This document shows positions 1 to 64,000 of a DNA stretch of 64,000 bases, piece after piece. The DNA is taken from NCBI RefSeq assembly GCF_030028105.1, contig NC_092378.1, positions 125,415,731 through 125,479,730 of the forward strand, read 5' to 3'. The position numbers and the translations under genes are program-made. The notes under the pieces were generated by a model. The model was not told where the DNA came from. It saw only the letters and a list, made by a program, of their open reading frames with translations, and ran no database searches. How positions within the stretch are numbered: position 1 is the stretch's first letter; the number at the start of each line of letters is the position of its first letter. Origin of the DNA: Mobula birostris (Eukaryota).

Positions 1-1036
1 AGAGAATCAGCGAAAAGTAACGTATTTTGCTTGAATCAAGACAGATAGGGAGTATGGTGCTTCAAGGCCTTGAAAAAGATGTGCTTTGAGTGCAGAAATC
101 CTCTGTCAAATGAAACGTTGCAGAGTCCAGCCAGCAGTTTCAATGACTGTCCAGAACTTATCTCCAAAATTGATCTTCAGTTAGAGAAATACATTATCAT
201 ATCTTACATAATCTTTTTTTTTCCATTCTACTATGAACATCAACTAAACTGACTGGTCATATGGAAAATTTTTAGAATTGGAACGAGAAGTGTAATAATC
301 CCTGAGTGATGAAAATGATTTCATTTTTGTAATCTGTACATTGGTCCCATCTTTTACAACAGATATTTGAATATAGTTTAACTGTTATTCTTATGTGACA
401 ATGCTCCTTTGTTTACTCTTGAAAATATTGATGGCTTCTTAAATGCAGTTTCTTCCACATTGATCCAAATAAAGAAAAATACAAATCTTGATGAAACCTC
501 TTACATGAAGGATTCTCTTAAAATGCAGAGGCTTCATAAAATGAAGGAAATTTGAAATAAAACTTATTATTTAAAAGAGGCTGGCTTTATAATACAATAT
601 ACAGAATAAACCAGAGTTTTATCCAAGAATAACTACCAGAGGAGGTAACAGAAGTTTTTTTTAAAAAAGACACCCCTTTATAAAAAAGGTTCTGTAGACA
701 AGTCAATTTAACAACATACTCAGACAATATTAAGTTACAGATAATTAACAAATGAATACAATCAATTCATACGAAAATCTTCTGCTTTGAAATCTGTGGT
801 AGTCTTGTGGATGTGAAAAAATCTTAACCATGTTACTGCTGTATGTAAAAGTTCGGTAAACTTCATTACGAAAATATAAAATGCACAGCAGGCTTCCACC
901 AATTCATTTTATCTTCACTGGTAGTACAAATTTTCAGTAAAAAAAAAGTACTGAAACTATTCTTCCCAATTAGTTTCACTGCAAAATTATACATATCCAA
1001 GAGGTATCCCATCAAATTTTTGTAATGGTCAATGTT

Positions 1037-1208
1037 TCATCGGATTGGTCTATATGAAAAAGCCATACCCGGCATATATGTCTGCACTGGATGAGTTGAG
1101 TACATGGGATATCGAGCGGGTGATGCATGTATATGTGGATAGAATCCCGGTGGCAATGCAGTGTGTGAAGACTGTTGTACTGGTCCAGTCAAAACCAACT
1201 GAAGCAAG
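1037..1208 (-). CDS. INTS15: Integrator complex subunit 15 (C7orf26), last coding exon
   Basis: Acceptor ttttccttaacag|C, then LLQLVLTGPVQQSSHTALPPGFYPHIH...FSYRPIR*, matching the recalled INTS15 C-terminus (LLQLVISGPVQQSPHAALPPGFYPHIH...FRPIR). TGA at 1039-1037. Confidence 0.93.
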
Positions 1209-2923
1209 CTGTTAAGGAAAAAACAAAATCATACTTAAGAGCTTTCCTTTAGTCATTTTTTAAACTTACAGTGTGATAAATATGATCAAAATAAAATCTC
1301 ACAAAGGATTCTTCTGATAAATATAATATGATAGATGAAACATGTTTAATAGTGATCCACTTAAATATGAAACGATGTGAACTTAAAGTAATTTTCTGTG
1401 GTTGTTAGTTATTCATGATTGTTTTTTATTTAAGACGTTCACACTAAAAATGTATTATTGTAGCATTTAAAATAAATTCATCCCTGCAATGAAATTTTAA
1501 AAATCTGAAATTCAATCTCCTGCTTCATTCAATGTTTTCACATTATAAAACATGAGGAAATAAATCTTCCTTTCCTTTAACTTCTCTTGAACCACAAGTG
1601 ACCTGCCAAGGATTCATGACAATGTCACATGCTCAGACTGGTCTGAACCAATTAAAAAAAATTCTCCCACCCGTGGTGTACTAAAACTTAGAACAAGTAT
1701 GAGGGGAAAGTAAAGCTAATATGGACAGTCATATGTAACTAAATACAACTAAGCAAATATATCTTAAATTTAAATTTTGTTTGCACTCTTTTTAAAATTG
1801 TAATAAAATCTTGGACCAAAAATGTAGAGAAAAAGCTTTGAGTTGTGACACTGCAGTCAAAATGTATCAAAGTAAATGGTAAAAATCATGCCTAAGAATG
1901 TTGTTTGGTATCCTTGCATACAAATATAACCAAAATAATAAAATGGACATCCTCTTCTGACTCTAAATTTGCAGCTTAGCTCTATGACAAACTCCTGATT
2001 GAGTCTGGCAAGTTGAACCTCTGGTAACCTCATACCCCTTGAGCATGAATGCATGGGAGAAGCCACATGACCAACCACTGCACATGCAAATGATGCATGA
2101 TGATTGGTCCTTCTACGTGATTCATAGGATTCCTTTGGACACATTTTTAATCCAAGTTATTTCTTATACCTTTCAACTACCCCAAGTAGGAACTTAATTG
2201 AAAAACATTAGAAATACCCATTTAAAAAAATCACTCTTCCCAACATCCTTAACCCTGTTAACTATGACACTAAGGACCAGCACTATATTCCTCCCCCCCC
2301 ACCCGCAATCCACTCCCCAACCAATTCCAGACCTCTCTTTAGACAGAACTCCCACTCTCAGGGCCTTCCTCTCTTCTCCTGACAGAATATAGAACCTCAT
2401 TCTGAATTTGAGATGCAGTTACCATCTGGATCTCATTCAGAGGGGTCTCCCCTCTCAGCAATTTAGACGAGCTGAAAATTTCAGAACCTGATTACTAAAG
2501 AGGAAAGTTGCCCACTATCATCTAGACATAGAAATTAAGCTCCTAGTGGTATGGTGAGGAACCCATTTTGCCTGAAGATAATGCAACCTCATTGATCCCT
2601 TGTGAAATGAAGGTACTGGAAGTTACTGATACATCAGAAGATCTGCATGATAACAGCTTGAAAAAAATACCAATGACAGGATAATGAAAATACTTGTAAT
2701 GCTAGAGATAAAGGAAACACTTCCTTTTTCTTTGTTTCTATACTGCTTATTCACTGCCTAATATATTCATATGAATTCTCTGATTATTTTAAGAGAATCA
2801 ATATTTAAAAAGATGAGCAATTTACATTTTAAAGAAATTCACATCAACTTGTTTTAATCCGAACCAATTTAGATGAATGCTTTTCCAAAAAAATTAACTG
2901 TCATATAGACAACGTATACTTAC

Positions 2924-2963
2924 TTGTTATGTGGAAGTGCAGAGCAGATGGATCGCAAGTCAT
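2924..2963 (-). CDS. INTS15: INTS15 coding exon 5 (40 nt)
   Basis: ttttctag|AT GAC TTG CGA...CAT AAC AA|gtaagt encodes (D)DLRSICSALPHN(N). Phases fit both neighbouring exons. Confidence 0.92.
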
Positions 2964-3974
2964 CTAGAAAATCAATTATATGAATAAACAAAATTCAGTT
3001 GACAATATCAAAATATTGATATATTTAATACTTTAAATTTCTTTTATACTTTCTGAATTTACATTTTAAAACAAAACAAAGCTCTACAAGGGCAAAACTT
3101 TCAGTTTTTTTTATTAAATTAACTAAATTTTCTGAGATTTGAATTGATAATATTACATCAGAAAAAGCCCATCCTAGACTGTATTTTATCTTTGGAAGAT
3201 TAGATCCCCAATTGTATTTCAAAGTACACATCATACAATTTGGCCCAGTATTTTTTTCTATATAGAATTGGCATAGTTTACAAATCAAGTCGCTTAGCTG
3301 AGTTTTGTATTTCCCTTCTTCAGAATTTATGAGGCATATGAAGTAGGTATTTCATAGTGTTATACCGTTCAAAATTCAGAACAAGAGTAAGATTGGGCTT
3401 TAAATAAAACTGAAATCAACTACTTTAAATGGCAAACAATACTGTTATATTACTTAATTTCTTGTTCTTTCAATACTTAACAATTTACTAATATTTAACA
3501 AAGCATTTAAAATAATTGAATTAGTATATGTAAATATACAAACTCAACAAGAACTACTGAACTTGAATTATAAAAGATAAATTGTTGATATTGTAATTAA
3601 TAAAACGAGAATGGGAGTTTTTACAAAAGGATTAATTACAATCATTCAGTCACAAAACATTAAAAGATGTAATACAAAGAGTAGAAAATTATAGTCAAAA
3701 GAATACTGAAGTTTAGACAAATTTCCAGTTTTTCAGTTATTGCCTAACATCTCTTATTAGAAGACTCAACAACAATATGCCTACAGGTGTTTGCTAAAGT
3801 AATGTTTGAGCTAATTACTCAAAGTGGGTCACTAAAATTCCCACAATAAAGGTTTACCCTATCTAACAAATGAAACTTGCCATATTGGAAAGTCATGCCT
3901 ACAATCAGTGTTACAGTATCATTTCCAGTCTTTTTGGATTCCCTTCGATGGTTAGCAATTAAATTACCTCTTAC

Positions 3975-4505
3975 CTCTTGCACATAATAGTGCTCCTGAT
4001 GCAATACCAACTTGTAGAGCTTGAGCTAATCTATCCAATGTGAGTTCAACCTCCTTCACAGGATTTGAAGGATTAAGTTCTTTAACTAATTTGTTAATGT
4101 CTCCAACAAGCCGCTCTACATGATCAAACAAGATGAGTTCTAATCGTCCATACAAGTTTTTTTCTGTTAAATGACCTTGAAGTATCATAAGAACTTGAAG
4201 AACACTTAAATGCAACTTTGAATAAAGGATTTTGAAGTCCTTGTTTCCATCACTTTCAACCTCCTTGCATACTTTATTGGTATGCCCATTCACTAAGGAT
4301 TGTGCTGAAGAAGCGTTACAGTTCTTTTTGTAAGCCAAAGGTGCAAGCACACACCATCGTATCAGGCCTGGAAGTGGTGTTAGTTCCAAAAATCCACGGG
4401 GCAGGTTAGCGGCACTGTTCAAAAATGTAATAAGTGTCAACCGTGGATCTTCGTATACCCATGATACAACCATCTCCAGTAAATCTTGAGGAGGAATCAG
4501 ATCAT
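3975..4505 (-). CDS. INTS15: INTS15 coding exon 4 (531 nt)
   Basis: Inside ORF 3964..4554: DDLIPPQDLLEMVVSWVYEDPRL...YSKLHLSVLQVLM...LDRLAQALQV...GALLCAR. Acceptor ttccag| and donor G|gtaaga. Confidence 0.96.
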
Positions 4506-4639
4506 CTGGAACAACACGTAAGTGCTCAGAGAAGACATCATAACAATATGTCACCCCACTTCCTTCACAACCCTATGATCATTTTTATTCTTAAGGATAC
4601 TGCAAGCATAATGTCCACTGAAATAGATTATTACACAAG

Positions 4640-7600
4640 ATAACGGGTCGAGGTGAGGTAGGTTATCTGTGTAGAATACAAACAGGAAAAATGTGTGTGA
4701 GGCCAGTGTTCTGTGTTTGGTGTCAGATGTGGGAAGTCTGGGAGACTGCCAGCCTCCCACATCTGTGCCAGGTGCGTCAAGCTGCAGCTCCTTAGGGACC
4801 TTGTTAGGGAACTGGAGATGCAGCTGGATTACCTTCATCAGGTCAGGGAAAGTGAGGAGGTGATAGAGAGGAGCTCTAGGCAGGTATTCACACTGGGGTC
4901 TGGGGAGACAGATAAGTGGGTAACAGTCAGGAGAGGGAAGTGCAGGAGTCAGAGGCTAGAGGGTACCCCTGTGGCTGTCCCCCTTGACAATAAGTACTCC
5001 TGCTTGAGAACTGTTGGGGGGAGACGGCCTACCTGGGGGAAGCAACAGTGGCTACGCCTCTGGCACAGAGTCTGGCCCTGTGGATCAGAAGGGTAGGGAA
5101 AGGAAGAGGATGGCATCAGTGATAGGGGACTCTATAGTTAGGGGGTCAGAAGGCGATTCTGTGGACGCAGGAAAGAAGCACAGACAGTAGTTTGCCTCCC
5201 AGGTGCCAGGGTCCGGAATGATTCTGTTCGCGTCCATGAAATCCTGAAGTGGGAAGGAGAACAGCCAGAAGTCGTGGTACATATTGGTACCAACGTCTTA
5301 GGCAGAAAAAGGGAGGTGGTCCTGAAAGCAGACTACAGTGAGTAAGGAAGGAAGTTGAGAAGCAGGACCATAAAGGTAGTCAACTCCGGATTACTGCCTG
5401 TGCCACGTGACAGTATAGGAATAGAGTGAGGTGGAGGATAAATGAGTGGCTGAGGGATTGGAGCAGGGGGCAGGGATTCAGATTTCTGGATCATTGGGAC
5501 CTCTTTTGGGGAAAGAGTGACCTTACAAAAAGGACGGGTTGCACTTGAATCCCGGGGGACCAATATCTAGGCAGGGAGGTTTGCTAAGGGTATTGGGGAG
5601 AGTTTAAACTGGGATTGCTGGGGGTGGGAACCGAACTGAAGAGACGGAGGAAGAGGCAGTTGGCTCACAAATAGAGAAAGCTTGGAGACAGTGTGAGAGA
5701 GAGGATAGGCAGGTGATAGAGAAGGGACGCGCTCAGACTGATGGTTTAGGATGTGTCTATTTTAATGTAATTCTATTAAGAACAAAGTGGATGAGCTTAG
5801 AGCGTGGATCAGCACTTGGAGCTATGATGTTGTGGCCATTACAGAGACTTGGATGGCTCAATGGTTACTTCGATGCCAGGCTTTAGGTGTTTCAGCAAGT
5901 ACAGGGAGGGAGGCAAAAGAGGTGGGGGGCGTGGCACTGTTGATCAGAGATAGTGTCACGGCTGCAGAAAAGGAGGAAGACATGGAGGGATTGTCTACGG
6001 AGTCTCTATGGGTGGAAGTTAGGAACAGGAAGGGGTCAATAACTCTACTGGGTGTTTTTTTATAGATCACCCAATAGTAACAGGGACACCAAGGAGCAGA
6101 TAGGGAGACAGATTTTGGAAAGGTGTAATAATAACAGGGTTTCGTGGTGGGAGATTTTAATTTCCCAAATATCGATTGGCATGTCCCTACAGCGAGGGGT
6201 TTAGATGGGATGGAGTTTGTTAGGTGTCTTCAAGAAGGTTTCTTGACACAATATGTAGATAAGCTTATAGGAGGAGAACCTATATTTGATCTGGTATCGG
6301 GAAATAGACCTGAGATTTCTCAGTGGGGCAGCATTTTGGAGATGTGATCATAGTTCTATCTCCTTTATCATAGCATTGGAAGGGATAGAAACAGACAAAT
6401 TAGGAAAGCGTTTAATTGGAGTAAGGGGAAATATGAGGGTATCAGGCAGGAACTTGGAAGCATAAATTGGGAACAGATGTTCTCAGGGAAATGTACGGCA
6501 GAAATCTGACAAATGTTCAGGGGATATTTGTGTGGAGTTCTGCATAGGTACGTTCCAATGAGACCGGGAAAGGATGGTAGGGTACAGGAACCCTGGTGTA
6601 CAAAGAGTGTTGTAAAACTAGTCAAAAAGAAGAGCTTACGAAAGGTTCAAAAATCTAGATAATGATAGAGATCTAGAAGATTATAAGGCTAACAGGAAGA
6701 AGCTTAAGAAAGAAATTAGGAGAGCCAGAAGGGGCCATGAGAAGGCCTTAGCGGACAGGATTAAGGAAAACCCCAAGACATTCTACAAGTAAGTGAAGAG
6801 CAAGAGGATAAGACATGAGAGAATAGGACCAATCAAGAGTGACAGTGGAAAAATGTGTATAGAACCGGAGGAGACAACAGAGGTACTTAATGAGTACTTT
6901 GCTTCAGTATTCACTACAGAAAAGGATCTTGGCAATTGTAGGGATTACTTACAGCGGACTGAAAAGCTTGAGCATGTAGATATTAAGAAAGAGGATGCGC
7001 TGGAGCTTTTGGAAAGCATCAAGTTGGATAAGTCACCAAGACCGGACGAGATATACCCCAGGCTACTGTGGGAGGCAAGGGAGGAGATTGCTGAGCTTCT
7101 GGCGATGATGTTTGCATGATCAATGGGGACGGGAGAGGTTCCGGATGATTGGAAAGTTGAGGATGTTGTTCCCTTATTCTAGAGACAGCCCAGGAAATTA
7201 TAGATCAGTGAGTCTTACTTCAGTGGTTGGTAAGTTGATGGAGAAGATCCTGAAAGGCAGGATTTATGAACATTTGGAGAGGCATAATATGATTAGGAAA
7301 GTTGGCATGGCTTTGTGAAAGGCAGGTCGTGCCTTACGAGCCTAGTTGAATTTTTGAGGATGCGACTAAACACATTGATGAAGGTAGAGCAGTAGATGTA
7401 GTGTGTATGGATTTTGGCAAGGTATTTGATAAGGTACCCCATGCAAGGCTTATTGAGAAAGTAAGGAGGCATGGGACCCAAGGGGACATTGCTTTGTGGA
7501 TCCAGAACAGGCTTGCCTACAGAAGGCAAAGAGTGGTTGTAGATGGGTCATATTCTGCATGGAGGTCAGTAGCCAGTGGTGTGCCTCAGGGATCCGTTTT

Positions 7601-8570
7601 GGCACCCCTATTCCTTGTGACTTTTATAAATGACCTGAATGAGGAAGTGGAGGGATGGGTTAGTAAATTTGCTGATGACACAAAGGTTAGGTGTGTTGTG
7701 GATAGTGTGGAGGGCTGTCAGAGGTTACAATGGGATATTAATAAGATGCATAACTGGGCTGAGAAGTGGCAGATGAAGTTCAACCCAGTTAAGTGTGAGG
7801 TGGTTCATTTTGGTAGGTCAAATATGATGGCAGAATATAGTATTAATAGTAAGACTCTTGGCAGTGTGGAGGATCAGAGGGATCTTGGGGTCCGAGTCCA
7901 TAGGACACTTAAAACTGCTGCACAGGTCAAATCTGTGGTTAAGAAAGGATATGGTGCATTGGCCTTCATCAATCGTGGGATTGAGTTTAGGAACTGAGGG
8001 GTAATGTTGCAACTGTACAGGACGCTGGTCAGACCCCACTTGGAGTACTGTGCTCAGTTCTGGTCGCCTAACTATAGGAAGGATGTGGAAACCATAGAAA
8101 GGGTTCAGAGGAGATTTACAAGGATCTTGCTTGGATTGGGAGCATGCCTTATGAGAATAGGTTGAGTGAACTTGGCCTTTTCTCCTTGGAGCGATGAAGG
8201 ATGAGAGGTGACCTGATAGAGGGGTATAAGATGAGAGGTATTGATCATGTGGATAGTCAGAAGCTTTTTCCCAGTGCTGAAATTGCTAGCACGAGAAGGC
8301 ACAGTTTTAAGGTGCTTGGAAGTAGGTACAGAGGAGATGTCAGAGGTAAGTTTTTTACACAGAGAGTGGTGAGTGCGTGGAATGGGCTGCGGCGACGGTG
8401 GTGGAGGCAGATACGATAGGGTCTTTTAAGAGACTACTGGACAAGTACATGGAGCTCAGAAAAATAGAGGGTTATGGGTAACCCTAGGTAATTTCTAAGG
8501 TAAGGGACATGTTCGGCACAGCTTTGTGGGGGTGAGGGGCTTGTATTTTGCTGTAGGTTTTGTATGTTCT
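4640..8570 (+). mobile_element. Near-full-length decayed CR1 LINE (ORF1 zinc finger + SGNH esterase; ORF2 APE endonuclease + RT) in an INTS15 intron
   Basis: ORF1 fragments CxxC..CARCVKLQLL, VIGDSIVRG, VVHIGTN, DGLHLN. ORF2 fragments [67 protein letters not shown]. Many stops and frameshifts. Confidence 0.93.
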
Positions 8571-8790
8571 AAATTATCGTAATGAGAGAGAGAAAAAGAA
8601 ACAAAATTTTTTTTTCCAAATTTCAACGTTCCCTTGAAATGCTGCCAAGTGGAACAACTAATTGAGAACAGCAGCATAACCAGAGTAGAGCCTGAAAATA
8701 TGCAGATGGGAAAAATATACTTTAAAACTGTATAAAATTAAACTATTCATGTCAGCACAGTCAGAGACTTCATTAAGTAAAATAGCATAC

Positions 8791-8956
8791 CTGTTGAAAG
8801 GTCATATAATGCAGTGACAGCAGTGATCAGCTGACAGCAAAATCGTGGACTGGCATGAACAATTCGCTTTAATGTCTGCACAGATCCTGGTACCAATATG
8901 CAGTAATCCTCAACAAGTACCTTTGCAAGTTTCACACAGAATACCGCATGCGTTCG
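8791..8956 (-). CDS. INTS15: INTS15 coding exon 3 (166 nt)
   Basis: RTHAVFCVKLAKVLVEDYCILVPGSVQTLKRIVHASPRFCCQLITAVTALYDLST. Acceptor ttgcag| and donor G|gtatgc. Confidence 0.95.
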
Positions 8957-9304
8957 CTGCAAATCCAACCAATTTAATTTCAAACATTTTTAATGTTAAG
9001 TATCATTAAATGATTGATCTAACCATATTTAAAAATTAATAATACAACACTGGCAATGGATACAATAAATCATGCAAGTAACCTGGTAAAATACAGAAAA
9101 GTTTTAATTACTAATATAAAACATTACTTTTATAAACTTGATAATTATAAGGATTTTCTTTTGCAACCTAAATTAACAATCTCTTGTACTCCACATATAC
9201 AAATGATGGCAACAAATTATTAGAATTATACATTCATTATTACAGAACAGCAATTTACTTTACCATATCCTTTAAAATTCACTTTCTCATTAGGTGAAAC
9301 ATAC

Positions 9305-9526
9305 CTGCAACCATAATGCAGTACATTCCAAAATGGGAACACGACAAATTGCTACTGCCATGGATACAAGTTTTCCCAACATAGCCAGTCTATTTTCATC
9401 AGCTTTATTACCCTGAGGACCAAACAGTGCAGAGAAGATGATCTGTCGAACTGCATCTTTACTCTGTTCTTGGAAGTAACTACACATGATCTCCAGCAAT
9501 TGTAGCTCCTGTAATGAACTTAACCG
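9305..9526 (-). CDS. INTS15: INTS15 coding exon 2 (222 nt)
   Basis: RLSSLQELQLLEIMCSYFQEQSKDAVRQIIFSALFGPQGNKADENRLAMLGKLVSMAVAICRVPILECTALWLQ. Acceptor ttttttattgtaag| and donor CAG|gtatgt. Confidence 0.95.
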
Positions 9527-9920
9527 CTTACAATAAAAAACAATATAATTAGTACACAGTAGAAATATGACCTCTCAGAAGAAAGCATAACTAAAATAAA
9601 TTTTAAAAAGACACATATCATTGGAAAACTAATGGCCTACAACTTACTAAGAATAGCAGACTCACCTGCCCCCAGATCAGTTTTTTTCCCCTACTAAGCA
9701 GATACCCCCATCTAATCCTTCTTCACAGGTGATAGAAATGCTTTTGGTAGCCCAACAAATCTCAGCCTAAGCCCAAACAGACTGTCAAACAGCTTGAAAA
9801 TTGGAGAATTTCTCCAATATTTACAGATATTTGAAAATTAAACTAAATGTAATTTTTAGCAACACACATCAAAGTTGCTGGTGAACGCAGCAGGCCAGGC
9901 AGCATCTCTAGGAAGAGGTA

Positions 9921-9958
9921 CAGTCGACATTTCAGGCCGAGACCCTTCGTCAGGACTA
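9921..9958 (-). ncRNA. Minimal hammerhead-ribozyme-like motif (C15.2>U variant)
   Basis: Minus strand reads tagtc CTGACGA A GGGTCTCGGCCT GAAA T GTC gactg. Stem I agtc/gact pairs. Confidence 0.6.
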
Positions 9959-10041
9959 ACGGAAGGAAGAGTTAGTAAAAGATTGAAGGAAGAGATTGTA
10001 GTAAGAGATTGAGATAATCTCTTACTAACTGTTCCTTCAGT

Positions 10042-10078
10042 TAGTCCTGACGAAGGGTCTCGGCCTAAAACGTCGACA
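10042..10078 (+). ncRNA. Hammerhead-like motif with core mutation (GAAA>AAAA), probably inactive
   Basis: tagtc CTGACGA A GGGTCTCGGCCT AAAA C GTC gaca. Confidence 0.5.
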
Positions 10079-10544
10079 GTACCTCTTCCTAGAGATGCTG
10101 CCTGGCCTGCTGCGTTCACCAGCAACTTTGATGTGTGTTGCTTGAATTTCCAGCATCTGCAGAATTCCTCATGTAATTTTTAAATGTTTAAAACACCAGA
10201 AACCACTAAAAATGGAATTTAGTGTTATCAGAAAAATAAAATTAAAGTTTATTCCATTTCTCCACACTAAAATCAAGAAGTCAAACAGGTACGTTTCCCA
10301 TCATATGGAAATCTGGGACTTCCTCATTCTTACATGCTTATACTAGAGTCCCAAACTTACTGTCCACCATGATAAATTCTAGAGGTCTGTCATACATGAA
10401 AAGAACAAATGCTTTAAGCCTAGTCCTTATTCTCAAAAAGGGTATTGCCTGAAACGTTTAACTATTCCATTCTTTCCATGCATTTCTTGTTTGTTTTTGT
10501 AGTTCCAAAGTTTGCAAATTTCATATACCATAGAGCCCTCATTG

Positions 10545-11215
10545 CAGAAGGAAAAGCTCCATTCAATGCAGGTTGGCACTTCCATTGTGTCCTGGATAAC
10601 GGACTACCTGACTGGCAGACCACGGTTTGTACAGCTTCAGAGCTGTGTGTCAGTCATGACTATAAGCAGCACTGGGGGCCAACAGAGAGCAGAATTGGCC
10701 CCCTTTCTGTTTACCCTGTATAGCTCAGACTTTAGATATAACACAGAGTCATGTCATCTGCAGAAATTCTCTGATAACTAAGCAATAGCTGGGTGCATAA
10801 AGGGAGGACACAAGGATTTTGTCAAATGGTGCAAGCTGAATCAACTGCAGCTCAACATCAGTAAGACAAAAGAAATAGAGATGGACTTTAGGAAGACAAA
10901 GTCTGCATAGCTTCCAGTCATTACTGATGGTGAGGACCTACAAGTACCTGGGGGTGCACCTGGATGACAGACTTGATTAGAGCATCAACACAGAGGCTGT
11001 ATTCAAGAAGGGCCAGAGTTGCCTCTACTTCCTGAGGAGACTGAGGTCTTTTGGAGTATGCAGGCCTCTCCTTCACATGTTCTACCAGTCTGTTGTCACC
11101 AGTACAATCTTCTATGCAGTGGTGTGCTGGGGCAATGGCATCAACATGAGTGATGCCAACAGGCTCAAAAAACTGATTAGAAAGGCTGGCTCTGTTATAG
11201 GAGTCAAACTGGACA
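10545..11215 (+). mobile_element. Rex1/Babar-type LINE reverse transcriptase fragment
   Basis: SWITDYLTGRPRFVQL, LAPFLFTLYSSDFRYNTESCHLQKFSD, YKYLGVHLDDRL, LYFLRRLRSFGV motifs. Confidence 0.8.
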
Positions 11216-11319
11216 CATTAGTCCAGTTTGAATTATAGGTCTTTTAAAATTATAGGTCATGCTAGTCTGAATTATGGGTCTTCTGAAATTATCTTGTACA
11301 GTTTACTTATTTAACTTAC

Positions 11320-11511
11320 TTTTGGCTGTGTGTTACGTTCTTTTGGAAGCTGAAAAATAAATTCCTCCACCAGTTCAATGGTGGACTTGTCAACCAGTGG
11401 ACCAGGTACATTCTGCAGCTGGCTGTTGAAGAAAATGTCCAAATGATACAGGAGTTCTTTTGCTGCACTTAAAGCATCTCGCCTCAAAAGGGAATGGCGA
11501 ATATCAGTCAT
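11320..11511 (-). CDS. INTS15: INTS15 first coding exon (192 coding nt)
   Basis: MTDIRHSLLRRDALSAAKELLYHLDIFFNSQLQ...EEFIFQLPKERNTQPK|gtaagt matches the INTS15 N-terminus. The six exons sum to 1323 nt, i.e. 440 aa plus stop. Confidence 0.95.
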
Positions 11512-12756
11512 CCTGTTCGGTAGACACACATAAGTTAGCAGTGCAATAAATACAGGATATTTTCATTTTATTTACTTCAGTAGTTTGCATCTTATTCTAC
11601 AGAAGGATACGTAAAATTAGAACTTAACTTTAGGATCTACAAAAGTTTAAATATGTTTATTCCAAGTCATTTCTGTAATCTTTATTTTACCTCAAGGTCA
11701 CTTTAATATAAAATCTGCCTTTCCATGAAATATGTTCACTATCACTTTATGGAAAACACATTTTAACATTTAACAAATTTAATCTAATCACATTTTCACA
11801 AGAAACCTAGCACCTCGTGACCTGTCAGACTTTCCATAAGTAGATATAATGTTCAAGCATTTTTAAATCAGCAAATCTTTTTCTAGAGTCCAATCATTTA
11901 GCAGATAAAATACTAAATTATCAGAAATTATCACTGTAATTCTTGTTTGTCTAAACAATCATATCATGTGCTTTAAAATATTCTGATGTAAAGGGTGTAA
12001 ATATATTTTTCCTACATTCAGTATTTCTGCCTGATTGTTTTACTCTTTTGTTACATTGACAGTTACAGTACTAATAACCAAATTTCCTGAAAGTTTGAGA
12101 TAAGAGCACAATATACCTAGATTGCTTAAATATTTAGTACAATTTATAAGTAGTCACCAACTGGAACCTATAAAATTTGTACTATGAATTATTAAAGCTG
12201 TCATTTACTGCCCCATATTTTATGGCCAGTGACAAAGGGACACCACCTCCCAATGGTTTCTGAAATTCAATTTTAATTTCTTCCATTTTTGTGAGATTTT
12301 CACGCCACAATCATCAACAGGGAACCTATAGGTCGAGGAACAGGCTGAGCTCCACAGTCACAGCTCTTGCTGTCAGCAAATAAGTAATAAACACTAATTA
12401 TATATATTTTAAATTATATTACAAAAAAATAAAATGAAAAGTTTGATATATTAATATCAGGATTAAGACAGAAGCTGAAATATGAAGTATTTAAGTTAAT
12501 AACAAACATTTCAAAATAAATAGAATTTATTGTCAGCATATGGAGAGAATGACACACAAGTTAACAAAATTTGTTCCTTGGCAGTAAAGAGACTGATTAC
12601 AGTAATTAAAGACATTAAAAATTAACCTTATTCAACATTTTCATTGGTTTTTATACAAGAAAGGCACACAAATAGTCAAGTTCACCTCAAATTAATGAAG
12701 TTATATTAACTACAGTCATTGTCAGAGCCAACCTGCAGAATAGCAGACAGCAATTT

Positions 12757-14380
12757 GCATAAGACCATAAGATATAGGAGCAGAATTAGGCCATTTGGCC
12801 CATCAGGTCTGCTCTGCCATTTCACCATGGCTGATCCAATTTCCCTCTCAGCCCCCATCTCCTGCCTTCTTCCTGTATCCCTTCATGCCCTGAACAATCA
12901 AGAATTTATCATCCTCTGCCATAAATATACATAAATAAACACTTGGCCTCCACAGATGCCTGTGGCAAAGAATTCTCTGGCTAAAGAAATTCTTCCTCAT
13001 CCGTCCTAAAAGGATGCCCCTCTATTCTGAGGCTGTGTCCTCTTGTCTTAAGCTCTCCCACCATAGGGAACATGCTCTTCACATTCACTATAACAAAGCC
13101 TTTTGCCATTTGACAGGTTTCAATGAGGTCACCCCTCATTCTTCTGAATTCTAGTGAAAGCAGGCCCAGAGCTATCAAACGCCACTCTTCATGACAAGCC
13201 ATTCAATCCTGCAATCAGTTTACTGAACCTCCTTTGAACCCTCTCCAGTTTCAGCACATCCTTTCTAAGGGGCCCAAAACTGTTCACAATACTCCAAGTG
13301 AGACTTCACCAGTGTTTTATAAAGTCTCAACATTACATCTTTGCTTTTATATTCTAGGCAAATGTATGTTGACATTGCATTTGCCTTCCTCACCAGACTC
13401 AACCTGCAAATTAACCTTTAGGTAATCCTGCACTAGGACTCCTAATTCCCTTTGCACCTCAGTTTTTTTGTACTTTCTCTCCATTTAGAAAATAGTCAAC
13501 CCTTTCATTTCTACATAAGACCATGACCACACACTTCCCGACACTGTATTCCAACTGCCATTTCTTTGCCCTTTCTCCTAATCTGTCAAAGTCCTTCCGC
13601 AGCCTCTCCACTTCCCCAAAACTACCTGCCCCTCCACCTATCTTCATATCATCCACAAACTTTGCAACAAAGCCATCAATTTCATCATCTGAATCATTGA
13701 CATATAACATAAAAAGAATCGGACCTAACACAGACCCTGTGGAACACCACCAGACACCAGCAGCCAATCAGAAAAGGCTCCCTTTATTCCCAATCCTTGC
13801 CTCCAGCCAATCAGCCAATTCTTTATCCATGCTAGAATCTTTCCTGTAATACCATGGGCTTGTAGCTTGTTAAGTAGCTTCATGTGCTGCACCTTGTGAA
13901 AGGCCTTCAGAAAATCCAAGTACGCGCTATCTACCGATTCTCCTTTGTTTGTCCTGCTTGTTCTATTTTCAAAGAATTCCAAAAGATTTGTCAGGCAAGA
14001 TTTTCCCTTGAGGGAACCATACTAACTGCAGCTTATTTTATCATATGCCTCCAAGTATCCTGAGACCTCATCCTTAATAATCAACTCCAACATCTTCCTA
14101 ACCACAGAAGTCAGACTAACCGGCCTATAGTTTCCTCTCTTCTGCTCTCGCCCTTCTTGAAGAGCAGAGTCACATTTGCAATTTTCCAGTCGAGATTCTT
14201 GAGAGATCATTACTAATACCGCCACAATCTCTTCAGCCACCACTTTTAGAACTCTGGGGCGTACACTATCTGATCCAGGTGACTTACCTACCTTCAGATC
14301 TTTCAGTTTCCCCAAGAACCTTCTCTCTAGTTATGGTAACTTCACATACTTCAGACCCCCATCACCTGGAACTTCCACCA
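12757..14380 (-). mobile_element. CR1 LINE 3' fragment (RT)
   Basis: GNYRPVSLTSVV, GSVLGPILF, KFVDDMKIGG, LEFRRMRGDLIE; CR1-type 3' tail near 12760. Confidence 0.88.
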
Positions 14381-14389
14381 TATTCCAGC

Positions 14390-14575
14390 ATGATTACTAC
14401 TATGGGAACTTAAAGCAGAGTTGGTAAGATCTTGATTAGTAGGGTTGTCAAAGGTTACACGGAGAATGCAGGGGAATGGGGTTTTGAAAGAAAATCAATT
14501 TTCCATGATCAAATGGCAGAGCAGACTCGATGGGATAATTGTCCTAATTCTGCTCCCATGTCTCATGGTCTTAAA
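14390..14575 (+). mobile_element. CR1 3' end fragment
   Basis: Resembles the CR1 3' UTR at 32270-32485 (..ccatgat-aaatggc-gag-agactc-atggg..taattctgctcc-atgtct..). Confidence 0.65.
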
Positions 14576-16504
14576 TGCTTTGAGTTGTATGGTATAAAAG
14601 TGAATTTTGAGAATTTTTCTTAGCACTGAATATTCTAGGCTATTGCTTGTTTACTAAAACTTTTAAGCTGATGGTGATCTTCAGCAAATGGAAATCTTTA
14701 GTGGCATCTTTAACAAGAAACTGTCTTGGGCACAATAGAATATATTATTCACAAAATTATGATGATTTGGTTTAAAAAAGGTATTGATATTGTAAACAGA
14801 AAAATTAATAACTATTACAAAACTGCCCGAGGGGAAAATTTGATCTACTAACTTCTGATTGTATCAGCTACATCCAATGCAGAGCAGCAATAAACAACTA
14901 AATCACTCTCGGAGAACTGCATTTAACATCAGCCAAATGAAGATGGCACTGGCATTAAGGAGGAACCTTACTATCCAAGAAGAAACAGCAATGATAGGAT
15001 AAGCTATTGTACTAAATGTCATTTCATCTCTAGCTTTACAAGATTGATGACAAGCCCAAAGACTTAATTTAGTGGACTAAATGGCCTAATTCTGCTCCCA
15101 TGTCAAATAATTAATGTCTCATAATTGCATGAGTACCTTCAAACTGTGTCCTATTCCCAATGATCTTCAGTGACATTCTACCCATCACAAGGTCAGAATT
15201 GGTGACTGTATAATGCTATTACAGCTCCTCAGAAAATGAAGCTGTCTACACAGACATGAAGCAAGATCTAAACAACGTAACAGGAATCGGTTGATAATGA
15301 CAAGTAACATTTATCCCACAAAGGTGCCAAACAATAACCATTTTCAACAAGAAAGTGTACAATAATCACCTACTGTAGATATTCAATGGCAATGTCATCA
15401 TTATATCCCCTTCCCATCAACATAATTGATGGAAAACTCAAATGGCTCAGCAGATTAAATGTTGTGGGTTCAAGAACACAGTAAGAGGCTGGGTATCCTG
15501 CTATGCACAACTTATCCTAAAGTCTTCACACAACTCACAAGATACTAGTTAGGTACCAGTTATGCTTAAATTAATGTAGTTCCAACAACATTTCAAAGCT
15601 CAACACCATCAAGAAAAAAGTAGGCGGCATTACTGCAACCCAAGCACCACCCTAAATATTCAGTCTCTCCACCAGCTGAGCACCATGACCGAAGTACACA
15701 TCATCTACAAAAATGCACTACAATTACATACCAGGAAAATTCCAACATGTTCAGAACCCAATACATCTACCAATGCAGAATAAGTGAAAAAGCACCCAAA
15801 AACATCACCAACTGCACATGTTCCCATTCAAGTCAAATATAACCGCATTACCTCATCATGCCTGGTCACAGATTCCAGAACTCCCAATACAAGCCTCAGG
15901 ATAATTAGTTTACTTGTGTATGTCATGGAAGTTGGAGATGTTACAGATAGCCAGGAAGACTGCCTAAGGATGCAGATCACATAGAAAGTTGGGCAGAGTT
16001 TTGGTGGATGGAATTTAACCACCACAAATGGAAGATCATGCATTTTAGGAATTCAAAAGAAGGGCGAGTCATTTACAGCAAATGATAGGTTCTAATGAAC
16101 GTCGATGAACAGAAAGTCCTTGGGATTCAACTCTATAGTTCCCTGAATGGTCACACTGGGTGACAAAGATGACATAGATCAGGACACAGAACATAAAGGA
16201 CACTTTATAACAGCAGTGAGACTGCACTTGCAGTACTCTGCGTTTCTGGTTACCACACCATAGTAAGGATGTGGTTGCGTTGGAGAGAATACAGAGAAGA
16301 TTCACCAGCACATTGGCTGGATTGGAGGAGAGATGTCCCAAGAGCAGTGGAAATGGAGGGGTGGCCTGATAGTGGTATGTAAAATTATAAACAGTCAATA
16401 TCTTTTACCCATAGTGGGTATAATCACAAACAAGTGGACATGGGTTTAAAGTGAGAGAAGAGTTTTAAAGGGAACTTGAGGGAAAAGTTTTATTTGACAC
16501 AGAT

Positions 16505-16870
16505 CAACACACACAAAATGATGGAGAAACTCAGCAGGTCAGGCTGCATCTATGGAAATTAATACAGTTGACGTTTCGGGCCATGGCCCTTCTTCAGGAC
16601 TGAGAAGGGAAGGGGAAGATAGCAAAGTCAAAAGGTGGGAGAAGGGGAGGGAGGCTAGCTGGAAGGTGGTAGGTGAAGACAGGTGAGCAGGAGAGGTCAA
16701 GAGCTGGAGAAGAAGGAATCTGATACGAGTGGATCATAGGGGAAAGGGAAGGAGGGAGGACCCAGAGGGAAATGATAGACAGGTGAGGAGGTAAAAGGTC
16801 AGAGTGGGGACTAGAGGAAGAGGAGGGGTGAATTGTTTACCAGAAGGAGAGACGATTGATACTCATGCCA
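16505..16870 (-). mobile_element. Penelope-like element 3' region (polypurine tract + hammerhead)
   Basis: Same terminal sequence as 31380-31470 (caacacacacaaaatg..gaactcagcaggtcagg..catctatgg), followed by a purine-rich tract. Confidence 0.75.
16565..16602 (-). ncRNA. Minimal hammerhead ribozyme motif with intact catalytic core
   Basis: cagtc CTGAAGA A GGGC-CATG-GCCC GAAA C GTC aactg. All core residues present, perfect 4-bp stem II, GUC triplet, one mismatch in stem I. Confidence 0.65.
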
Positions 16871-18289
16871 TCACAGATAGTGGTTGATATTTAGAACTCT
16901 GCTACAGGAGATGATGGAGGAATTGAATACAACCATTTGCCTAGGAGATAATTAGAAAGACACTTAAAGTCAAAGAAAGATGCAGGTGTACAGCAGGCAA
17001 TTAGGATGAGCATTGATGGCCAAAAACGGTTGGCATAGATGCGGCAGGCTAAAGGTCCACTTCTGTTCTGTAACTCTGCGGTTATGATTCTAATTGTACT
17101 GCGGGAGTACCTTCACCAAAAGCACTACAGTGCGTGAAGGTGGCAGCTCACTACCATGTACTTGAGGGCAAATAGAGGTAAGCCATGAATGCTGAAAAAT
17201 TAATGACAAATATTGTTCATGGAATTATAACCAAGTTCCAAAATGCATTGATTAACAGCTATGGCAAGAAGGCAGGTTGCCTTGACAAATTTGTTCTGTT
17301 CTGACAAGACCATCATGCACACATGCATTGTAGTTATTTGCCTAGGCTATTCTGAAAGCAGCCAAATTCCAGTGACACAGAGATTTTGTAGAAACCATAC
17401 TCTAGATTATCTTTTAAAATTACTGCATTTGTCTGATTAACAATCTTGTTCTATGTGTTTAAATAAACAAAAAATAATTTGATTCTATGTAACTTTACCA
17501 GGCTGATCCACAAACTTCCAGATGTATACCAAAATCATAACTCGACTAATGACAAGCTATTCAAATTGCATGTGACGACTTGCTCATTTGAAAGGAAGTC
17601 TCTTAACTGAGTCAGTAATAATTATTTTCTCCTTATTTAATCTAATCTCAATGGGCACATCCTGCAATAATATTCTGTACACCACAGCAGATTTTAAACA
17701 TCTACCATTTAAACTAAGAATGCATTTATTTCAGATTTGAAAAGGTGAAAAAATACCTCTTAATAGTAAAACTGATCTGAACAAGTAGCCTTATAGAACA
17801 GGAAAGTTGACCGTGCCTGTGAATAGCTTATGCATTCACAGGCCAGGACATCAAAATAAAGTTAGAAGTTATGATTGGTGGAGTTGAGAAGTTGCTTTGA
17901 ATCAACATATTAAGCCTTTGTGTTTGCAGACTCACTTGGTAATAATCTCCACTCTAAGGCAGAAATGTTTGTGTTCAAATACTACTTTGGAACAAAATAA
18001 GCTCAAGACTAATAACAAATGGAAAAAGTACAATGTCATTTGAAATCGAGGACAGAAAGTTGTAGGAAGAAGGATGGAGGCGTTATTCGCAGGTGTCAAG
18101 ACCACGACTTTTCACATCAGAAACATTTTGGTCACGATCGACCTTCTGTTTGTGGGCACATGCTGTGTGCAGCGTGACGCCATTGCAAACAACTTCTCTT
18201 CAGAAAAGGGAGTGAAACCGAAGTACGCAGCATAGAGGCCTTGACTCTCTTAGTGTCTTTCCCCCATACCCCAAAGCCCAAATGTTAGC

Positions 18290-18570
18290 AGAGGCCCAGT
18301 CCACGCTCCACCGCTGCCGGTCCGAGGGGGACCCAAACCTTCCGCCGCTCAGCAGAAGCACTCACCCGATGCCGGCCTTGAACGGCTTGTGGCCGGCCCG
18401 GAGCAGGTGAGAGGGAGACCGGATGGCGCAGGACGAGATCCCGAAAGTGGGCAGACCGGTAGCTCAACCCCACATCTCGACAGCCACTGGGAACTCAACA
18501 CCGGAATCTCATCTCACTCCCAACAACGGCTGCAGAGGCCGATGGGACGGACGGTGGCCGCACGGATTCA
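18290..18570 (-). promoter_or_regulatory. CpG-rich island; probable INTS15 promoter and non-coding exon 1 (donor at 18366/18365)
   Basis: Local GC/CpG-rich stretch in an AT-rich background, with a minus-strand donor CGG|gtgagt. The INTS15 ATG is preceded by an acceptor (ctaac...aacag|G ATG), which implies an upstream exon. Confidence 0.6.
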
Positions 18571-18959
18571 AATCGCACATATATTGAACTGGTTTCTGCT
18601 AATACCCCCAAACAAATATAACCATATTTATCTACATGTTAAGTTTCTGTTTGCACATTAGTCAATTGTAACTTAATACTTTTACGATGTCCTCAGGTTG
18701 AGTTCAAATTACTGAGGTTTCTTTTCAGATATTGTTATTTATTTTGAACCAATACACCATGCCTTTATACCAATATAATGCTTGCAGGCTGAGCGAGTCA
18801 TACTGCTCTCAAAGGCAAAGTTTCTGTGTGAAAATGTTGATTAAATAGTTAGTGGAATGATAGAAAATTTTGTAAATAGGTGGTTTGGAAATCATGTCAA
18901 ACGTCTAAACACAAGAGATTCTGCAGATCCTGGAAACACAAAATGCTGGAGCTAATCAA

Positions 18960-19870
18960 TGATACAAGATTTAAGATTGTTTAACGTAATTTTCTGTATT
19001 CAGTGTAAGGAGAACAAAATAATTGTTAGTCTATATCCGATGCAACACAAAAAATTAAGCCCACAATAATAATAAAATAAACACAATAAACATAAAAGAT
19101 GGCTTATAATACATAAATTGATTGTATGTCCATAAAGTGACACTAGGTTGTACAAAATGTGACTGATGGAAAATAATAAAGTAGAGGTTGAGTTGGTGGG
19201 TGGATGTGTTGATCAGCCTTGCTGCTTGGGAAAGTGACTGTTACTTTGAGTATGGTGATCCTGGTGTCATTGCTTTGTAGCCTCCTCCCTGATGGTAGTG
19301 GAGCACAGTCCATGAGCTGGGTGTGTGGTGTGTGGGATTCTTCATGATGGTACTGGCTCTTTTTCAACACCTTTCTGTATAAATGTCATTAATACCGGGT
19401 AAGATGGTGCCAGTGATGCGTTGGGCAGTTTTGACAACACACGCCAGAGCTTTCTTGCCCGCCATAGTAAAGTTTCCATACCATGCAGTGATGCAGCTTG
19501 TTAGGATGCTCTCTACTTTGCATATGTAGAATGACTTGCGGTAGATATGCAAAGTCCAGCTGTCTTCAGCCTCCTCTGAAAGTAAAGGCTTTTGGTGACC
19601 TTTCTTAACTGTGCAAGATGTATTCTGGGCCATGATAGGTTGTGTATGATGGGCACTGCCCAGGAGTTTGAAACGGCTTTGAGTTTCCAGTTTCCACTGC
19701 TGTGCCCTGATGTTAAGTGGGGGGGGGGGGTGAATGCAGTGAGTTCTCCTGGATCTCCTTTGTCTTGTTGACACAACGGAAGTGATTTTTTGGCTGGCAC
19801 CCGTGTTGAGGATGATGTGGATGGAGGGGCAGATATGCATCCTGACTACCTGAGCTCTGTTCATTAGGAA
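18960..19870 (-). mobile_element. Rex/Babar-type LINE 3' fragment
   Basis: ESILTSCITAWYGN, KALACVVKTAQRITGT, DIYTERC, PLPSGRRL. Confidence 0.75.
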
Positions 19871-20111
19871 GACTAACACTGTGTTGCATGATGGCGTACT
19901 TAGACAAGAGTATGAGCTTGTTCACCACGGTTTGATACAATTGTATTTCAATGCTATATTGACTGTTCTGTTGTATATTTTACTGTACATACTATTTATT
20001 ACAAATTACTATAATTTGCACATTGAATATTTAGATAGAGATGTAATGTAAAGATTTTTACTCCTCACATATGTGAAGAATGTAAGAAATAAAGTCAATT
20101 CAATTCAGTTG

Positions 20112-20305
20112 TATTTATTGAGATAGAGTGTGGGATAAGACCTTCCGGCCCTTCAAGCTGCTGTGCCCAACAATCCCCCAATTTAATCTGAGCCTAATCA
20201 CGGGACAATTTACAATGACCAATTAACCTACCAACCCATATATCTTTGGACTGTGGGAGGAAACTGGAGTACACGAAGGAAACCCATGCAGTCATGGGGA
20301 GAACT
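20112..20305 (-). mobile_element. V-SINE/HE1-like SINE fragment
   Basis: Minus-strand core tctccccatgactgcatgggtttcc..gtttcctcccacagtccaaag; a second copy lies at 42017-42195. Confidence 0.65.
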
Positions 20306-21269
20306 ACATGGTACACACACTTTGATAATAAACTTACTCAAAGCTTTGAACTTTATTAATTCCATCTCACATGCTACTAACAGTGTGCTCAATCCAAATC
20401 TGTGTTTCCAACATTAAATCTGTCGAAGACTACAGAGGTCTAAAACCCCCAGAGGAAACCCAGACATTCCACGGGAGGACATACAGAGGACGCCGTGATT
20501 GAGCTCTGAACTCCAATGCCCGGTGCTGGAGTAGCAATGTCATTCAACTATACACCTGAATACAGCCTCCAGGGCCAAGGTGCAAAGCACAGTACTAACA
20601 GTCACACACAGCAATATAACTATGGCAGCAGAAAAACATAGTCACAAAAAATAATAATATAGCCCAAGTCCCTGAGTGTAGTGGCCTGTAGGTTGATGGC
20701 ATGGGATGTTTGTCCTGCAGCCACATTCACACACTAGTGCAGCTGCTGAAGAAAGGAATCCAGCTTATCCTACTCCAAGTGAACACTGGAGGGAACCACT
20801 GACAGGAGGGTCCAGCCTGGACCCCCACTGGACACTGCCTCCAGCGTCTCCTCCCCTGGGTCACTGCAGCAGATGACCCCGTGGCATGAGAGCCTGGTTC
20901 ATGCAACAACCAAGGCCACACAGCTCCCCTGCTGTCAGTCATGCAAACAAACCAGTGAAATTAACTTGCAATATTGTACATTACCAAAATCCAACAGGGT
21001 CTTGTGACCAGAAGGAAAATGTCCAAGGCAATGATTTGCACCATTTATTGGATCGTGCACCACCTCTGACACCTTCCTCCATTGGTGACTAACAGGTTGT
21101 AACACAGTACAAAATGCCTAGCTAAGAAGCAACTCGTTGATGGAGCAGACCTTTAGTACTTGATGTTTTCAATATCCAGCAGTGTCTTTTGCTTGCAAAA
21201 AAAAGTCATAAAGGATGAACAATTACGTCCTTGCTTGGACATAGAGAGGCCACTGCAACCAAGCACACT

Positions 21270-21546
21270 GCCATCTTACCAGAAGTTGTTGTTCAGACCA
21301 AACATCACAATGGGGAAGAAATGTGATCGAAGTGACTTTGACCGTGGAATGATTGTTGGAGCCAAACAGGGTGGTTTGCGTATCTCAGAAACTGCTGCTC
21401 TCTTGGGATTGTCACACATAACTATCACTAGAAGTTATAGAGAATAGTGCAAAATACAAAAAAAAATATCCAGTGAGTGGCAGTTTTGTGGGCAAAAGCA
21501 CCCTGTTAATGAGAGGAGGTAACTAATAAAGTGGCCACTGAGTGTA
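21270..21546 (+). mobile_element. Tc1-like DNA transposon, internally deleted
   Basis: MGKKCDRSDFDRGMIVGAKQGGLRISETAALLG (Tc1 N-terminal HTH). Terminal ..ctaataaagtggccactgagtg followed by TA. Confidence 0.75.
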
Positions 21547-21674
21547 AATCCTCTGCTTAACTGTGTTTGAAATCTTCTGACCTTAATGACATTTTAATTT
21601 AGCTTTCTTCAGCCATTTACAGTCTTGCCATTGTCTATCATCTGTGGTTAAAAAGGTTGAATACATGCAATATG

Positions 21675-22030
21675 TATAAAATGCCAGAGGAACTCAGGAG
21701 GTTAGGGACCATCTATGGAGATGAATAAACAGTCAACTTTTTGGGCCGAGACCCTTCGTCAGGACGGGAGAGGAAGGGAGAAGATGCCAGAATAAGGAGG
21801 TGGGAGGAAGGGAGGGAGGTGGTGATGGGCAAAACTAGGTGGGTGGGTGAGGAGGAAGTAATGGGATAGGTGGAGAAGGTAAAGAGCTGAAGAAGAAGGA
21901 ATCTGATAGGAAAGGAGAATGGACCATGGGGGAGAGGTGAGGAGGAGGGGCACAGGGAGGTGGTAGGCAGGTAAGGAGAAGAGGTAGAGACCAGGGTAGG
22001 GAATTGAAGAAGAGGAAAGGGGGAAGGGAA
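21675..22030 (-). mobile_element. Penelope-like element 3' region with mutated hammerhead (21730-21767)
   Basis: Minus strand ccgtc CTGACGA AGGGTCTCGGCCC AAAAA GTT gactg, plus the purine-rich tract seen at 16600-16870. Confidence 0.72.
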
Positions 22031-23389
22031 TGCATACACTGTATTTCAAAGTTATTAAAGTTAATGGATCACAGGTATGACTGGAGAAAACCTTTTCACT
22101 TGTAAACTAAAATGTGAAGAAGATTCTCAAATTATATAAAAAGTGAAACAATTTTTCAAAAGTTGTATTGAAGATATAAGCAACACCCCTATGTAGCAAG
22201 ACATGACCACTGTTCAGGCTGGAACTGAAATATGACAACTAACACAATGCTGTTGGTGGAAGACAATGGTCATTTCCAAACATGAATCACCTGTCCATGA
22301 AATCCAATTGCATTAACACTGGCAAATAACCCACTTCCATCTTTCTGGAGCTCTCCATAGACCAAAAACCTGACCATACAAATGCTTTTGCTACAAGGAC
22401 AGCGAAAGAGATCTCAGATGGTGACAAGAAGGTGCACAGGAGTGAAAGAGATCAGCTGGTTGAATGGTGTCACAATAACAACCTTGCACTAAACATCAGC
22501 AAGACCAAGAGAATGATTGTGGATTTCAGGAAGGTGAAGTTGGGAGAACACACACCCGTACTCAACCCTAACCCTGAAATAAGATGGTGCCAGCAACCAA
22601 CACAATTAACGCCGATATCATGCCGTCTGCTCATGAAACTACTTCTTCTCCTTCTTTTAAATATACTTCTACTACCAATCTGTGTACAATTGGAGCTTGT
22701 AATTTACATCTTGATAATTTGGTTTTGGACCGACTGAGCGCTTTTGCTATCTCTGAGAGAATTCGGCATGGTTGAGAACGGAGTGTGAGACCTAATGGAG
22801 AAGTGCAAACCCACGATTGGCTCCAGTTTTTGACCAAGTCGCCAATGAAAACGTCCAGCAAGATTGAAATCATCAATCAGATGAGAGCGGAAGGAGAGCA
22901 GGTGTCCAGCATTGTCTGCCTGTGTTTGACCTGTTTCCCTCTCCCTCTCACTCACTGCTGTCAGAGGAAGGAGTCTTGGGCAAGGTTTGATCAGCATGTT
23001 TGTGGATTGGACTTGTTTTTAGAGGGCTCTGCAGTTCATGTTATATGGGTTTCTGGTTACTCCTTTTTTACTGCTACTCTGCTCGATTTTGATGGACTGA
23101 CTCTGTAGCCTGCAGTCAACAAACAACAGTGCTAAATTGAACTGAACTGAACTAAACTGAACATTCCTAGACTGTTTCAATTACTGCGCAGTTTGATGTT
23201 TAATATTCTGTGTGTTATTTGCTCATTTTTTGCCATTTGCTCGATTTATTCTATTTTTTTGTGCATTGGGAGTTTGATGTTTTCTTTGAACAGATTCCAT
23301 GGAGTTTCTTTATTCCGTAGCTGTCTATGGAGAAGACAAATCTTAGGGTTGTATACTGAATACATACCTTGATAATAAATGTTCTTTGA

Positions 23390-24015
23390 TCTTTGATTGA
23401 GGGGTCAGTGGAAAAGGTGAGCAGTTTCGAGTTCCTTGATGTCAACATCTCTGAAGATCCTTCCTGGGCCCAAAACTTCAATGCAATGATGAAGAAGCCA
23501 TGCAAGCAGCTCTACTTTATTAATAGTTTGAGGAGATTCGGTGTGTCACAAATTAGTCTTGCAAATTTCTATGCATGTACAATGGGGAGCATTCTGACTG
23601 GTTGCATCACCACCTTATATGGAGCCTCCAACGTACAGGGTTGCAACAAGCTGCAAAGACTCAGCCAGCTCCATCGGGGGCACAACCCTTCCTACCGTTG
23701 AGGACATCTACAAGAGGTAGTGCCTCAAGAAAGTGGAATCTATCTCTGAGGATTCTCACTATATGGGGTATGTCCATTTCTCATTACTACCATTATGGAG
23801 GAGCTGGAAGATCTACACTCAATGATTCAGGAACAGCTTCTTATCTGCCATCAGATTTCTGAACAATGCATGAAAGCATGACCACTACCACATTATTCTT
23901 TTTTTTTTGCACTATTTATTTTGTAATTCATAGGTATTTTATGTCTTTGCACTGTGCTGCCACAAAACAACCATATATCATATAAGCAATGATAATAAAC
24001 CTAATACTGATTCTG
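23390..24015 (+). mobile_element. Rex/Babar-type LINE 3' fragment
   Basis: VEKVSSFEFLDVNISEDPSW, LYFINSLRRFG, SILTGCIT; tail ..gataataaacctaatactgattctga. Confidence 0.75.
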
Positions 24016-24073
24016 AAAGACCAGATGCCTCACAATGAGTAGCTGATTTTAATCACCGGTTTACCGGCTATCT

Positions 24074-24079
24074 TTTATT
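24074..24079 (-). terminator. Candidate ECI1 polyadenylation signal AATAAA
   Basis: Minus-strand AATAAA about 570 nt past the ECI1 stop codon. Confidence 0.4.
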
Positions 24080-24651
24080 TAACTAAAACTGTGTTAAGAT
24101 CACTGACAAAACCAGTTTGTATAAAGATTAATTCTATCCCCAACTGCAAGTTATTTCGTAGATTTGATTTCACATCTTCGCCAATTTCCTATGAGTTACT
24201 TTTTCATTTGAAGTAGACATCTTTTAAAAAATCTCTTCTGAAAAAAAATAGTTCAGCTTTCCCACAAAAATTAAATTCTGAATTCCCATAACTCCCAGAC
24301 TTGTTTTGTAAAGATTCAACCAAATAAGTAAAAGTTACACTGAAAGCTACTGTTTCAATTACTATTAGGCTACTCAGGCATTCAACAAGCTTCTTGAGTA
24401 AACTGCACAATCAAGAGACTGATAGCAGTAGATTTAGGCACTTTCACACTTTACAATATAAAGGGTCTGGACATAAAATTCCATTTGTCTTTCATTTTGG
24501 AAAAGATGCAAATTTTCATTGATGAAATTACAGAAACAATATTCCAAAAACATTTGGAATGATCAAAATACAGAAAAATACAATTAGATATTCAGAGTCT
24601 TTAGAATTATTACCCATTAAGTCATGCCACCCTGTTTAACAACACAGTTAT

Positions 24652-24818
24652 TCAGCTTTTTCTTTGTTTCAGATTCTCCATGTACATCTCAAGAGACTTT
24701 TGAATAGAATCTTTACTGATAAAATTGAGAAAATTTTGTATATCTGCTTCCCTTTGAGTCAAAAGTCGTTCAAGTATTGGTTTCCGCATCATGGTCTTGG
24801 TTATTTGCCGAGCATGAT
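24652..24818 (-). CDS. ECI1: Enoyl-CoA delta isomerase 1, exon 7 (last)
   Basis: ttgcag|AT CAT GCT CGG: (D)HARQITKTMMRKPILERLLTQREADIQNFLNFISKDSIQKSLEMYMENLKQRKS*. Confidence 0.93.
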
Positions 24819-25110
24819 CTGCAAGACAAATGGTTTAAGAAGGTAAGGGATCCAAAAAAGAAATGAAAGAGAAAACCTTACCTAAAGCAATTTGTTAATT
24901 ACAAATAATCCTACGTTAAGAAATGGGAATTAAAAAGTACATTCAAGCTATCTGAAGTTATGTCATTTCTTAGGTCTTGCCAATCAAGCTGTGTGTATTG
25001 ACTGAATTTACCACATTTTGAAGCCATGAGGGGTGAAAACTACTCTGTAACTGATAAACTGCTGATCACAAAAGGATCCATGGGAGTAAGTTAATAACAT
25101 ATAGCTCTTT

Positions 25111-25361
25111 TTTTTTTGTGTGCCATACTCTGCCAGAGTCTCGGAAACCACTTTTCAAGCGGTTGTCTTGGAGGAAAGATTCTGTGAGTAGTCCCCCATG
25201 TCCTTCTCACAGTGCAGTTTTTTTTACGACACCGAGTTGCAAGCTCGACACTCAACCCAGCACGGATGGAAAGTGTGCCCAGGAGCGGCCCGACTGGATT
25301 CGAACTCGGGAACCTTTGCTCCGGAGTCTGGCGCTGATGTCACTGCGCCACCAGCCAGGTT
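25111..25361 (-). mobile_element. tRNA-derived SINE with poly(A) tail and 12-bp TSD
   Basis: A box TGGCGCAGTGA, B box GAGTTCGAATCC, A10 tail. TSD atatagctcttt at 25099-25110 and 25362-25373. Confidence 0.85.
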
Positions 25362-26332
25362 ATATAGCTCTTTAGGGCTTGAGAAAGTACACCAAGAAAT
25401 GATTAATTAGTAGCAATGCAGGGATATGCCACAAATTAAATGAAGAAGAACTTCAATCTGCCACGCCACTGATTTCCTGACCCCAGTCACATTTAACAAA
25501 TAGTCCTGAGGAGAGGTTAGAGGGCCCTTTGTACAAATAGAATTGCGCAGAAAACTAGCTCAGTGCTGTGACTAGCACAGAATGCTAAGTTCAGAGAATG
25601 CAAATTGCAAAAAAGCATGTGACATGGAAAACTGAAAGATATGTAACCTAACCAGAACTGTGTAGTTAAGCATGCACTTAGATGTGAAGGAGGAAAAGGA
25701 TATTTGGAATACCAGTAAAGTGGATGAGGTTATATTCAAATTAGCAATGTTCGTTTTGGATGGTGCAACAAGATTGAGAGGCCAAGTGCCTACTTCTGCA
25801 CCCAATTCACATGTTCACATACACTTTCTATATTCTGGTCATGAACGGTAAACCTAAAATGTTACTTAAAAAATGGATGATCAAATACTTCTAAAAAAAA
25901 CTAGTATGTAGAGATGAACTCAGATAACAGATCATTTTAAGTTTAGTTTCTGTAACAGTAGTACATTGTTACTACAGGCATAAAAGATGGTTATCGATGC
26001 AAAGAAGTGTACAGTGTGTCTTCTTGGAGGCCAACTATGGAAATTCAGCACAATATAAGTGGCACAATTTTGAAAAAGTACTGGCAAGGTAAGCTTGGTG
26101 TCTATACAAATAATTTTAATGTCGGCACTAGATGAATTACTTTGGTTTATAGATGTACAGAATAGAAAACTAAAAAGTCAGACTAGAATTTTGTAAATTG
26201 CTGCTTAGGCTTTAGCTGGAGTACTGTGAACAATACTAGATGTAGATTAAGAAGTTAAGGGCTTAAAACAAGGGAGGTTTACCATAAGTTAGCAGAGATA
26301 AGGGGCTTTAGTGATGGTTTAGTAATGGCTTT

Positions 26333-26487
26333 AGGGGATGTCATGGTAGTATCGCTGCGAGTACAACACTTTACAGCACCAGCTGTAAGATTGGGGTTCA
26401 TTTCCTGCCGCTGCCCCTAACGAGTTTGTATGTTCTCCCCATGATCGCATGGGTTTCCTCTGGGTGCTGCGGTTTCCTCCCATGTTT
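26333..26487 (+). mobile_element. V-SINE/HE1-like SINE, 3' part interrupted by CR1
   Basis: Degenerate tRNA head (ggggttcatttcc) and core gagtttgtatgttctccccatgatcgcatgggtttcctctgggtgctgcggtttcctccca. Confidence 0.7.
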
Positions 26488-26908
26488 CATAGAAACATAG
26501 AAAATAGGTGCAGGAGTAGGCCATTCAGCCCTTCGAGGCTGCACCGCCATTTATTATGATCATGGCTGATCATCCAACTCAGAACCCCGCCCCAGCCTTC
26601 CCTCCATACCCCCTAACCCCCGTAGCCACAAGGGCCATATCTAACTCCCTCTTAAATATAGCCAATGAACTGGCCTCAACTGTTTCCTGTGGCAGAGAAT
26701 TCCACAGATTCACCACTCTCTGTGTGAAGAAGTTTTTCCTAATCTCGGTCCTAAAAGGCTTCCCCTCTATCCTCAAACTGTGACCCCTCGTTCTGGACTT
26801 CCCCAACATCGGGAACAATCTTCCTGCATCTAGCCTGTCCAATCCCTTTAGGATCTTATACGTTTCAATCAGATCCCCCCTCAATCTTCTAAATTCCAAC
26901 GAGTACAA
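26488..26908 (-). mobile_element. 5'-truncated CR1 3' end, well preserved
   Basis: Open ORF YSLEFRRLRGDLIETYKILKG...RTRGHSLRI...FFTQRVVNLWNSLP; (tttctatg)n tail. Confidence 0.9.
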
Positions 26909-27421
26909 GTAGAGGATAATTACATAAAGATGACTGCTTTAAGAACATTTGCAGGTATTGCAGGCTCCCTTTTTCTATGATTACATGATTACAGTGTACA
27001 AATTTGTGTAAATTTTTCAAGGCCCTAGCTAGTATAAAAGCATCGTGTTCTGGTTAGAACCTCAGATGAGGCCAAAGGTTATTATAACCAAGTAGAGTTA
27101 TTGATTTTGGCAAACAAAAACATATTTTGCAAATAAAGAACATAGAGGCTGAATTTTAACACTCTAATGGAATCACATCTCAAAGACTTTCTCAATGTGA
27201 AACATTCACACGAGATTCAGAGATTACAAAATTAGTTTTGTTTTTTTTCCAATTTATGCAGTGCCAAAGTAATTTTTAACTACAACTGAGCACATGTTCA
27301 GCACCTTTTAATGTAAACATTTTTCTTTAATTTTTTTTGCAGGATAAAATAAAATCTTCCTCAAAAAGATTCATCAGAACTATTTTACATTTTACCATTT
27401 TTAAATTTAGAAAAGTTTTAC

Positions 27422-27600
27422 CTGGAATAGTCAACCATTCAGACATCGTGCTCAAAGCAGTAGACATAATTTTATCTTGTGCCACTAGGCGATCAACAAG
27501 TCCAATTTTCAAAGCCTCTGGAGCACTGTACAAAATGCCAAGTTGAAGAGAATGCTCTGTAGCTCTCCTTCCAATGGTACTTTTCATGGTGTCCTCGAAC
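27422..27600 (-). CDS. ECI1: ECI1 exon 6 (179 nt)
   Basis: (W)FEDTMKSTIGRRATEHSLQLGILYSAPEALKIGLVDRLVAQDKIMSTALSTMSEWLTIP; donor G|gtaaaa. Confidence 0.93.
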
Positions 27601-27935
27601 CTTTGATGGTGACATGGAGAAAAAGCTACACTTTAAATTAAAATCCATTCAGTATTTAATGAATGGCGCAAGAAAAAACAAACTGCTGAAGGAACTCAGC
27701 AACTCAGGCAGCATCTGGGGAAGCAAAGAGAAAGTCGACTTTTCTGGTGCACCACGCTGCAGCTCGATGACATTTAGCTCATACGGGGGACTGAGGAAAT
27801 GACAGATAGGAGCTACAGGGAGGCAGTCACCACTAGGTTGCAGGAGGCAGGTAAATGGGTGACTGTCAGGAGAAGGAAGGGAAATAAGCCACCAGTACAG
27901 GGTATCCCAGTGGTTGTTCCCCTCAATAATAAGTA

Positions 27936-28754
27936 CAGGTGCACATTCCTTTATCCGAAATTCTCAAATCCAAAAAGCTCCGAAAACAGAAGTTTTTTCC
28001 GCCAACAGCTGACGTTACTCGCGTGTGGTGTGGCAGCACTAGCCAGATGTCAGTTGTGGCTCAGCGCTCGTACTGGTTACACGTGCATTTGCTGTTTGCT
28101 GATATTTTGTGTTCACTATTGACTTTGAGTTTAATTTCACTGTGAGAATGTCAAAAAGAGCTGCAGATTCCCCTATGGGTAACAATGAGAAAAAGAGAAG
28201 GAATCCTCTCTATCAATAACGCAGAAAGTGGAGTTATTGCAGAAGCTTGATCGTTGTGTGTCTGTGCGGCGTCTTACTGAAGAAAATAGTGTCAGAACTA
28301 CCACTGTATATGATTTAGATAAACAGAGAGACAAGTTACTGAAGTTTTATAGTGACAGTGACATTCTACATTTATTCCAATAAGTCACTTACCATGTGTT
28401 TGATTCGGTTCGTTTGAAGCTGTATATTTTTATGTTTTATTGAATATTTTNNNNNNNNNNNNNNNNNNNNNNNNNNNNNNNNNNNNNNNNNNNNNNNNNN
28501 NNNNNNNNNNNNNNNNNNNNNNNNNNNNNNNNNNNNNNNNNNNNNNNNNNNNNNNNNNNNNNNNNNNNNNNNNNNNNNNNNNNNNNNNNNNNNNNNNNNN
28601 NNNGTCCTAAAGTCCACCGAACTGGGACAGGTTAAATAAGGGACTTGAGCATACGTGTTTTTTCGTATGGGGGGGGCGGATCTGAAATCTGAAAAATTCT
28701 GAATTCCGAAATGCAACTGGCCCCAAGGATTTTGGATAAGGAATTGTGGACCTG
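27936..28754 (+). mobile_element. Tigger/pogo DNA transposon (Tigger4/Zombi-like) with TIRs and TA TSD; spans the assembly gap
   Basis: TA|CAGGTGCACATTCCTTTATCCGAAA ... TTTGGATAAGGAATTGTGGACCTG|TA. Frameshifted transposase start at 28148: MSKRAADSPMGNNEKKRR..LSITQKVELLQKLDRCVSVRRLTEE..TTTVYDL..QRDKLLKFYSDSD. The host CR1 rejoins across the TA. Confidence 0.85.
28451..28602. other. Assembly gap (152 N)
   Basis: Run of n. Confidence 1.
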
Positions 28755-30667
28755 TATACCATTTTGAATACTATTGAGGGGAACCACCTACCGAGGGGAG
28801 TCGCAGCGACTGGGTCTCCGGCACTGTCCAGCACTGTGGCTCAGAAGAGAAAAGAGGTGAAGAGGACTGCAGTAGTGATAGGAGATTCCATAGTTTGAGG
28901 TATAGAGAAGAGATTCTGTGGATGTGATAGAGACTCCCGAATGGTATGTTGCCTCCCAGGTGCCAGAGTCAAGGATGTCTCAGATCGGGTCCACAACATT
29001 CTAAAGCGGAGGGTGAGCAGGCAGAAGTCTTGGTACGTATTGGCACCAATGACATAGATAGGAAAGGCAAGGACGTCCTGAAGAGCGACTTTAGGGAGCT
29101 AGGTAGAAAGCTGAAAAGCAGGACCGCCAGGGTAGTAATCTCTGGATTGCTGCCTGTGCCACGTGCCAGTGAGGGTAAGAATCGGAGCACTTGTCATATA
29201 AATATGTGGCTGAGGACTAGCGCAGGCTACAGGGGTTCAGATTTCTGGATCATTAGGACTTCTGCTGGGGAAAATACGACCTATACAAAAGGGACAGGTT
29301 ACACCTGAACCCAAGGGGGACAATTATCCTTGCGGGCAGATTTGCTCGAGCAGTATAGAAGGGTTTAGGCTAATTTGGCAGAGGGATGGGAACTAGAGTG
29401 ATAGGGCTATGGATGAAGCAGTTGGTTTACAAACAGACGCAGTGTGTAGAGGGACTGCTAGCAAAGACAGGCTGATGATAGGGCAAGATTGCAGTCAATA
29501 GGATGAGTTGCAATGTAAAAAGGGGACAAAATCAGAAAAAGGTGATGAATACGGACTGAAAGTGTTATATTTGAATACACGCAGTATACGGAATAAGGTA
29601 GGTGGACTTACAGCACTTTGAGATGGGCAGGTATGACATTGTGGGCATCACTGAGTGTTGGCTGAAAGAAGATTATAGCTTGGAGCTTAACATCCAAAGA
29701 TACACTGTATCAAAAGGACAGGCTGGTAGGCAGAGGGAGTGGGGTGACTCTGTCGGTAAAAAATGAAGTCAAATGGTCAGAAAGAGGTGACATAGGATCA
29801 GTAGATGTAGAATTGTTGTGAGTAGAGCTAAAAAACTGCAAGGATAAAAAGGCCCTAATGGGAGTTATATACAGGCCTCCAAATAGTAGCAAAGGTATAG
29901 GCTATAAATTGCAACAGGAGATAGAAAATGCATGTCAAAGGGATAATCTTATGATAGTCATGGAGGATTTCAATATGCAGGTACATTGGGAAAATCAGGT
30001 TGGTGCTGGATCCCAAGAGGGGGAATTTGTAGAATGCCTTAAAGATGGCTTTTTAGAGCAACTTGTGGTTGAGCTCACTAGGGGATCAGCTATTCTGGAT
30101 TGGGTGCTGTGCAATGAACTGGAATTGATTAGAGAGCTTAAGGTACAGGAACCCTTAAGGGCCAGTGATCATAATATGATAGAATTGACCCTGCAAATTG
30201 AGGGGGAGAAGCTAGAGTCAGATGTATCAGTGTTACAGTGGAGTAAAGGGAATTACAGAGACATGAGAGAGGAGCTGGCCAAAGTTGATTGGAAGGGGAC
30301 ACCAGCAGGGATGACAGCAGAGCAGCAATGGCTGGAAATTCTGGGAGCAATTCAGAAGGTGCAGTATATGTACATCCCGAACAAGAAAAAAGCAGGATGA
30401 TGCAGCCGTGGCTGACAAAGGAAGTCAAAGCCAACATAAAAGTCAAGGAGAGTATACAATAGACCAAAAATTAGTGAGAAGTTAGTGGATCGGGAAGCTT
30501 TTTAAAATCGACAGAAGGCAACTAAAAAGTCATAAAGAGGGAAAAGATGGAATATGAAGATAAGCTAGCAATAATATTAAAGAGGATACCAAAAGTTTCT
30601 TCAGATTTTCAAAGAGTAAAAGGGAGGTGAGTGTAGATATCGGTCCGCTGGAAAATGAGCTAGAGAC

Positions 30668-31470
30668 TGCTACACTGCGAAGTCTCTTCCAAGGTTGCCG
30701 ACTCTGAAGCAGAACAAGTGCTACACCTGCCCCTACACCTCCTCCCTCACTACCATTCAGGGCCCCAAGCAGTCCTTCCAGGTGAGGCAACACTTCACCT
30801 GTGAGTCTGTTGGGGCACCTACTGTATCTGGTGCTCCCGGTGTGGCCTTCTGTATATTGGTGAGACCCGACACAGATTGGGAGACCATTTTGCCGAGCAC
30901 CTATGTTTCATCTGCCAGAAAAAGTAGGATCTCCCCATGGCCACCCACTTTACTTTCACTTTCCATTCCCATTCCAACATATCTGTCAATGGCATCTCCT
31001 ATTGTCGCAAAGAGACCACACTCAGGTTGAAAGAGCAACACCTGATATTCCATCTGGGTATCCTCCAACCTGATGTATAAACATCGATTTCTCGAACTTC
31101 CAGTAATGCCCACCCCCTTCACCATCCCCTTTTCCCTCTCTCACCTTATCTTCTTACCTGCCTATCACCTCCCTCTGGTGCTCCTCCCCATTTTCTTTTT
31201 CCATGGCCTTCTGTCCTCTCCTATCAGATTCTCCCTTCTCCAGCCCTCTTTCACCAAACAACTTCTCAGATCTTTACTTCACCCCTCCCCCCTTCCAATT
31301 TTGCCTATCACCTTGTGTTTCTTGGTCCCCTCCCCCCACCTTCTAACTCTGACTTCTCATCCTTTTTTCCCTCTGGTCCCTATGAAGGGTCTCGGCCCGA
31401 ACCATCGCCTAGACACCTTCCACAGATGCTGCCTGACTTGCTGAGTTCCTCCAGCATTTTGTGTGTGTTA
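30668..31470 (+). mobile_element. Penelope-like element fragment: GIY-YIG endonuclease C-terminus + 3' repeat with degenerate hammerhead
   Basis: CYTCPY..FQVRQHFTCES, then after a frameshift YCIWCSRCGLLYIGETRHRLGDHFAEHL..P.ATHF..RLKEQHLIFHLG. Pyrimidine tract, then ggtccctatgaagggtctcggcccgaac and the shared terminus. Confidence 0.85.
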
Positions 31471-32818
31471 CTTAGAGAGGTAGTTATAGGGGACAAGGAA
31501 ATGGCAGACGAACTGAATAAGTATTTTGCATCAGTCTTCACTGTGGAAGACTCTAGCAGTATGACAGAAGTTCGAGAGTGTCAGGATGCAGAAGAGAGTG
31601 AAGTTGCCATTACTACGGAGAAGGTGCTTGGGAAAATGAAAGATCTGAAGGTAGATAAATCACTTGGACCAGATGGTGTACACCCCAGGGTTCTGAAGGA
31701 GGTGGCTGACGAGATTGTGGAGGCATTAATAATGATCTTTCAAGATTCACGAGATGGTTCCAGAGAACTGGAAAAATGCAAGTGACACTCCACTCTTCAA
31801 GAAGGGAGACAGGCAGAAGAAAGGAAATCAGTTAGTCTGACTTCATTGGTTGGGAATTTGCTAAATGTGATTGTTAAGGATGTGGTTTCACGGTAGTTGG
31901 AGACACATGATAAAACAGGCCAAAGTCAGCACTGTTTCCTCAAGGGAAATCTTGCCTGACAACATCTGTTGGAATTCTTTGAAGAAATAACAACCAGGAT
32001 AGACAAAGGAGAATCGGTGGATGTAGTGTACTTGGGTTTTCAGAAGGCCTTTGACAAGGTGCTGCACATGAGGCTGCCTAACAAGTTAAGAGCTCATGGT
32101 ATTATAGGAAAGATACTAGCATGGATAAAGCAGTGGCTGATTGGCAGGAGGCAAAGAGAGTGAATAAAGGGAGCCTTTTCTGATTGGCTGCCAATGACTA
32201 GAGGTGTTCACCAGGGGTCTATGCTTGGTCTGCTTCTTTTTACATTATACATCAATAATCTGGTAAATCTGTAGAATTTGATGTCACAGGCGGCTCCGGA
32301 GGCCAAGTAATTGGCTATATTTAAGGCAGAAGTTGATAGGTTCTTGATTAGTCAGGTATGAAGGGTTACAGGGAGAAGACAGGAGATTGGGGCTGAGAAA
32401 GAAATGGATCAACCATGATGAAATGGCGGAGTAGACTCCATGGGCTAAACAGCATAATTCTGCTCCTATGTCTTAGAGTCTTATAGTAAATCTGTCTGAT
32501 TCCGAGACTGAAGAATGCAGAACAAAAGGAAACAAGATCCATAAGGAAAAAAACAAGAAAGAGAGTTATAGATCTCAGAATACAAAGGAAATTTGAAACA
32601 TGAAAAAAGATAGCAAAGGAAATATCAAACTAAGTAGAAATGGAGATTGAAGAGTTAGAAAGACATGACAGAATTATGCACATAAATAGTGGAGACAAGT
32701 AAACTCCAAGAATCAAAGAAATACATAGCTCAAGTTATGAGATTGAGAATCATAACAAATCGCATAATACACAATAATAATAATAATATATTTAGCTGAA
32801 TAATATTTGATGACGTAC

Positions 32819-32940
32819 CAGAAAGGTGCAACAATTCCAAGCTTTGTCTCATTAAGGCCAATCCCATACTTTGGATTATCTGCCATAATACGGTAGTCAC
32901 AAGCCATTGCCATGAGACATCCTCCAGCAGGACTGGCTCC
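32819..32940 (-). CDS. ECI1: ECI1 exon 5 (122 nt), contains the catalytic Glu motif
   Basis: GASPAGGCLMAMACDYRIMADNPKYGIGLNETKLGIVAPFW (crotonase AGG oxyanion motif and GLNE motif); ttctag| and TG|gtacgt. Confidence 0.96.
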
Positions 32941-33114
32941 CTAGAATAATAATCAAAATGCCGATTTCAAAACATGCACCACTGTCTACTACATTAGCTG
33001 AGTTACTTAATACGTTTCCAATTGTTACTTTTAAGAATAAAAGTCCCATATACACCACAGCTATGAAGAGTTAAAAGCAAAAGACAGAATGACTCATTTA
33101 TGATTATAAGGACA

Positions 33115-33725
33115 CACAGTCCCCTTTTATTATCATTTAGTAATGCATGCATTAATAAATGAAACAATGTTTTTCCAGAATGACATCACGAAAACACATG
33201 ACAAACCGACTTAAAAACTAACAAAATACAAATAATTATAACATATAGTTACAAAAGTGCAAAGCAATACCTTAATTTGATAAGAACAGACGATGGCACA
33301 GTAAAAGTCTCAAAGTCTCTCGAAAGTCCCATCATCTCACGCAGACGGTAAACCTCCAGCGCCGCCAACTTGCCGATGCAGCATCCTAGAAGCATCCAAC
33401 CACAGTCCGACTCAGAGTCCATCCGTAAACTCCGAGCCTCCGACCACCTCTTCAACATCGGGCACCGAGCACCATCTCTGTCGAGCATTTCGACCCCGGC
33501 CCTGGCAACAGGCAATAGGCAAAGCCGAGGATTTGGGGCCTTTGTCTCCGAAGATTCTTCACAGCAGCAGCGAAGCAGGCATTTCAGAAGTTACTCCAGA
33601 TGTTCCCCTGCGCTTCTCACGGCTGTCTCCATCAAATCCGGATTGTGCACGGCCCCCTAGTTACACATAATCGATATTCATTCGGAACGGCTGCGCGCAC
33701 TGCGTTGCGTCGCCATCTTCTCCTC
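33115..33725 (-). mobile_element. Unclassified non-autonomous interspersed repeat
   Basis: Starts GAAGATGGCG on the minus strand, CpG-rich body, 3' ..aataaaagggg end; no coding homology recognised. Confidence 0.45.
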
Positions 33726-34539
33726 CTCCTATTATCATTTGATAGTAATCTTGGTTTTAAGTCTAGGTATATGCAAGTTCTACTTAGAGACTGGTGTGCA
33801 AATATCTTGGGTGCTACTTCAGTTTATTTCTGAGCAAGAACTGCAAAGTGTGAAGGTGGGAGTCAGTAGAGACCATAATGGGTTCAGTACACAACATACT
33901 GTGCATTGACCTCTCACAAGCCAATAATGACTGCAGTGTATACTCTGTCCTAACTGGCAAAACTTCACTGACCTGCCCATGTAATTTGACAGTCTCTTCC
34001 TCCAATTAATCCCAGGCCAGCTGGTCTCATCAGTGTCTAGCGAGAGTCACATTCCCAGTCCCTTCATTTGTCACATTGTGACAGCAGTACATTGCAGCAC
34101 ATGAAAATAAAAAGAAAAACTAGAAAATTACAATAAGAAATTAATAAAATATTACATCAGAGCAAAAAAGAAAAATAGTGAGGTAGGCTACATGGGTTCA
34201 ATGCCCATGCAGAATTCTGATGGCAGGTGATGCTAGTTTAAAGGCACACAGCCAAAGATTTGTTTCTCAACTTAATAGGCAATGCCTTACAAAACAGCTT
34301 CCTTAGTACGAAGGAATGTGGAAATAAAATGAGTGTTCTTTGCTCTGAAATATTAAATCTGTTTCTCTCCATTCAGATACCACCAGACCAGTTGTGTATT
34401 TCCAGCATTTGTGTCTTTTTACGAGATTTACAGCACTGCAGCTTTTTATTTTACTTTATGAAAATATCTTTGTAGTCCATTCTTGATTGAATAAGAAAGC
34501 AAACACATTGATTTCTTGGGTATCCACCATTATCTTGTA

Positions 34540-34785
34540 AATGAATAACAGTCCCTCAAACTTCTGTGCTACCTCAGATAATCTTGTTTACAGTTTATCT
34601 CTATGGTTTCACCCTCTTATCAGCTTGGTGTCACCTCACACTCCCTGACCCTTGCTGTAGCTTCACAAACTTTTTTGTCTCCTTTTCAGTTCTGATGAAG
34701 AGTCTCTAAATAGAGATGGTAACTGTTTCTCTTCCTGCAGATGCAGCCCGACCTGCGGAGTAGTTACTACATTCTTTTGTTTTTG
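34540..34785 (+). mobile_element. Old PLE 3' region with degenerate hammerhead (34687-34725)
   Basis: cagtt CTGATGA AGAGTCTC..aactg followed by cagatgcagcccgacctgcggag. Confidence 0.55.
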
Positions 34786-35049
34786 TTTTACCTCTCCTTT
34801 GCACATATCCAGGACAAAATAGTAGTGTGATCACTCAAGTTGAGTATGATGTTCTATTGAGAGATTGTCTATTTGTGGGTCCTTGGGTGGCTGTAGAGGC
34901 TGAACCAAGATCCACATATTCTGGTGCAGTGTGGGCAAAAGTAAGAGGTGGCTGTGGTTAGTGGTTGAGTCTTTTGGTTTGCTGTCTGCACAGCAGAGGT
35001 CACACTCATTTAACGCAGTTCCCTCTTGATCAGATTTCCTCTAAGTGTA

Positions 35050-35255
35050 TCTATTGAGTCCAATGTCTTCCCAGTTTTTAGATGTAACGTTGGATTTCTT
35101 CAGGCTGCTTTTGATGTTATCTTTGAAGTGTTTCCTTTGCCCACCAGAAGCTCAATAACCTTCCTTCAACTGGGAGTAAAGGATCTGTTGGAGGAAACAT
35201 GAGCTTGGCACTTGGATGACATAACCTGTCCATCAAAGTTGGTGTTGCTTTATCG
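35050..35255 (-). mobile_element. RTE LINE C-terminal fragment
   Basis: Degenerate W.G.VI..P...LQQILYSQL.EG...GGQRKHFKDNIKSSLKK. Confidence 0.6.
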
Positions 35256-35449
35256 ATACACATTATCCATTCAAACAGATCAAAATCTATTTGATTTTTT
35301 AAGTAAATGACAAATGTGAAATTCTTAAATGAACTTGGTTCTGTAGGATTTCATGTTCCACTTCAATTGTTTTCTTTATGAACAATGTCAGGATAAATAA
35401 CAATCCAAACAAACAATTTACAAATTGTAATGACTATTGGATCACTTAC

Positions 35450-35596
35450 ATTGATTGCAGCAATGGTCACCAAGTTAGATCCGTACAACTTCAACCACAT
35501 TTCCTGAACAGATCTCCAGAACTCTCCTGTATGCTCCGGTGACTTCCCATACATCTCAGTGATATCCAAGCCACCAGAAAAGATGTTGGGGATAGA
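35450..35596 (-). CDS. ECI1: ECI1 exon 4 (147 nt)
   Basis: SIPNIFSGGLDITEMYGKSPEHTGEFWRSVQEMWLKLYGSNLVTIAAIN|gtaagt. Confidence 0.95.
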
Positions 35597-35759
35597 CTAA
35601 AATTGAAGCATAATTATATTTCATCCTTATGAAAGGTAGAAAAAAATCAAAGACTTAGAAAGCTTATTATGATCATCTTGTACTTTGGACTGATTTCATT
35701 TTAAGGTGAAATTCCTTATTGTACATATTGTTTCTTCAAGCCACACCATTAATTCAAAA

Positions 35760-36571
35760 AGCTATGTTCCTTGGGAACAGATTCATTACTGTGTGAACAT
35801 ATACCTGATATACCAACCAATGAGGAGCTGGCTTCTGTGCTCCACCCCTTGAACTCATTACTACAGATCGGGAAGAAATGGCAATGGACAAAGCAGTGTG
35901 AGGTGGCTTTCCAAAAGGTAAAAGAAATGGTGACGTCACACACTTTACTCACACATTATGTTTCACATCGTCCAGTGAAGCTTGCCACGCACTGCTTGGG
36001 ATGCCAACACATCCAGAAGAAAGATATCCAGAGCTGTCAGAACCACTTCCTGCAGTCCGAGTCAGCTCCTACAACTACCATGGAGAAGGCCCCAGAATCC
36101 GAGATAGTTTCACAACCACAAGTCCCTCCTGCCAAGCAAAGTGACCCACTCTCCTTGTCAGGAAAGACATTATCCCACAAGTGTAACAAAACCTCCACAG
36201 CAATTAAATCTTTAAGCATGCATGGGAAGATTTAAAATTTACTATGCTGTGGATGTTTCGATATAATAGTTGTATCATATAGTATATTGTATATATGTTG
36301 AGTTACATTCTGTATTTGGTTGGAGTTTGTAGTTAAGCAGGGAGGAGTGTTGTGGATTTAATATTTCAGTGATATTTAAGTAAGCATTCTTTATTTGTTT
36401 AAATAATTTATTATGGGTTATATGTAAAAATACATGAAATGCATTCGTCATGACGCTACCACATGATGCCTATGTGTCTTGCTTAAAGTAAAAACAAAAC
36501 TAGACACATTCTCCTGGGTTCCCATTTTTTCTTGTAATTAGTTTCATGTCTTGAAGTTACAAAATGTAACA
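35760..36571 (+). mobile_element. Gypsy-like LTR retrotransposon remnant with PPT and 3' LTR (36348-36571)
   Basis: LASVLHPLNSLL..KKWQWTKQCEVAFQKVKEMVTS..LLTHY..PVKLA (RT-RNase H connection); PPT aagcagggaggag then TGTTG...TAACA. Confidence 0.75.
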
Positions 36572-36770
36572 GTGTTGAGAACAGATTCAATTAGAACATT
36601 TTAAAGATAATTATTTGTATGTTTCACTTGGAACAAAAGAAGTCTACAGAAGAACTGTATAAAGAACACAATGAATGTAGTCATTCTACCAAAGAGCTTG
36701 CATAATCCTGATAGAATAAATGCTATGTTATTCCATGAATAAATTAACCAGGATCATCGACCATACATAC

Positions 36771-36898
36771 AGAAGTGAGGATAACTCCACGACATCCTCG
36801 GTCCATCTCAAGCTTTTCTAGGTTAATTGCAAACTCTGTGAGAAATTCCAGGTTTAGACTGTTAACGGGAGGCTTCTTCATTTTAATCACAGCAACTC
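36771..36898 (-). CDS. ECI1: ECI1 exon 3 (128 nt)
   Basis: ttttcag|GA: (G)VAVIKMKKPPVNSLNLEFLTEFAINLEKLEMDRGCRGVILTS|gtatgt. Confidence 0.94.
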
Positions 36899-37651
36899 CT
36901 GAAAATAAATGATAAGTTTTAAATTCTTTTTTTTTGTCATCCTTTTATGCAATGAAAAGTGAGTCAGAAGTTGATGGCAAACAGGAAAAAAATATGGATT
37001 TTGACCAGAGGGTAAGGAGGCTTTGCACATCTATTAAAAACATTTATAGAGTTATAGTGATAGCTGTTCCATTTCTGCTACAATGAATTCACTGTCTACA
37101 ATGGAATAACTGCAATGTCTTGAAATGGTTGTATACACAGCGCAGTTGAAAATCTCTGGCTTTTTGAAATACATGATTCAATCCCTACCGCTGAACTTTA
37201 GCATATAATTTCAGTCATCAATAACCTCATGTTTAATTTTGTTTTAGTTCCACAGTTGATGGGAGATTCAGTAAGTAAAAGGTAAGTAATTAATTACCCT
37301 TTTATAGAATCATGGAAGATCCAGACCATTCACTATCTCTATGGCCGGTCCTTCAAAACTCACTGGGAGATCAGTAATTTGGCGATTTTTAAGTTTTCAA
37401 GATCAACATCTTCTCTGGTAACATTTTTTAACAAATCCTTCAGTTTACCATTCTCACTTATCCCTCTGCTCTTTAGTTAATTTGTCAGAGGAAGATGCAG
37501 AAAATCGAACACTAAGGAACTTGTTTAATTCTTTTGTCATTTTCTTACTTTCGTTTGTAAATTCTCCTGTCCCTTTCTGCAAGGAGCCCATATTCCTCCC
37601 CCCCCCATTATATTGGCAAAGGTTTACAGAGGCAGATTATTCTGTATTTAC

Positions 37652-37789
37652 CTGAATTGTTGTCAAGTTCCACGATCATGTTCTTATTTGTGAATGATCT
37701 CCTCTGACCTGATGCCCTAAATGGTAACTGGCATAAAATCCTTCCCGGCTTATATTGTAAATTCTTAATACTGTTAAGTGATGCATGTC
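37652..37789 (-). CDS. ECI1: ECI1 exon 2 (138 nt), rest of the mitochondrial presequence
   Basis: Strong acceptor tttttgtgttttag|GA: (G)HASLNSIKNLQYKPGRILCQLPFRASGQRRSFTNKNMIVELDNNS G|gtaaat. Phase 1-1; basic and acid-poor, like a transit peptide. Confidence 0.85.
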
Positions 37790-38491
37790 CTAAAACACAA
37801 AAAAAAAATTGCAGCTGTTATATGGAGAGGGAATGCGAAAATCTAATCCTAGCCATATCTCTTTCGTTGTGTGGTACAGTAATAATCTTACACTTCTTAT
37901 TAAATTGATCTCATGAGGACATAAGGAACATGAGCAGTACTAGGTCACACGGCCCATCAATAAGATCATGGATGATAGGACCTTGCACTCAATGCCACCT
38001 TCCTGCCCCTTCTCCTTTATGCATAATTCTCCAATTGTCTAAAAATCCATCTATTCAGTAATTCCATTTCCAAGACTCTGTTGTAGAGCATTCCAAATAT
38101 TGTCAACTCACAGATTCAAGTCTTCTTCATCTTCCTCATAAATAGCAAATTCCCTTTAATCTGAAACTTTGTCCTGATTCTACCTTCCTCTCAGAATCTA
38201 ACGTTTTCAAAGTCATTTGAGTCTCTAAGCTCTGCTGAATACAGATTCAACCTTTCCTCATCCAACTCTCCCCCCAATCTATTCCAGGAATCAACCTCTT
38301 GAACCTTCTCTAAATTAACTCCAATATATTTAAGTATACTCACATATGGAGACCAACAGTGAATATAGTGTTCACCAAAGCCCAGCACAGTTGTGGCAAG
38401 ATCTCTGTACACATGTACTCTATTTCCCTTTCAATAAAGGGCAATAGTTTATTGCTTTCCTTACAACTTGCTGCATCTGCATGTTAACTAC

Positions 38492-41400
38492 GAAGTCAAG
38501 TTTATTATCATTTAAATATATATATGTATATAACGTATAGAACCATACAACATTATATAGAAACAAGCTATTTCTTCGAACCAGGGTGTAAAGCACAGTA
38601 GTACACATAACACACGATAACTTATGAAGGTACGTATAAGTCTACAGATGAATCACACATAAATCACAAGCTAAAGTGCATTAATTTTAAATATTGGAAG
38701 GTACGGAACAGATTAACCAGTGACACTTTGAATACGATGCGGCCAGGAGTGCAGAAACCTAATGGCCTGGGGGAAGAAACAGTTTCTCATCCTGACCATT
38801 CTTGTTTTTATGCATCATAGTCTCCTGCATGATGGTAGAAAGTCAAAGAGGATGCTGGATGGATGGGTGGGATCCTTAATAATAGTAAGGGCCCTGCATA
38901 TGCAGCAGTCCTGATAAATGTCTCCGGTAGATGGTAGGGAGACCCCTACAATCCTCTCAGCTGTTCTCACAGCTCACAGTCCTTTGTAGGGACTTCTGGT
39001 CCAATACTCAACTCCTCCCATACCAGATGGAGGTACAACCTGTCAGGATGCTCTCAATGGTGCTCCTGTAAAACACAGTTAAAATGGGGGCTAGGAGCCT
39101 TGTCTGCCTCAATCTTAGGAAGTGGAGGTGCTGCTGTGCCTTCTTGTTCAGGGAGATAATATTAAGGGACCGGGTGAGGTCATCCATGATGTGAACTCTC
39201 AGGAACTTAGTGCACTTAACTCTCTCTACATAGAGCCATGTACTCGCAGAGGGGGATGGTTCGTCTACACCTTCCTTAACTCAACAATGATTTCCTTTGT
39301 CTTCTCCAAGTTCAGGCTTAGGTGGGTTCTCACACCAGCCGCTCCGCTTCCTCTCTATATTCCGTTCGTCATCGTTCTTGATAAGGCCCACCACTGTTGC
39401 GTCACCTGCAAACTTAATGACACGGTTTGAGCTGGATCCTGTCATGTGTCAGCAGTGTGACCAGTAGCGGACTGCTCAACGTAATGGGACTAGAGACATT
39501 GCTGCCCACACGGTCTGACTGTGGCCTTACTGTTAAGAAGTCCAGTATCCAATTGCAGAGGGAGGTGTTGAGACCCAGTGAGGACAGTTTCCCCACCAGT
39601 TTCTGGGGTATGATGGCGTTGAACACCAGACTGAAGTATATAAACAGCAGTCTGGTATATGAGACCCCATTTTCCAATCGGGACAGGACAGAGTGGAGAG
39701 CAGAGGCTATTGCATCATCAGTGGATCAACTTGAGTGAGAATTGAACTGGAAAGGATCTAGTGTAGCCGGGAGAAAGGCTTTAATGTGCTCCAGGACCAG
39801 CCGCTCAAAGCATTTCATTATGGTTGATGTTAACGCCACCAAACAATAGTCATTTAGGCAGGTTACTGTCTCCTTCTTTGGCACTGGAATGACGGCCACC
39901 TTGAAAGCCAAAGGGCCAATGGATTGTTCCAGAGAGATGTTGAATATATCCGTCAGCTGGGCTGTAGTCTTTCAGAACCGAACCTGGTATATTATCGGGC
40001 CCCGCAACTTTGCGTGGGTTGACTCTGGCCAGGGTCTGCCTCACCTCGGCTTCAGCCATACAGAGTATCTGTTCACCTGGGGGAAGGGGTTCCTTCCTCA
40101 CCAGCACTTTGTTCTGCACATCAAACTGGATATAGAGTATATTGAACCTCTCAGGAAGTGAAACATCCTGGTAAAGCATCATGAGTCCTGATGAAGGCCC
40201 GAAGCGTCGACTATACTCTTTTCCATAGATGCTGCCCAGCCTGCTGAGTTCCTCCAGTGTTCTGTGTGTGTGTGTCACGATCCCTCAGCCTGGCATGGAC
40301 CTTTGCAGTAAGCCATAGCATCTGATTTGCCCGCACCTGGATGAATGATGGTAACGTTCTCAGTACACTTCTCTATGTAGCTGGTCGCAGAGTCCACATA
40401 TTCCTCAATATTAACATGGTTGCCATAGGTAGCAGCCTCCCTGAATATTCTCCAGTTCCTATTATCAAAGCAGTCCTGTGGTGCAGAGACTGCACTGTCA
40501 GACTATGTTTCTGCCACCTTTAGAACTGGTTTGACCCGTTTGATCAATGGTTTGTATGCTGGAATTAACATGACAAATACGTGATCTGTGAGTCCAAGGT
40601 GGGATTGAGCAACTGCTTTATAGGCACTTGGTATGTTATTGTAAACCAGGTCTAGTGTATTTTCACCTCTGGTAGCAAAATCAACATGCTGGTGGAATTC
40701 AGACAGGACTGTCTTTAGGTTCACATGGTTAAAATCGCTTGTGATGATGAAAATACCTTCAGGGTGCTTAGTTTGAAAATACTGATAGCGCTGTACACCA
40801 ACGCAGTGCCTCGCTGGCATTAGCAGAGAGGGTGTGGTGATATATACAGCTGCCAATGCAATTGTGGTGAACTCCCTCAATAAATAAAATGGTTTGCACT
40901 TCACAAAAGTGAACTCAATCATCGGTGAACAATGGGGCACCACTGTTAAAGCGTCTGTACACCAGTTATTATTTATGTAAATATAGATATCACCACCGCA
41001 TGCCTTGTCTGAGATCGCTGGGTTCCTGTCAACCTGAAACGCACTGAAACCCTCCAGCTGGATGACTGTGTCTGGGATGGATTCATGAAGTCTTGATTCC
41101 ATGAGAATGTGTGCACAGAAGTTTCTCCCTCACTGGTTCAGTCTCAGGCACAGGTAGTCCAGTTTATTTTCAAGTGAGCGGACGTTTGCCAGTAAGAATG
41201 AGGGGAGAGCTGACCTGAAGGGCTTCAACCTAAGTTGTTCCTGAATTCCAACGTGTTTCCCCCCTTTTCGTTTCTTTGTGCTCCTCTTCCTATGGTATCA
41301 CTCACGGAGGTCTGTAGCAGGCAATGGTGTGCACAATAAGCCCAGACTGCCGAGCTCCTCTGCAGTTCAACAGTTCATAATGAGGTAGAATTGCAGTGTA

Positions 41401-41518
41401 CAGTATATTTCATAGCTGGTTGCATTTTCCGATCATGACAAAGACATACCGGACATGGACGAGCTGTTATGTCCAGAGATGATGTGGTCGCTGCGTCTGA
41501 ACACGCCGTCATCTTGGA
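38492..41518 (-). mobile_element. Near-full-length decayed Rex/Babar LINE (APE endonuclease + RT)
   Basis: 5' CAAGATG start; [81 protein letters not shown]; 3' ..gataataaacttgactt. Confidence 0.85.
40183..40276 (+). mobile_element. Short PLE terminus with deleted hammerhead, inserted in the Rex/Babar LINE
   Basis: gagtc CTGATGA AGGCCC GAAG C GTC gacta..gatgctgcccagcctgctgagttcctccag. Confidence 0.7.
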
Positions 41519-42016
41519 AAGTGTTTCATGATACACAGATCTCTCTATGCAGCAGCATTCAGTAGTCCCCCCATTTAAACAGTATTTTACTTCTCCATTT
41601 TAGCTTTGAAAATGACTAACATCACATTATACCCCATCAGCCATTGTTTTGATCACTCCATTAATCTATCTATATCCCTTTGCAGACATGTTGCATCATT
41701 TTCCTACAACTTGCTTTCCCAAATATCATTGTGACAGGTGTAAATTGAGATTTCACTAACCATGGCTCATCTAAGTGTGAATGGTTGTCTAATCTTCTAT
41801 CTGTTCTACTGTCCCCAGAGCAATGAGCTCTTACCTTCTTGTGCTGCCTCACCAAAGAACCCTTGAAAATCCAGATCCTCATTCACCTTTCTCTGTCCTG
41901 ATAGTTCTAATGTCACAGAGCTATAATAAATCAACCAAGCCCCACTTCTTTTTCACAAAGCCATGTTGACTCCAGCAATTTGCCTTGGAACTACTTAACT
42001 TCTATTCTTTTTTTTA

Positions 42017-42195
42017 AATTTAGAGATACAGCATGCAATAGGCCCTTCCCCACAACCCACCTCATTTAACCCGAAGCTAATCACAGGACAATTTACAATG
42101 ACCAATTAAGCTATTAACTGCAACGTCTTTGCAATGTGGGAAGAAACCAGAGCACCAAGAGGAAACCCATGCACTCAGGGGAAGGACATACAAAC
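42017..42195 (-). mobile_element. V-SINE/HE1-like SINE fragment
   Basis: Similar to 20112-20305 (ctaatcac-ggacaatttacaatgaccaattaa..ggaaacccatgca). Confidence 0.65.
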
Positions 42196-42391
42196 TTCTG
42201 ATGCTATTTCATTCCCGTAGCAACTCCAACAACAGCTTCTAAATAAAAGCTGAAAATAAATCTTGACATTGGGCCAGAGAATTGTATTCAGTTATGAAAT
42301 AAATAATAGCTCCTGATGACAAATATGAAAATAAATGAGGGAAGAACCTAGAATGTAATAATGTAGGGGACAATTAATACAGTAAATAAAA

Positions 42392-42714
42392 TCCCCCCCA
42401 CCCCTCTATTCTCCACTCTGGCCCTTTTATTTTCTTCTCCCTTACCTATTACATCCCCCTGGGTCGCCTCCTCCTATAGTCCACTCTTCTCTCCTATCTG
42501 ATTCTTTCTTCTCCAGCTCTCAACTTTTCCTACCCACCTGGCTTCACCTATCACCTTTCAGCTATCCTTCCCCTCTTTCCACCTTTTATTCTGGCATCTT
42601 CCCCCTTCCTTCTCAGTCCTGAAGAAGGGGATTAGACTGAAACATTGACTGTTTCTTCATTTCCATAGATGCTGCCTGACCTGCTGAGTTCCTCCAGCAC
42701 TTTGTGTGTGTTGA
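42392..42714 (+). mobile_element. PLE 3' region with hammerhead remnant (42614-42651)
   Basis: Pyrimidine tract, then cagtc CTGAAGA AGGGGATTAGACT GAAA C ATT gactg and the shared terminus. Confidence 0.72.
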
Positions 42715-44164
42715 GTAGAATAGCCTGTTTGAGGAAGAGTAATGAAAGAGGAGAGAATCCAAATAGAAGTGGACCAGCACACCATGAATACACAAAATAG
42801 AAAACGTTCAGCAAGTTCACAAAATACTAAATCTCAGAAGATAAGAGACTGCATAAGAAGTGGAACTAAGTGTCTTATTAAATGCAGGAGCTTATGTTGG
42901 ACTTGACTTTTTCTGTTTTAACTGAGAAAGCTGAAAAAAGGGTCAAACTATTTTTGAATTTTTATCTCAGCCATAAACATCCTTGCTTGCAATAATTATC
43001 AACCAGGCAGATTTTCTTGGCTGAACTGCAAATGATTCGGCCCACTGCTCTGACTCAGTCCCCACCCCTACGTTTAAGTTTTTGTGGATGCCAGTTCATA
43101 CTGTCTTAGGGCTTTCAATCTCAGAGTCAGGTGACAGGGCACAATTACATCCCACACAACCTATCACAGATGCTTGTTTTCTGAATATTCTGGCAGCCTT
43201 TGACAGAGCAATGTTCCCTTGCCAGTCTGAGGGGTTCTGTGAATGCTTACATAGCTCTGCTAGTCAGACACAAGTGAAACGAATAAACTATTTTAATTAA
43301 GAAACAATAAATACATTATTTGTTTTTCTATAAAAGTATTCAAGTTATTAAAACATTATAGCATGAATAAATATTCAAATGCACTAATAAACATTCATTA
43401 GTATTTAAAATGACAAATGAGGATTTCCATCCTACAGTAGGTTGGATGATGCAGAGGAATCCTAAACTTATTCTCCGATTCCATGTGGAATTCAGTGGTA
43501 GGACACAGTACGGCATGGTCTTACATGCAAGTGGCAGCTTCCTTCATATTTGACACCTACAGCAGTGTAATGAGCCATTATTTTCACTCATTTTTCTTTA
43601 AAAATACCATATGTGGCTTTCAAAACACATATTAACTGCAGATAATAAATAAATCATCTTATATGAAACCAAGTTATGAAGAAACAGCCAGAAGTTTTAA
43701 ACTAGTACTGATTAAATGTGAATTATCTGCAAAGCATTACTCAGTCAGTACAAACTGAGCAACTTCATTTGTCACTTTAAAACCAATCACAAGTTGTCAT
43801 CTATGGTTACCTTGTATGAATATAAGGTGATTACATAGTCATACTTTATTGATCCCAGGGGAAATTGGTTAATTTTTAAATCATACCCCATACTTTAGAT
43901 GAAGATAACACAAAATTTCTATAAGTAATAAATTAAATATCAATTTTGTGCCTCATTACAGAGAAACAGTATTCTTGATCTCCTAGGTTGGTGCTAATGT
44001 TGAGAACTGAATACAAGGCAATTTGAAGTAATCAGCCTTGCTCAATGAAGCCACAAAGAAAACAAATCACAAAAATATTTTTCATTATTTCTGGATAAAA
44101 GAAAAATGTTGGATATAGTGGTGGTAAAATAAACAATCATGGTGCTTATGTAAAGACTATAAGT

Positions 44165-44815
44165 GGCTATATTTTCATCAGGAGTTGAGGAGATTTGGTT
44201 TGTCACCTAAAACATTCAAAAACTTCTACAAATGTAACATGGAGAGCATTCTCACTGGCTGAATCACTGTCTGGTTTTGGGGGGAGGTGCTACTGCACAG
44301 GATCATAGTAAGCTGTAGAGAGCTATAAAATTAGTCAGCTCCATCATGGGTACTAGGTATCCAAGGTATCTTCAAGGAGCCTCAGAGAAGTAGCTTTATC
44401 AAGGTCCCCCACCACCAAGGACATGCTCTCTTCTCATTGTTACCATCAGGAAGGAGGTACAGAAACCTGAATGTACACACTCAGTGATTCAGGACAGCTT
44501 CATCCCCTCTCCCATCCAATCAATGAATACTACCTCACAAATTCTTTTAAAAAATTCTGTTTTTTGTACTACTTATCTTAATTTATCATGAATTGCATTG
44601 TACTGCTGCTGCAAAGTCAACAAATTTCACGACAAGTGCCGGTGATATTAAGCAACACACATAAAAAACGTCAACTGAAATGTCCACTGTACCTCTTCCT
44701 ATAGATGCTGCCTGGCCTGCTGCGTTCACCAGCAATTTTTATGTGTGTTGCTTGAAATTCCAACATCTGCAGATTTCCTTGTGTTTCCGGTGATATTACG
44801 CCTGATTCTGATTGT
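44165..44815 (+). mobile_element. Rex/Babar-type LINE 3' fragment with nested PLE mini-element
   Basis: IRS.RRFGLSPK..NFYKCNMESILTG, FSLLPSGRRYR; tail ..cctgattctgatt. Confidence 0.7.
44651..44786 (+). mobile_element. PLE mini-element with short inverted arm, 12-bp TSD
   Basis: TSD ccggtgatatta at 44639-44650 and 44787-44798; agcaacacacataaaaa inverted against tttttatgtgtgttgct. Confidence 0.8.
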
Positions 44816-44989
44816 AGCTGACAAATTATTAGAAAGTACCAAGTGCCTACATTAATATCTCTGTTACACTGTATGTAGATTTTACCAAACTCTTGACATC
44901 CATCCCAAACATCCAGGATTTCTTCTGTTCATTGCATCAACTATCACAATCTCCAAAAGCAGGCAATTGCAATATGAATTCCAACACAA

Positions 44990-45348
44990 AATGGGGATGG
45001 AACTGGACTCTCTGACGGTGGTTGCATGCCATCTTGGACAATGTCTCCCATCCACTACATAATGTACTGGTTGGGCACAGGAGTACATTCAGCCAGAGAC
45101 TCATTCCACCGAGATGCAACACAGAGCGTCATAGGAGGTTATTCCTGCCTGTGGCCTTCTAACTTTACAACTCCTCCCTTAGAGGGTCAGACACCCTGAG
45201 CCAATAGGCTGGTCCTGAACTTATTTCCTGGCATAATTTACATATTACTATTTAACTATTTATGGTTTTATTACTATTTAATTACTTATGGTGCAACTGT
45301 AACGAAAACCAATTTCCCCCGGGATCAATAAAGTATGACTATGACTAC
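44990..45348 (+). mobile_element. Rex1-type LINE 3' end
   Basis: GMELDSLTVVA, HPLH, RSTFSQRLIPPRCNTERHRR.FLP; tail aataaag(tatgac)n. Confidence 0.7.
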
Positions 45349-46691
45349 TAAATATACCCATAAAGTTATCAAATTTAACTTGAATAGCTTTGTGGAAATT
45401 TTGGAGCCTATCAATGCTTTCCCTAAAGAAAACAGGAAATCCTATCTGCAACTTGAAGATGAGTAATGGACTAGGAGCTGGTACTCCTTACTGATACTAA
45501 GCTCTCCGTTTAGCTGTCCAAGGCAAGAATAAGGTTGTATTCTGTCCCCACTCATAGTTATCAACTTCTATAACAGTTAAAGTTTGTGCAGAGACGTAAT
45601 CACTTGACACTTCTGCAATTCAAACTAGAGTAAACATGCCACCAGAAATCCAGGTAAAAGATTGCAAAAGTAACAAATACAAAGGTAAATTGCTAGAACT
45701 GTTTGATGACTTTCAGGCCAGATCTGAAGATTTGCTGAACTTCAGACTCTGCTTCTCCTACGTTGATTATGATTGATGAAGGAGTGAAGGAGTCTTATTT
45801 TCAAAAAGATGATTATGGAAAGATTCACTGTATAGATAGAATTACCAGAACTCCAAGAAGTGCAAGCTCTGAACATGATCTGCATGTTAAGAGTCTACAA
45901 ATGAATTCTGGAAGCAATTACCAGGACCAGTATCCTCATTACAAGAATAGCATCATATGACTCATTTTAATTAACAGCATATTGTTTTGAATCACAGTAT
46001 CTTTGATGAAATTCATCAAATTAGTATTTCCTTAACATTTGGCTGAGAAACCCTAGATCATTTGAGAACTTGCTAAGAACGTTCCCAAACACAACCATAT
46101 TGGAGAATCACAAAGCCTCCAATTCCACCGTAAATAGTTAGGATAGAGGAAGATTATGCTTAACAACTTTCTAGAAGTTGGGAGTGTCTGCAGTAAAAAT
46201 GCATACCTTGCAGCTCTCAAACTTCTGAATATCATTGAATTGCTCTGAAGCACATTGAATTGCTCAGTTTAGCCACACTGCTATAAATTAAATGGTTTAG
46301 TCTGTTAGGTAGCACAGGAACAATTTGGCATTTAATTGGAACTTAAATGAAGACAATTGCACAAATAAGCTTGTACAGCACATGGAAAGGACACAAGGTC
46401 AAAAGTATACCTTCTAAAGATATAAAGATCAATTTTCTATTGATATATGGCAATTGACAATCACTATATTAGTTTTTACTGGAGATGATCCACATACTGG
46501 CAGTAAAAGGTACACAGACCTTGTACATTTAACATATTAGGGTTAGTGTTTGTGATCAGTAATGATAGCACTGTAGCAATAGAGAACGCAGTAGAGTAGC
46601 AATGGTGAATGCAGTACGAAGTGAAAATTGACACTGATGTACTAGATAGTGTAGCGTTATAGTGACATTGGGTAGGGTAATGGTATAAGCT

Positions 46692-46885
46692 ACACTCACA
46701 AAACGCTGGAGGAACTAAGGAGGCCAGGCAGCATCCATGGAAAAGAGCTGTCCTGATTAGGGGTTTCGGCCGGAGGCGTCAACTGTTTGCTCTTTTCCAT
46801 CGATTTTGCCAGGCCTGCTGAGTTCGTCCAGCGTTCTGTGTGTTGCTTTGGATTTCCAGCATCTGCAGATTTTCTCTTGCTTATG
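46692..46885 (+). mobile_element. PLE hairpin mini-element with degenerate hammerhead and probable 13-bp TSD, in ECI1 intron 1
   Basis: Inverted arms flank tgtcCTGATTAggggtttcggccGGAGgcGTCaactg. Flanks aatggtataagct (46679-46691) and aatggtacaagct (46886-46898). Confidence 0.7.
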
Positions 46886-47039
46886 AATGGTACAAGCTGT
46901 GGGGATGTTGGGTAGGGTAAGAGCACTGTGGTGATACCAGAGAGGATACTGGCACTTCATTGCCGCTAATAGTGATACCAGGCAGTCCACTGATGCCAGG
47001 TAGGCAGAGAGCATTACAGGGTTTAGCACTAGCCAGTGC

Positions 47040-47440
47040 CCTGGTGCCGGGCAGGCGAAGAACGGGGGCCGAGCTTACAATTCCTAATTTCCCTCCAATA
47101 TTTGGTACCGGTCCAGTTAATTCCGGCCTGCACCCAGAGGCCGCCACCCGCTGGACCCCGGTGTCACAGACCTGAACAAAACCCTCGAACCGCCTTCAAT
47201 AGCGCCGCCATTTTCCGCCGGGGAACAGAAACCGGAAGCTATGGGGCGGAAGCAGTGCTGCCTTTCGAGCTGCGGGGCGGAAGCAGCGCTGCCTTTCGAG
47301 TTGCGATGGAACTGCAGCTTGTGTTGTCCGGCCTGCAAATCCACGATGATCCTGCAGATGGTGAGGGGGAGTCGTTTCGAAAACCGTACTTTCAGCTTTA
47401 TCTCCGAAATGGTCGTACGTTCGCTGATTACTCCCGTCCA
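47040..47440. promoter_or_regulatory. ECI1 CpG-island promoter with ETS-like (CGGAAG), GC-box and YY1-like (GCCGCCATTTT) motifs
   Basis: CpG-rich; CCGGAAG at 47232, GGGGCGGAAG at 47243 and 47274, GCCGCCATTTT overlapping the ATG. Confidence 0.7.
47172..47211 (-). CDS. ECI1: ECI1 exon 1 coding part (40 nt)
   Basis: AAAATGGCG Kozak context in a CpG island; MAALLKAVRGFCS G|gtctgt, phase 1 matches exon 2. Total CDS 921 nt, 306 aa. Confidence 0.8.
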
Positions 47441-47688
47441 GTTTCAAGTATGCACATAGCACCAGATGGATTTTAACTTATGCCGCTGTTCATTTGATTT
47501 GTGTGATTGAAAACACCTCTGATACTTTCAACGACGTATTTGCAAACTATGAAAAACTTTTTGTTTGAATAAATGGTCCGTAAAAGTGGAGTGGCAATTT
47601 AGAGAGGAGGAAGTTCTCTTCAGTGGATTACGAGGGGTGGTTAATAAGTTCCTGGCCTAAGGTGGAAGGAGTCAATTTAGAAAACCTA

Positions 47689-47876
47689 AACACGAGGAAG
47701 TCTGCAGAAGCTGGAAATTCAAGCAACACACACAAAATGCAAGTGGAACGCAGCAGGCCAGGCAGCATCTATAGGAAGAATCCTGACGAAGGGTCTCGGC
47801 CCGAAACGTTGACTATACTTCTTCCTATAGATGCTGCCTGGCCTGCTGTGTTCCACCAGCATTTTGTGTGTGTTGC
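47689..47876. mobile_element. PLE hairpin mini-element, 13-bp TSD
   Basis: TSD tttagaaaaccta at 47676-47688 and 47877-47889; about 58-bp inverted arms flank a hammerhead motif. Confidence 0.82.
47779..47815 (+). ncRNA. Minimal hammerhead motif with intact core (GUU triplet)
   Basis: aatc CTGACGA A GGGT-CTCG-GCCC GAAA C GTT gacta. Confidence 0.58.
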
Positions 47877-47970
47877 TTTAGAAAACCTAGCACATTTATT
47901 TTTTAACATAGTTCCCTCAAACATGTACACACTTAGTCCAGTGGTTGTGGAGCATACAGATCACTTCTTT

Positions 47971-48932
47971 AGAACATACAAATAGTACAGCACAGTACAG
48001 GCCCTTCGGCCCACAATGTTGTGCCAACCCTCAAACACTGCCTCCCATATAAGCCCCCACCTTAAATTCCTCCATATACCTGTCTAGTAGTCTCTCAAAC
48101 TTCACTAGTGTATCTGCCTCCACCACTGACTCAGGCAGTGCATTCCACGCACCAACCACTCTCTGAGTAAAAAACCTTCCTCTAATATCCGCCTTGAACT
48201 TCCCACCCCTTACCTTAAAGCCATGTCCTCTTGTATTGAACCGTGGTGCCCTGGGGAAGAGGCGCTGGCTATCCTCTCTCTAGTTCTCTTAATATCTTGT
48301 ATACCTCTATCATGTCTCCTCTCATCCTCTTTCTCTCCAAAGAATAAAGCCCTAGCTCCCTTAATCTCTGATCATAATGCATACTCTCTAAACCAGGCAG
48401 CATCCTGGTAAATCTCCTCTGTACCCTTTCCACTGCTTCCACATCCTTCCTATAGTGAGGCGACCAGAAATGGACACAGTACTCCAAGTGTGGCCTAACC
48501 AGAGTTTTATAGAGCTGCATCATTACATCGTGATTCTTAAACTCTGTCCCGTGACTTATGAAAGCTAACACCCCATAAGCTTTCTTAACTACCCTATCCA
48601 CCTGTGAGGCAACTTTCAGGGATCTGTGGACATGTACCCCCAGATCCCTCTGCTCCTCCACACTACCAAGTATCCTGCCATTTACTTTGTACTCTGCCTT
48701 GGAGTTTGTCCTTCCAAAGTGTACCACCTCACACTTCTTCAGGTTGAACTCCATCTGCCACTTCTCAGCCCACTTCTGCATCCTATCAATGTCTCTCTGC
48801 AATCTTTGATAAACCTCTACACTATCTACAACACCATCAACCTTTGTGTCATCTGCAAACTTGCCAACCCACCCTTCTACCCGCACATCCAGGTCATTAA
48901 TAAAAATCACGAGAAGTGGAGGTCCCAAAACA
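47971..48932 (-). mobile_element. 5'-truncated CR1, well preserved RT C-terminus
   Basis: ORF 48269..49015 from [47 protein letters not shown]. Confidence 0.9.
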
Positions 48933-50574
48933 GAAGTGGTCCACAGCAGCGATGATTGATAAGTTGGTGGCCTAAGGTAAACAGAAATGAGGGATACAGC
49001 TCTCGTTACATGCACATGCAGTTCAACTCTTTGAGTGAAAATGCAGAAAGTTTGAAGTTAATAACTCATCTCCTTTTACCTTAGGCCACGAACTTAACAA
49101 AAGATGTATGGGTATAGGTCCACTAAAGGTTGCACAAGTGAAACCCATAGGTAATGATACTGAAGGGGTAGAGAAATTGAATACTTTTCCTCACCAATTT
49201 ACTGAGAACAATAAGGTGAAATACATTTTCCGAAAAAATTATTGCTAGCAATTTCTCCCTGCATTAATTTTACACAACTAAAATCTGCTTATTTTCTGAT
49301 TGAATAATAACACCTTAATACATAAAGTTTACATTTTGGTAGGGGACTCTGAATGAATTTCAATGGCATTAATTACTAATATTGCTTACCTTTTTTTATT
49401 TAGAAAGGGGAAAATACTAGTTTGTATTATCAAAAGTCGCAGCAGGGATGACTCTGCCACATAGGAGCACTGGGAAGAGAACCCAATTTGGGACCAAATT
49501 ATGAGATTCGGGATCTAATGATCTCTGAGAGTGAACGAGAAGAATGAATTCCAAGCATGCTGGAATGGAGCTCACGATACTAAAATCAACCAGAGAGATA
49601 TTGTGTAAATTAGCGATTTTGAAGCCTGGAACATTTGGGTAGTTCTGGGATTAAGGAGCACTAGAAATACAGTCAAGGGGGTTGTGGAAAATGGCAGGGA
49701 TCTTGACATCTGGAGATCATAGGGCTTGGAAGTGGTGGAGCGAAGATGAGTGGGATTTTAAGTCAAATCATTGTGTTCAGTAAGGTTTGAAGGAATCTTA
49801 AGATAATGGAGTGTAATGTGATTATCACTAAATTTTACAGAATGTAAGGTTTTTTTCTTGTTTATAAAATGAATGATTAAATTATGGGATAGGAATGTGC
49901 AACTTTACAAAATGGACTTACAATATTTGATATGAATATGTGAGTAGATGTTCATTCATCAGTGGATTATTAACATTTGTTGGTGTTTGCAGTCTAAATA
50001 AACATAAGCTTCAGCATAATATATTCAAAACTTCATTTATACAATTTCCATATTATTATATATGAAGCAGATTTTATTAATTTGCATTCCTACAGAAACA
50101 AACAAGTGATTAAAACATAAATTATATATTAACAATTTTTCTTTCTAATTCACCCACAGCACAGATATTACCTTTGAAAAATTTGTGGCATGGTTAAACT
50201 GAATGCTTGGGTTCTGATGAAAGGTCACAGATCATTTTCTCTCCCTTCACAAATAGTATTTATCTGCAGAGTAGTTTCAGCATTTTCTGTTTGTCATTTA
50301 TTTTCCTGTGATGGCACCATTGTCAAATATTCTACAGACATTAACTTTGAAAGTTCGAACAGGAATAATGAAGAAATTATTGAAATAATATAGGCACGTA
50401 CAACAACTGCAATGTATATGTACACCTTAAGTCACTCAAGTAAATTCTGTGTTCAATGTTAATGAATTTATTACATTTAACTTCATCAATTGTGTAAAGT
50501 TTGGAAGAAGTTAAAACTTGTCCAAAAGTGTGGTTTTATGAAATTACAAATATAGAGGATTTTCCCTTACAAAG

Positions 50575-52460
50575 ATCAATGTAAATTTTATTATCAAAGT
50601 ACACATATGTCACCATATACAGTCCTGAGATTCATTTTCTTGTGGGCATACTCAGCAAATTTGCAGAATATATAACAGGATCAATGAAAGATCAACTAGC
50701 ATGTAGAAAGTCTTCGACTGTAAGTACCTCTGGTCAAGAATGATGAGTTCGGAAGGCACTGGCGTGGAGGGCAATGAACGACATGAAGGAAATCTGGAAG
50801 TCGAGCCTGATCAGAGGGCTTAAAAAGAGGATCATCATAGCTGTCATAGAGTCCATTCTCACGTACGGATGCGAGACGTGGACACTCACCAAGACTATGC
50901 AAAAGTCTCTAGATGGTTGCTGTACACAAATGCTCCGGATGACTCTTGACGTGAGTTGGCAACAGCACATGATGAACGTCGAGCTCTATAACGACCTACC
51001 GATGCTTACCACTAAAATCGAGGCAAGAAGAATGCAACTAGCAAGGCACTGTCTACGCCACCCGAGCTACCTGCCAGCCTAGTCATCATATGGGAGCCCA
51101 AGCATGGGAGGATGAACCTTGGGCGCCCTCCCAAGACTATGGTCAACACGCTCCTAGAAGACAGCGGCGCAACTAATGTAGATGAACTGAACACACTGAT
51201 GAGGGAGAGGGAGAAGTGGAGAGTCTGTCATCATGCCCGACGCAGGCCCCCTAGGCCTGAGTCAACGTAGTAGTAGTAGTAGTCGTAGCAGAAGACAACA
51301 AATTGTGCAAATGCAAAAGTAAATAAACAGCAATAAATAATGGGAATGTGAGATACAGAGTCCTTAAAGTGAGATCATTGGTTGTGGGAACATTTCTACG
51401 ATGGGGCAAGTTATCCCCTTTATTCAAGAGCCCAATGGTTGAGGGGTAGTAACTGTTCTTGAACCTGGTGGTGCAAGTCCTAAACCTTTTGTACCTTCTA
51501 TCTGGTGGAAGCAGTGAGAAGAGAGCATGACCTGGGTGGTGGGGATCTTTGCTGATAGATGTTATTTTCCTTCAACAGCGTTTCATGTAGATGTACTCAA
51601 TGGTTGGGAGCTTTACCCTGATGTACTGGGCTGAATCTTCTGAAATAGTAACACCCAGGAATTTGAAGTTGCTAACCCTCTCCATCTCTGATCCTCTGAA
51701 GAGGACTGGCTCATGAACCTCTGGTTTCCCTCTCCTGGTCTATAATCAGTTCCTTGGTCTTGCTGATATTGAGTGAGAGGTTGTTGTTATGATGCCACTC
51801 AACCAAATTCTCATTCTCCCTCCTGTATGCTGATTCATCACCACCTTTGATTCAGCCCACAACAGTGGTGTCATTAGCAAACTTGAGTATGGTTTTGGAG
51901 CTATACTTAGCCACACAGGCTTAGGTGTAAAGTGAGTAGAACAGGGGGTACACAGCCCTATGGTGCACCTTTGCTGGTGAAGATCATGGAGAAGATGATG
52001 TTACCAATCTGAACTGACTGGTTTCTACAAGTGAGAAAATCCAGGATCCAATTGCATAAGGAGGTATTGAGGCCAAAGTCTTGGAGCTTATTGATTAATT
52101 TTGAGGGGACGATGGCATTGAATATTGAGTTGTAGTTGATAACGAGCGTGCTGATTTATGCATCATTGCTGTTCTGATGTTACAGGGTTGATTGAGGAGC
52201 CAATGGGATGGTATCTGCTGTGTATCTGTTGATTCAGTAGGTAAACTGGAGCGAATCTGTTTGTAGGTCGCCTCTCAGGTGGGAACTGATATGTTTCATC
52301 AGCAATCTCGCAAAACACTTCATTACTGTAGATGTAAGTGCAACTGGGTGATAGTCATTGTGGTAGGTTACCATACTCTTCTTGGGCAATGGATTAACTG
52401 AAGTCTGCTTGAAGCAGGTGGGTACCACACAAGCGAAAGGTTGAAGATCTCAGTGAACTC
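50575..52460 (-). mobile_element. Rex/Babar-type LINE 3' half with nested RTE
   Basis: [51 protein letters not shown]. Confidence 0.78.
50716..51286 (+). mobile_element. RTE-clade LINE 3' fragment with (TAG)n tail
   Basis: AVIESILTYGCETWTLT..LDGCCTQMLR, GRPPKTMVNTLLED; gtagtagtagtagtagt tail. Confidence 0.82.
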
Positions 52461-52624
52461 ACCAGCCTTTCATATATAAGCTCCATTCAATCTACTGACT
52501 CTTTCTGTGCCAACCTTTGGCCACAAAATGGAGCAAAGGGAAGGGTTACATGGGTCATGATGCTTAACTCACCTCCTTATCACATCTACTTTCCTCTTAA
52601 TTTAAATTTAGCACTTTGGTAACA

Positions 52625-52779
52625 TTATCTACAGTAACTTCGTGGCCCGGGAGTGTTACCTTCTGTAACTTTGTGGCCCGTGAAAATTACTTGCAGTAAC
52701 TTTGTGGCCCAGGAACATTATCTGCAGTAACTCTGTGGCCCGGGAATGTTACCTGCAGTAACTTTGTGGGCTGGGATCC
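52625..52779. repeat. Minisatellite, 5 x 31 bp
   Basis: Consensus TTAYYTGCAGTAACTTTGTGGCCCGGGAAYR repeated in register. Confidence 0.85.
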
Positions 52780-53087
52780 CTAATTCACTTTTCAGTAATA
52801 TCCCTGTTTTTATTGTCTATTTGCTATTTCTGTCCTTTACATTTGTTGCTCATACAAAGCTGCATCTCTGATACAATTGGAGCAACCTGCACAGCCCTAA
52901 TCTTATCACAGCAGCAATAGAACACTATGAACCACCTCCTGGGCTACTATTGAATTGTCTCTGATTGTGGCTTTGTTTTTTCACAGTCTTTTTTTCTCTC
53001 TCTCTTCACTGTCTTGTATAATTTACGGATTGCATGTTGTCTGTATTTATGTACATGTGAAGCAGCTGCAAGTAAGTTTTTTGGTAC

Positions 53088-53365
53088 AGGGCGAGCAATT
53101 TCAACTTCCTGGCTGTAAACATCTCTGAGGATCTATCCTTGGCCCAACGTATCGATACAGCTACAAGGAAAGTACGACCAAGGCTATATTTCATTAGGAG
53201 TTTGAGGAGATTTAGTATGTCACCAAAGAAACTTGTAAATTTCTACAGACGTACTGTGGAGAGCCTTCTAACTGGCTGTATTACCATCTGGTATCGGGGT
53301 GCTACTGCACAGGATCAAAATACGCTGGAAAAAGCAGAACAGTCAGCTCCATCACGGGCACTATA
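53088..53365 (+). mobile_element. Rex/Babar-type LINE fragment
   Basis: RLYFIRSLRRFSMSPK..NFYRRTVESLLTGCITIWY. Confidence 0.72.
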
Positions 53366-53954
53366 ATTTTATAACCTTCTTTTGTTTTCTTTTATTTACC
53401 TTATTTCTTATTGTTCTTGTATTTCATCTGGTTAACTTATTGACTGAGAATATAAAATTTCCGTTACCTTTGATTATCTTTTTCTTGTTTTTTTTTACTT
53501 GTTCCAACTCATTTTATCAGAATGTATTCTTCTTAATTCTTTTGGTACAACACATTCCTGCTCTATCTCATTATGTATTTTTCAATGTACCTGTGCTCCC
53601 ATGTAGATGAGGCTCATCAGCTGTAGCAGCTCATCTAGGAGAAGGGAAGCTCTAATCTCAAACCTCCGCTGCCTTGCAGCCATAACCGTTCACGAAGGCG
53701 GCTTCGGGAGTAAACCCCAAGGAGAAATCCAGAGTTGGAGTCCCTAAGTCAGTCCTACGTTGAGTTCAATGCTGACTAGCAACTCCTGTAATGCGACTGG
53801 TGCCAAACTGCATCGGACTCTGCAGTTCCTTTGATTTCACCAGTTGCATGGAGGGGGGTGCCTGCTGCAAGGGCAACAATTTGCACTCCATATCATACTG
53901 CCCCAACTTGCTTATTAATTAAACATAAAACAGCTGGGTTGCAAGATGCTCTTG

Positions 53955-55314
53955 GTGGGAGAGCATTTTGGAGGTAGCAATCACAACTCTATCTCTTTTA
54001 CCATAGCGCTGGAGAGGGATAGGAGCTGACAAATTGGGAAACATTTTAATTGGGGTAGGGGGAAATGTGATGCTATTAGGTAGAAACTTGGGAACGTAAA
54101 TTGGGATCAGATGTTTTCAGGGAAATGCACAACAGAAATGTGGCAAATGTTCAGGGAACATTTGCACGACATTCTGCATAAGTATGTTCTATTGAGGCAG
54201 GGAAAGGATGGTAGGGGTAGGAACCATGGTGTACAAAGGACATAGAAAATCTAGTTAAGAAGAAAAGTAAAGCTTAGAAAAGGTTCAAGAAACTAGGTAC
54301 TGTTAGAGCTCTAGAAAATTACAGGAGTGCCAGGAAGGAGCTCGAGAATGAAATTAGGAGAGCTAGAAGGGGCCATGAGAAGGCCTTTGCGAGCAAAATT
54401 AAGGATTAAGGGAAATCCCCAATGTATTCTACAAGTATGTGAGGAGCAAGAGGTTTAGCCATGTGAGAATAGAATCAATCAAGTGCAATAGTGGAAGTAT
54501 GTGCATGGAGCCAGAGGAAGTAGCAGAGGTACTTAATGAATACTTTGCTTCAGTATTCACCAGTGAAAAGGACCTTGCCAATTGTGGAGATGACTTACAA
54601 CGGGCAGAAACACTTGAGTGTATAGAAAGAGGATGTGCTGGAGTTGTTGAAAGGTATTAAGTTATATAACACACCAGGACCGGACGAGGGATACCCCAGG
54701 CTACTGTAGGATGCGATGGAGGAGATTACTGAGCCTTTGGTGATGATCTTTACATCATCAATAGGGATAGGAGGGGTACCAGAGGACTGGAAGATTGCAA
54801 GTGTTGTTCCCTTCTTCAAGAAAGGGAGTAGAGATAACCCAGGAAATTATAGACCAGAGAGTCTTACTTCAGTGGTGGGCAAATTGTTGCAGAAGATCCT
54901 GAGAGGCAGGATTTATGAGCATTTGGAGAGACATAATCTGATTGGGGATAGTTAGCATGGCTTTATCAAGGGCAGCCCGTGTTTTATGAGCCTAAATGAA
55001 TTTTTTGAGGAGGTAACAAAACACATTGATGTAAGTAGAGTAGAGGATGTAATGTATATGGATTTCAGTAAGGCAGTTGATAAGGCTCATGCAAGGCTCC
55101 TTTAGAAAGTATTGAGGCATGGGATCCAAGGAGACCTTGCTTTGTGGATCCAGAATTGGCTTGCCCACAGAAGGCAAAGGGTGGTTGTAGGTGGTTTGTA
55201 TTCTGCATGGAGGTCAGTGACCAGTGGTGTTCCACAGGGATCTGTTCTGGGATCCCTCCTCTTTGTCATTTTTATAAATGACCTAGATGAGGAAGTAGAA
55301 GGGTGGGCTAGTAA
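53955..55314 (+). mobile_element. CR1 ORF2 internal fragment (same subfamily as 4640-8570), 3'-truncated
   Basis: Colinear with about 6320-7668; [35 protein letters not shown]; stops just before the FADD motif. Confidence 0.9.
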
Positions 55315-55435
55315 GATGCCTACTGATGATGTCATCAACTAGAGACAAAGATCACATGACCTAAATGACTGCTATATGAAACTACCAGCAAAGGTTGCAA
55401 AATGACAAATAAAATAACCGACTTAAGGCAGCACA
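55315..55435 (-). repeat. BEL/Pao 3' LTR, truncated, preceded by PPT
   Basis: aagcagggag|TGTGCTGCCTTAAG; direct repeat of 61043-61163. Confidence 0.88.
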
Positions 55436-56474
55436 CTCCCTGCTTGGTATCCATAGATACCACAATTTAACACTTTTACAGTTCACCTCTAAATGAGGAA
55501 CTCCCTCATTCCTAGTCCTCAAGGGAGAGCAGCAGGACCACTTCAGCCACAGGCCTGAGTAACAGCTTTGTTCCATCACCTCTGTTGGTCTTCACCTCAA
55601 CCTTACGGACTCTTCCATCCTTGCTGGGAAATACCTGAGTTATGACTCCTAAAGGCCTGTCACTTCTCTTGGATTGACAATCCCTCATGAGCACCACAGA
55701 TCCTGGTGTGATGTTTGGCCTACTGGACGTCCATTTCCTTCGTAACTACAAGGTAGACAAGTATTGTTTGCGCCATCTGTCCCAGAAGGTACTGGCAAGG
55801 CTTTGCACCTGCCGCCACTGTCTCTTGTACAGGTCCTTGCTGTTGAACTCACCTGAAGGAATGGGATAAGGGTTGCTGTTCTGTGTGAGCGGCGTGGCAG
55901 GAGTGAGAATGAATGGATCTTCTGCATCTGTAGACATGGCACTAGAGGTCTATTGTTCACAATGGCCATCACCTCGACCATAAAGGTGGTGGGCACCTCA
56001 TGAGTGAGACTAGAAGGTCCTGACTGGAGAAGCATAAAGTCCAGGATTTTGCGGGTGATGCTGATCATTCTCTCCAATACACCTCCCATATGGGAGGAAT
56101 GAGGCGGATTGAATATCCAGGTACAGCCCTTTCCTGAGAGGTACCTCTTCACCACATCTTCGTCAACATTGGAGGAGATTCCTAGATCTTTGCATGCTCT
56201 GATGAATTTCGTTCCCCGGTCAGAACGGATTTGCTTGAATGACCCATGAATCGCCAGGAACCCTCTCAGGGCATTTATAAAACTTGAGCTGTCCATGAAC
56301 TGCATGACCTCGAGGTAGATGGCTCTGATGCTTAAACAGGTAAATAAAACTGCCCATCTTTTACTTTCGGCATGGCCACCCCTCGTACGGTGCAGAGATA
56401 GTCCAGGGTCCAAATACATCAACACCAACATGCATGAAGGGCGGTTCCATGCTGAGTCCATCAGAAGGTAAGTC

Positions 56475-57389
56475 AATAGACAATAGGTGGAGTAAGCCAT
56501 TTGGCCCTTCGAGCCAGCACCGTCATTCACTGTGATCATGGCTGATCATCCACAACCAGTACCCTGTTCCTGCCTTATCCCCATAACCTTTGATTCCACT
56601 ATCTTTAAGAGCTCTGTCTAACTCTTTCTTGAAAGAATTCAGAGAATTGGCCTCCACTGTCTTCTTGGGCAGAGCATTCCACAGACCCACAACCCCTGTG
56701 TGAAAAAGTTTTTCCTCAACTCCGTTCTAAATGGTCTTTCCCTTATTCTTAAACTGTGGCCTCTGGTTCTGGACTCCCCCAACATCGGGAACATGTTTCC
56801 TGCCTCCAGCGTGTCCAATCCCTTAATAATCTTATATGTTTCAATCAGATCCCCTCCCATCCTTCTAAATTCCAGTGTGTACGAGCCCAGTTGCTCCAAT
56901 CTTTCAACATATGACATTCCCGCCATCCCTGGAATTAACCTAGTGAATCTACGTTGCACTCCCTCCATAGCAAGAATGTCCTTCCTCAAATTTGGAGATC
57001 AATACTGCACACAATACTCCAGGTGTGGTCTCACCAGGGCCTTGTACAACTGCAGAAGGACCTCTTTGCTCCTATACTCAACTCCCCTTGTTATGAAGGC
57101 CAACATGCCATTAGCTTTCTTCACTGCCTGCTGTACCTGTATGCTTACTTTCAGTGACTGATGAACAAGGACACCCAGATCTCGTTGTACTTCCCCTTTT
57201 CCTAACTTGACTCCATTTAGATAATAATCTGCCTTCCTGTCCTTGCCACCAAAGTAGATAACCTCACATTTATCCACATTAAACTGCATCTGCCCACTCA
57301 CCCAACCTGTCCAAGTCACCCTGTATTCTCATAACATCCTCCTCACATTTCACACTGTCACCCAGCTTTGTGTCATCTGCAAAGTTGCT
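56475..57389 (-). mobile_element. 5'-truncated CR1 nested in the BEL integrase
   Basis: FADDTKL, LQLYKALVRPHLEYCVQ, LEFRRMGGDLIETYK; BEL frame CRKLRGT.. / DLPSD on either side. Confidence 0.9.
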
Positions 57390-60300
57390 GGACTTCACAT
57401 GTCCCCCGAAGCTTACGGCAGGTGATGCACTTGAAGATGAAACTGCTTACACACCTTTAGCACCCACAATCCAGTAACCAGCTGCGCGGACAGCACCCTC
57501 AGTAAAATGGCATCCTTGATGTTGTAACTTCACATGGTAATGTTGCACAAGGAGTAATGTAACACGATGCCATTTGAGAATGATTAGGGACCTCTTCTCT
57601 TCATGTCCCAACTGTGATTCCTGTACAATATATGTCCACCGACTCTTAATAGGCTGTCCTCACCAATAAATGGATCTAGCATCCTCAGAGGACTGTCCTT
57701 TGGGATATCTCTCTGGGTACTGATGTATTCCATTTCTTCAGCATAAGTTTCCTGCTGGACAGATCGAATGATGACGTTTTTGCTCTGACGGAGATCCTCC
57801 ACTGTGTATGGTGTCTCACAATGATGCCATCCCTTGCAGCTCCCTGTAGAATCTTCTGAGGTCTTCTTGAAAAGGCATGCAATATGTCTGAGATGAGATA
57901 TGGCATGAGTAAGAGCCCTCCAGGTAGAAAAGTACTCAAAGTGCTGAGATCCAAGTCGGCTGTCTTGGGTGGTAGAGGTGAGCACTGTTACTTGCGTGTG
58001 AATTTCTTTATCTTGTTCTGGGTCCACTAGTTCAAAGACGGAATGGTGGCCATTTTCCAGAGTGTTGGTATAGTAGGTGCTCACAGTGGCAGACTTGTGG
58101 ACATTTCCTAGACAGACGTTGCCAACAATTACCCATCCCAAGTCCAGATTTTGAGCGCAGGGGGAGTCATGTGGCCGACTTATCTGTTTCCGTACTTTAT
58201 GGATCCTTATGATGTCTTTTCCAAGAAGGATCATGATGGGAGCCTGAGGGTCGAGCTCTGGGATCTTTTGCACCAGAGGTTTCAGATGAGCATAATGCAG
58301 TGCTGCTTCCGGTGTGGGGATTTCAGAGCGATTATTCGGAATTGTGTTACACTCAATCAGTGTTGGTAGAGCGAGAGTAACCTGCCCATCCATGGATTCC
58401 ACCTGAAAGCCATGCGCTCTTCTGCCTGCTGTCTCAACCACACCAGCACATGTCTTGAAGTAAAGAGAATTGTGGCCTTTGATGTTAAAAAGGTCAAAGA
58501 ACTCAGACCTTACCAATGAGTGATTACTCTGATCGTCCAGTATTGCATATAACCGGATTGCCTTTTCCTGCTGGCCAGCTGGGTAGACTTTCACGAGTCA
58601 AATCTTTGAGCACGATTTTCCAGTGAGGTCCCCCCCCCCCACAGACCTGTGTACAGCTTGAGGAAACAGTAGCTTCTTCAGTATTGTTCCCTTCCTCCCC
58701 GCCATACGCACATGCAGGGGTTTGGACCTTTGAGGACCAAGGAGCTAGTCTAGGGTGCAAGGCTGAGCTGTGACTCCCGCTTCCACATTCAGCACACTTT
58801 ATGCTGCTGTCACAATTTTTGGCTCGATGTGCTGATGATGCACAGCATTTGTAGCAGATGCCATGCTGCTTTAAAAAGGCTGTCCTATTCTTGATGGACT
58901 TCTCCCTAAATCCACAGCATTTTTGGAGGGTGTGCAGATTATTGTGTAAGGGACCTTGCGTAGCAGGATCCACTTTACTCTTGCATGTCGTGTCAGCTGA
59001 AGAGAAGGTTCAAGGAGACACTTCAGTCTTGTGGACTGAGATTGGAGGCCTCTGACTGCTGTACTTAGGAGCTGACTTTCCCATCGCTGGAGGGTCAGTA
59101 CTGCCTGGAATGAGAGAGAAGCTAGGATCATTTCACACCTTGGCTTGCTGACAAACGAACTCCACAAAATAGGCAAACGGTGAAAAGGGAACATTATGCT
59201 CTTCCTTGAACTTAAAACTGTGCGAGAGCCATCTCTCCTGCAAATTATATGGCAGCTTCTGCACAATGGGGTTGATACCACGGGCTGTGTCGAAGTAGGT
59301 GAGTCCCGGCAGGTCCCCATCAGATTTAGCAGCTTCAAGCTCCATTAACAAGTCACCTAGCTCTCTTAACTTCCTGTGCTCCTTGTTAGAGATCTTAGGG
59401 AAGCTTTCCACTCACCTGAACAGCGCATTCTCAATTACCTCTGGTGACCCATAACACTCGTCAAGTCTGCTCCAAGCCAATCTGAGCCCTCTCTGTGGGT
59501 GATGGACATGCATAGCTCTTATCCTTCTCACATGTTCAGCTGACTCGGTAGCTAGCCACTTCACCAAGAGGTCCATCTCTTCACTATCTGTAAGGTTTAG
59601 ACCTCGTATGGCATTCAGGAATGATGCTTTCTAAGCCCTGTAACTCTCAGGATGGTCACTAAACTGCAGAAGCCCTGAGGACACAAGTTCATGTCTTGCA
59701 AAAAACCTGACAAAGTCCGACATGCTCTCACTATCAGCAGGATTAGTCTGTTGGGCTCCTGCATACGGGTGTGCTTGAGGATGATCTCTGTCATTGGATA
59801 CCTCTGCGTAACTCATGCGATCCATGGCTCCCCTTGAACTCCGCACTATCTGGGGCTTTCTACCCGAAGGGTGTGACGTGTGAGCGTCAGTGTGCCTTGA
59901 TTGACTTCCAACCAATGAAATACGCTCCTGAGGATGACGGTCGTGAGACTGGGCTTATCATCCTGAAAGTGACACTGCACAGTAGCTTTGGGTGGACGCT
60001 GTACAACAGTGGCTGGTTGACTAACACTGTTAGTAGAGTCTCCTTCCAATGTAGGTATTGACTGATAGGTAGCATGCTTTGCCTGCTCTTCCACATGTTC
60101 TTTTGTGCGCTCCGCTGGATCGTGGGTTTGAAGATCAATTTTGGAGCTGAGGTCCTCATTTTGCTCTTCCATGGCTGCCTCTAATGCTTCAGCTACCGCA
60201 GCTGCAGCTCTTTTCTCCCGTTGAAGGGCAACAACAAGTGATAACTCTAAGTGTGCTTGTTCCATTTCGATTTGGTGTTCCTTTTCTGCAAATGCAGCCT

Positions 60301-60490
60301 CTGCTTTAGCGGCTTGGGCGTCAGTTCACGCTAAGGCTGAGGCTGCACTGATGGAGGAGACATATGATCATTTGAATGAAGACGAACTTGAGGCATGAGA
60401 CCTTGTCTGTAGTGACCGAGATCCTGAAGATTTTCTGTCCGACATTTTGAAAAGAGAATTGCCTTCGTATTCCAGAAAGCGTCGTTTCAC

Positions 60491-61163
60491 TGTCCTGTCC
60501 TCTTCACACACCTTGCATGAATTGACAGGCAGATGAACTCCATCCCCAATTACCACACTGACAAAAACGTTCCAAGTTGACTTTCTTTAATGTGGCAACT
60601 GATGGTAGGGTAAAACTGACAGAAAGAAAAATGTACAATCAAAAGGTGTCCAAATTCCCATTATGGTTAAGTACAAAGCAAGCATTAAGTATACCACAAA
60701 TGATACAAAATAATACACAAGATACTGTATACAAATAAGTTCTATATCATAAAGGTAGACTACTGGTAAGCAAGATGTTGCTACATACAATGTATCTTAT
60801 GCACATTTTCTCACTACAGGTTAGCCAGAACATGTGGCCCGCATGAATATTCCATCTGTATTTCATCTGCACACAAACCATTCAAATATCTCTGATTTGT
60901 GGAAATATGCATGTACATCAATAAATAATAAACCCAAAGATTACTTTTACATACGGACGATGCTTTCAAAGACCTGAACGTCAGGATGATGTCGAATGAA
61001 AAGGCACAGGCTCTCCCTCAACTCTACATGGAGAACTGTCTCGATGCCTACTGATGATGCAATCAACCAGAAACACAGATCACATGACCTAAATGACTGC
61101 TATACGAAACTACCAGCAAAGGGTGCTAAATGACAAATAAAATAACTGACTTAAGGCAGCACA
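60491..61163 (-). repeat. BEL/Pao 5' LTR (about 673 bp, TGT...ACA)
   Basis: Begins TGTGCTGCCTTAAG and its first ~120 bp match 55315-55435. ATTAAA near 60590. The inner end (..ggacaggaca|gtgaaacgac) is inferred from typical fish BEL junctions. Confidence 0.7.
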
Positions 61164-63073
61164 GATAGGTTTGTATTATTATCACTAGATTTCAAAACCT
61201 CCACTCCACCGTTTATCCAGTCCTAGCCAAAGCTCTGTTATTATTCCTGCTAGGACACTAGTGTGCCCAGTAACAATTTTTCTTGGCCATCATGTGAAGC
61301 AGTGTAATGACAATAACAGAGGGACTGAGAGGAAGTCTGGATATTTACCAATGGTATTTGTACAATTCCTTTCACAAATGTATTTTCAATTCAGTTCAAT
61401 GTCTAGTTAAGTATTTCATTGGAAATATTTCCCTCCACAATTGGCTTTTGTCCACGACACACAACAAAACCCAATTTTAACCAAGATGAGAAACATTCCA
61501 TCCTGCGCTTGATTGCGGGTTTGTTACCGTGAGTCGTTATTTTTGTGCCCACCATGAAAATGCTTCCTCAACTTTAATCTGAGGACTGGCCAGTGGTGCA
61601 GAATGTGATGCTACTGTCAGCTCCAGCGAACCTTTTCAAGCTGGCCCAGTGCCTAAAGCGATGTCCAAACACTGGGTTCAGTCATCTAGTTATGCTCCGG
61701 GGCCTGGACCCCACCACCTCAATTTGGCTGTAACCGACCACTCCAGGATGAAGTTTTCATTTCATCCTTGGATCACATGGGATTTCCTCAGATGTTCAAA
61801 TTCAACCCCCCTCCCCCCCATAGCCCTGTTGGTAAATTATCTCATGTAGATATGTTGAGGAACACAGTACATGAGACAATAAGTTACAGGGAAATAAAGG
61901 AATAGCATTGCTCTGCAACCTGGCTTAGATTCACTGGGGCAAATGGCCTCCCTCTCTATCAGAAACAAGTATACATTTGAAAATGCTCCAATTCATTTCT
62001 TTGCTAGCTGTTCTATTAATCTTTCGACCTCTAGCACATATTGTCTGAAATGGAGAAAGCACATCTGGAATGGAATTGAGAACTCCAGACACCTGAAGCA
62101 CACAGAAGCTCTGCATGGTGCAAAGAGTGCACCCACTCACCTGCCACCTGCTGAGTCATCTATGGAACAATTTCCTGTTCACACAGTTGTCTTGTAATGA
62201 GCTCCTTGGGCTTGTGCAGAAAGCTAGAGACCATTGGGCTCCAAGGTTTTTGGAGTACCTGAGTTGGTTAATTGTTGCCCAATGAGGGTTATAATTGTTT
62301 AGAATTCCTTGTTTTTTTTTCTTGAGCAACTTGCTCTTTGCAATGCGTTCTCCTGGTGCTTTCTGTTTAACTTGTTAAATTTATTTTGGTAGGCTCAGGG
62401 ATTCCATATTACTTCTATTACTTAAGCTGACACCCAACAGGGGCTAATCGCAGGGTCCTTGTTTTGAGAATGCCACGTCTTACTTTGTCACTCGGCTGAG
62501 CAACCAATATTCCGTTGGGATCCGTATGAATGAACTCTGGTTGCCGTCTCTACATTGGAATCTGCCTTTCCTGCACACTTGGGTTCCAACATTGCAGTGC
62601 ACATCATGACAAGTGTCATCAGACAGCTCAAACCAGAATGGAAACAATTCATCCTGTATATCCAGAACTGCTGAAGAAGAGGATATGGCTCTAGTCTGTT
62701 TATCCTACACTGTTTTCTTCTTTGTGATCCTTTATAGATGTTGACTTAGCTGTGTATTCCCTTTATTTTGTTTTATCTTTACAATGTGCAGGCTCCCTTT
62801 GGTACAGCTGGAAAACTGCTCAAGTAGAGCACATAAAGTTACCTTGAGTGGCCCGCAGTGCATTCCTTGAAGAACAACACATTTCGTTAACATTGCCAAG
62901 TTACAATAACACTTGGAAACTATGTCAATGCACTTAGACAGCACAGTGAGTCAAGTCTGGACACCTCCTCCTCCTAAGTGCCTTTCTTAATTTCCGCTTA
63001 CCCTGTAACCGAAGCCGGAGTGAGGGGCGCTGCTGGAATGAAAACGTAATTCATTTCAAAGATAGACATGCCT

Positions 63074-63081
63074 TATATAAA
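63074..63081 (+). promoter_or_regulatory. Candidate TATA box of PTX4
   Basis: TATATAAA about 90 nt upstream of the ATG. Confidence 0.5.
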
Positions 63082-63168
63082 GCAATATTGCTTGCCATAG
63101 CGAGCCATTTCCCGGGTTTGTTATCGGTCTGCACTGACGGGGGTGACAGAGGAATCCTAATGTTAAAC

Positions 63169-63306
63169 ATGGGTTTCAGCAAAAAGCTTATTTGGATTTT
63201 CCTGATGTGGATCTGTTGTAACCTACGTATGACATGCACACAATACACTGAGGGTGTAAAACAGAGGAAACCGTTTTTCGAACGGTTTCGGCGTCTGGAA
63301 GAGCAG
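63169..63306 (+). CDS. PTX4: Pentraxin 4, exon 1 (signal peptide; alternative in-frame ATG at 63160)
   Basis: MGFSKKLIWIFLMWICCNLRMTCTQYTEGVKQRKPFFERFRRLEEQ|gtaggt; RKPFFERxRRLEEQ matches the recalled PTX4 N-terminus. Confidence 0.9.
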
Positions 63307-63631
63307 GTAGGTCCCAACAGACTTCGGAGATGAGTAACTTTGTTTTGGAGAGTTTGTTCCTCTAAGTGGGGCCAGAGCAATTGGTCGGTCGGGTCCCTGT
63401 ACACAGCAGGGTGAGAAGCGCGGTCATTCCGATTTTCCCCGGTAGATATTTAGAATTTAAACGCGAATTGGAACAATTTTCTATGATCGAATGTCCTGAA
63501 ACGAATTTACAGTGTTAAACTGGGAGCTTCTGGGGTCTCTGCCAGGGTAGTCCAAGCGAATATATCCCATAAACTTCATCTGCTGCTATTTCTTGTTGTA
63601 ATACGTATTCTCCCCCACATTATTCCCACAG

Positions 63632-64000
63632 TTCCGCCGATTTCAAGAAATTAGCTTGACACGTTTGCAAATAATTTCTGAGAACTTCAATGCGTCTTCT
63701 AACCTGGACGTTCGCCTTCAATTGCTGACAGAGCAATACAATAATATCTCGGCAATGGTGCAGGGCTTCCAAACGGTTACAGAAAACGACATCAGGAGCT
63801 TGAAATCATGGATCAAAAAACTACAAAAGGAAACCAGGAAGATTGACCTGAAAATGTCAACCTTAGAGAAAGTCCTCAATGAGCGAAGCAAGCAAATCTT
63901 AAAAGACAAGAAAGTACAGAGCGAGATCACGTCTAACCTGACAGCCGAAGTAAAACATCAGAGGAATGAAATCAACTCTTTGGCTGCGGGCAAGAAGAAA
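63632..64000 (+). CDS. PTX4: Pentraxin 4, exon 2 (coiled coil), runs off the window
   Basis: ttcccacag|FRRFQEISLTRLQIISENFNASSNLDVRLQLL...LKSWIKKLQKETRKIDLKMSTLEKVLNERSKQ; open to the window end; matches PTX4 [38 protein letters not shown]. Confidence 0.9.

Follow-up and report, generated by a model that had tools for sequence, protein, structure and literature searches.

We consider it probable that the ten dispersed hammerhead motifs in the window (the whole 64-kb stretch of DNA analyzed here) are the hammerhead-bearing parts of 5′-truncated 3′ ends of Penelope-like elements (PLEs), likely of the Neptune type and likely from a ray, and that most of them are decayed and, as predicted, inactive. 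The repeat is an ordinary member of the known PLE minimal hammerhead family, mostly fossil, and its kind is not new.

Truncated Penelope-like ends in the window

The first-pass annotation listed ten recurrences of a hammerhead motif, and a copy of the repeat is present at all ten sites, no more than 2 nt from the positions claimed (in ungapped 38-nt frames, two of the copies lie at 31374-31411 and 47778-47815, where 31376-31410 and 47779-47815 had been given), but the intact motif does not recur. The motif as first written is matched without gaps and with up to 12 mismatches at 9 of the 10 sites, compared with no match in any of 30 shuffles; the copy at 34687 requires a gap, and the copy at 40183, which carries a 7-nt deletion, matches only out of register. 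A degenerate pattern allowing up to 3 mismatches finds five sites versus 0.00 expected, and a strict core descriptor finds two copies versus 0 to 1 in shuffles. Density amounts to 10 copies per 64 kb, all within 9.9 to 47.8 kb, and two further arms, at 44663 (+) and 27744 (−), bear the 3′ part of the motif only. The majority line of the ten copies has the type I layout recognized at first reading: stem I, CUGANGA, an extra A (a base being present between positions 9 and 10.1), stem II, GAAA, the ACGU palindrome, and GUC.

No Rfam hammerhead family matched the window at an E value of ≤5, and we infer that models built with helix III overlook minimal forms. Rfam microRNA matches (43.8 and 41.5 bits, with cut-offs of 72 and 100) correspond to the head-to-head inverted arms and were rejected, and a lysine riboswitch match in the window was dismissed as chance. 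Further copies were sought in viral contigs and in prokaryote genomes, with none found in either; matches at two metagenomic loci, which are identical and have no hammerhead upstream, were also attributed to chance.

The Penelope-like origin proposed in the first-pass annotation is borne out by a GIY-YIG endonuclease remnant, inverted arms, a tail, and target duplications. The remnant lies about 300 nt upstream of the motif at 31374 (Pfam E value of 1.8e-4; 22.2 bits versus a cut-off of 22.6) and has six homologues, from Mobula and Hypanus, the best being a Mobula protein with 73% identity. A CX2-5CxxC linker between the reverse transcriptase (RT) and the endonuclease is a mark of Neptune/Nematis elements (PMC8557442); two of the homologues (P0001 and P0002) have a CX4CxxC linker, and the window copy keeps the CxxC and has lost the first Cys. 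Pfam finds no RT domain in the GIY-YIG homologues, in which RT was assigned by eye from a YIDD-type motif, and there is no full-length element in the 64-kb window. Together, the linker motif and the C-terminal GIY-YIG make a Neptune-type clade likely for this element.

Target duplications of 12 to 15 bp, with scores of 11 to 13, accompany 4 of 11 tested insertions; 300 random pairs scored 10 at most, and in the other 7 insertions the duplication is not above the null. Each of the four head-to-head insertions (Table 1) joins one short end and one tail end, the two being alternative 3′ ends about 31 nt apart in the element. Loose contig ends with long unique flanks likewise pile up at the tail end (10169/10174) in three DNA runs, and a pile-up at the short end (10142/43) is seen in two of the three. 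Inverted pLTRs, a tail of 30 to 40 bp, and duplications of 8 to 10 bp have been described for PLEs (PMC8557442, PMC3846280, PMC11167929).

Table 1. Host gene, insertions, and hammerhead motifs, in window coordinates
Feature	Position	Strand	Description
INTS15 host gene	1040..18099	−	Seven coding pieces mapped; insertions 9847-10182 and 16503-16810 in introns
Head-to-head insertion, INTS15 intron	9847..10182		Arms 9858-9984 (−) and 10016-10174 (+, with tail), 95% alike; 12-bp target duplication, 9847-9858 / 10171-10182
Best-kept motif	9921..9958	−	Core complete; stem I 5/5; stem II 4/4 including G-U; palindrome changed to AUGU; sense to INTS15
Motif, predicted dead	10042..10079	+	G12 to A; inside the reference used for the contig comparison across sequencing runs
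3′ end with pyrimidine-rich UTR	16503..16810	−	First INTS15 intron mapped, sense; motif 16565-16602, core kept, N7 = A, stem II 4/4, stem I pair adjoining cut site mismatched
3′ end with UTR	21678..21990	−	Motif 21730-21767: G12 to A, palindrome broken
Old short arm	27678..27744	−	Starts within motif; absent from first-pass list
5′-truncated element within a LINE	30662..31476	+	Linker 30662-30817; GIY-YIG remnant 30808-31077 with a frameshift and one stop; pyrimidine-rich UTR of ~300 nt; decayed motif 31374-31411; short 3′ end
Old divergent copy	34680..34790	+	Motif 34687-34725: 3′ core broken; U-A replaces C-G in stem I, A-U replaces G-C in stem II
Short copy	40183..40275	+	Starts at motif 5′ edge; the 7-nt deletion is in stem II
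3′ end with UTR	42481..42715	+	Motif 42614-42651: core kept, stem II 2/4, palindrome broken
Head-to-head insertion missed at first pass	44639..44801		Short inverted arm; long arm starting within motif, with 12-nt local duplication; tail; target duplication 44639-44653 / 44787-44801, one mismatch
Head-to-head insertion	46679..46898		Long arm from motif 5′ edge; motif 46748-46785 decayed; 13-bp target duplication, one mismatch
Head-to-head insertion	47676..47889		Tail on inverted arm; forward arm starts inside stem I; exact 13-bp target duplication; motif 47778-47815, core kept, GUU, stem I 3/5

Decay of the motifs in the window and across sequencing runs

All invariant core bases are kept in four of the ten copies (9921, 16565, 42614, and 47778), and the copy at 9921 alone has fully paired stems I and II (eight copies were scored by script, and those at 34687 and 40183 by eye). 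CTGANGA is disrupted at 31374 and 46748, and GAAA at 10042, 21730, 31374, 34687, 40183, and 46748. The loopless stem III described initially exists as an ACGU palindrome in the majority line, but it is intact in only 3 of the 10 copies. Among the nine copies scored for it, the G10.1-C11.1 pair is G-C in four, G-U in three, and unpaired in two. Pairing in helices I and II occupies 83.7% of cells, versus 80.3 when shuffled (9/500), with three double changes, two of which fall in one old copy. No copy folds better than its shuffles (best z of −0.95), and in the predicted folds a closed form is favored, with core bases paired to CGUC, in agreement with a hammerhead that needs help. The suggestion that the dispersed motifs constitute a family of working ribozymes is not supported: most are decayed, and the window holds no two intact same-strand copies that are free to pair.

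The high copy number anticipated from the window is corroborated by three DNA runs from three organisms, each of which yields 17,000 to 80,000 contig pieces (a count of pieces, not a copy number). Eleven motif variants appear among the 40 of 57 variant rows listed, 8 of them CpG transitions and 3 of them differences between the reference and the majority, and among these same 40 rows, large non-CpG differences between organisms are confined to the tail. Bases private to the reference aside, the listed changes in the motif in the three related genomes are CpG decay. At G12, the three DNA runs have non-G bases in 18%, 13%, and 37% of their depth, figures in which reference-allele bias is possible, and this share exceeds what simple CpG decay suggests. 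Position N7 does vary, as was noted from the letters, but part of its variation is CpG decay; U occurs at N7 about twice as often as the paired G8 is decayed, an excess that suggests real U7 source lineages. Loose ends at 10043 and 10077 place the divergence of other subfamilies from the reference immediately beyond stem I, on either side. Run X9, an RNA run by guess, has lower decay and was not used, as its contigs may drop rare variants, and skip-type contig joints were set aside as probable alignments of divergent subfamilies.

Arm ends, mechanism, and competing explanations

As we picture the process, the element protein would nick both DNA strands and prime reverse transcription below the hammerhead, at two internal sites; head-to-head joining of the truncated cDNAs would then scatter the motif. 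The scattered copies are very probably by-products with no role of their own. By analogy with published elements, we lean toward a model in which two motifs in the RNA of the parent element would pair via ACGU and cleave weakly 3′ of GUC, the element protein likely being required as a helper. We rejected the idea that the cDNA folds back on the hairpin formed by its own hammerhead. DNA folds of this kind are predicted to be weak (−1.7 to −3.0 kcal/mol), and fold-back could not yield the arrangement at 47690, where the forward arm reaches less far 3′ than the inverted one.

The 5′ ends of 7 of 25 arms lie within 5 nt of the 5′ edge of the hammerhead, where about 1 would be expected (a post hoc comparison), 5 of 25 arm ends are stops of the partner arm 5 to 11 nt below the cut site, and none of the 25 lies at the cut site itself. 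It is conceivable, if doubtful, that the in vivo end points of Penelope cDNAs are determined by the hammerhead, one arm ending at the 5′ boundary of stem I and its partner often below the cut site. We give a similarly low probability to the motif being vestigial or structural, in which case source elements would retain it for its fold, for protein binding, or as a splice acceptor (a pyrimidine tract with an AG in the 5′ strand of stem I), and spread would not need cleavage. Hammerhead mutants left insertion in vitro unchanged, and RNA-seq ends at the cut site were not found (PMC11167929). The absence of arm ends at the cut site and the high non-G share at G12 point the same way, as do the 27 nt preceding stem I, which have a pyrimidine content of 70 to 89% in 7 of 7 copies and terminate in YAG in 5 of these, and the position of the Drosophila virilis intron end, mapped to where helix I begins on its 5′ side. 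However, no non-CpG core position occurs among the 40 of 57 variant rows listed, while the tail diverges between organisms; the catalytically free N7 is more variable than its CpG partner G8; and the U-rich flank belongs to the published consensus of the whole family.

Activity of the dispersed copies in host transcripts, whereby a same-strand pair in INTS15 introns (16565 and 9921) would cut and affect host RNA, is very improbable. Although both of these best-kept copies lie in the INTS15 sense orientation, 6.6 kb apart, and two DNA runs keep five CpG-exposed functional bases in roughly half of their depth (if decay is independent), the motif at 9921 is predicted to pair fully with its antisense twin, which is transcribed first, in a 127-bp hairpin (−248.8 kcal/mol; z of −31), and that at 16565 is mismatched beside the cut site and forms no hammerhead fold in its local context. 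Published minimal hammerheads, moreover, show low activity even in tandem, with eight of nine Xenopus dimers uncut. There is little more to recommend a nonautonomous, retrozyme- or SINE-like family that has the hammerhead as its start and is propagated by a short RNA of its own: the 5′ edge of the motif is the start of three window copies and of four contig joints, and animal retrozymes derive from PLE ends, but none of nine tandem-array rows contains the motif, and at least five copies extend far upstream into UTR or endonuclease sequence, with variable 5′ ends.

Relation to known hammerheads and significance

Minimal hammerheads are dispersed by the thousands (4,000 to 9,000 per genome) in coelacanth and Xenopus, where dimers and trimers cleave weakly (Cervera and De la Peña 2014, PMC4209133); the local density here is about 1 per 6 kb. 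The window repeat shares with metazoan PLE hammerheads the CUGANGA, the extra base before 10.1, G10.1-C11.1, GAAA, UH, a short open helix I, a palindromic 15.2-16.2 with no helix III, the U-rich 5′ flank, the location in a PLE terminal repeat, and the occurrence mostly as single dispersed copies of truncated elements, and it differs in its short stem II of 4 bp. The searchable supplement and alignment part of PMC4209133 contain no shark, skate, or ray names.

In the lizard element Poseidon PAc (Anolis carolinensis), whose hammerhead cleavage is protein assisted (Frangieh et al. 2024, PMC11167929), the hammerhead likewise lies upstream of two alternative 3′ ends bounding a tail of 30 to 40 nt, and priming on both strands of the PAc type fits the head-to-head insertions in the window. 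The two differ in clade, as judged by the linker motif; the PAc open reading frame starts in stem II, whereas no start was located for the window repeat; and cleavage is only predicted for the window repeat. Neptune-type, endonuclease-bearing PLEs (Arkhipova 2006, cited in PMC8557442) have in common with the window repeat the C-terminal GIY-YIG with a Cys/His motif, the CX2-5CxxC linker (here in close homologues), and inverted 5′-truncated arms with a tail at one end, whereas the window contains only a truncated, broken endonuclease and its target duplications are 12 to 15 bp rather than 8 to 10 bp (PMC3846280). Non-LTR retrozymes, reported in one chondrichthyan genome (PMC7229834; bioRxiv 10.64898/2026.07.22.740005), are also type I hammerheads tied to PLE ends but form tandem arrays with a hammerhead in each unit, unlike the dispersed or inverted copies here.

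These copies extend the PLE minimal hammerhead to a likely ray lineage at very high density, and their relevance is mainly to repeat annotation, where head-to-head copies mimic microRNA hairpins. Cleavage by PLE hammerheads is weak, protein assisted, and dispensable in vitro. If arm ends truly cluster at the hammerhead edges, a genome rich in young insertions would make the role of the PLE hammerhead testable by junction counts with no bench work, and if the hammerhead does set the ends of the cDNAs, the very many copies in ray genomes would be a genomic record of a ribozyme, or of a splice-acceptor-like site at its edge, acting in the transposition cycle.

Recurrence and decay of the motif in the window

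The ten dispersed minimal hammerhead motifs of the first-pass annotation belong to one common repeat (10/10), and every motif part that it had named is present in the majority line of the ten copies. The ungapped motif is matched at 12 or fewer mismatches in nine of the ten sites and in none of 30 shuffles, and a degenerate pattern gives 5 matches in the window against 0.00 expected. Single copies are mostly damaged: all invariant core bases are kept in four of ten (named here by start position, 9921, 16565, 42614, and 47778), the ACGT palindrome is kept in three, and only copy 9921 has both stems fully paired (scores were computed for eight copies, with 34687 and 40183 judged by eye). Two copies in the window pass a strict core descriptor, against 0 to 1 in shuffles; an Rfam search of the window returned no hammerhead family at E≤5, and none of the predicted folds is more stable than those of the copy's own shuffles. 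The stem pair count, covering only the ten window copies, is 83.7% versus 80.3% in shuffles, with three double changes, two of them in copy 34687.

Carrier element, insertions, and host gene

The broken GIY-YIG endonuclease near one motif copy is preceded by a linker and has six homologues, among them proteins of Mobula hypostoma and Hypanus sabinus (61 to 73%). The homologues contain a YIDD-type motif that by eye we took for reverse transcriptase (RT); a Pfam search of them found no RT domain. Because CX4CxxC stands before the endonuclease in two of them, and Nematis is a nematode clade, we call the carrier a Neptune-type element, a label given by linker motif rather than phylogeny. The available text of PMC8557442 gives CX2-5CxxC as a mark of Neptune and Nematis. 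Nearly the whole of one Hypanus protein (P0003), annotated “divergent protein kinase domain 1C isoform X2,” consists of the carrier's RT-endonuclease frame; it is therefore likely an exonised or misannotated element.

Features mapped in the window
Feature	Position	Strand	Basis or remark
Broken GIY-YIG endonuclease	30808-31077		~300 nt upstream of motif copy 31374; Pfam E 1.8e-4, just under cut-off
INTS15 coding pieces (n=7)	18099 to 1040	-	Mapped in window
Broken frames resembling a BEL/Pao LTR retrotransposon	55685-60325	-	Look of frames; no Pfam match for four frames tried
LINE fragments	6381-8137, 12760-14573, 28931-32484, 48135-49057, 54015-55435		RT and endonuclease matches
Esterase-like ORF1 piece	28931-29305
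RNase H-like piece	35753-36232
31-bp minisatellite, 4.9 copies	52624-52776		Unrelated to hammerhead
Run of 153 N	28451-28603
Overlapping open frames, 127 and 132 aa	62950-63449	both	No Pfam matches; possibly exonic sequence of an adjacent gene

Four insertions are head to head, with both 3' ends facing out, and their target duplications match at 12/12, 14/15, 12/13, and 13/13 positions (scores of 11 to 13, against a best score of 10 among 300 random pairs); in the remaining seven insertions tested, no target duplication above the null was found. In all four, one arm (a 5'-truncated 3' end of the Penelope-like element, PLE) stops near position 10143 of our reference, window positions 10016-10190, and its partner runs ~31 nt further. 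Among the best 24 of 900 rows from DNA runs of related organisms, loose contig ends leading into long unique flanks mark both the tail-type 3' end (10169/10174 in X1, X5, and X13) and the short one (10142/43 in X1 and X5). These arms with two 3' ends correspond to the inverted pLTR plus 30- to 40-bp tail known from PLE insertions in the available texts of PMC8557442 and PMC3846280, and that of PMC11167929 explains the tail's origin by two internal RT start sites. In the 44663-44686 region, 12 nt from the 3' part of the motif are duplicated locally where the long arm begins, probably through a slip on a 3-nt microhomology.

A host exon belongs to INTS15 and is 92% identical to the Hypanus sabinus protein and 91% to that of Hemitrygon akajei, which makes a ray source likely for the window. 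The introns of the gene contain insertions 9847-10182 and 16503-16810, in which motif copies 9921 and 16565 run in the sense direction. Within one INTS15 intron, ~330 nt from an exon, lies a 127-bp inverted repeat (9858-10143, 95% matched); its RNA is predicted to form a strong double-stranded hairpin, which matches a microRNA model weakly.

Variation and arm ends in related genomes

Contigs from four of 24 listed runs were compared with the reference at 80% likeness. The DNA runs of three organisms yielded 59,038, 80,084, and 17,486 matching contig pieces, and a fourth run, guessed to be RNA, yielded 5,803; judged from the DNA pieces, which are not a copy number, the family is very abundant, as the first-pass annotation had proposed.

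Among the best 40 of 57 variant rows, 11 fall inside the motif: eight of these represent CpG transitions, found at 7 to 25% of depth in DNA runs (one cell at 1.4%), and in the other three the reference itself departs from the majority. In the same rows, large non-CpG differences between organisms are confined to the tail (10081, 10083, 10092, and 10130, at 71 to 96% in X13). Other subfamilies stop matching the reference exactly where stem I ends on its two outer sides (loose ends, 10043 and 10077), and N7 is U in 15 to 25%, its CpG partner G8 being decayed about half as often (7 to 10%). Together, these patterns suggest that the motif is under selection in source elements and decays neutrally after insertion. 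Against such selection counts the G12 position, which is non-G in 13 to 37% of depth in DNA runs; either reference bias or the spread of an already dead subfamily might account for this. At reference positions 10066-10067, U at 11.1 in 37 to 70% of depth in DNA runs, taken with the non-G share at G12, may mark a source lineage carrying a G-U pair, and possibly another without G12, or again reference bias.

Our tally of arm 5' ends that fall within the reference comprises 25: nine from the window and 16 from contig joints (both sides of three opposite-strand joints plus 10 of 12 rows of a second joint list, joint kind not given), leaving out 12 + 2 skip-type rows as well as six arms of the window extending upstream of the reference or fading before it. 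Among these ends, whose contig rows are the best supported (a further 16 and 62 rows exist), seven coincide with the 5' edge of stem I (10043-10045; expectation 1; post hoc, bin-corrected p 9e-4), five lie at 10080-10086 (post hoc, corrected p 0.19), and none lies at the cut site. Best-supported contig rows alone place 4 of 16 ends at the stem I 5' edge (corrected p 0.07). Because the test is post hoc and uses best-supported rows of unstated joint kind, and because subfamily divergence starts at the same edges, we treat this clustering as no more than a lead. At this edge lies a pyrimidine tract, with YAG at its end in five of seven copies, which resembles the helix I intron end of D. virilis described in the available part of PMC4209133. 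A cDNA hairpin as the cause of these ends was rejected, its predicted fold being too weak.

Likely activity

Our literature search, with subscription journals outside its scope, turned up no report of hammerheads in ray PLEs or of junctions clustering at such motifs; the terms Penelope and ribozyme are absent from a manta genome preprint, and the available texts of PMC7229834 and PMC6155905 mention no cartilaginous fish in this connection. Retrozymes are reported from one chondrichthyan in the available part of bioRxiv 10.64898/2026.07.22.740005. The carrier may already be catalogued, Repbase and Dfam lying outside the search.

The same minimal consensus is described for metazoan PLEs in the available text of PMC4209133, with monomers uncut, dimers and trimers cut weakly, and genomic motifs mostly single truncated copies. 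In the part of PMC11167929 available, the hammerhead of a lizard element cut only with the element's own protein, hammerhead mutants left insertion unaffected, and RNA-seq showed no ends at the cut site; for Xenopus retrozymes, the accessible bioRxiv text reports that one of nine dimers cut. In predicted folds of the window copies, core bases pair with CGUC, the open-core fold has a probability of 0.008 (9921) or 0.11 (16565), and for two copies a long duplex is the best fold. Given the published behavior and these CGUC-closed folds, weak, helper-dependent cleavage would be the likeliest activity of the parent element RNA. The dispersed copies are probably inert, since the best of them, 9921, is predicted to be fully paired with its antisense twin in INTS15 pre-mRNA (-248.8 kcal/mol, z -31).
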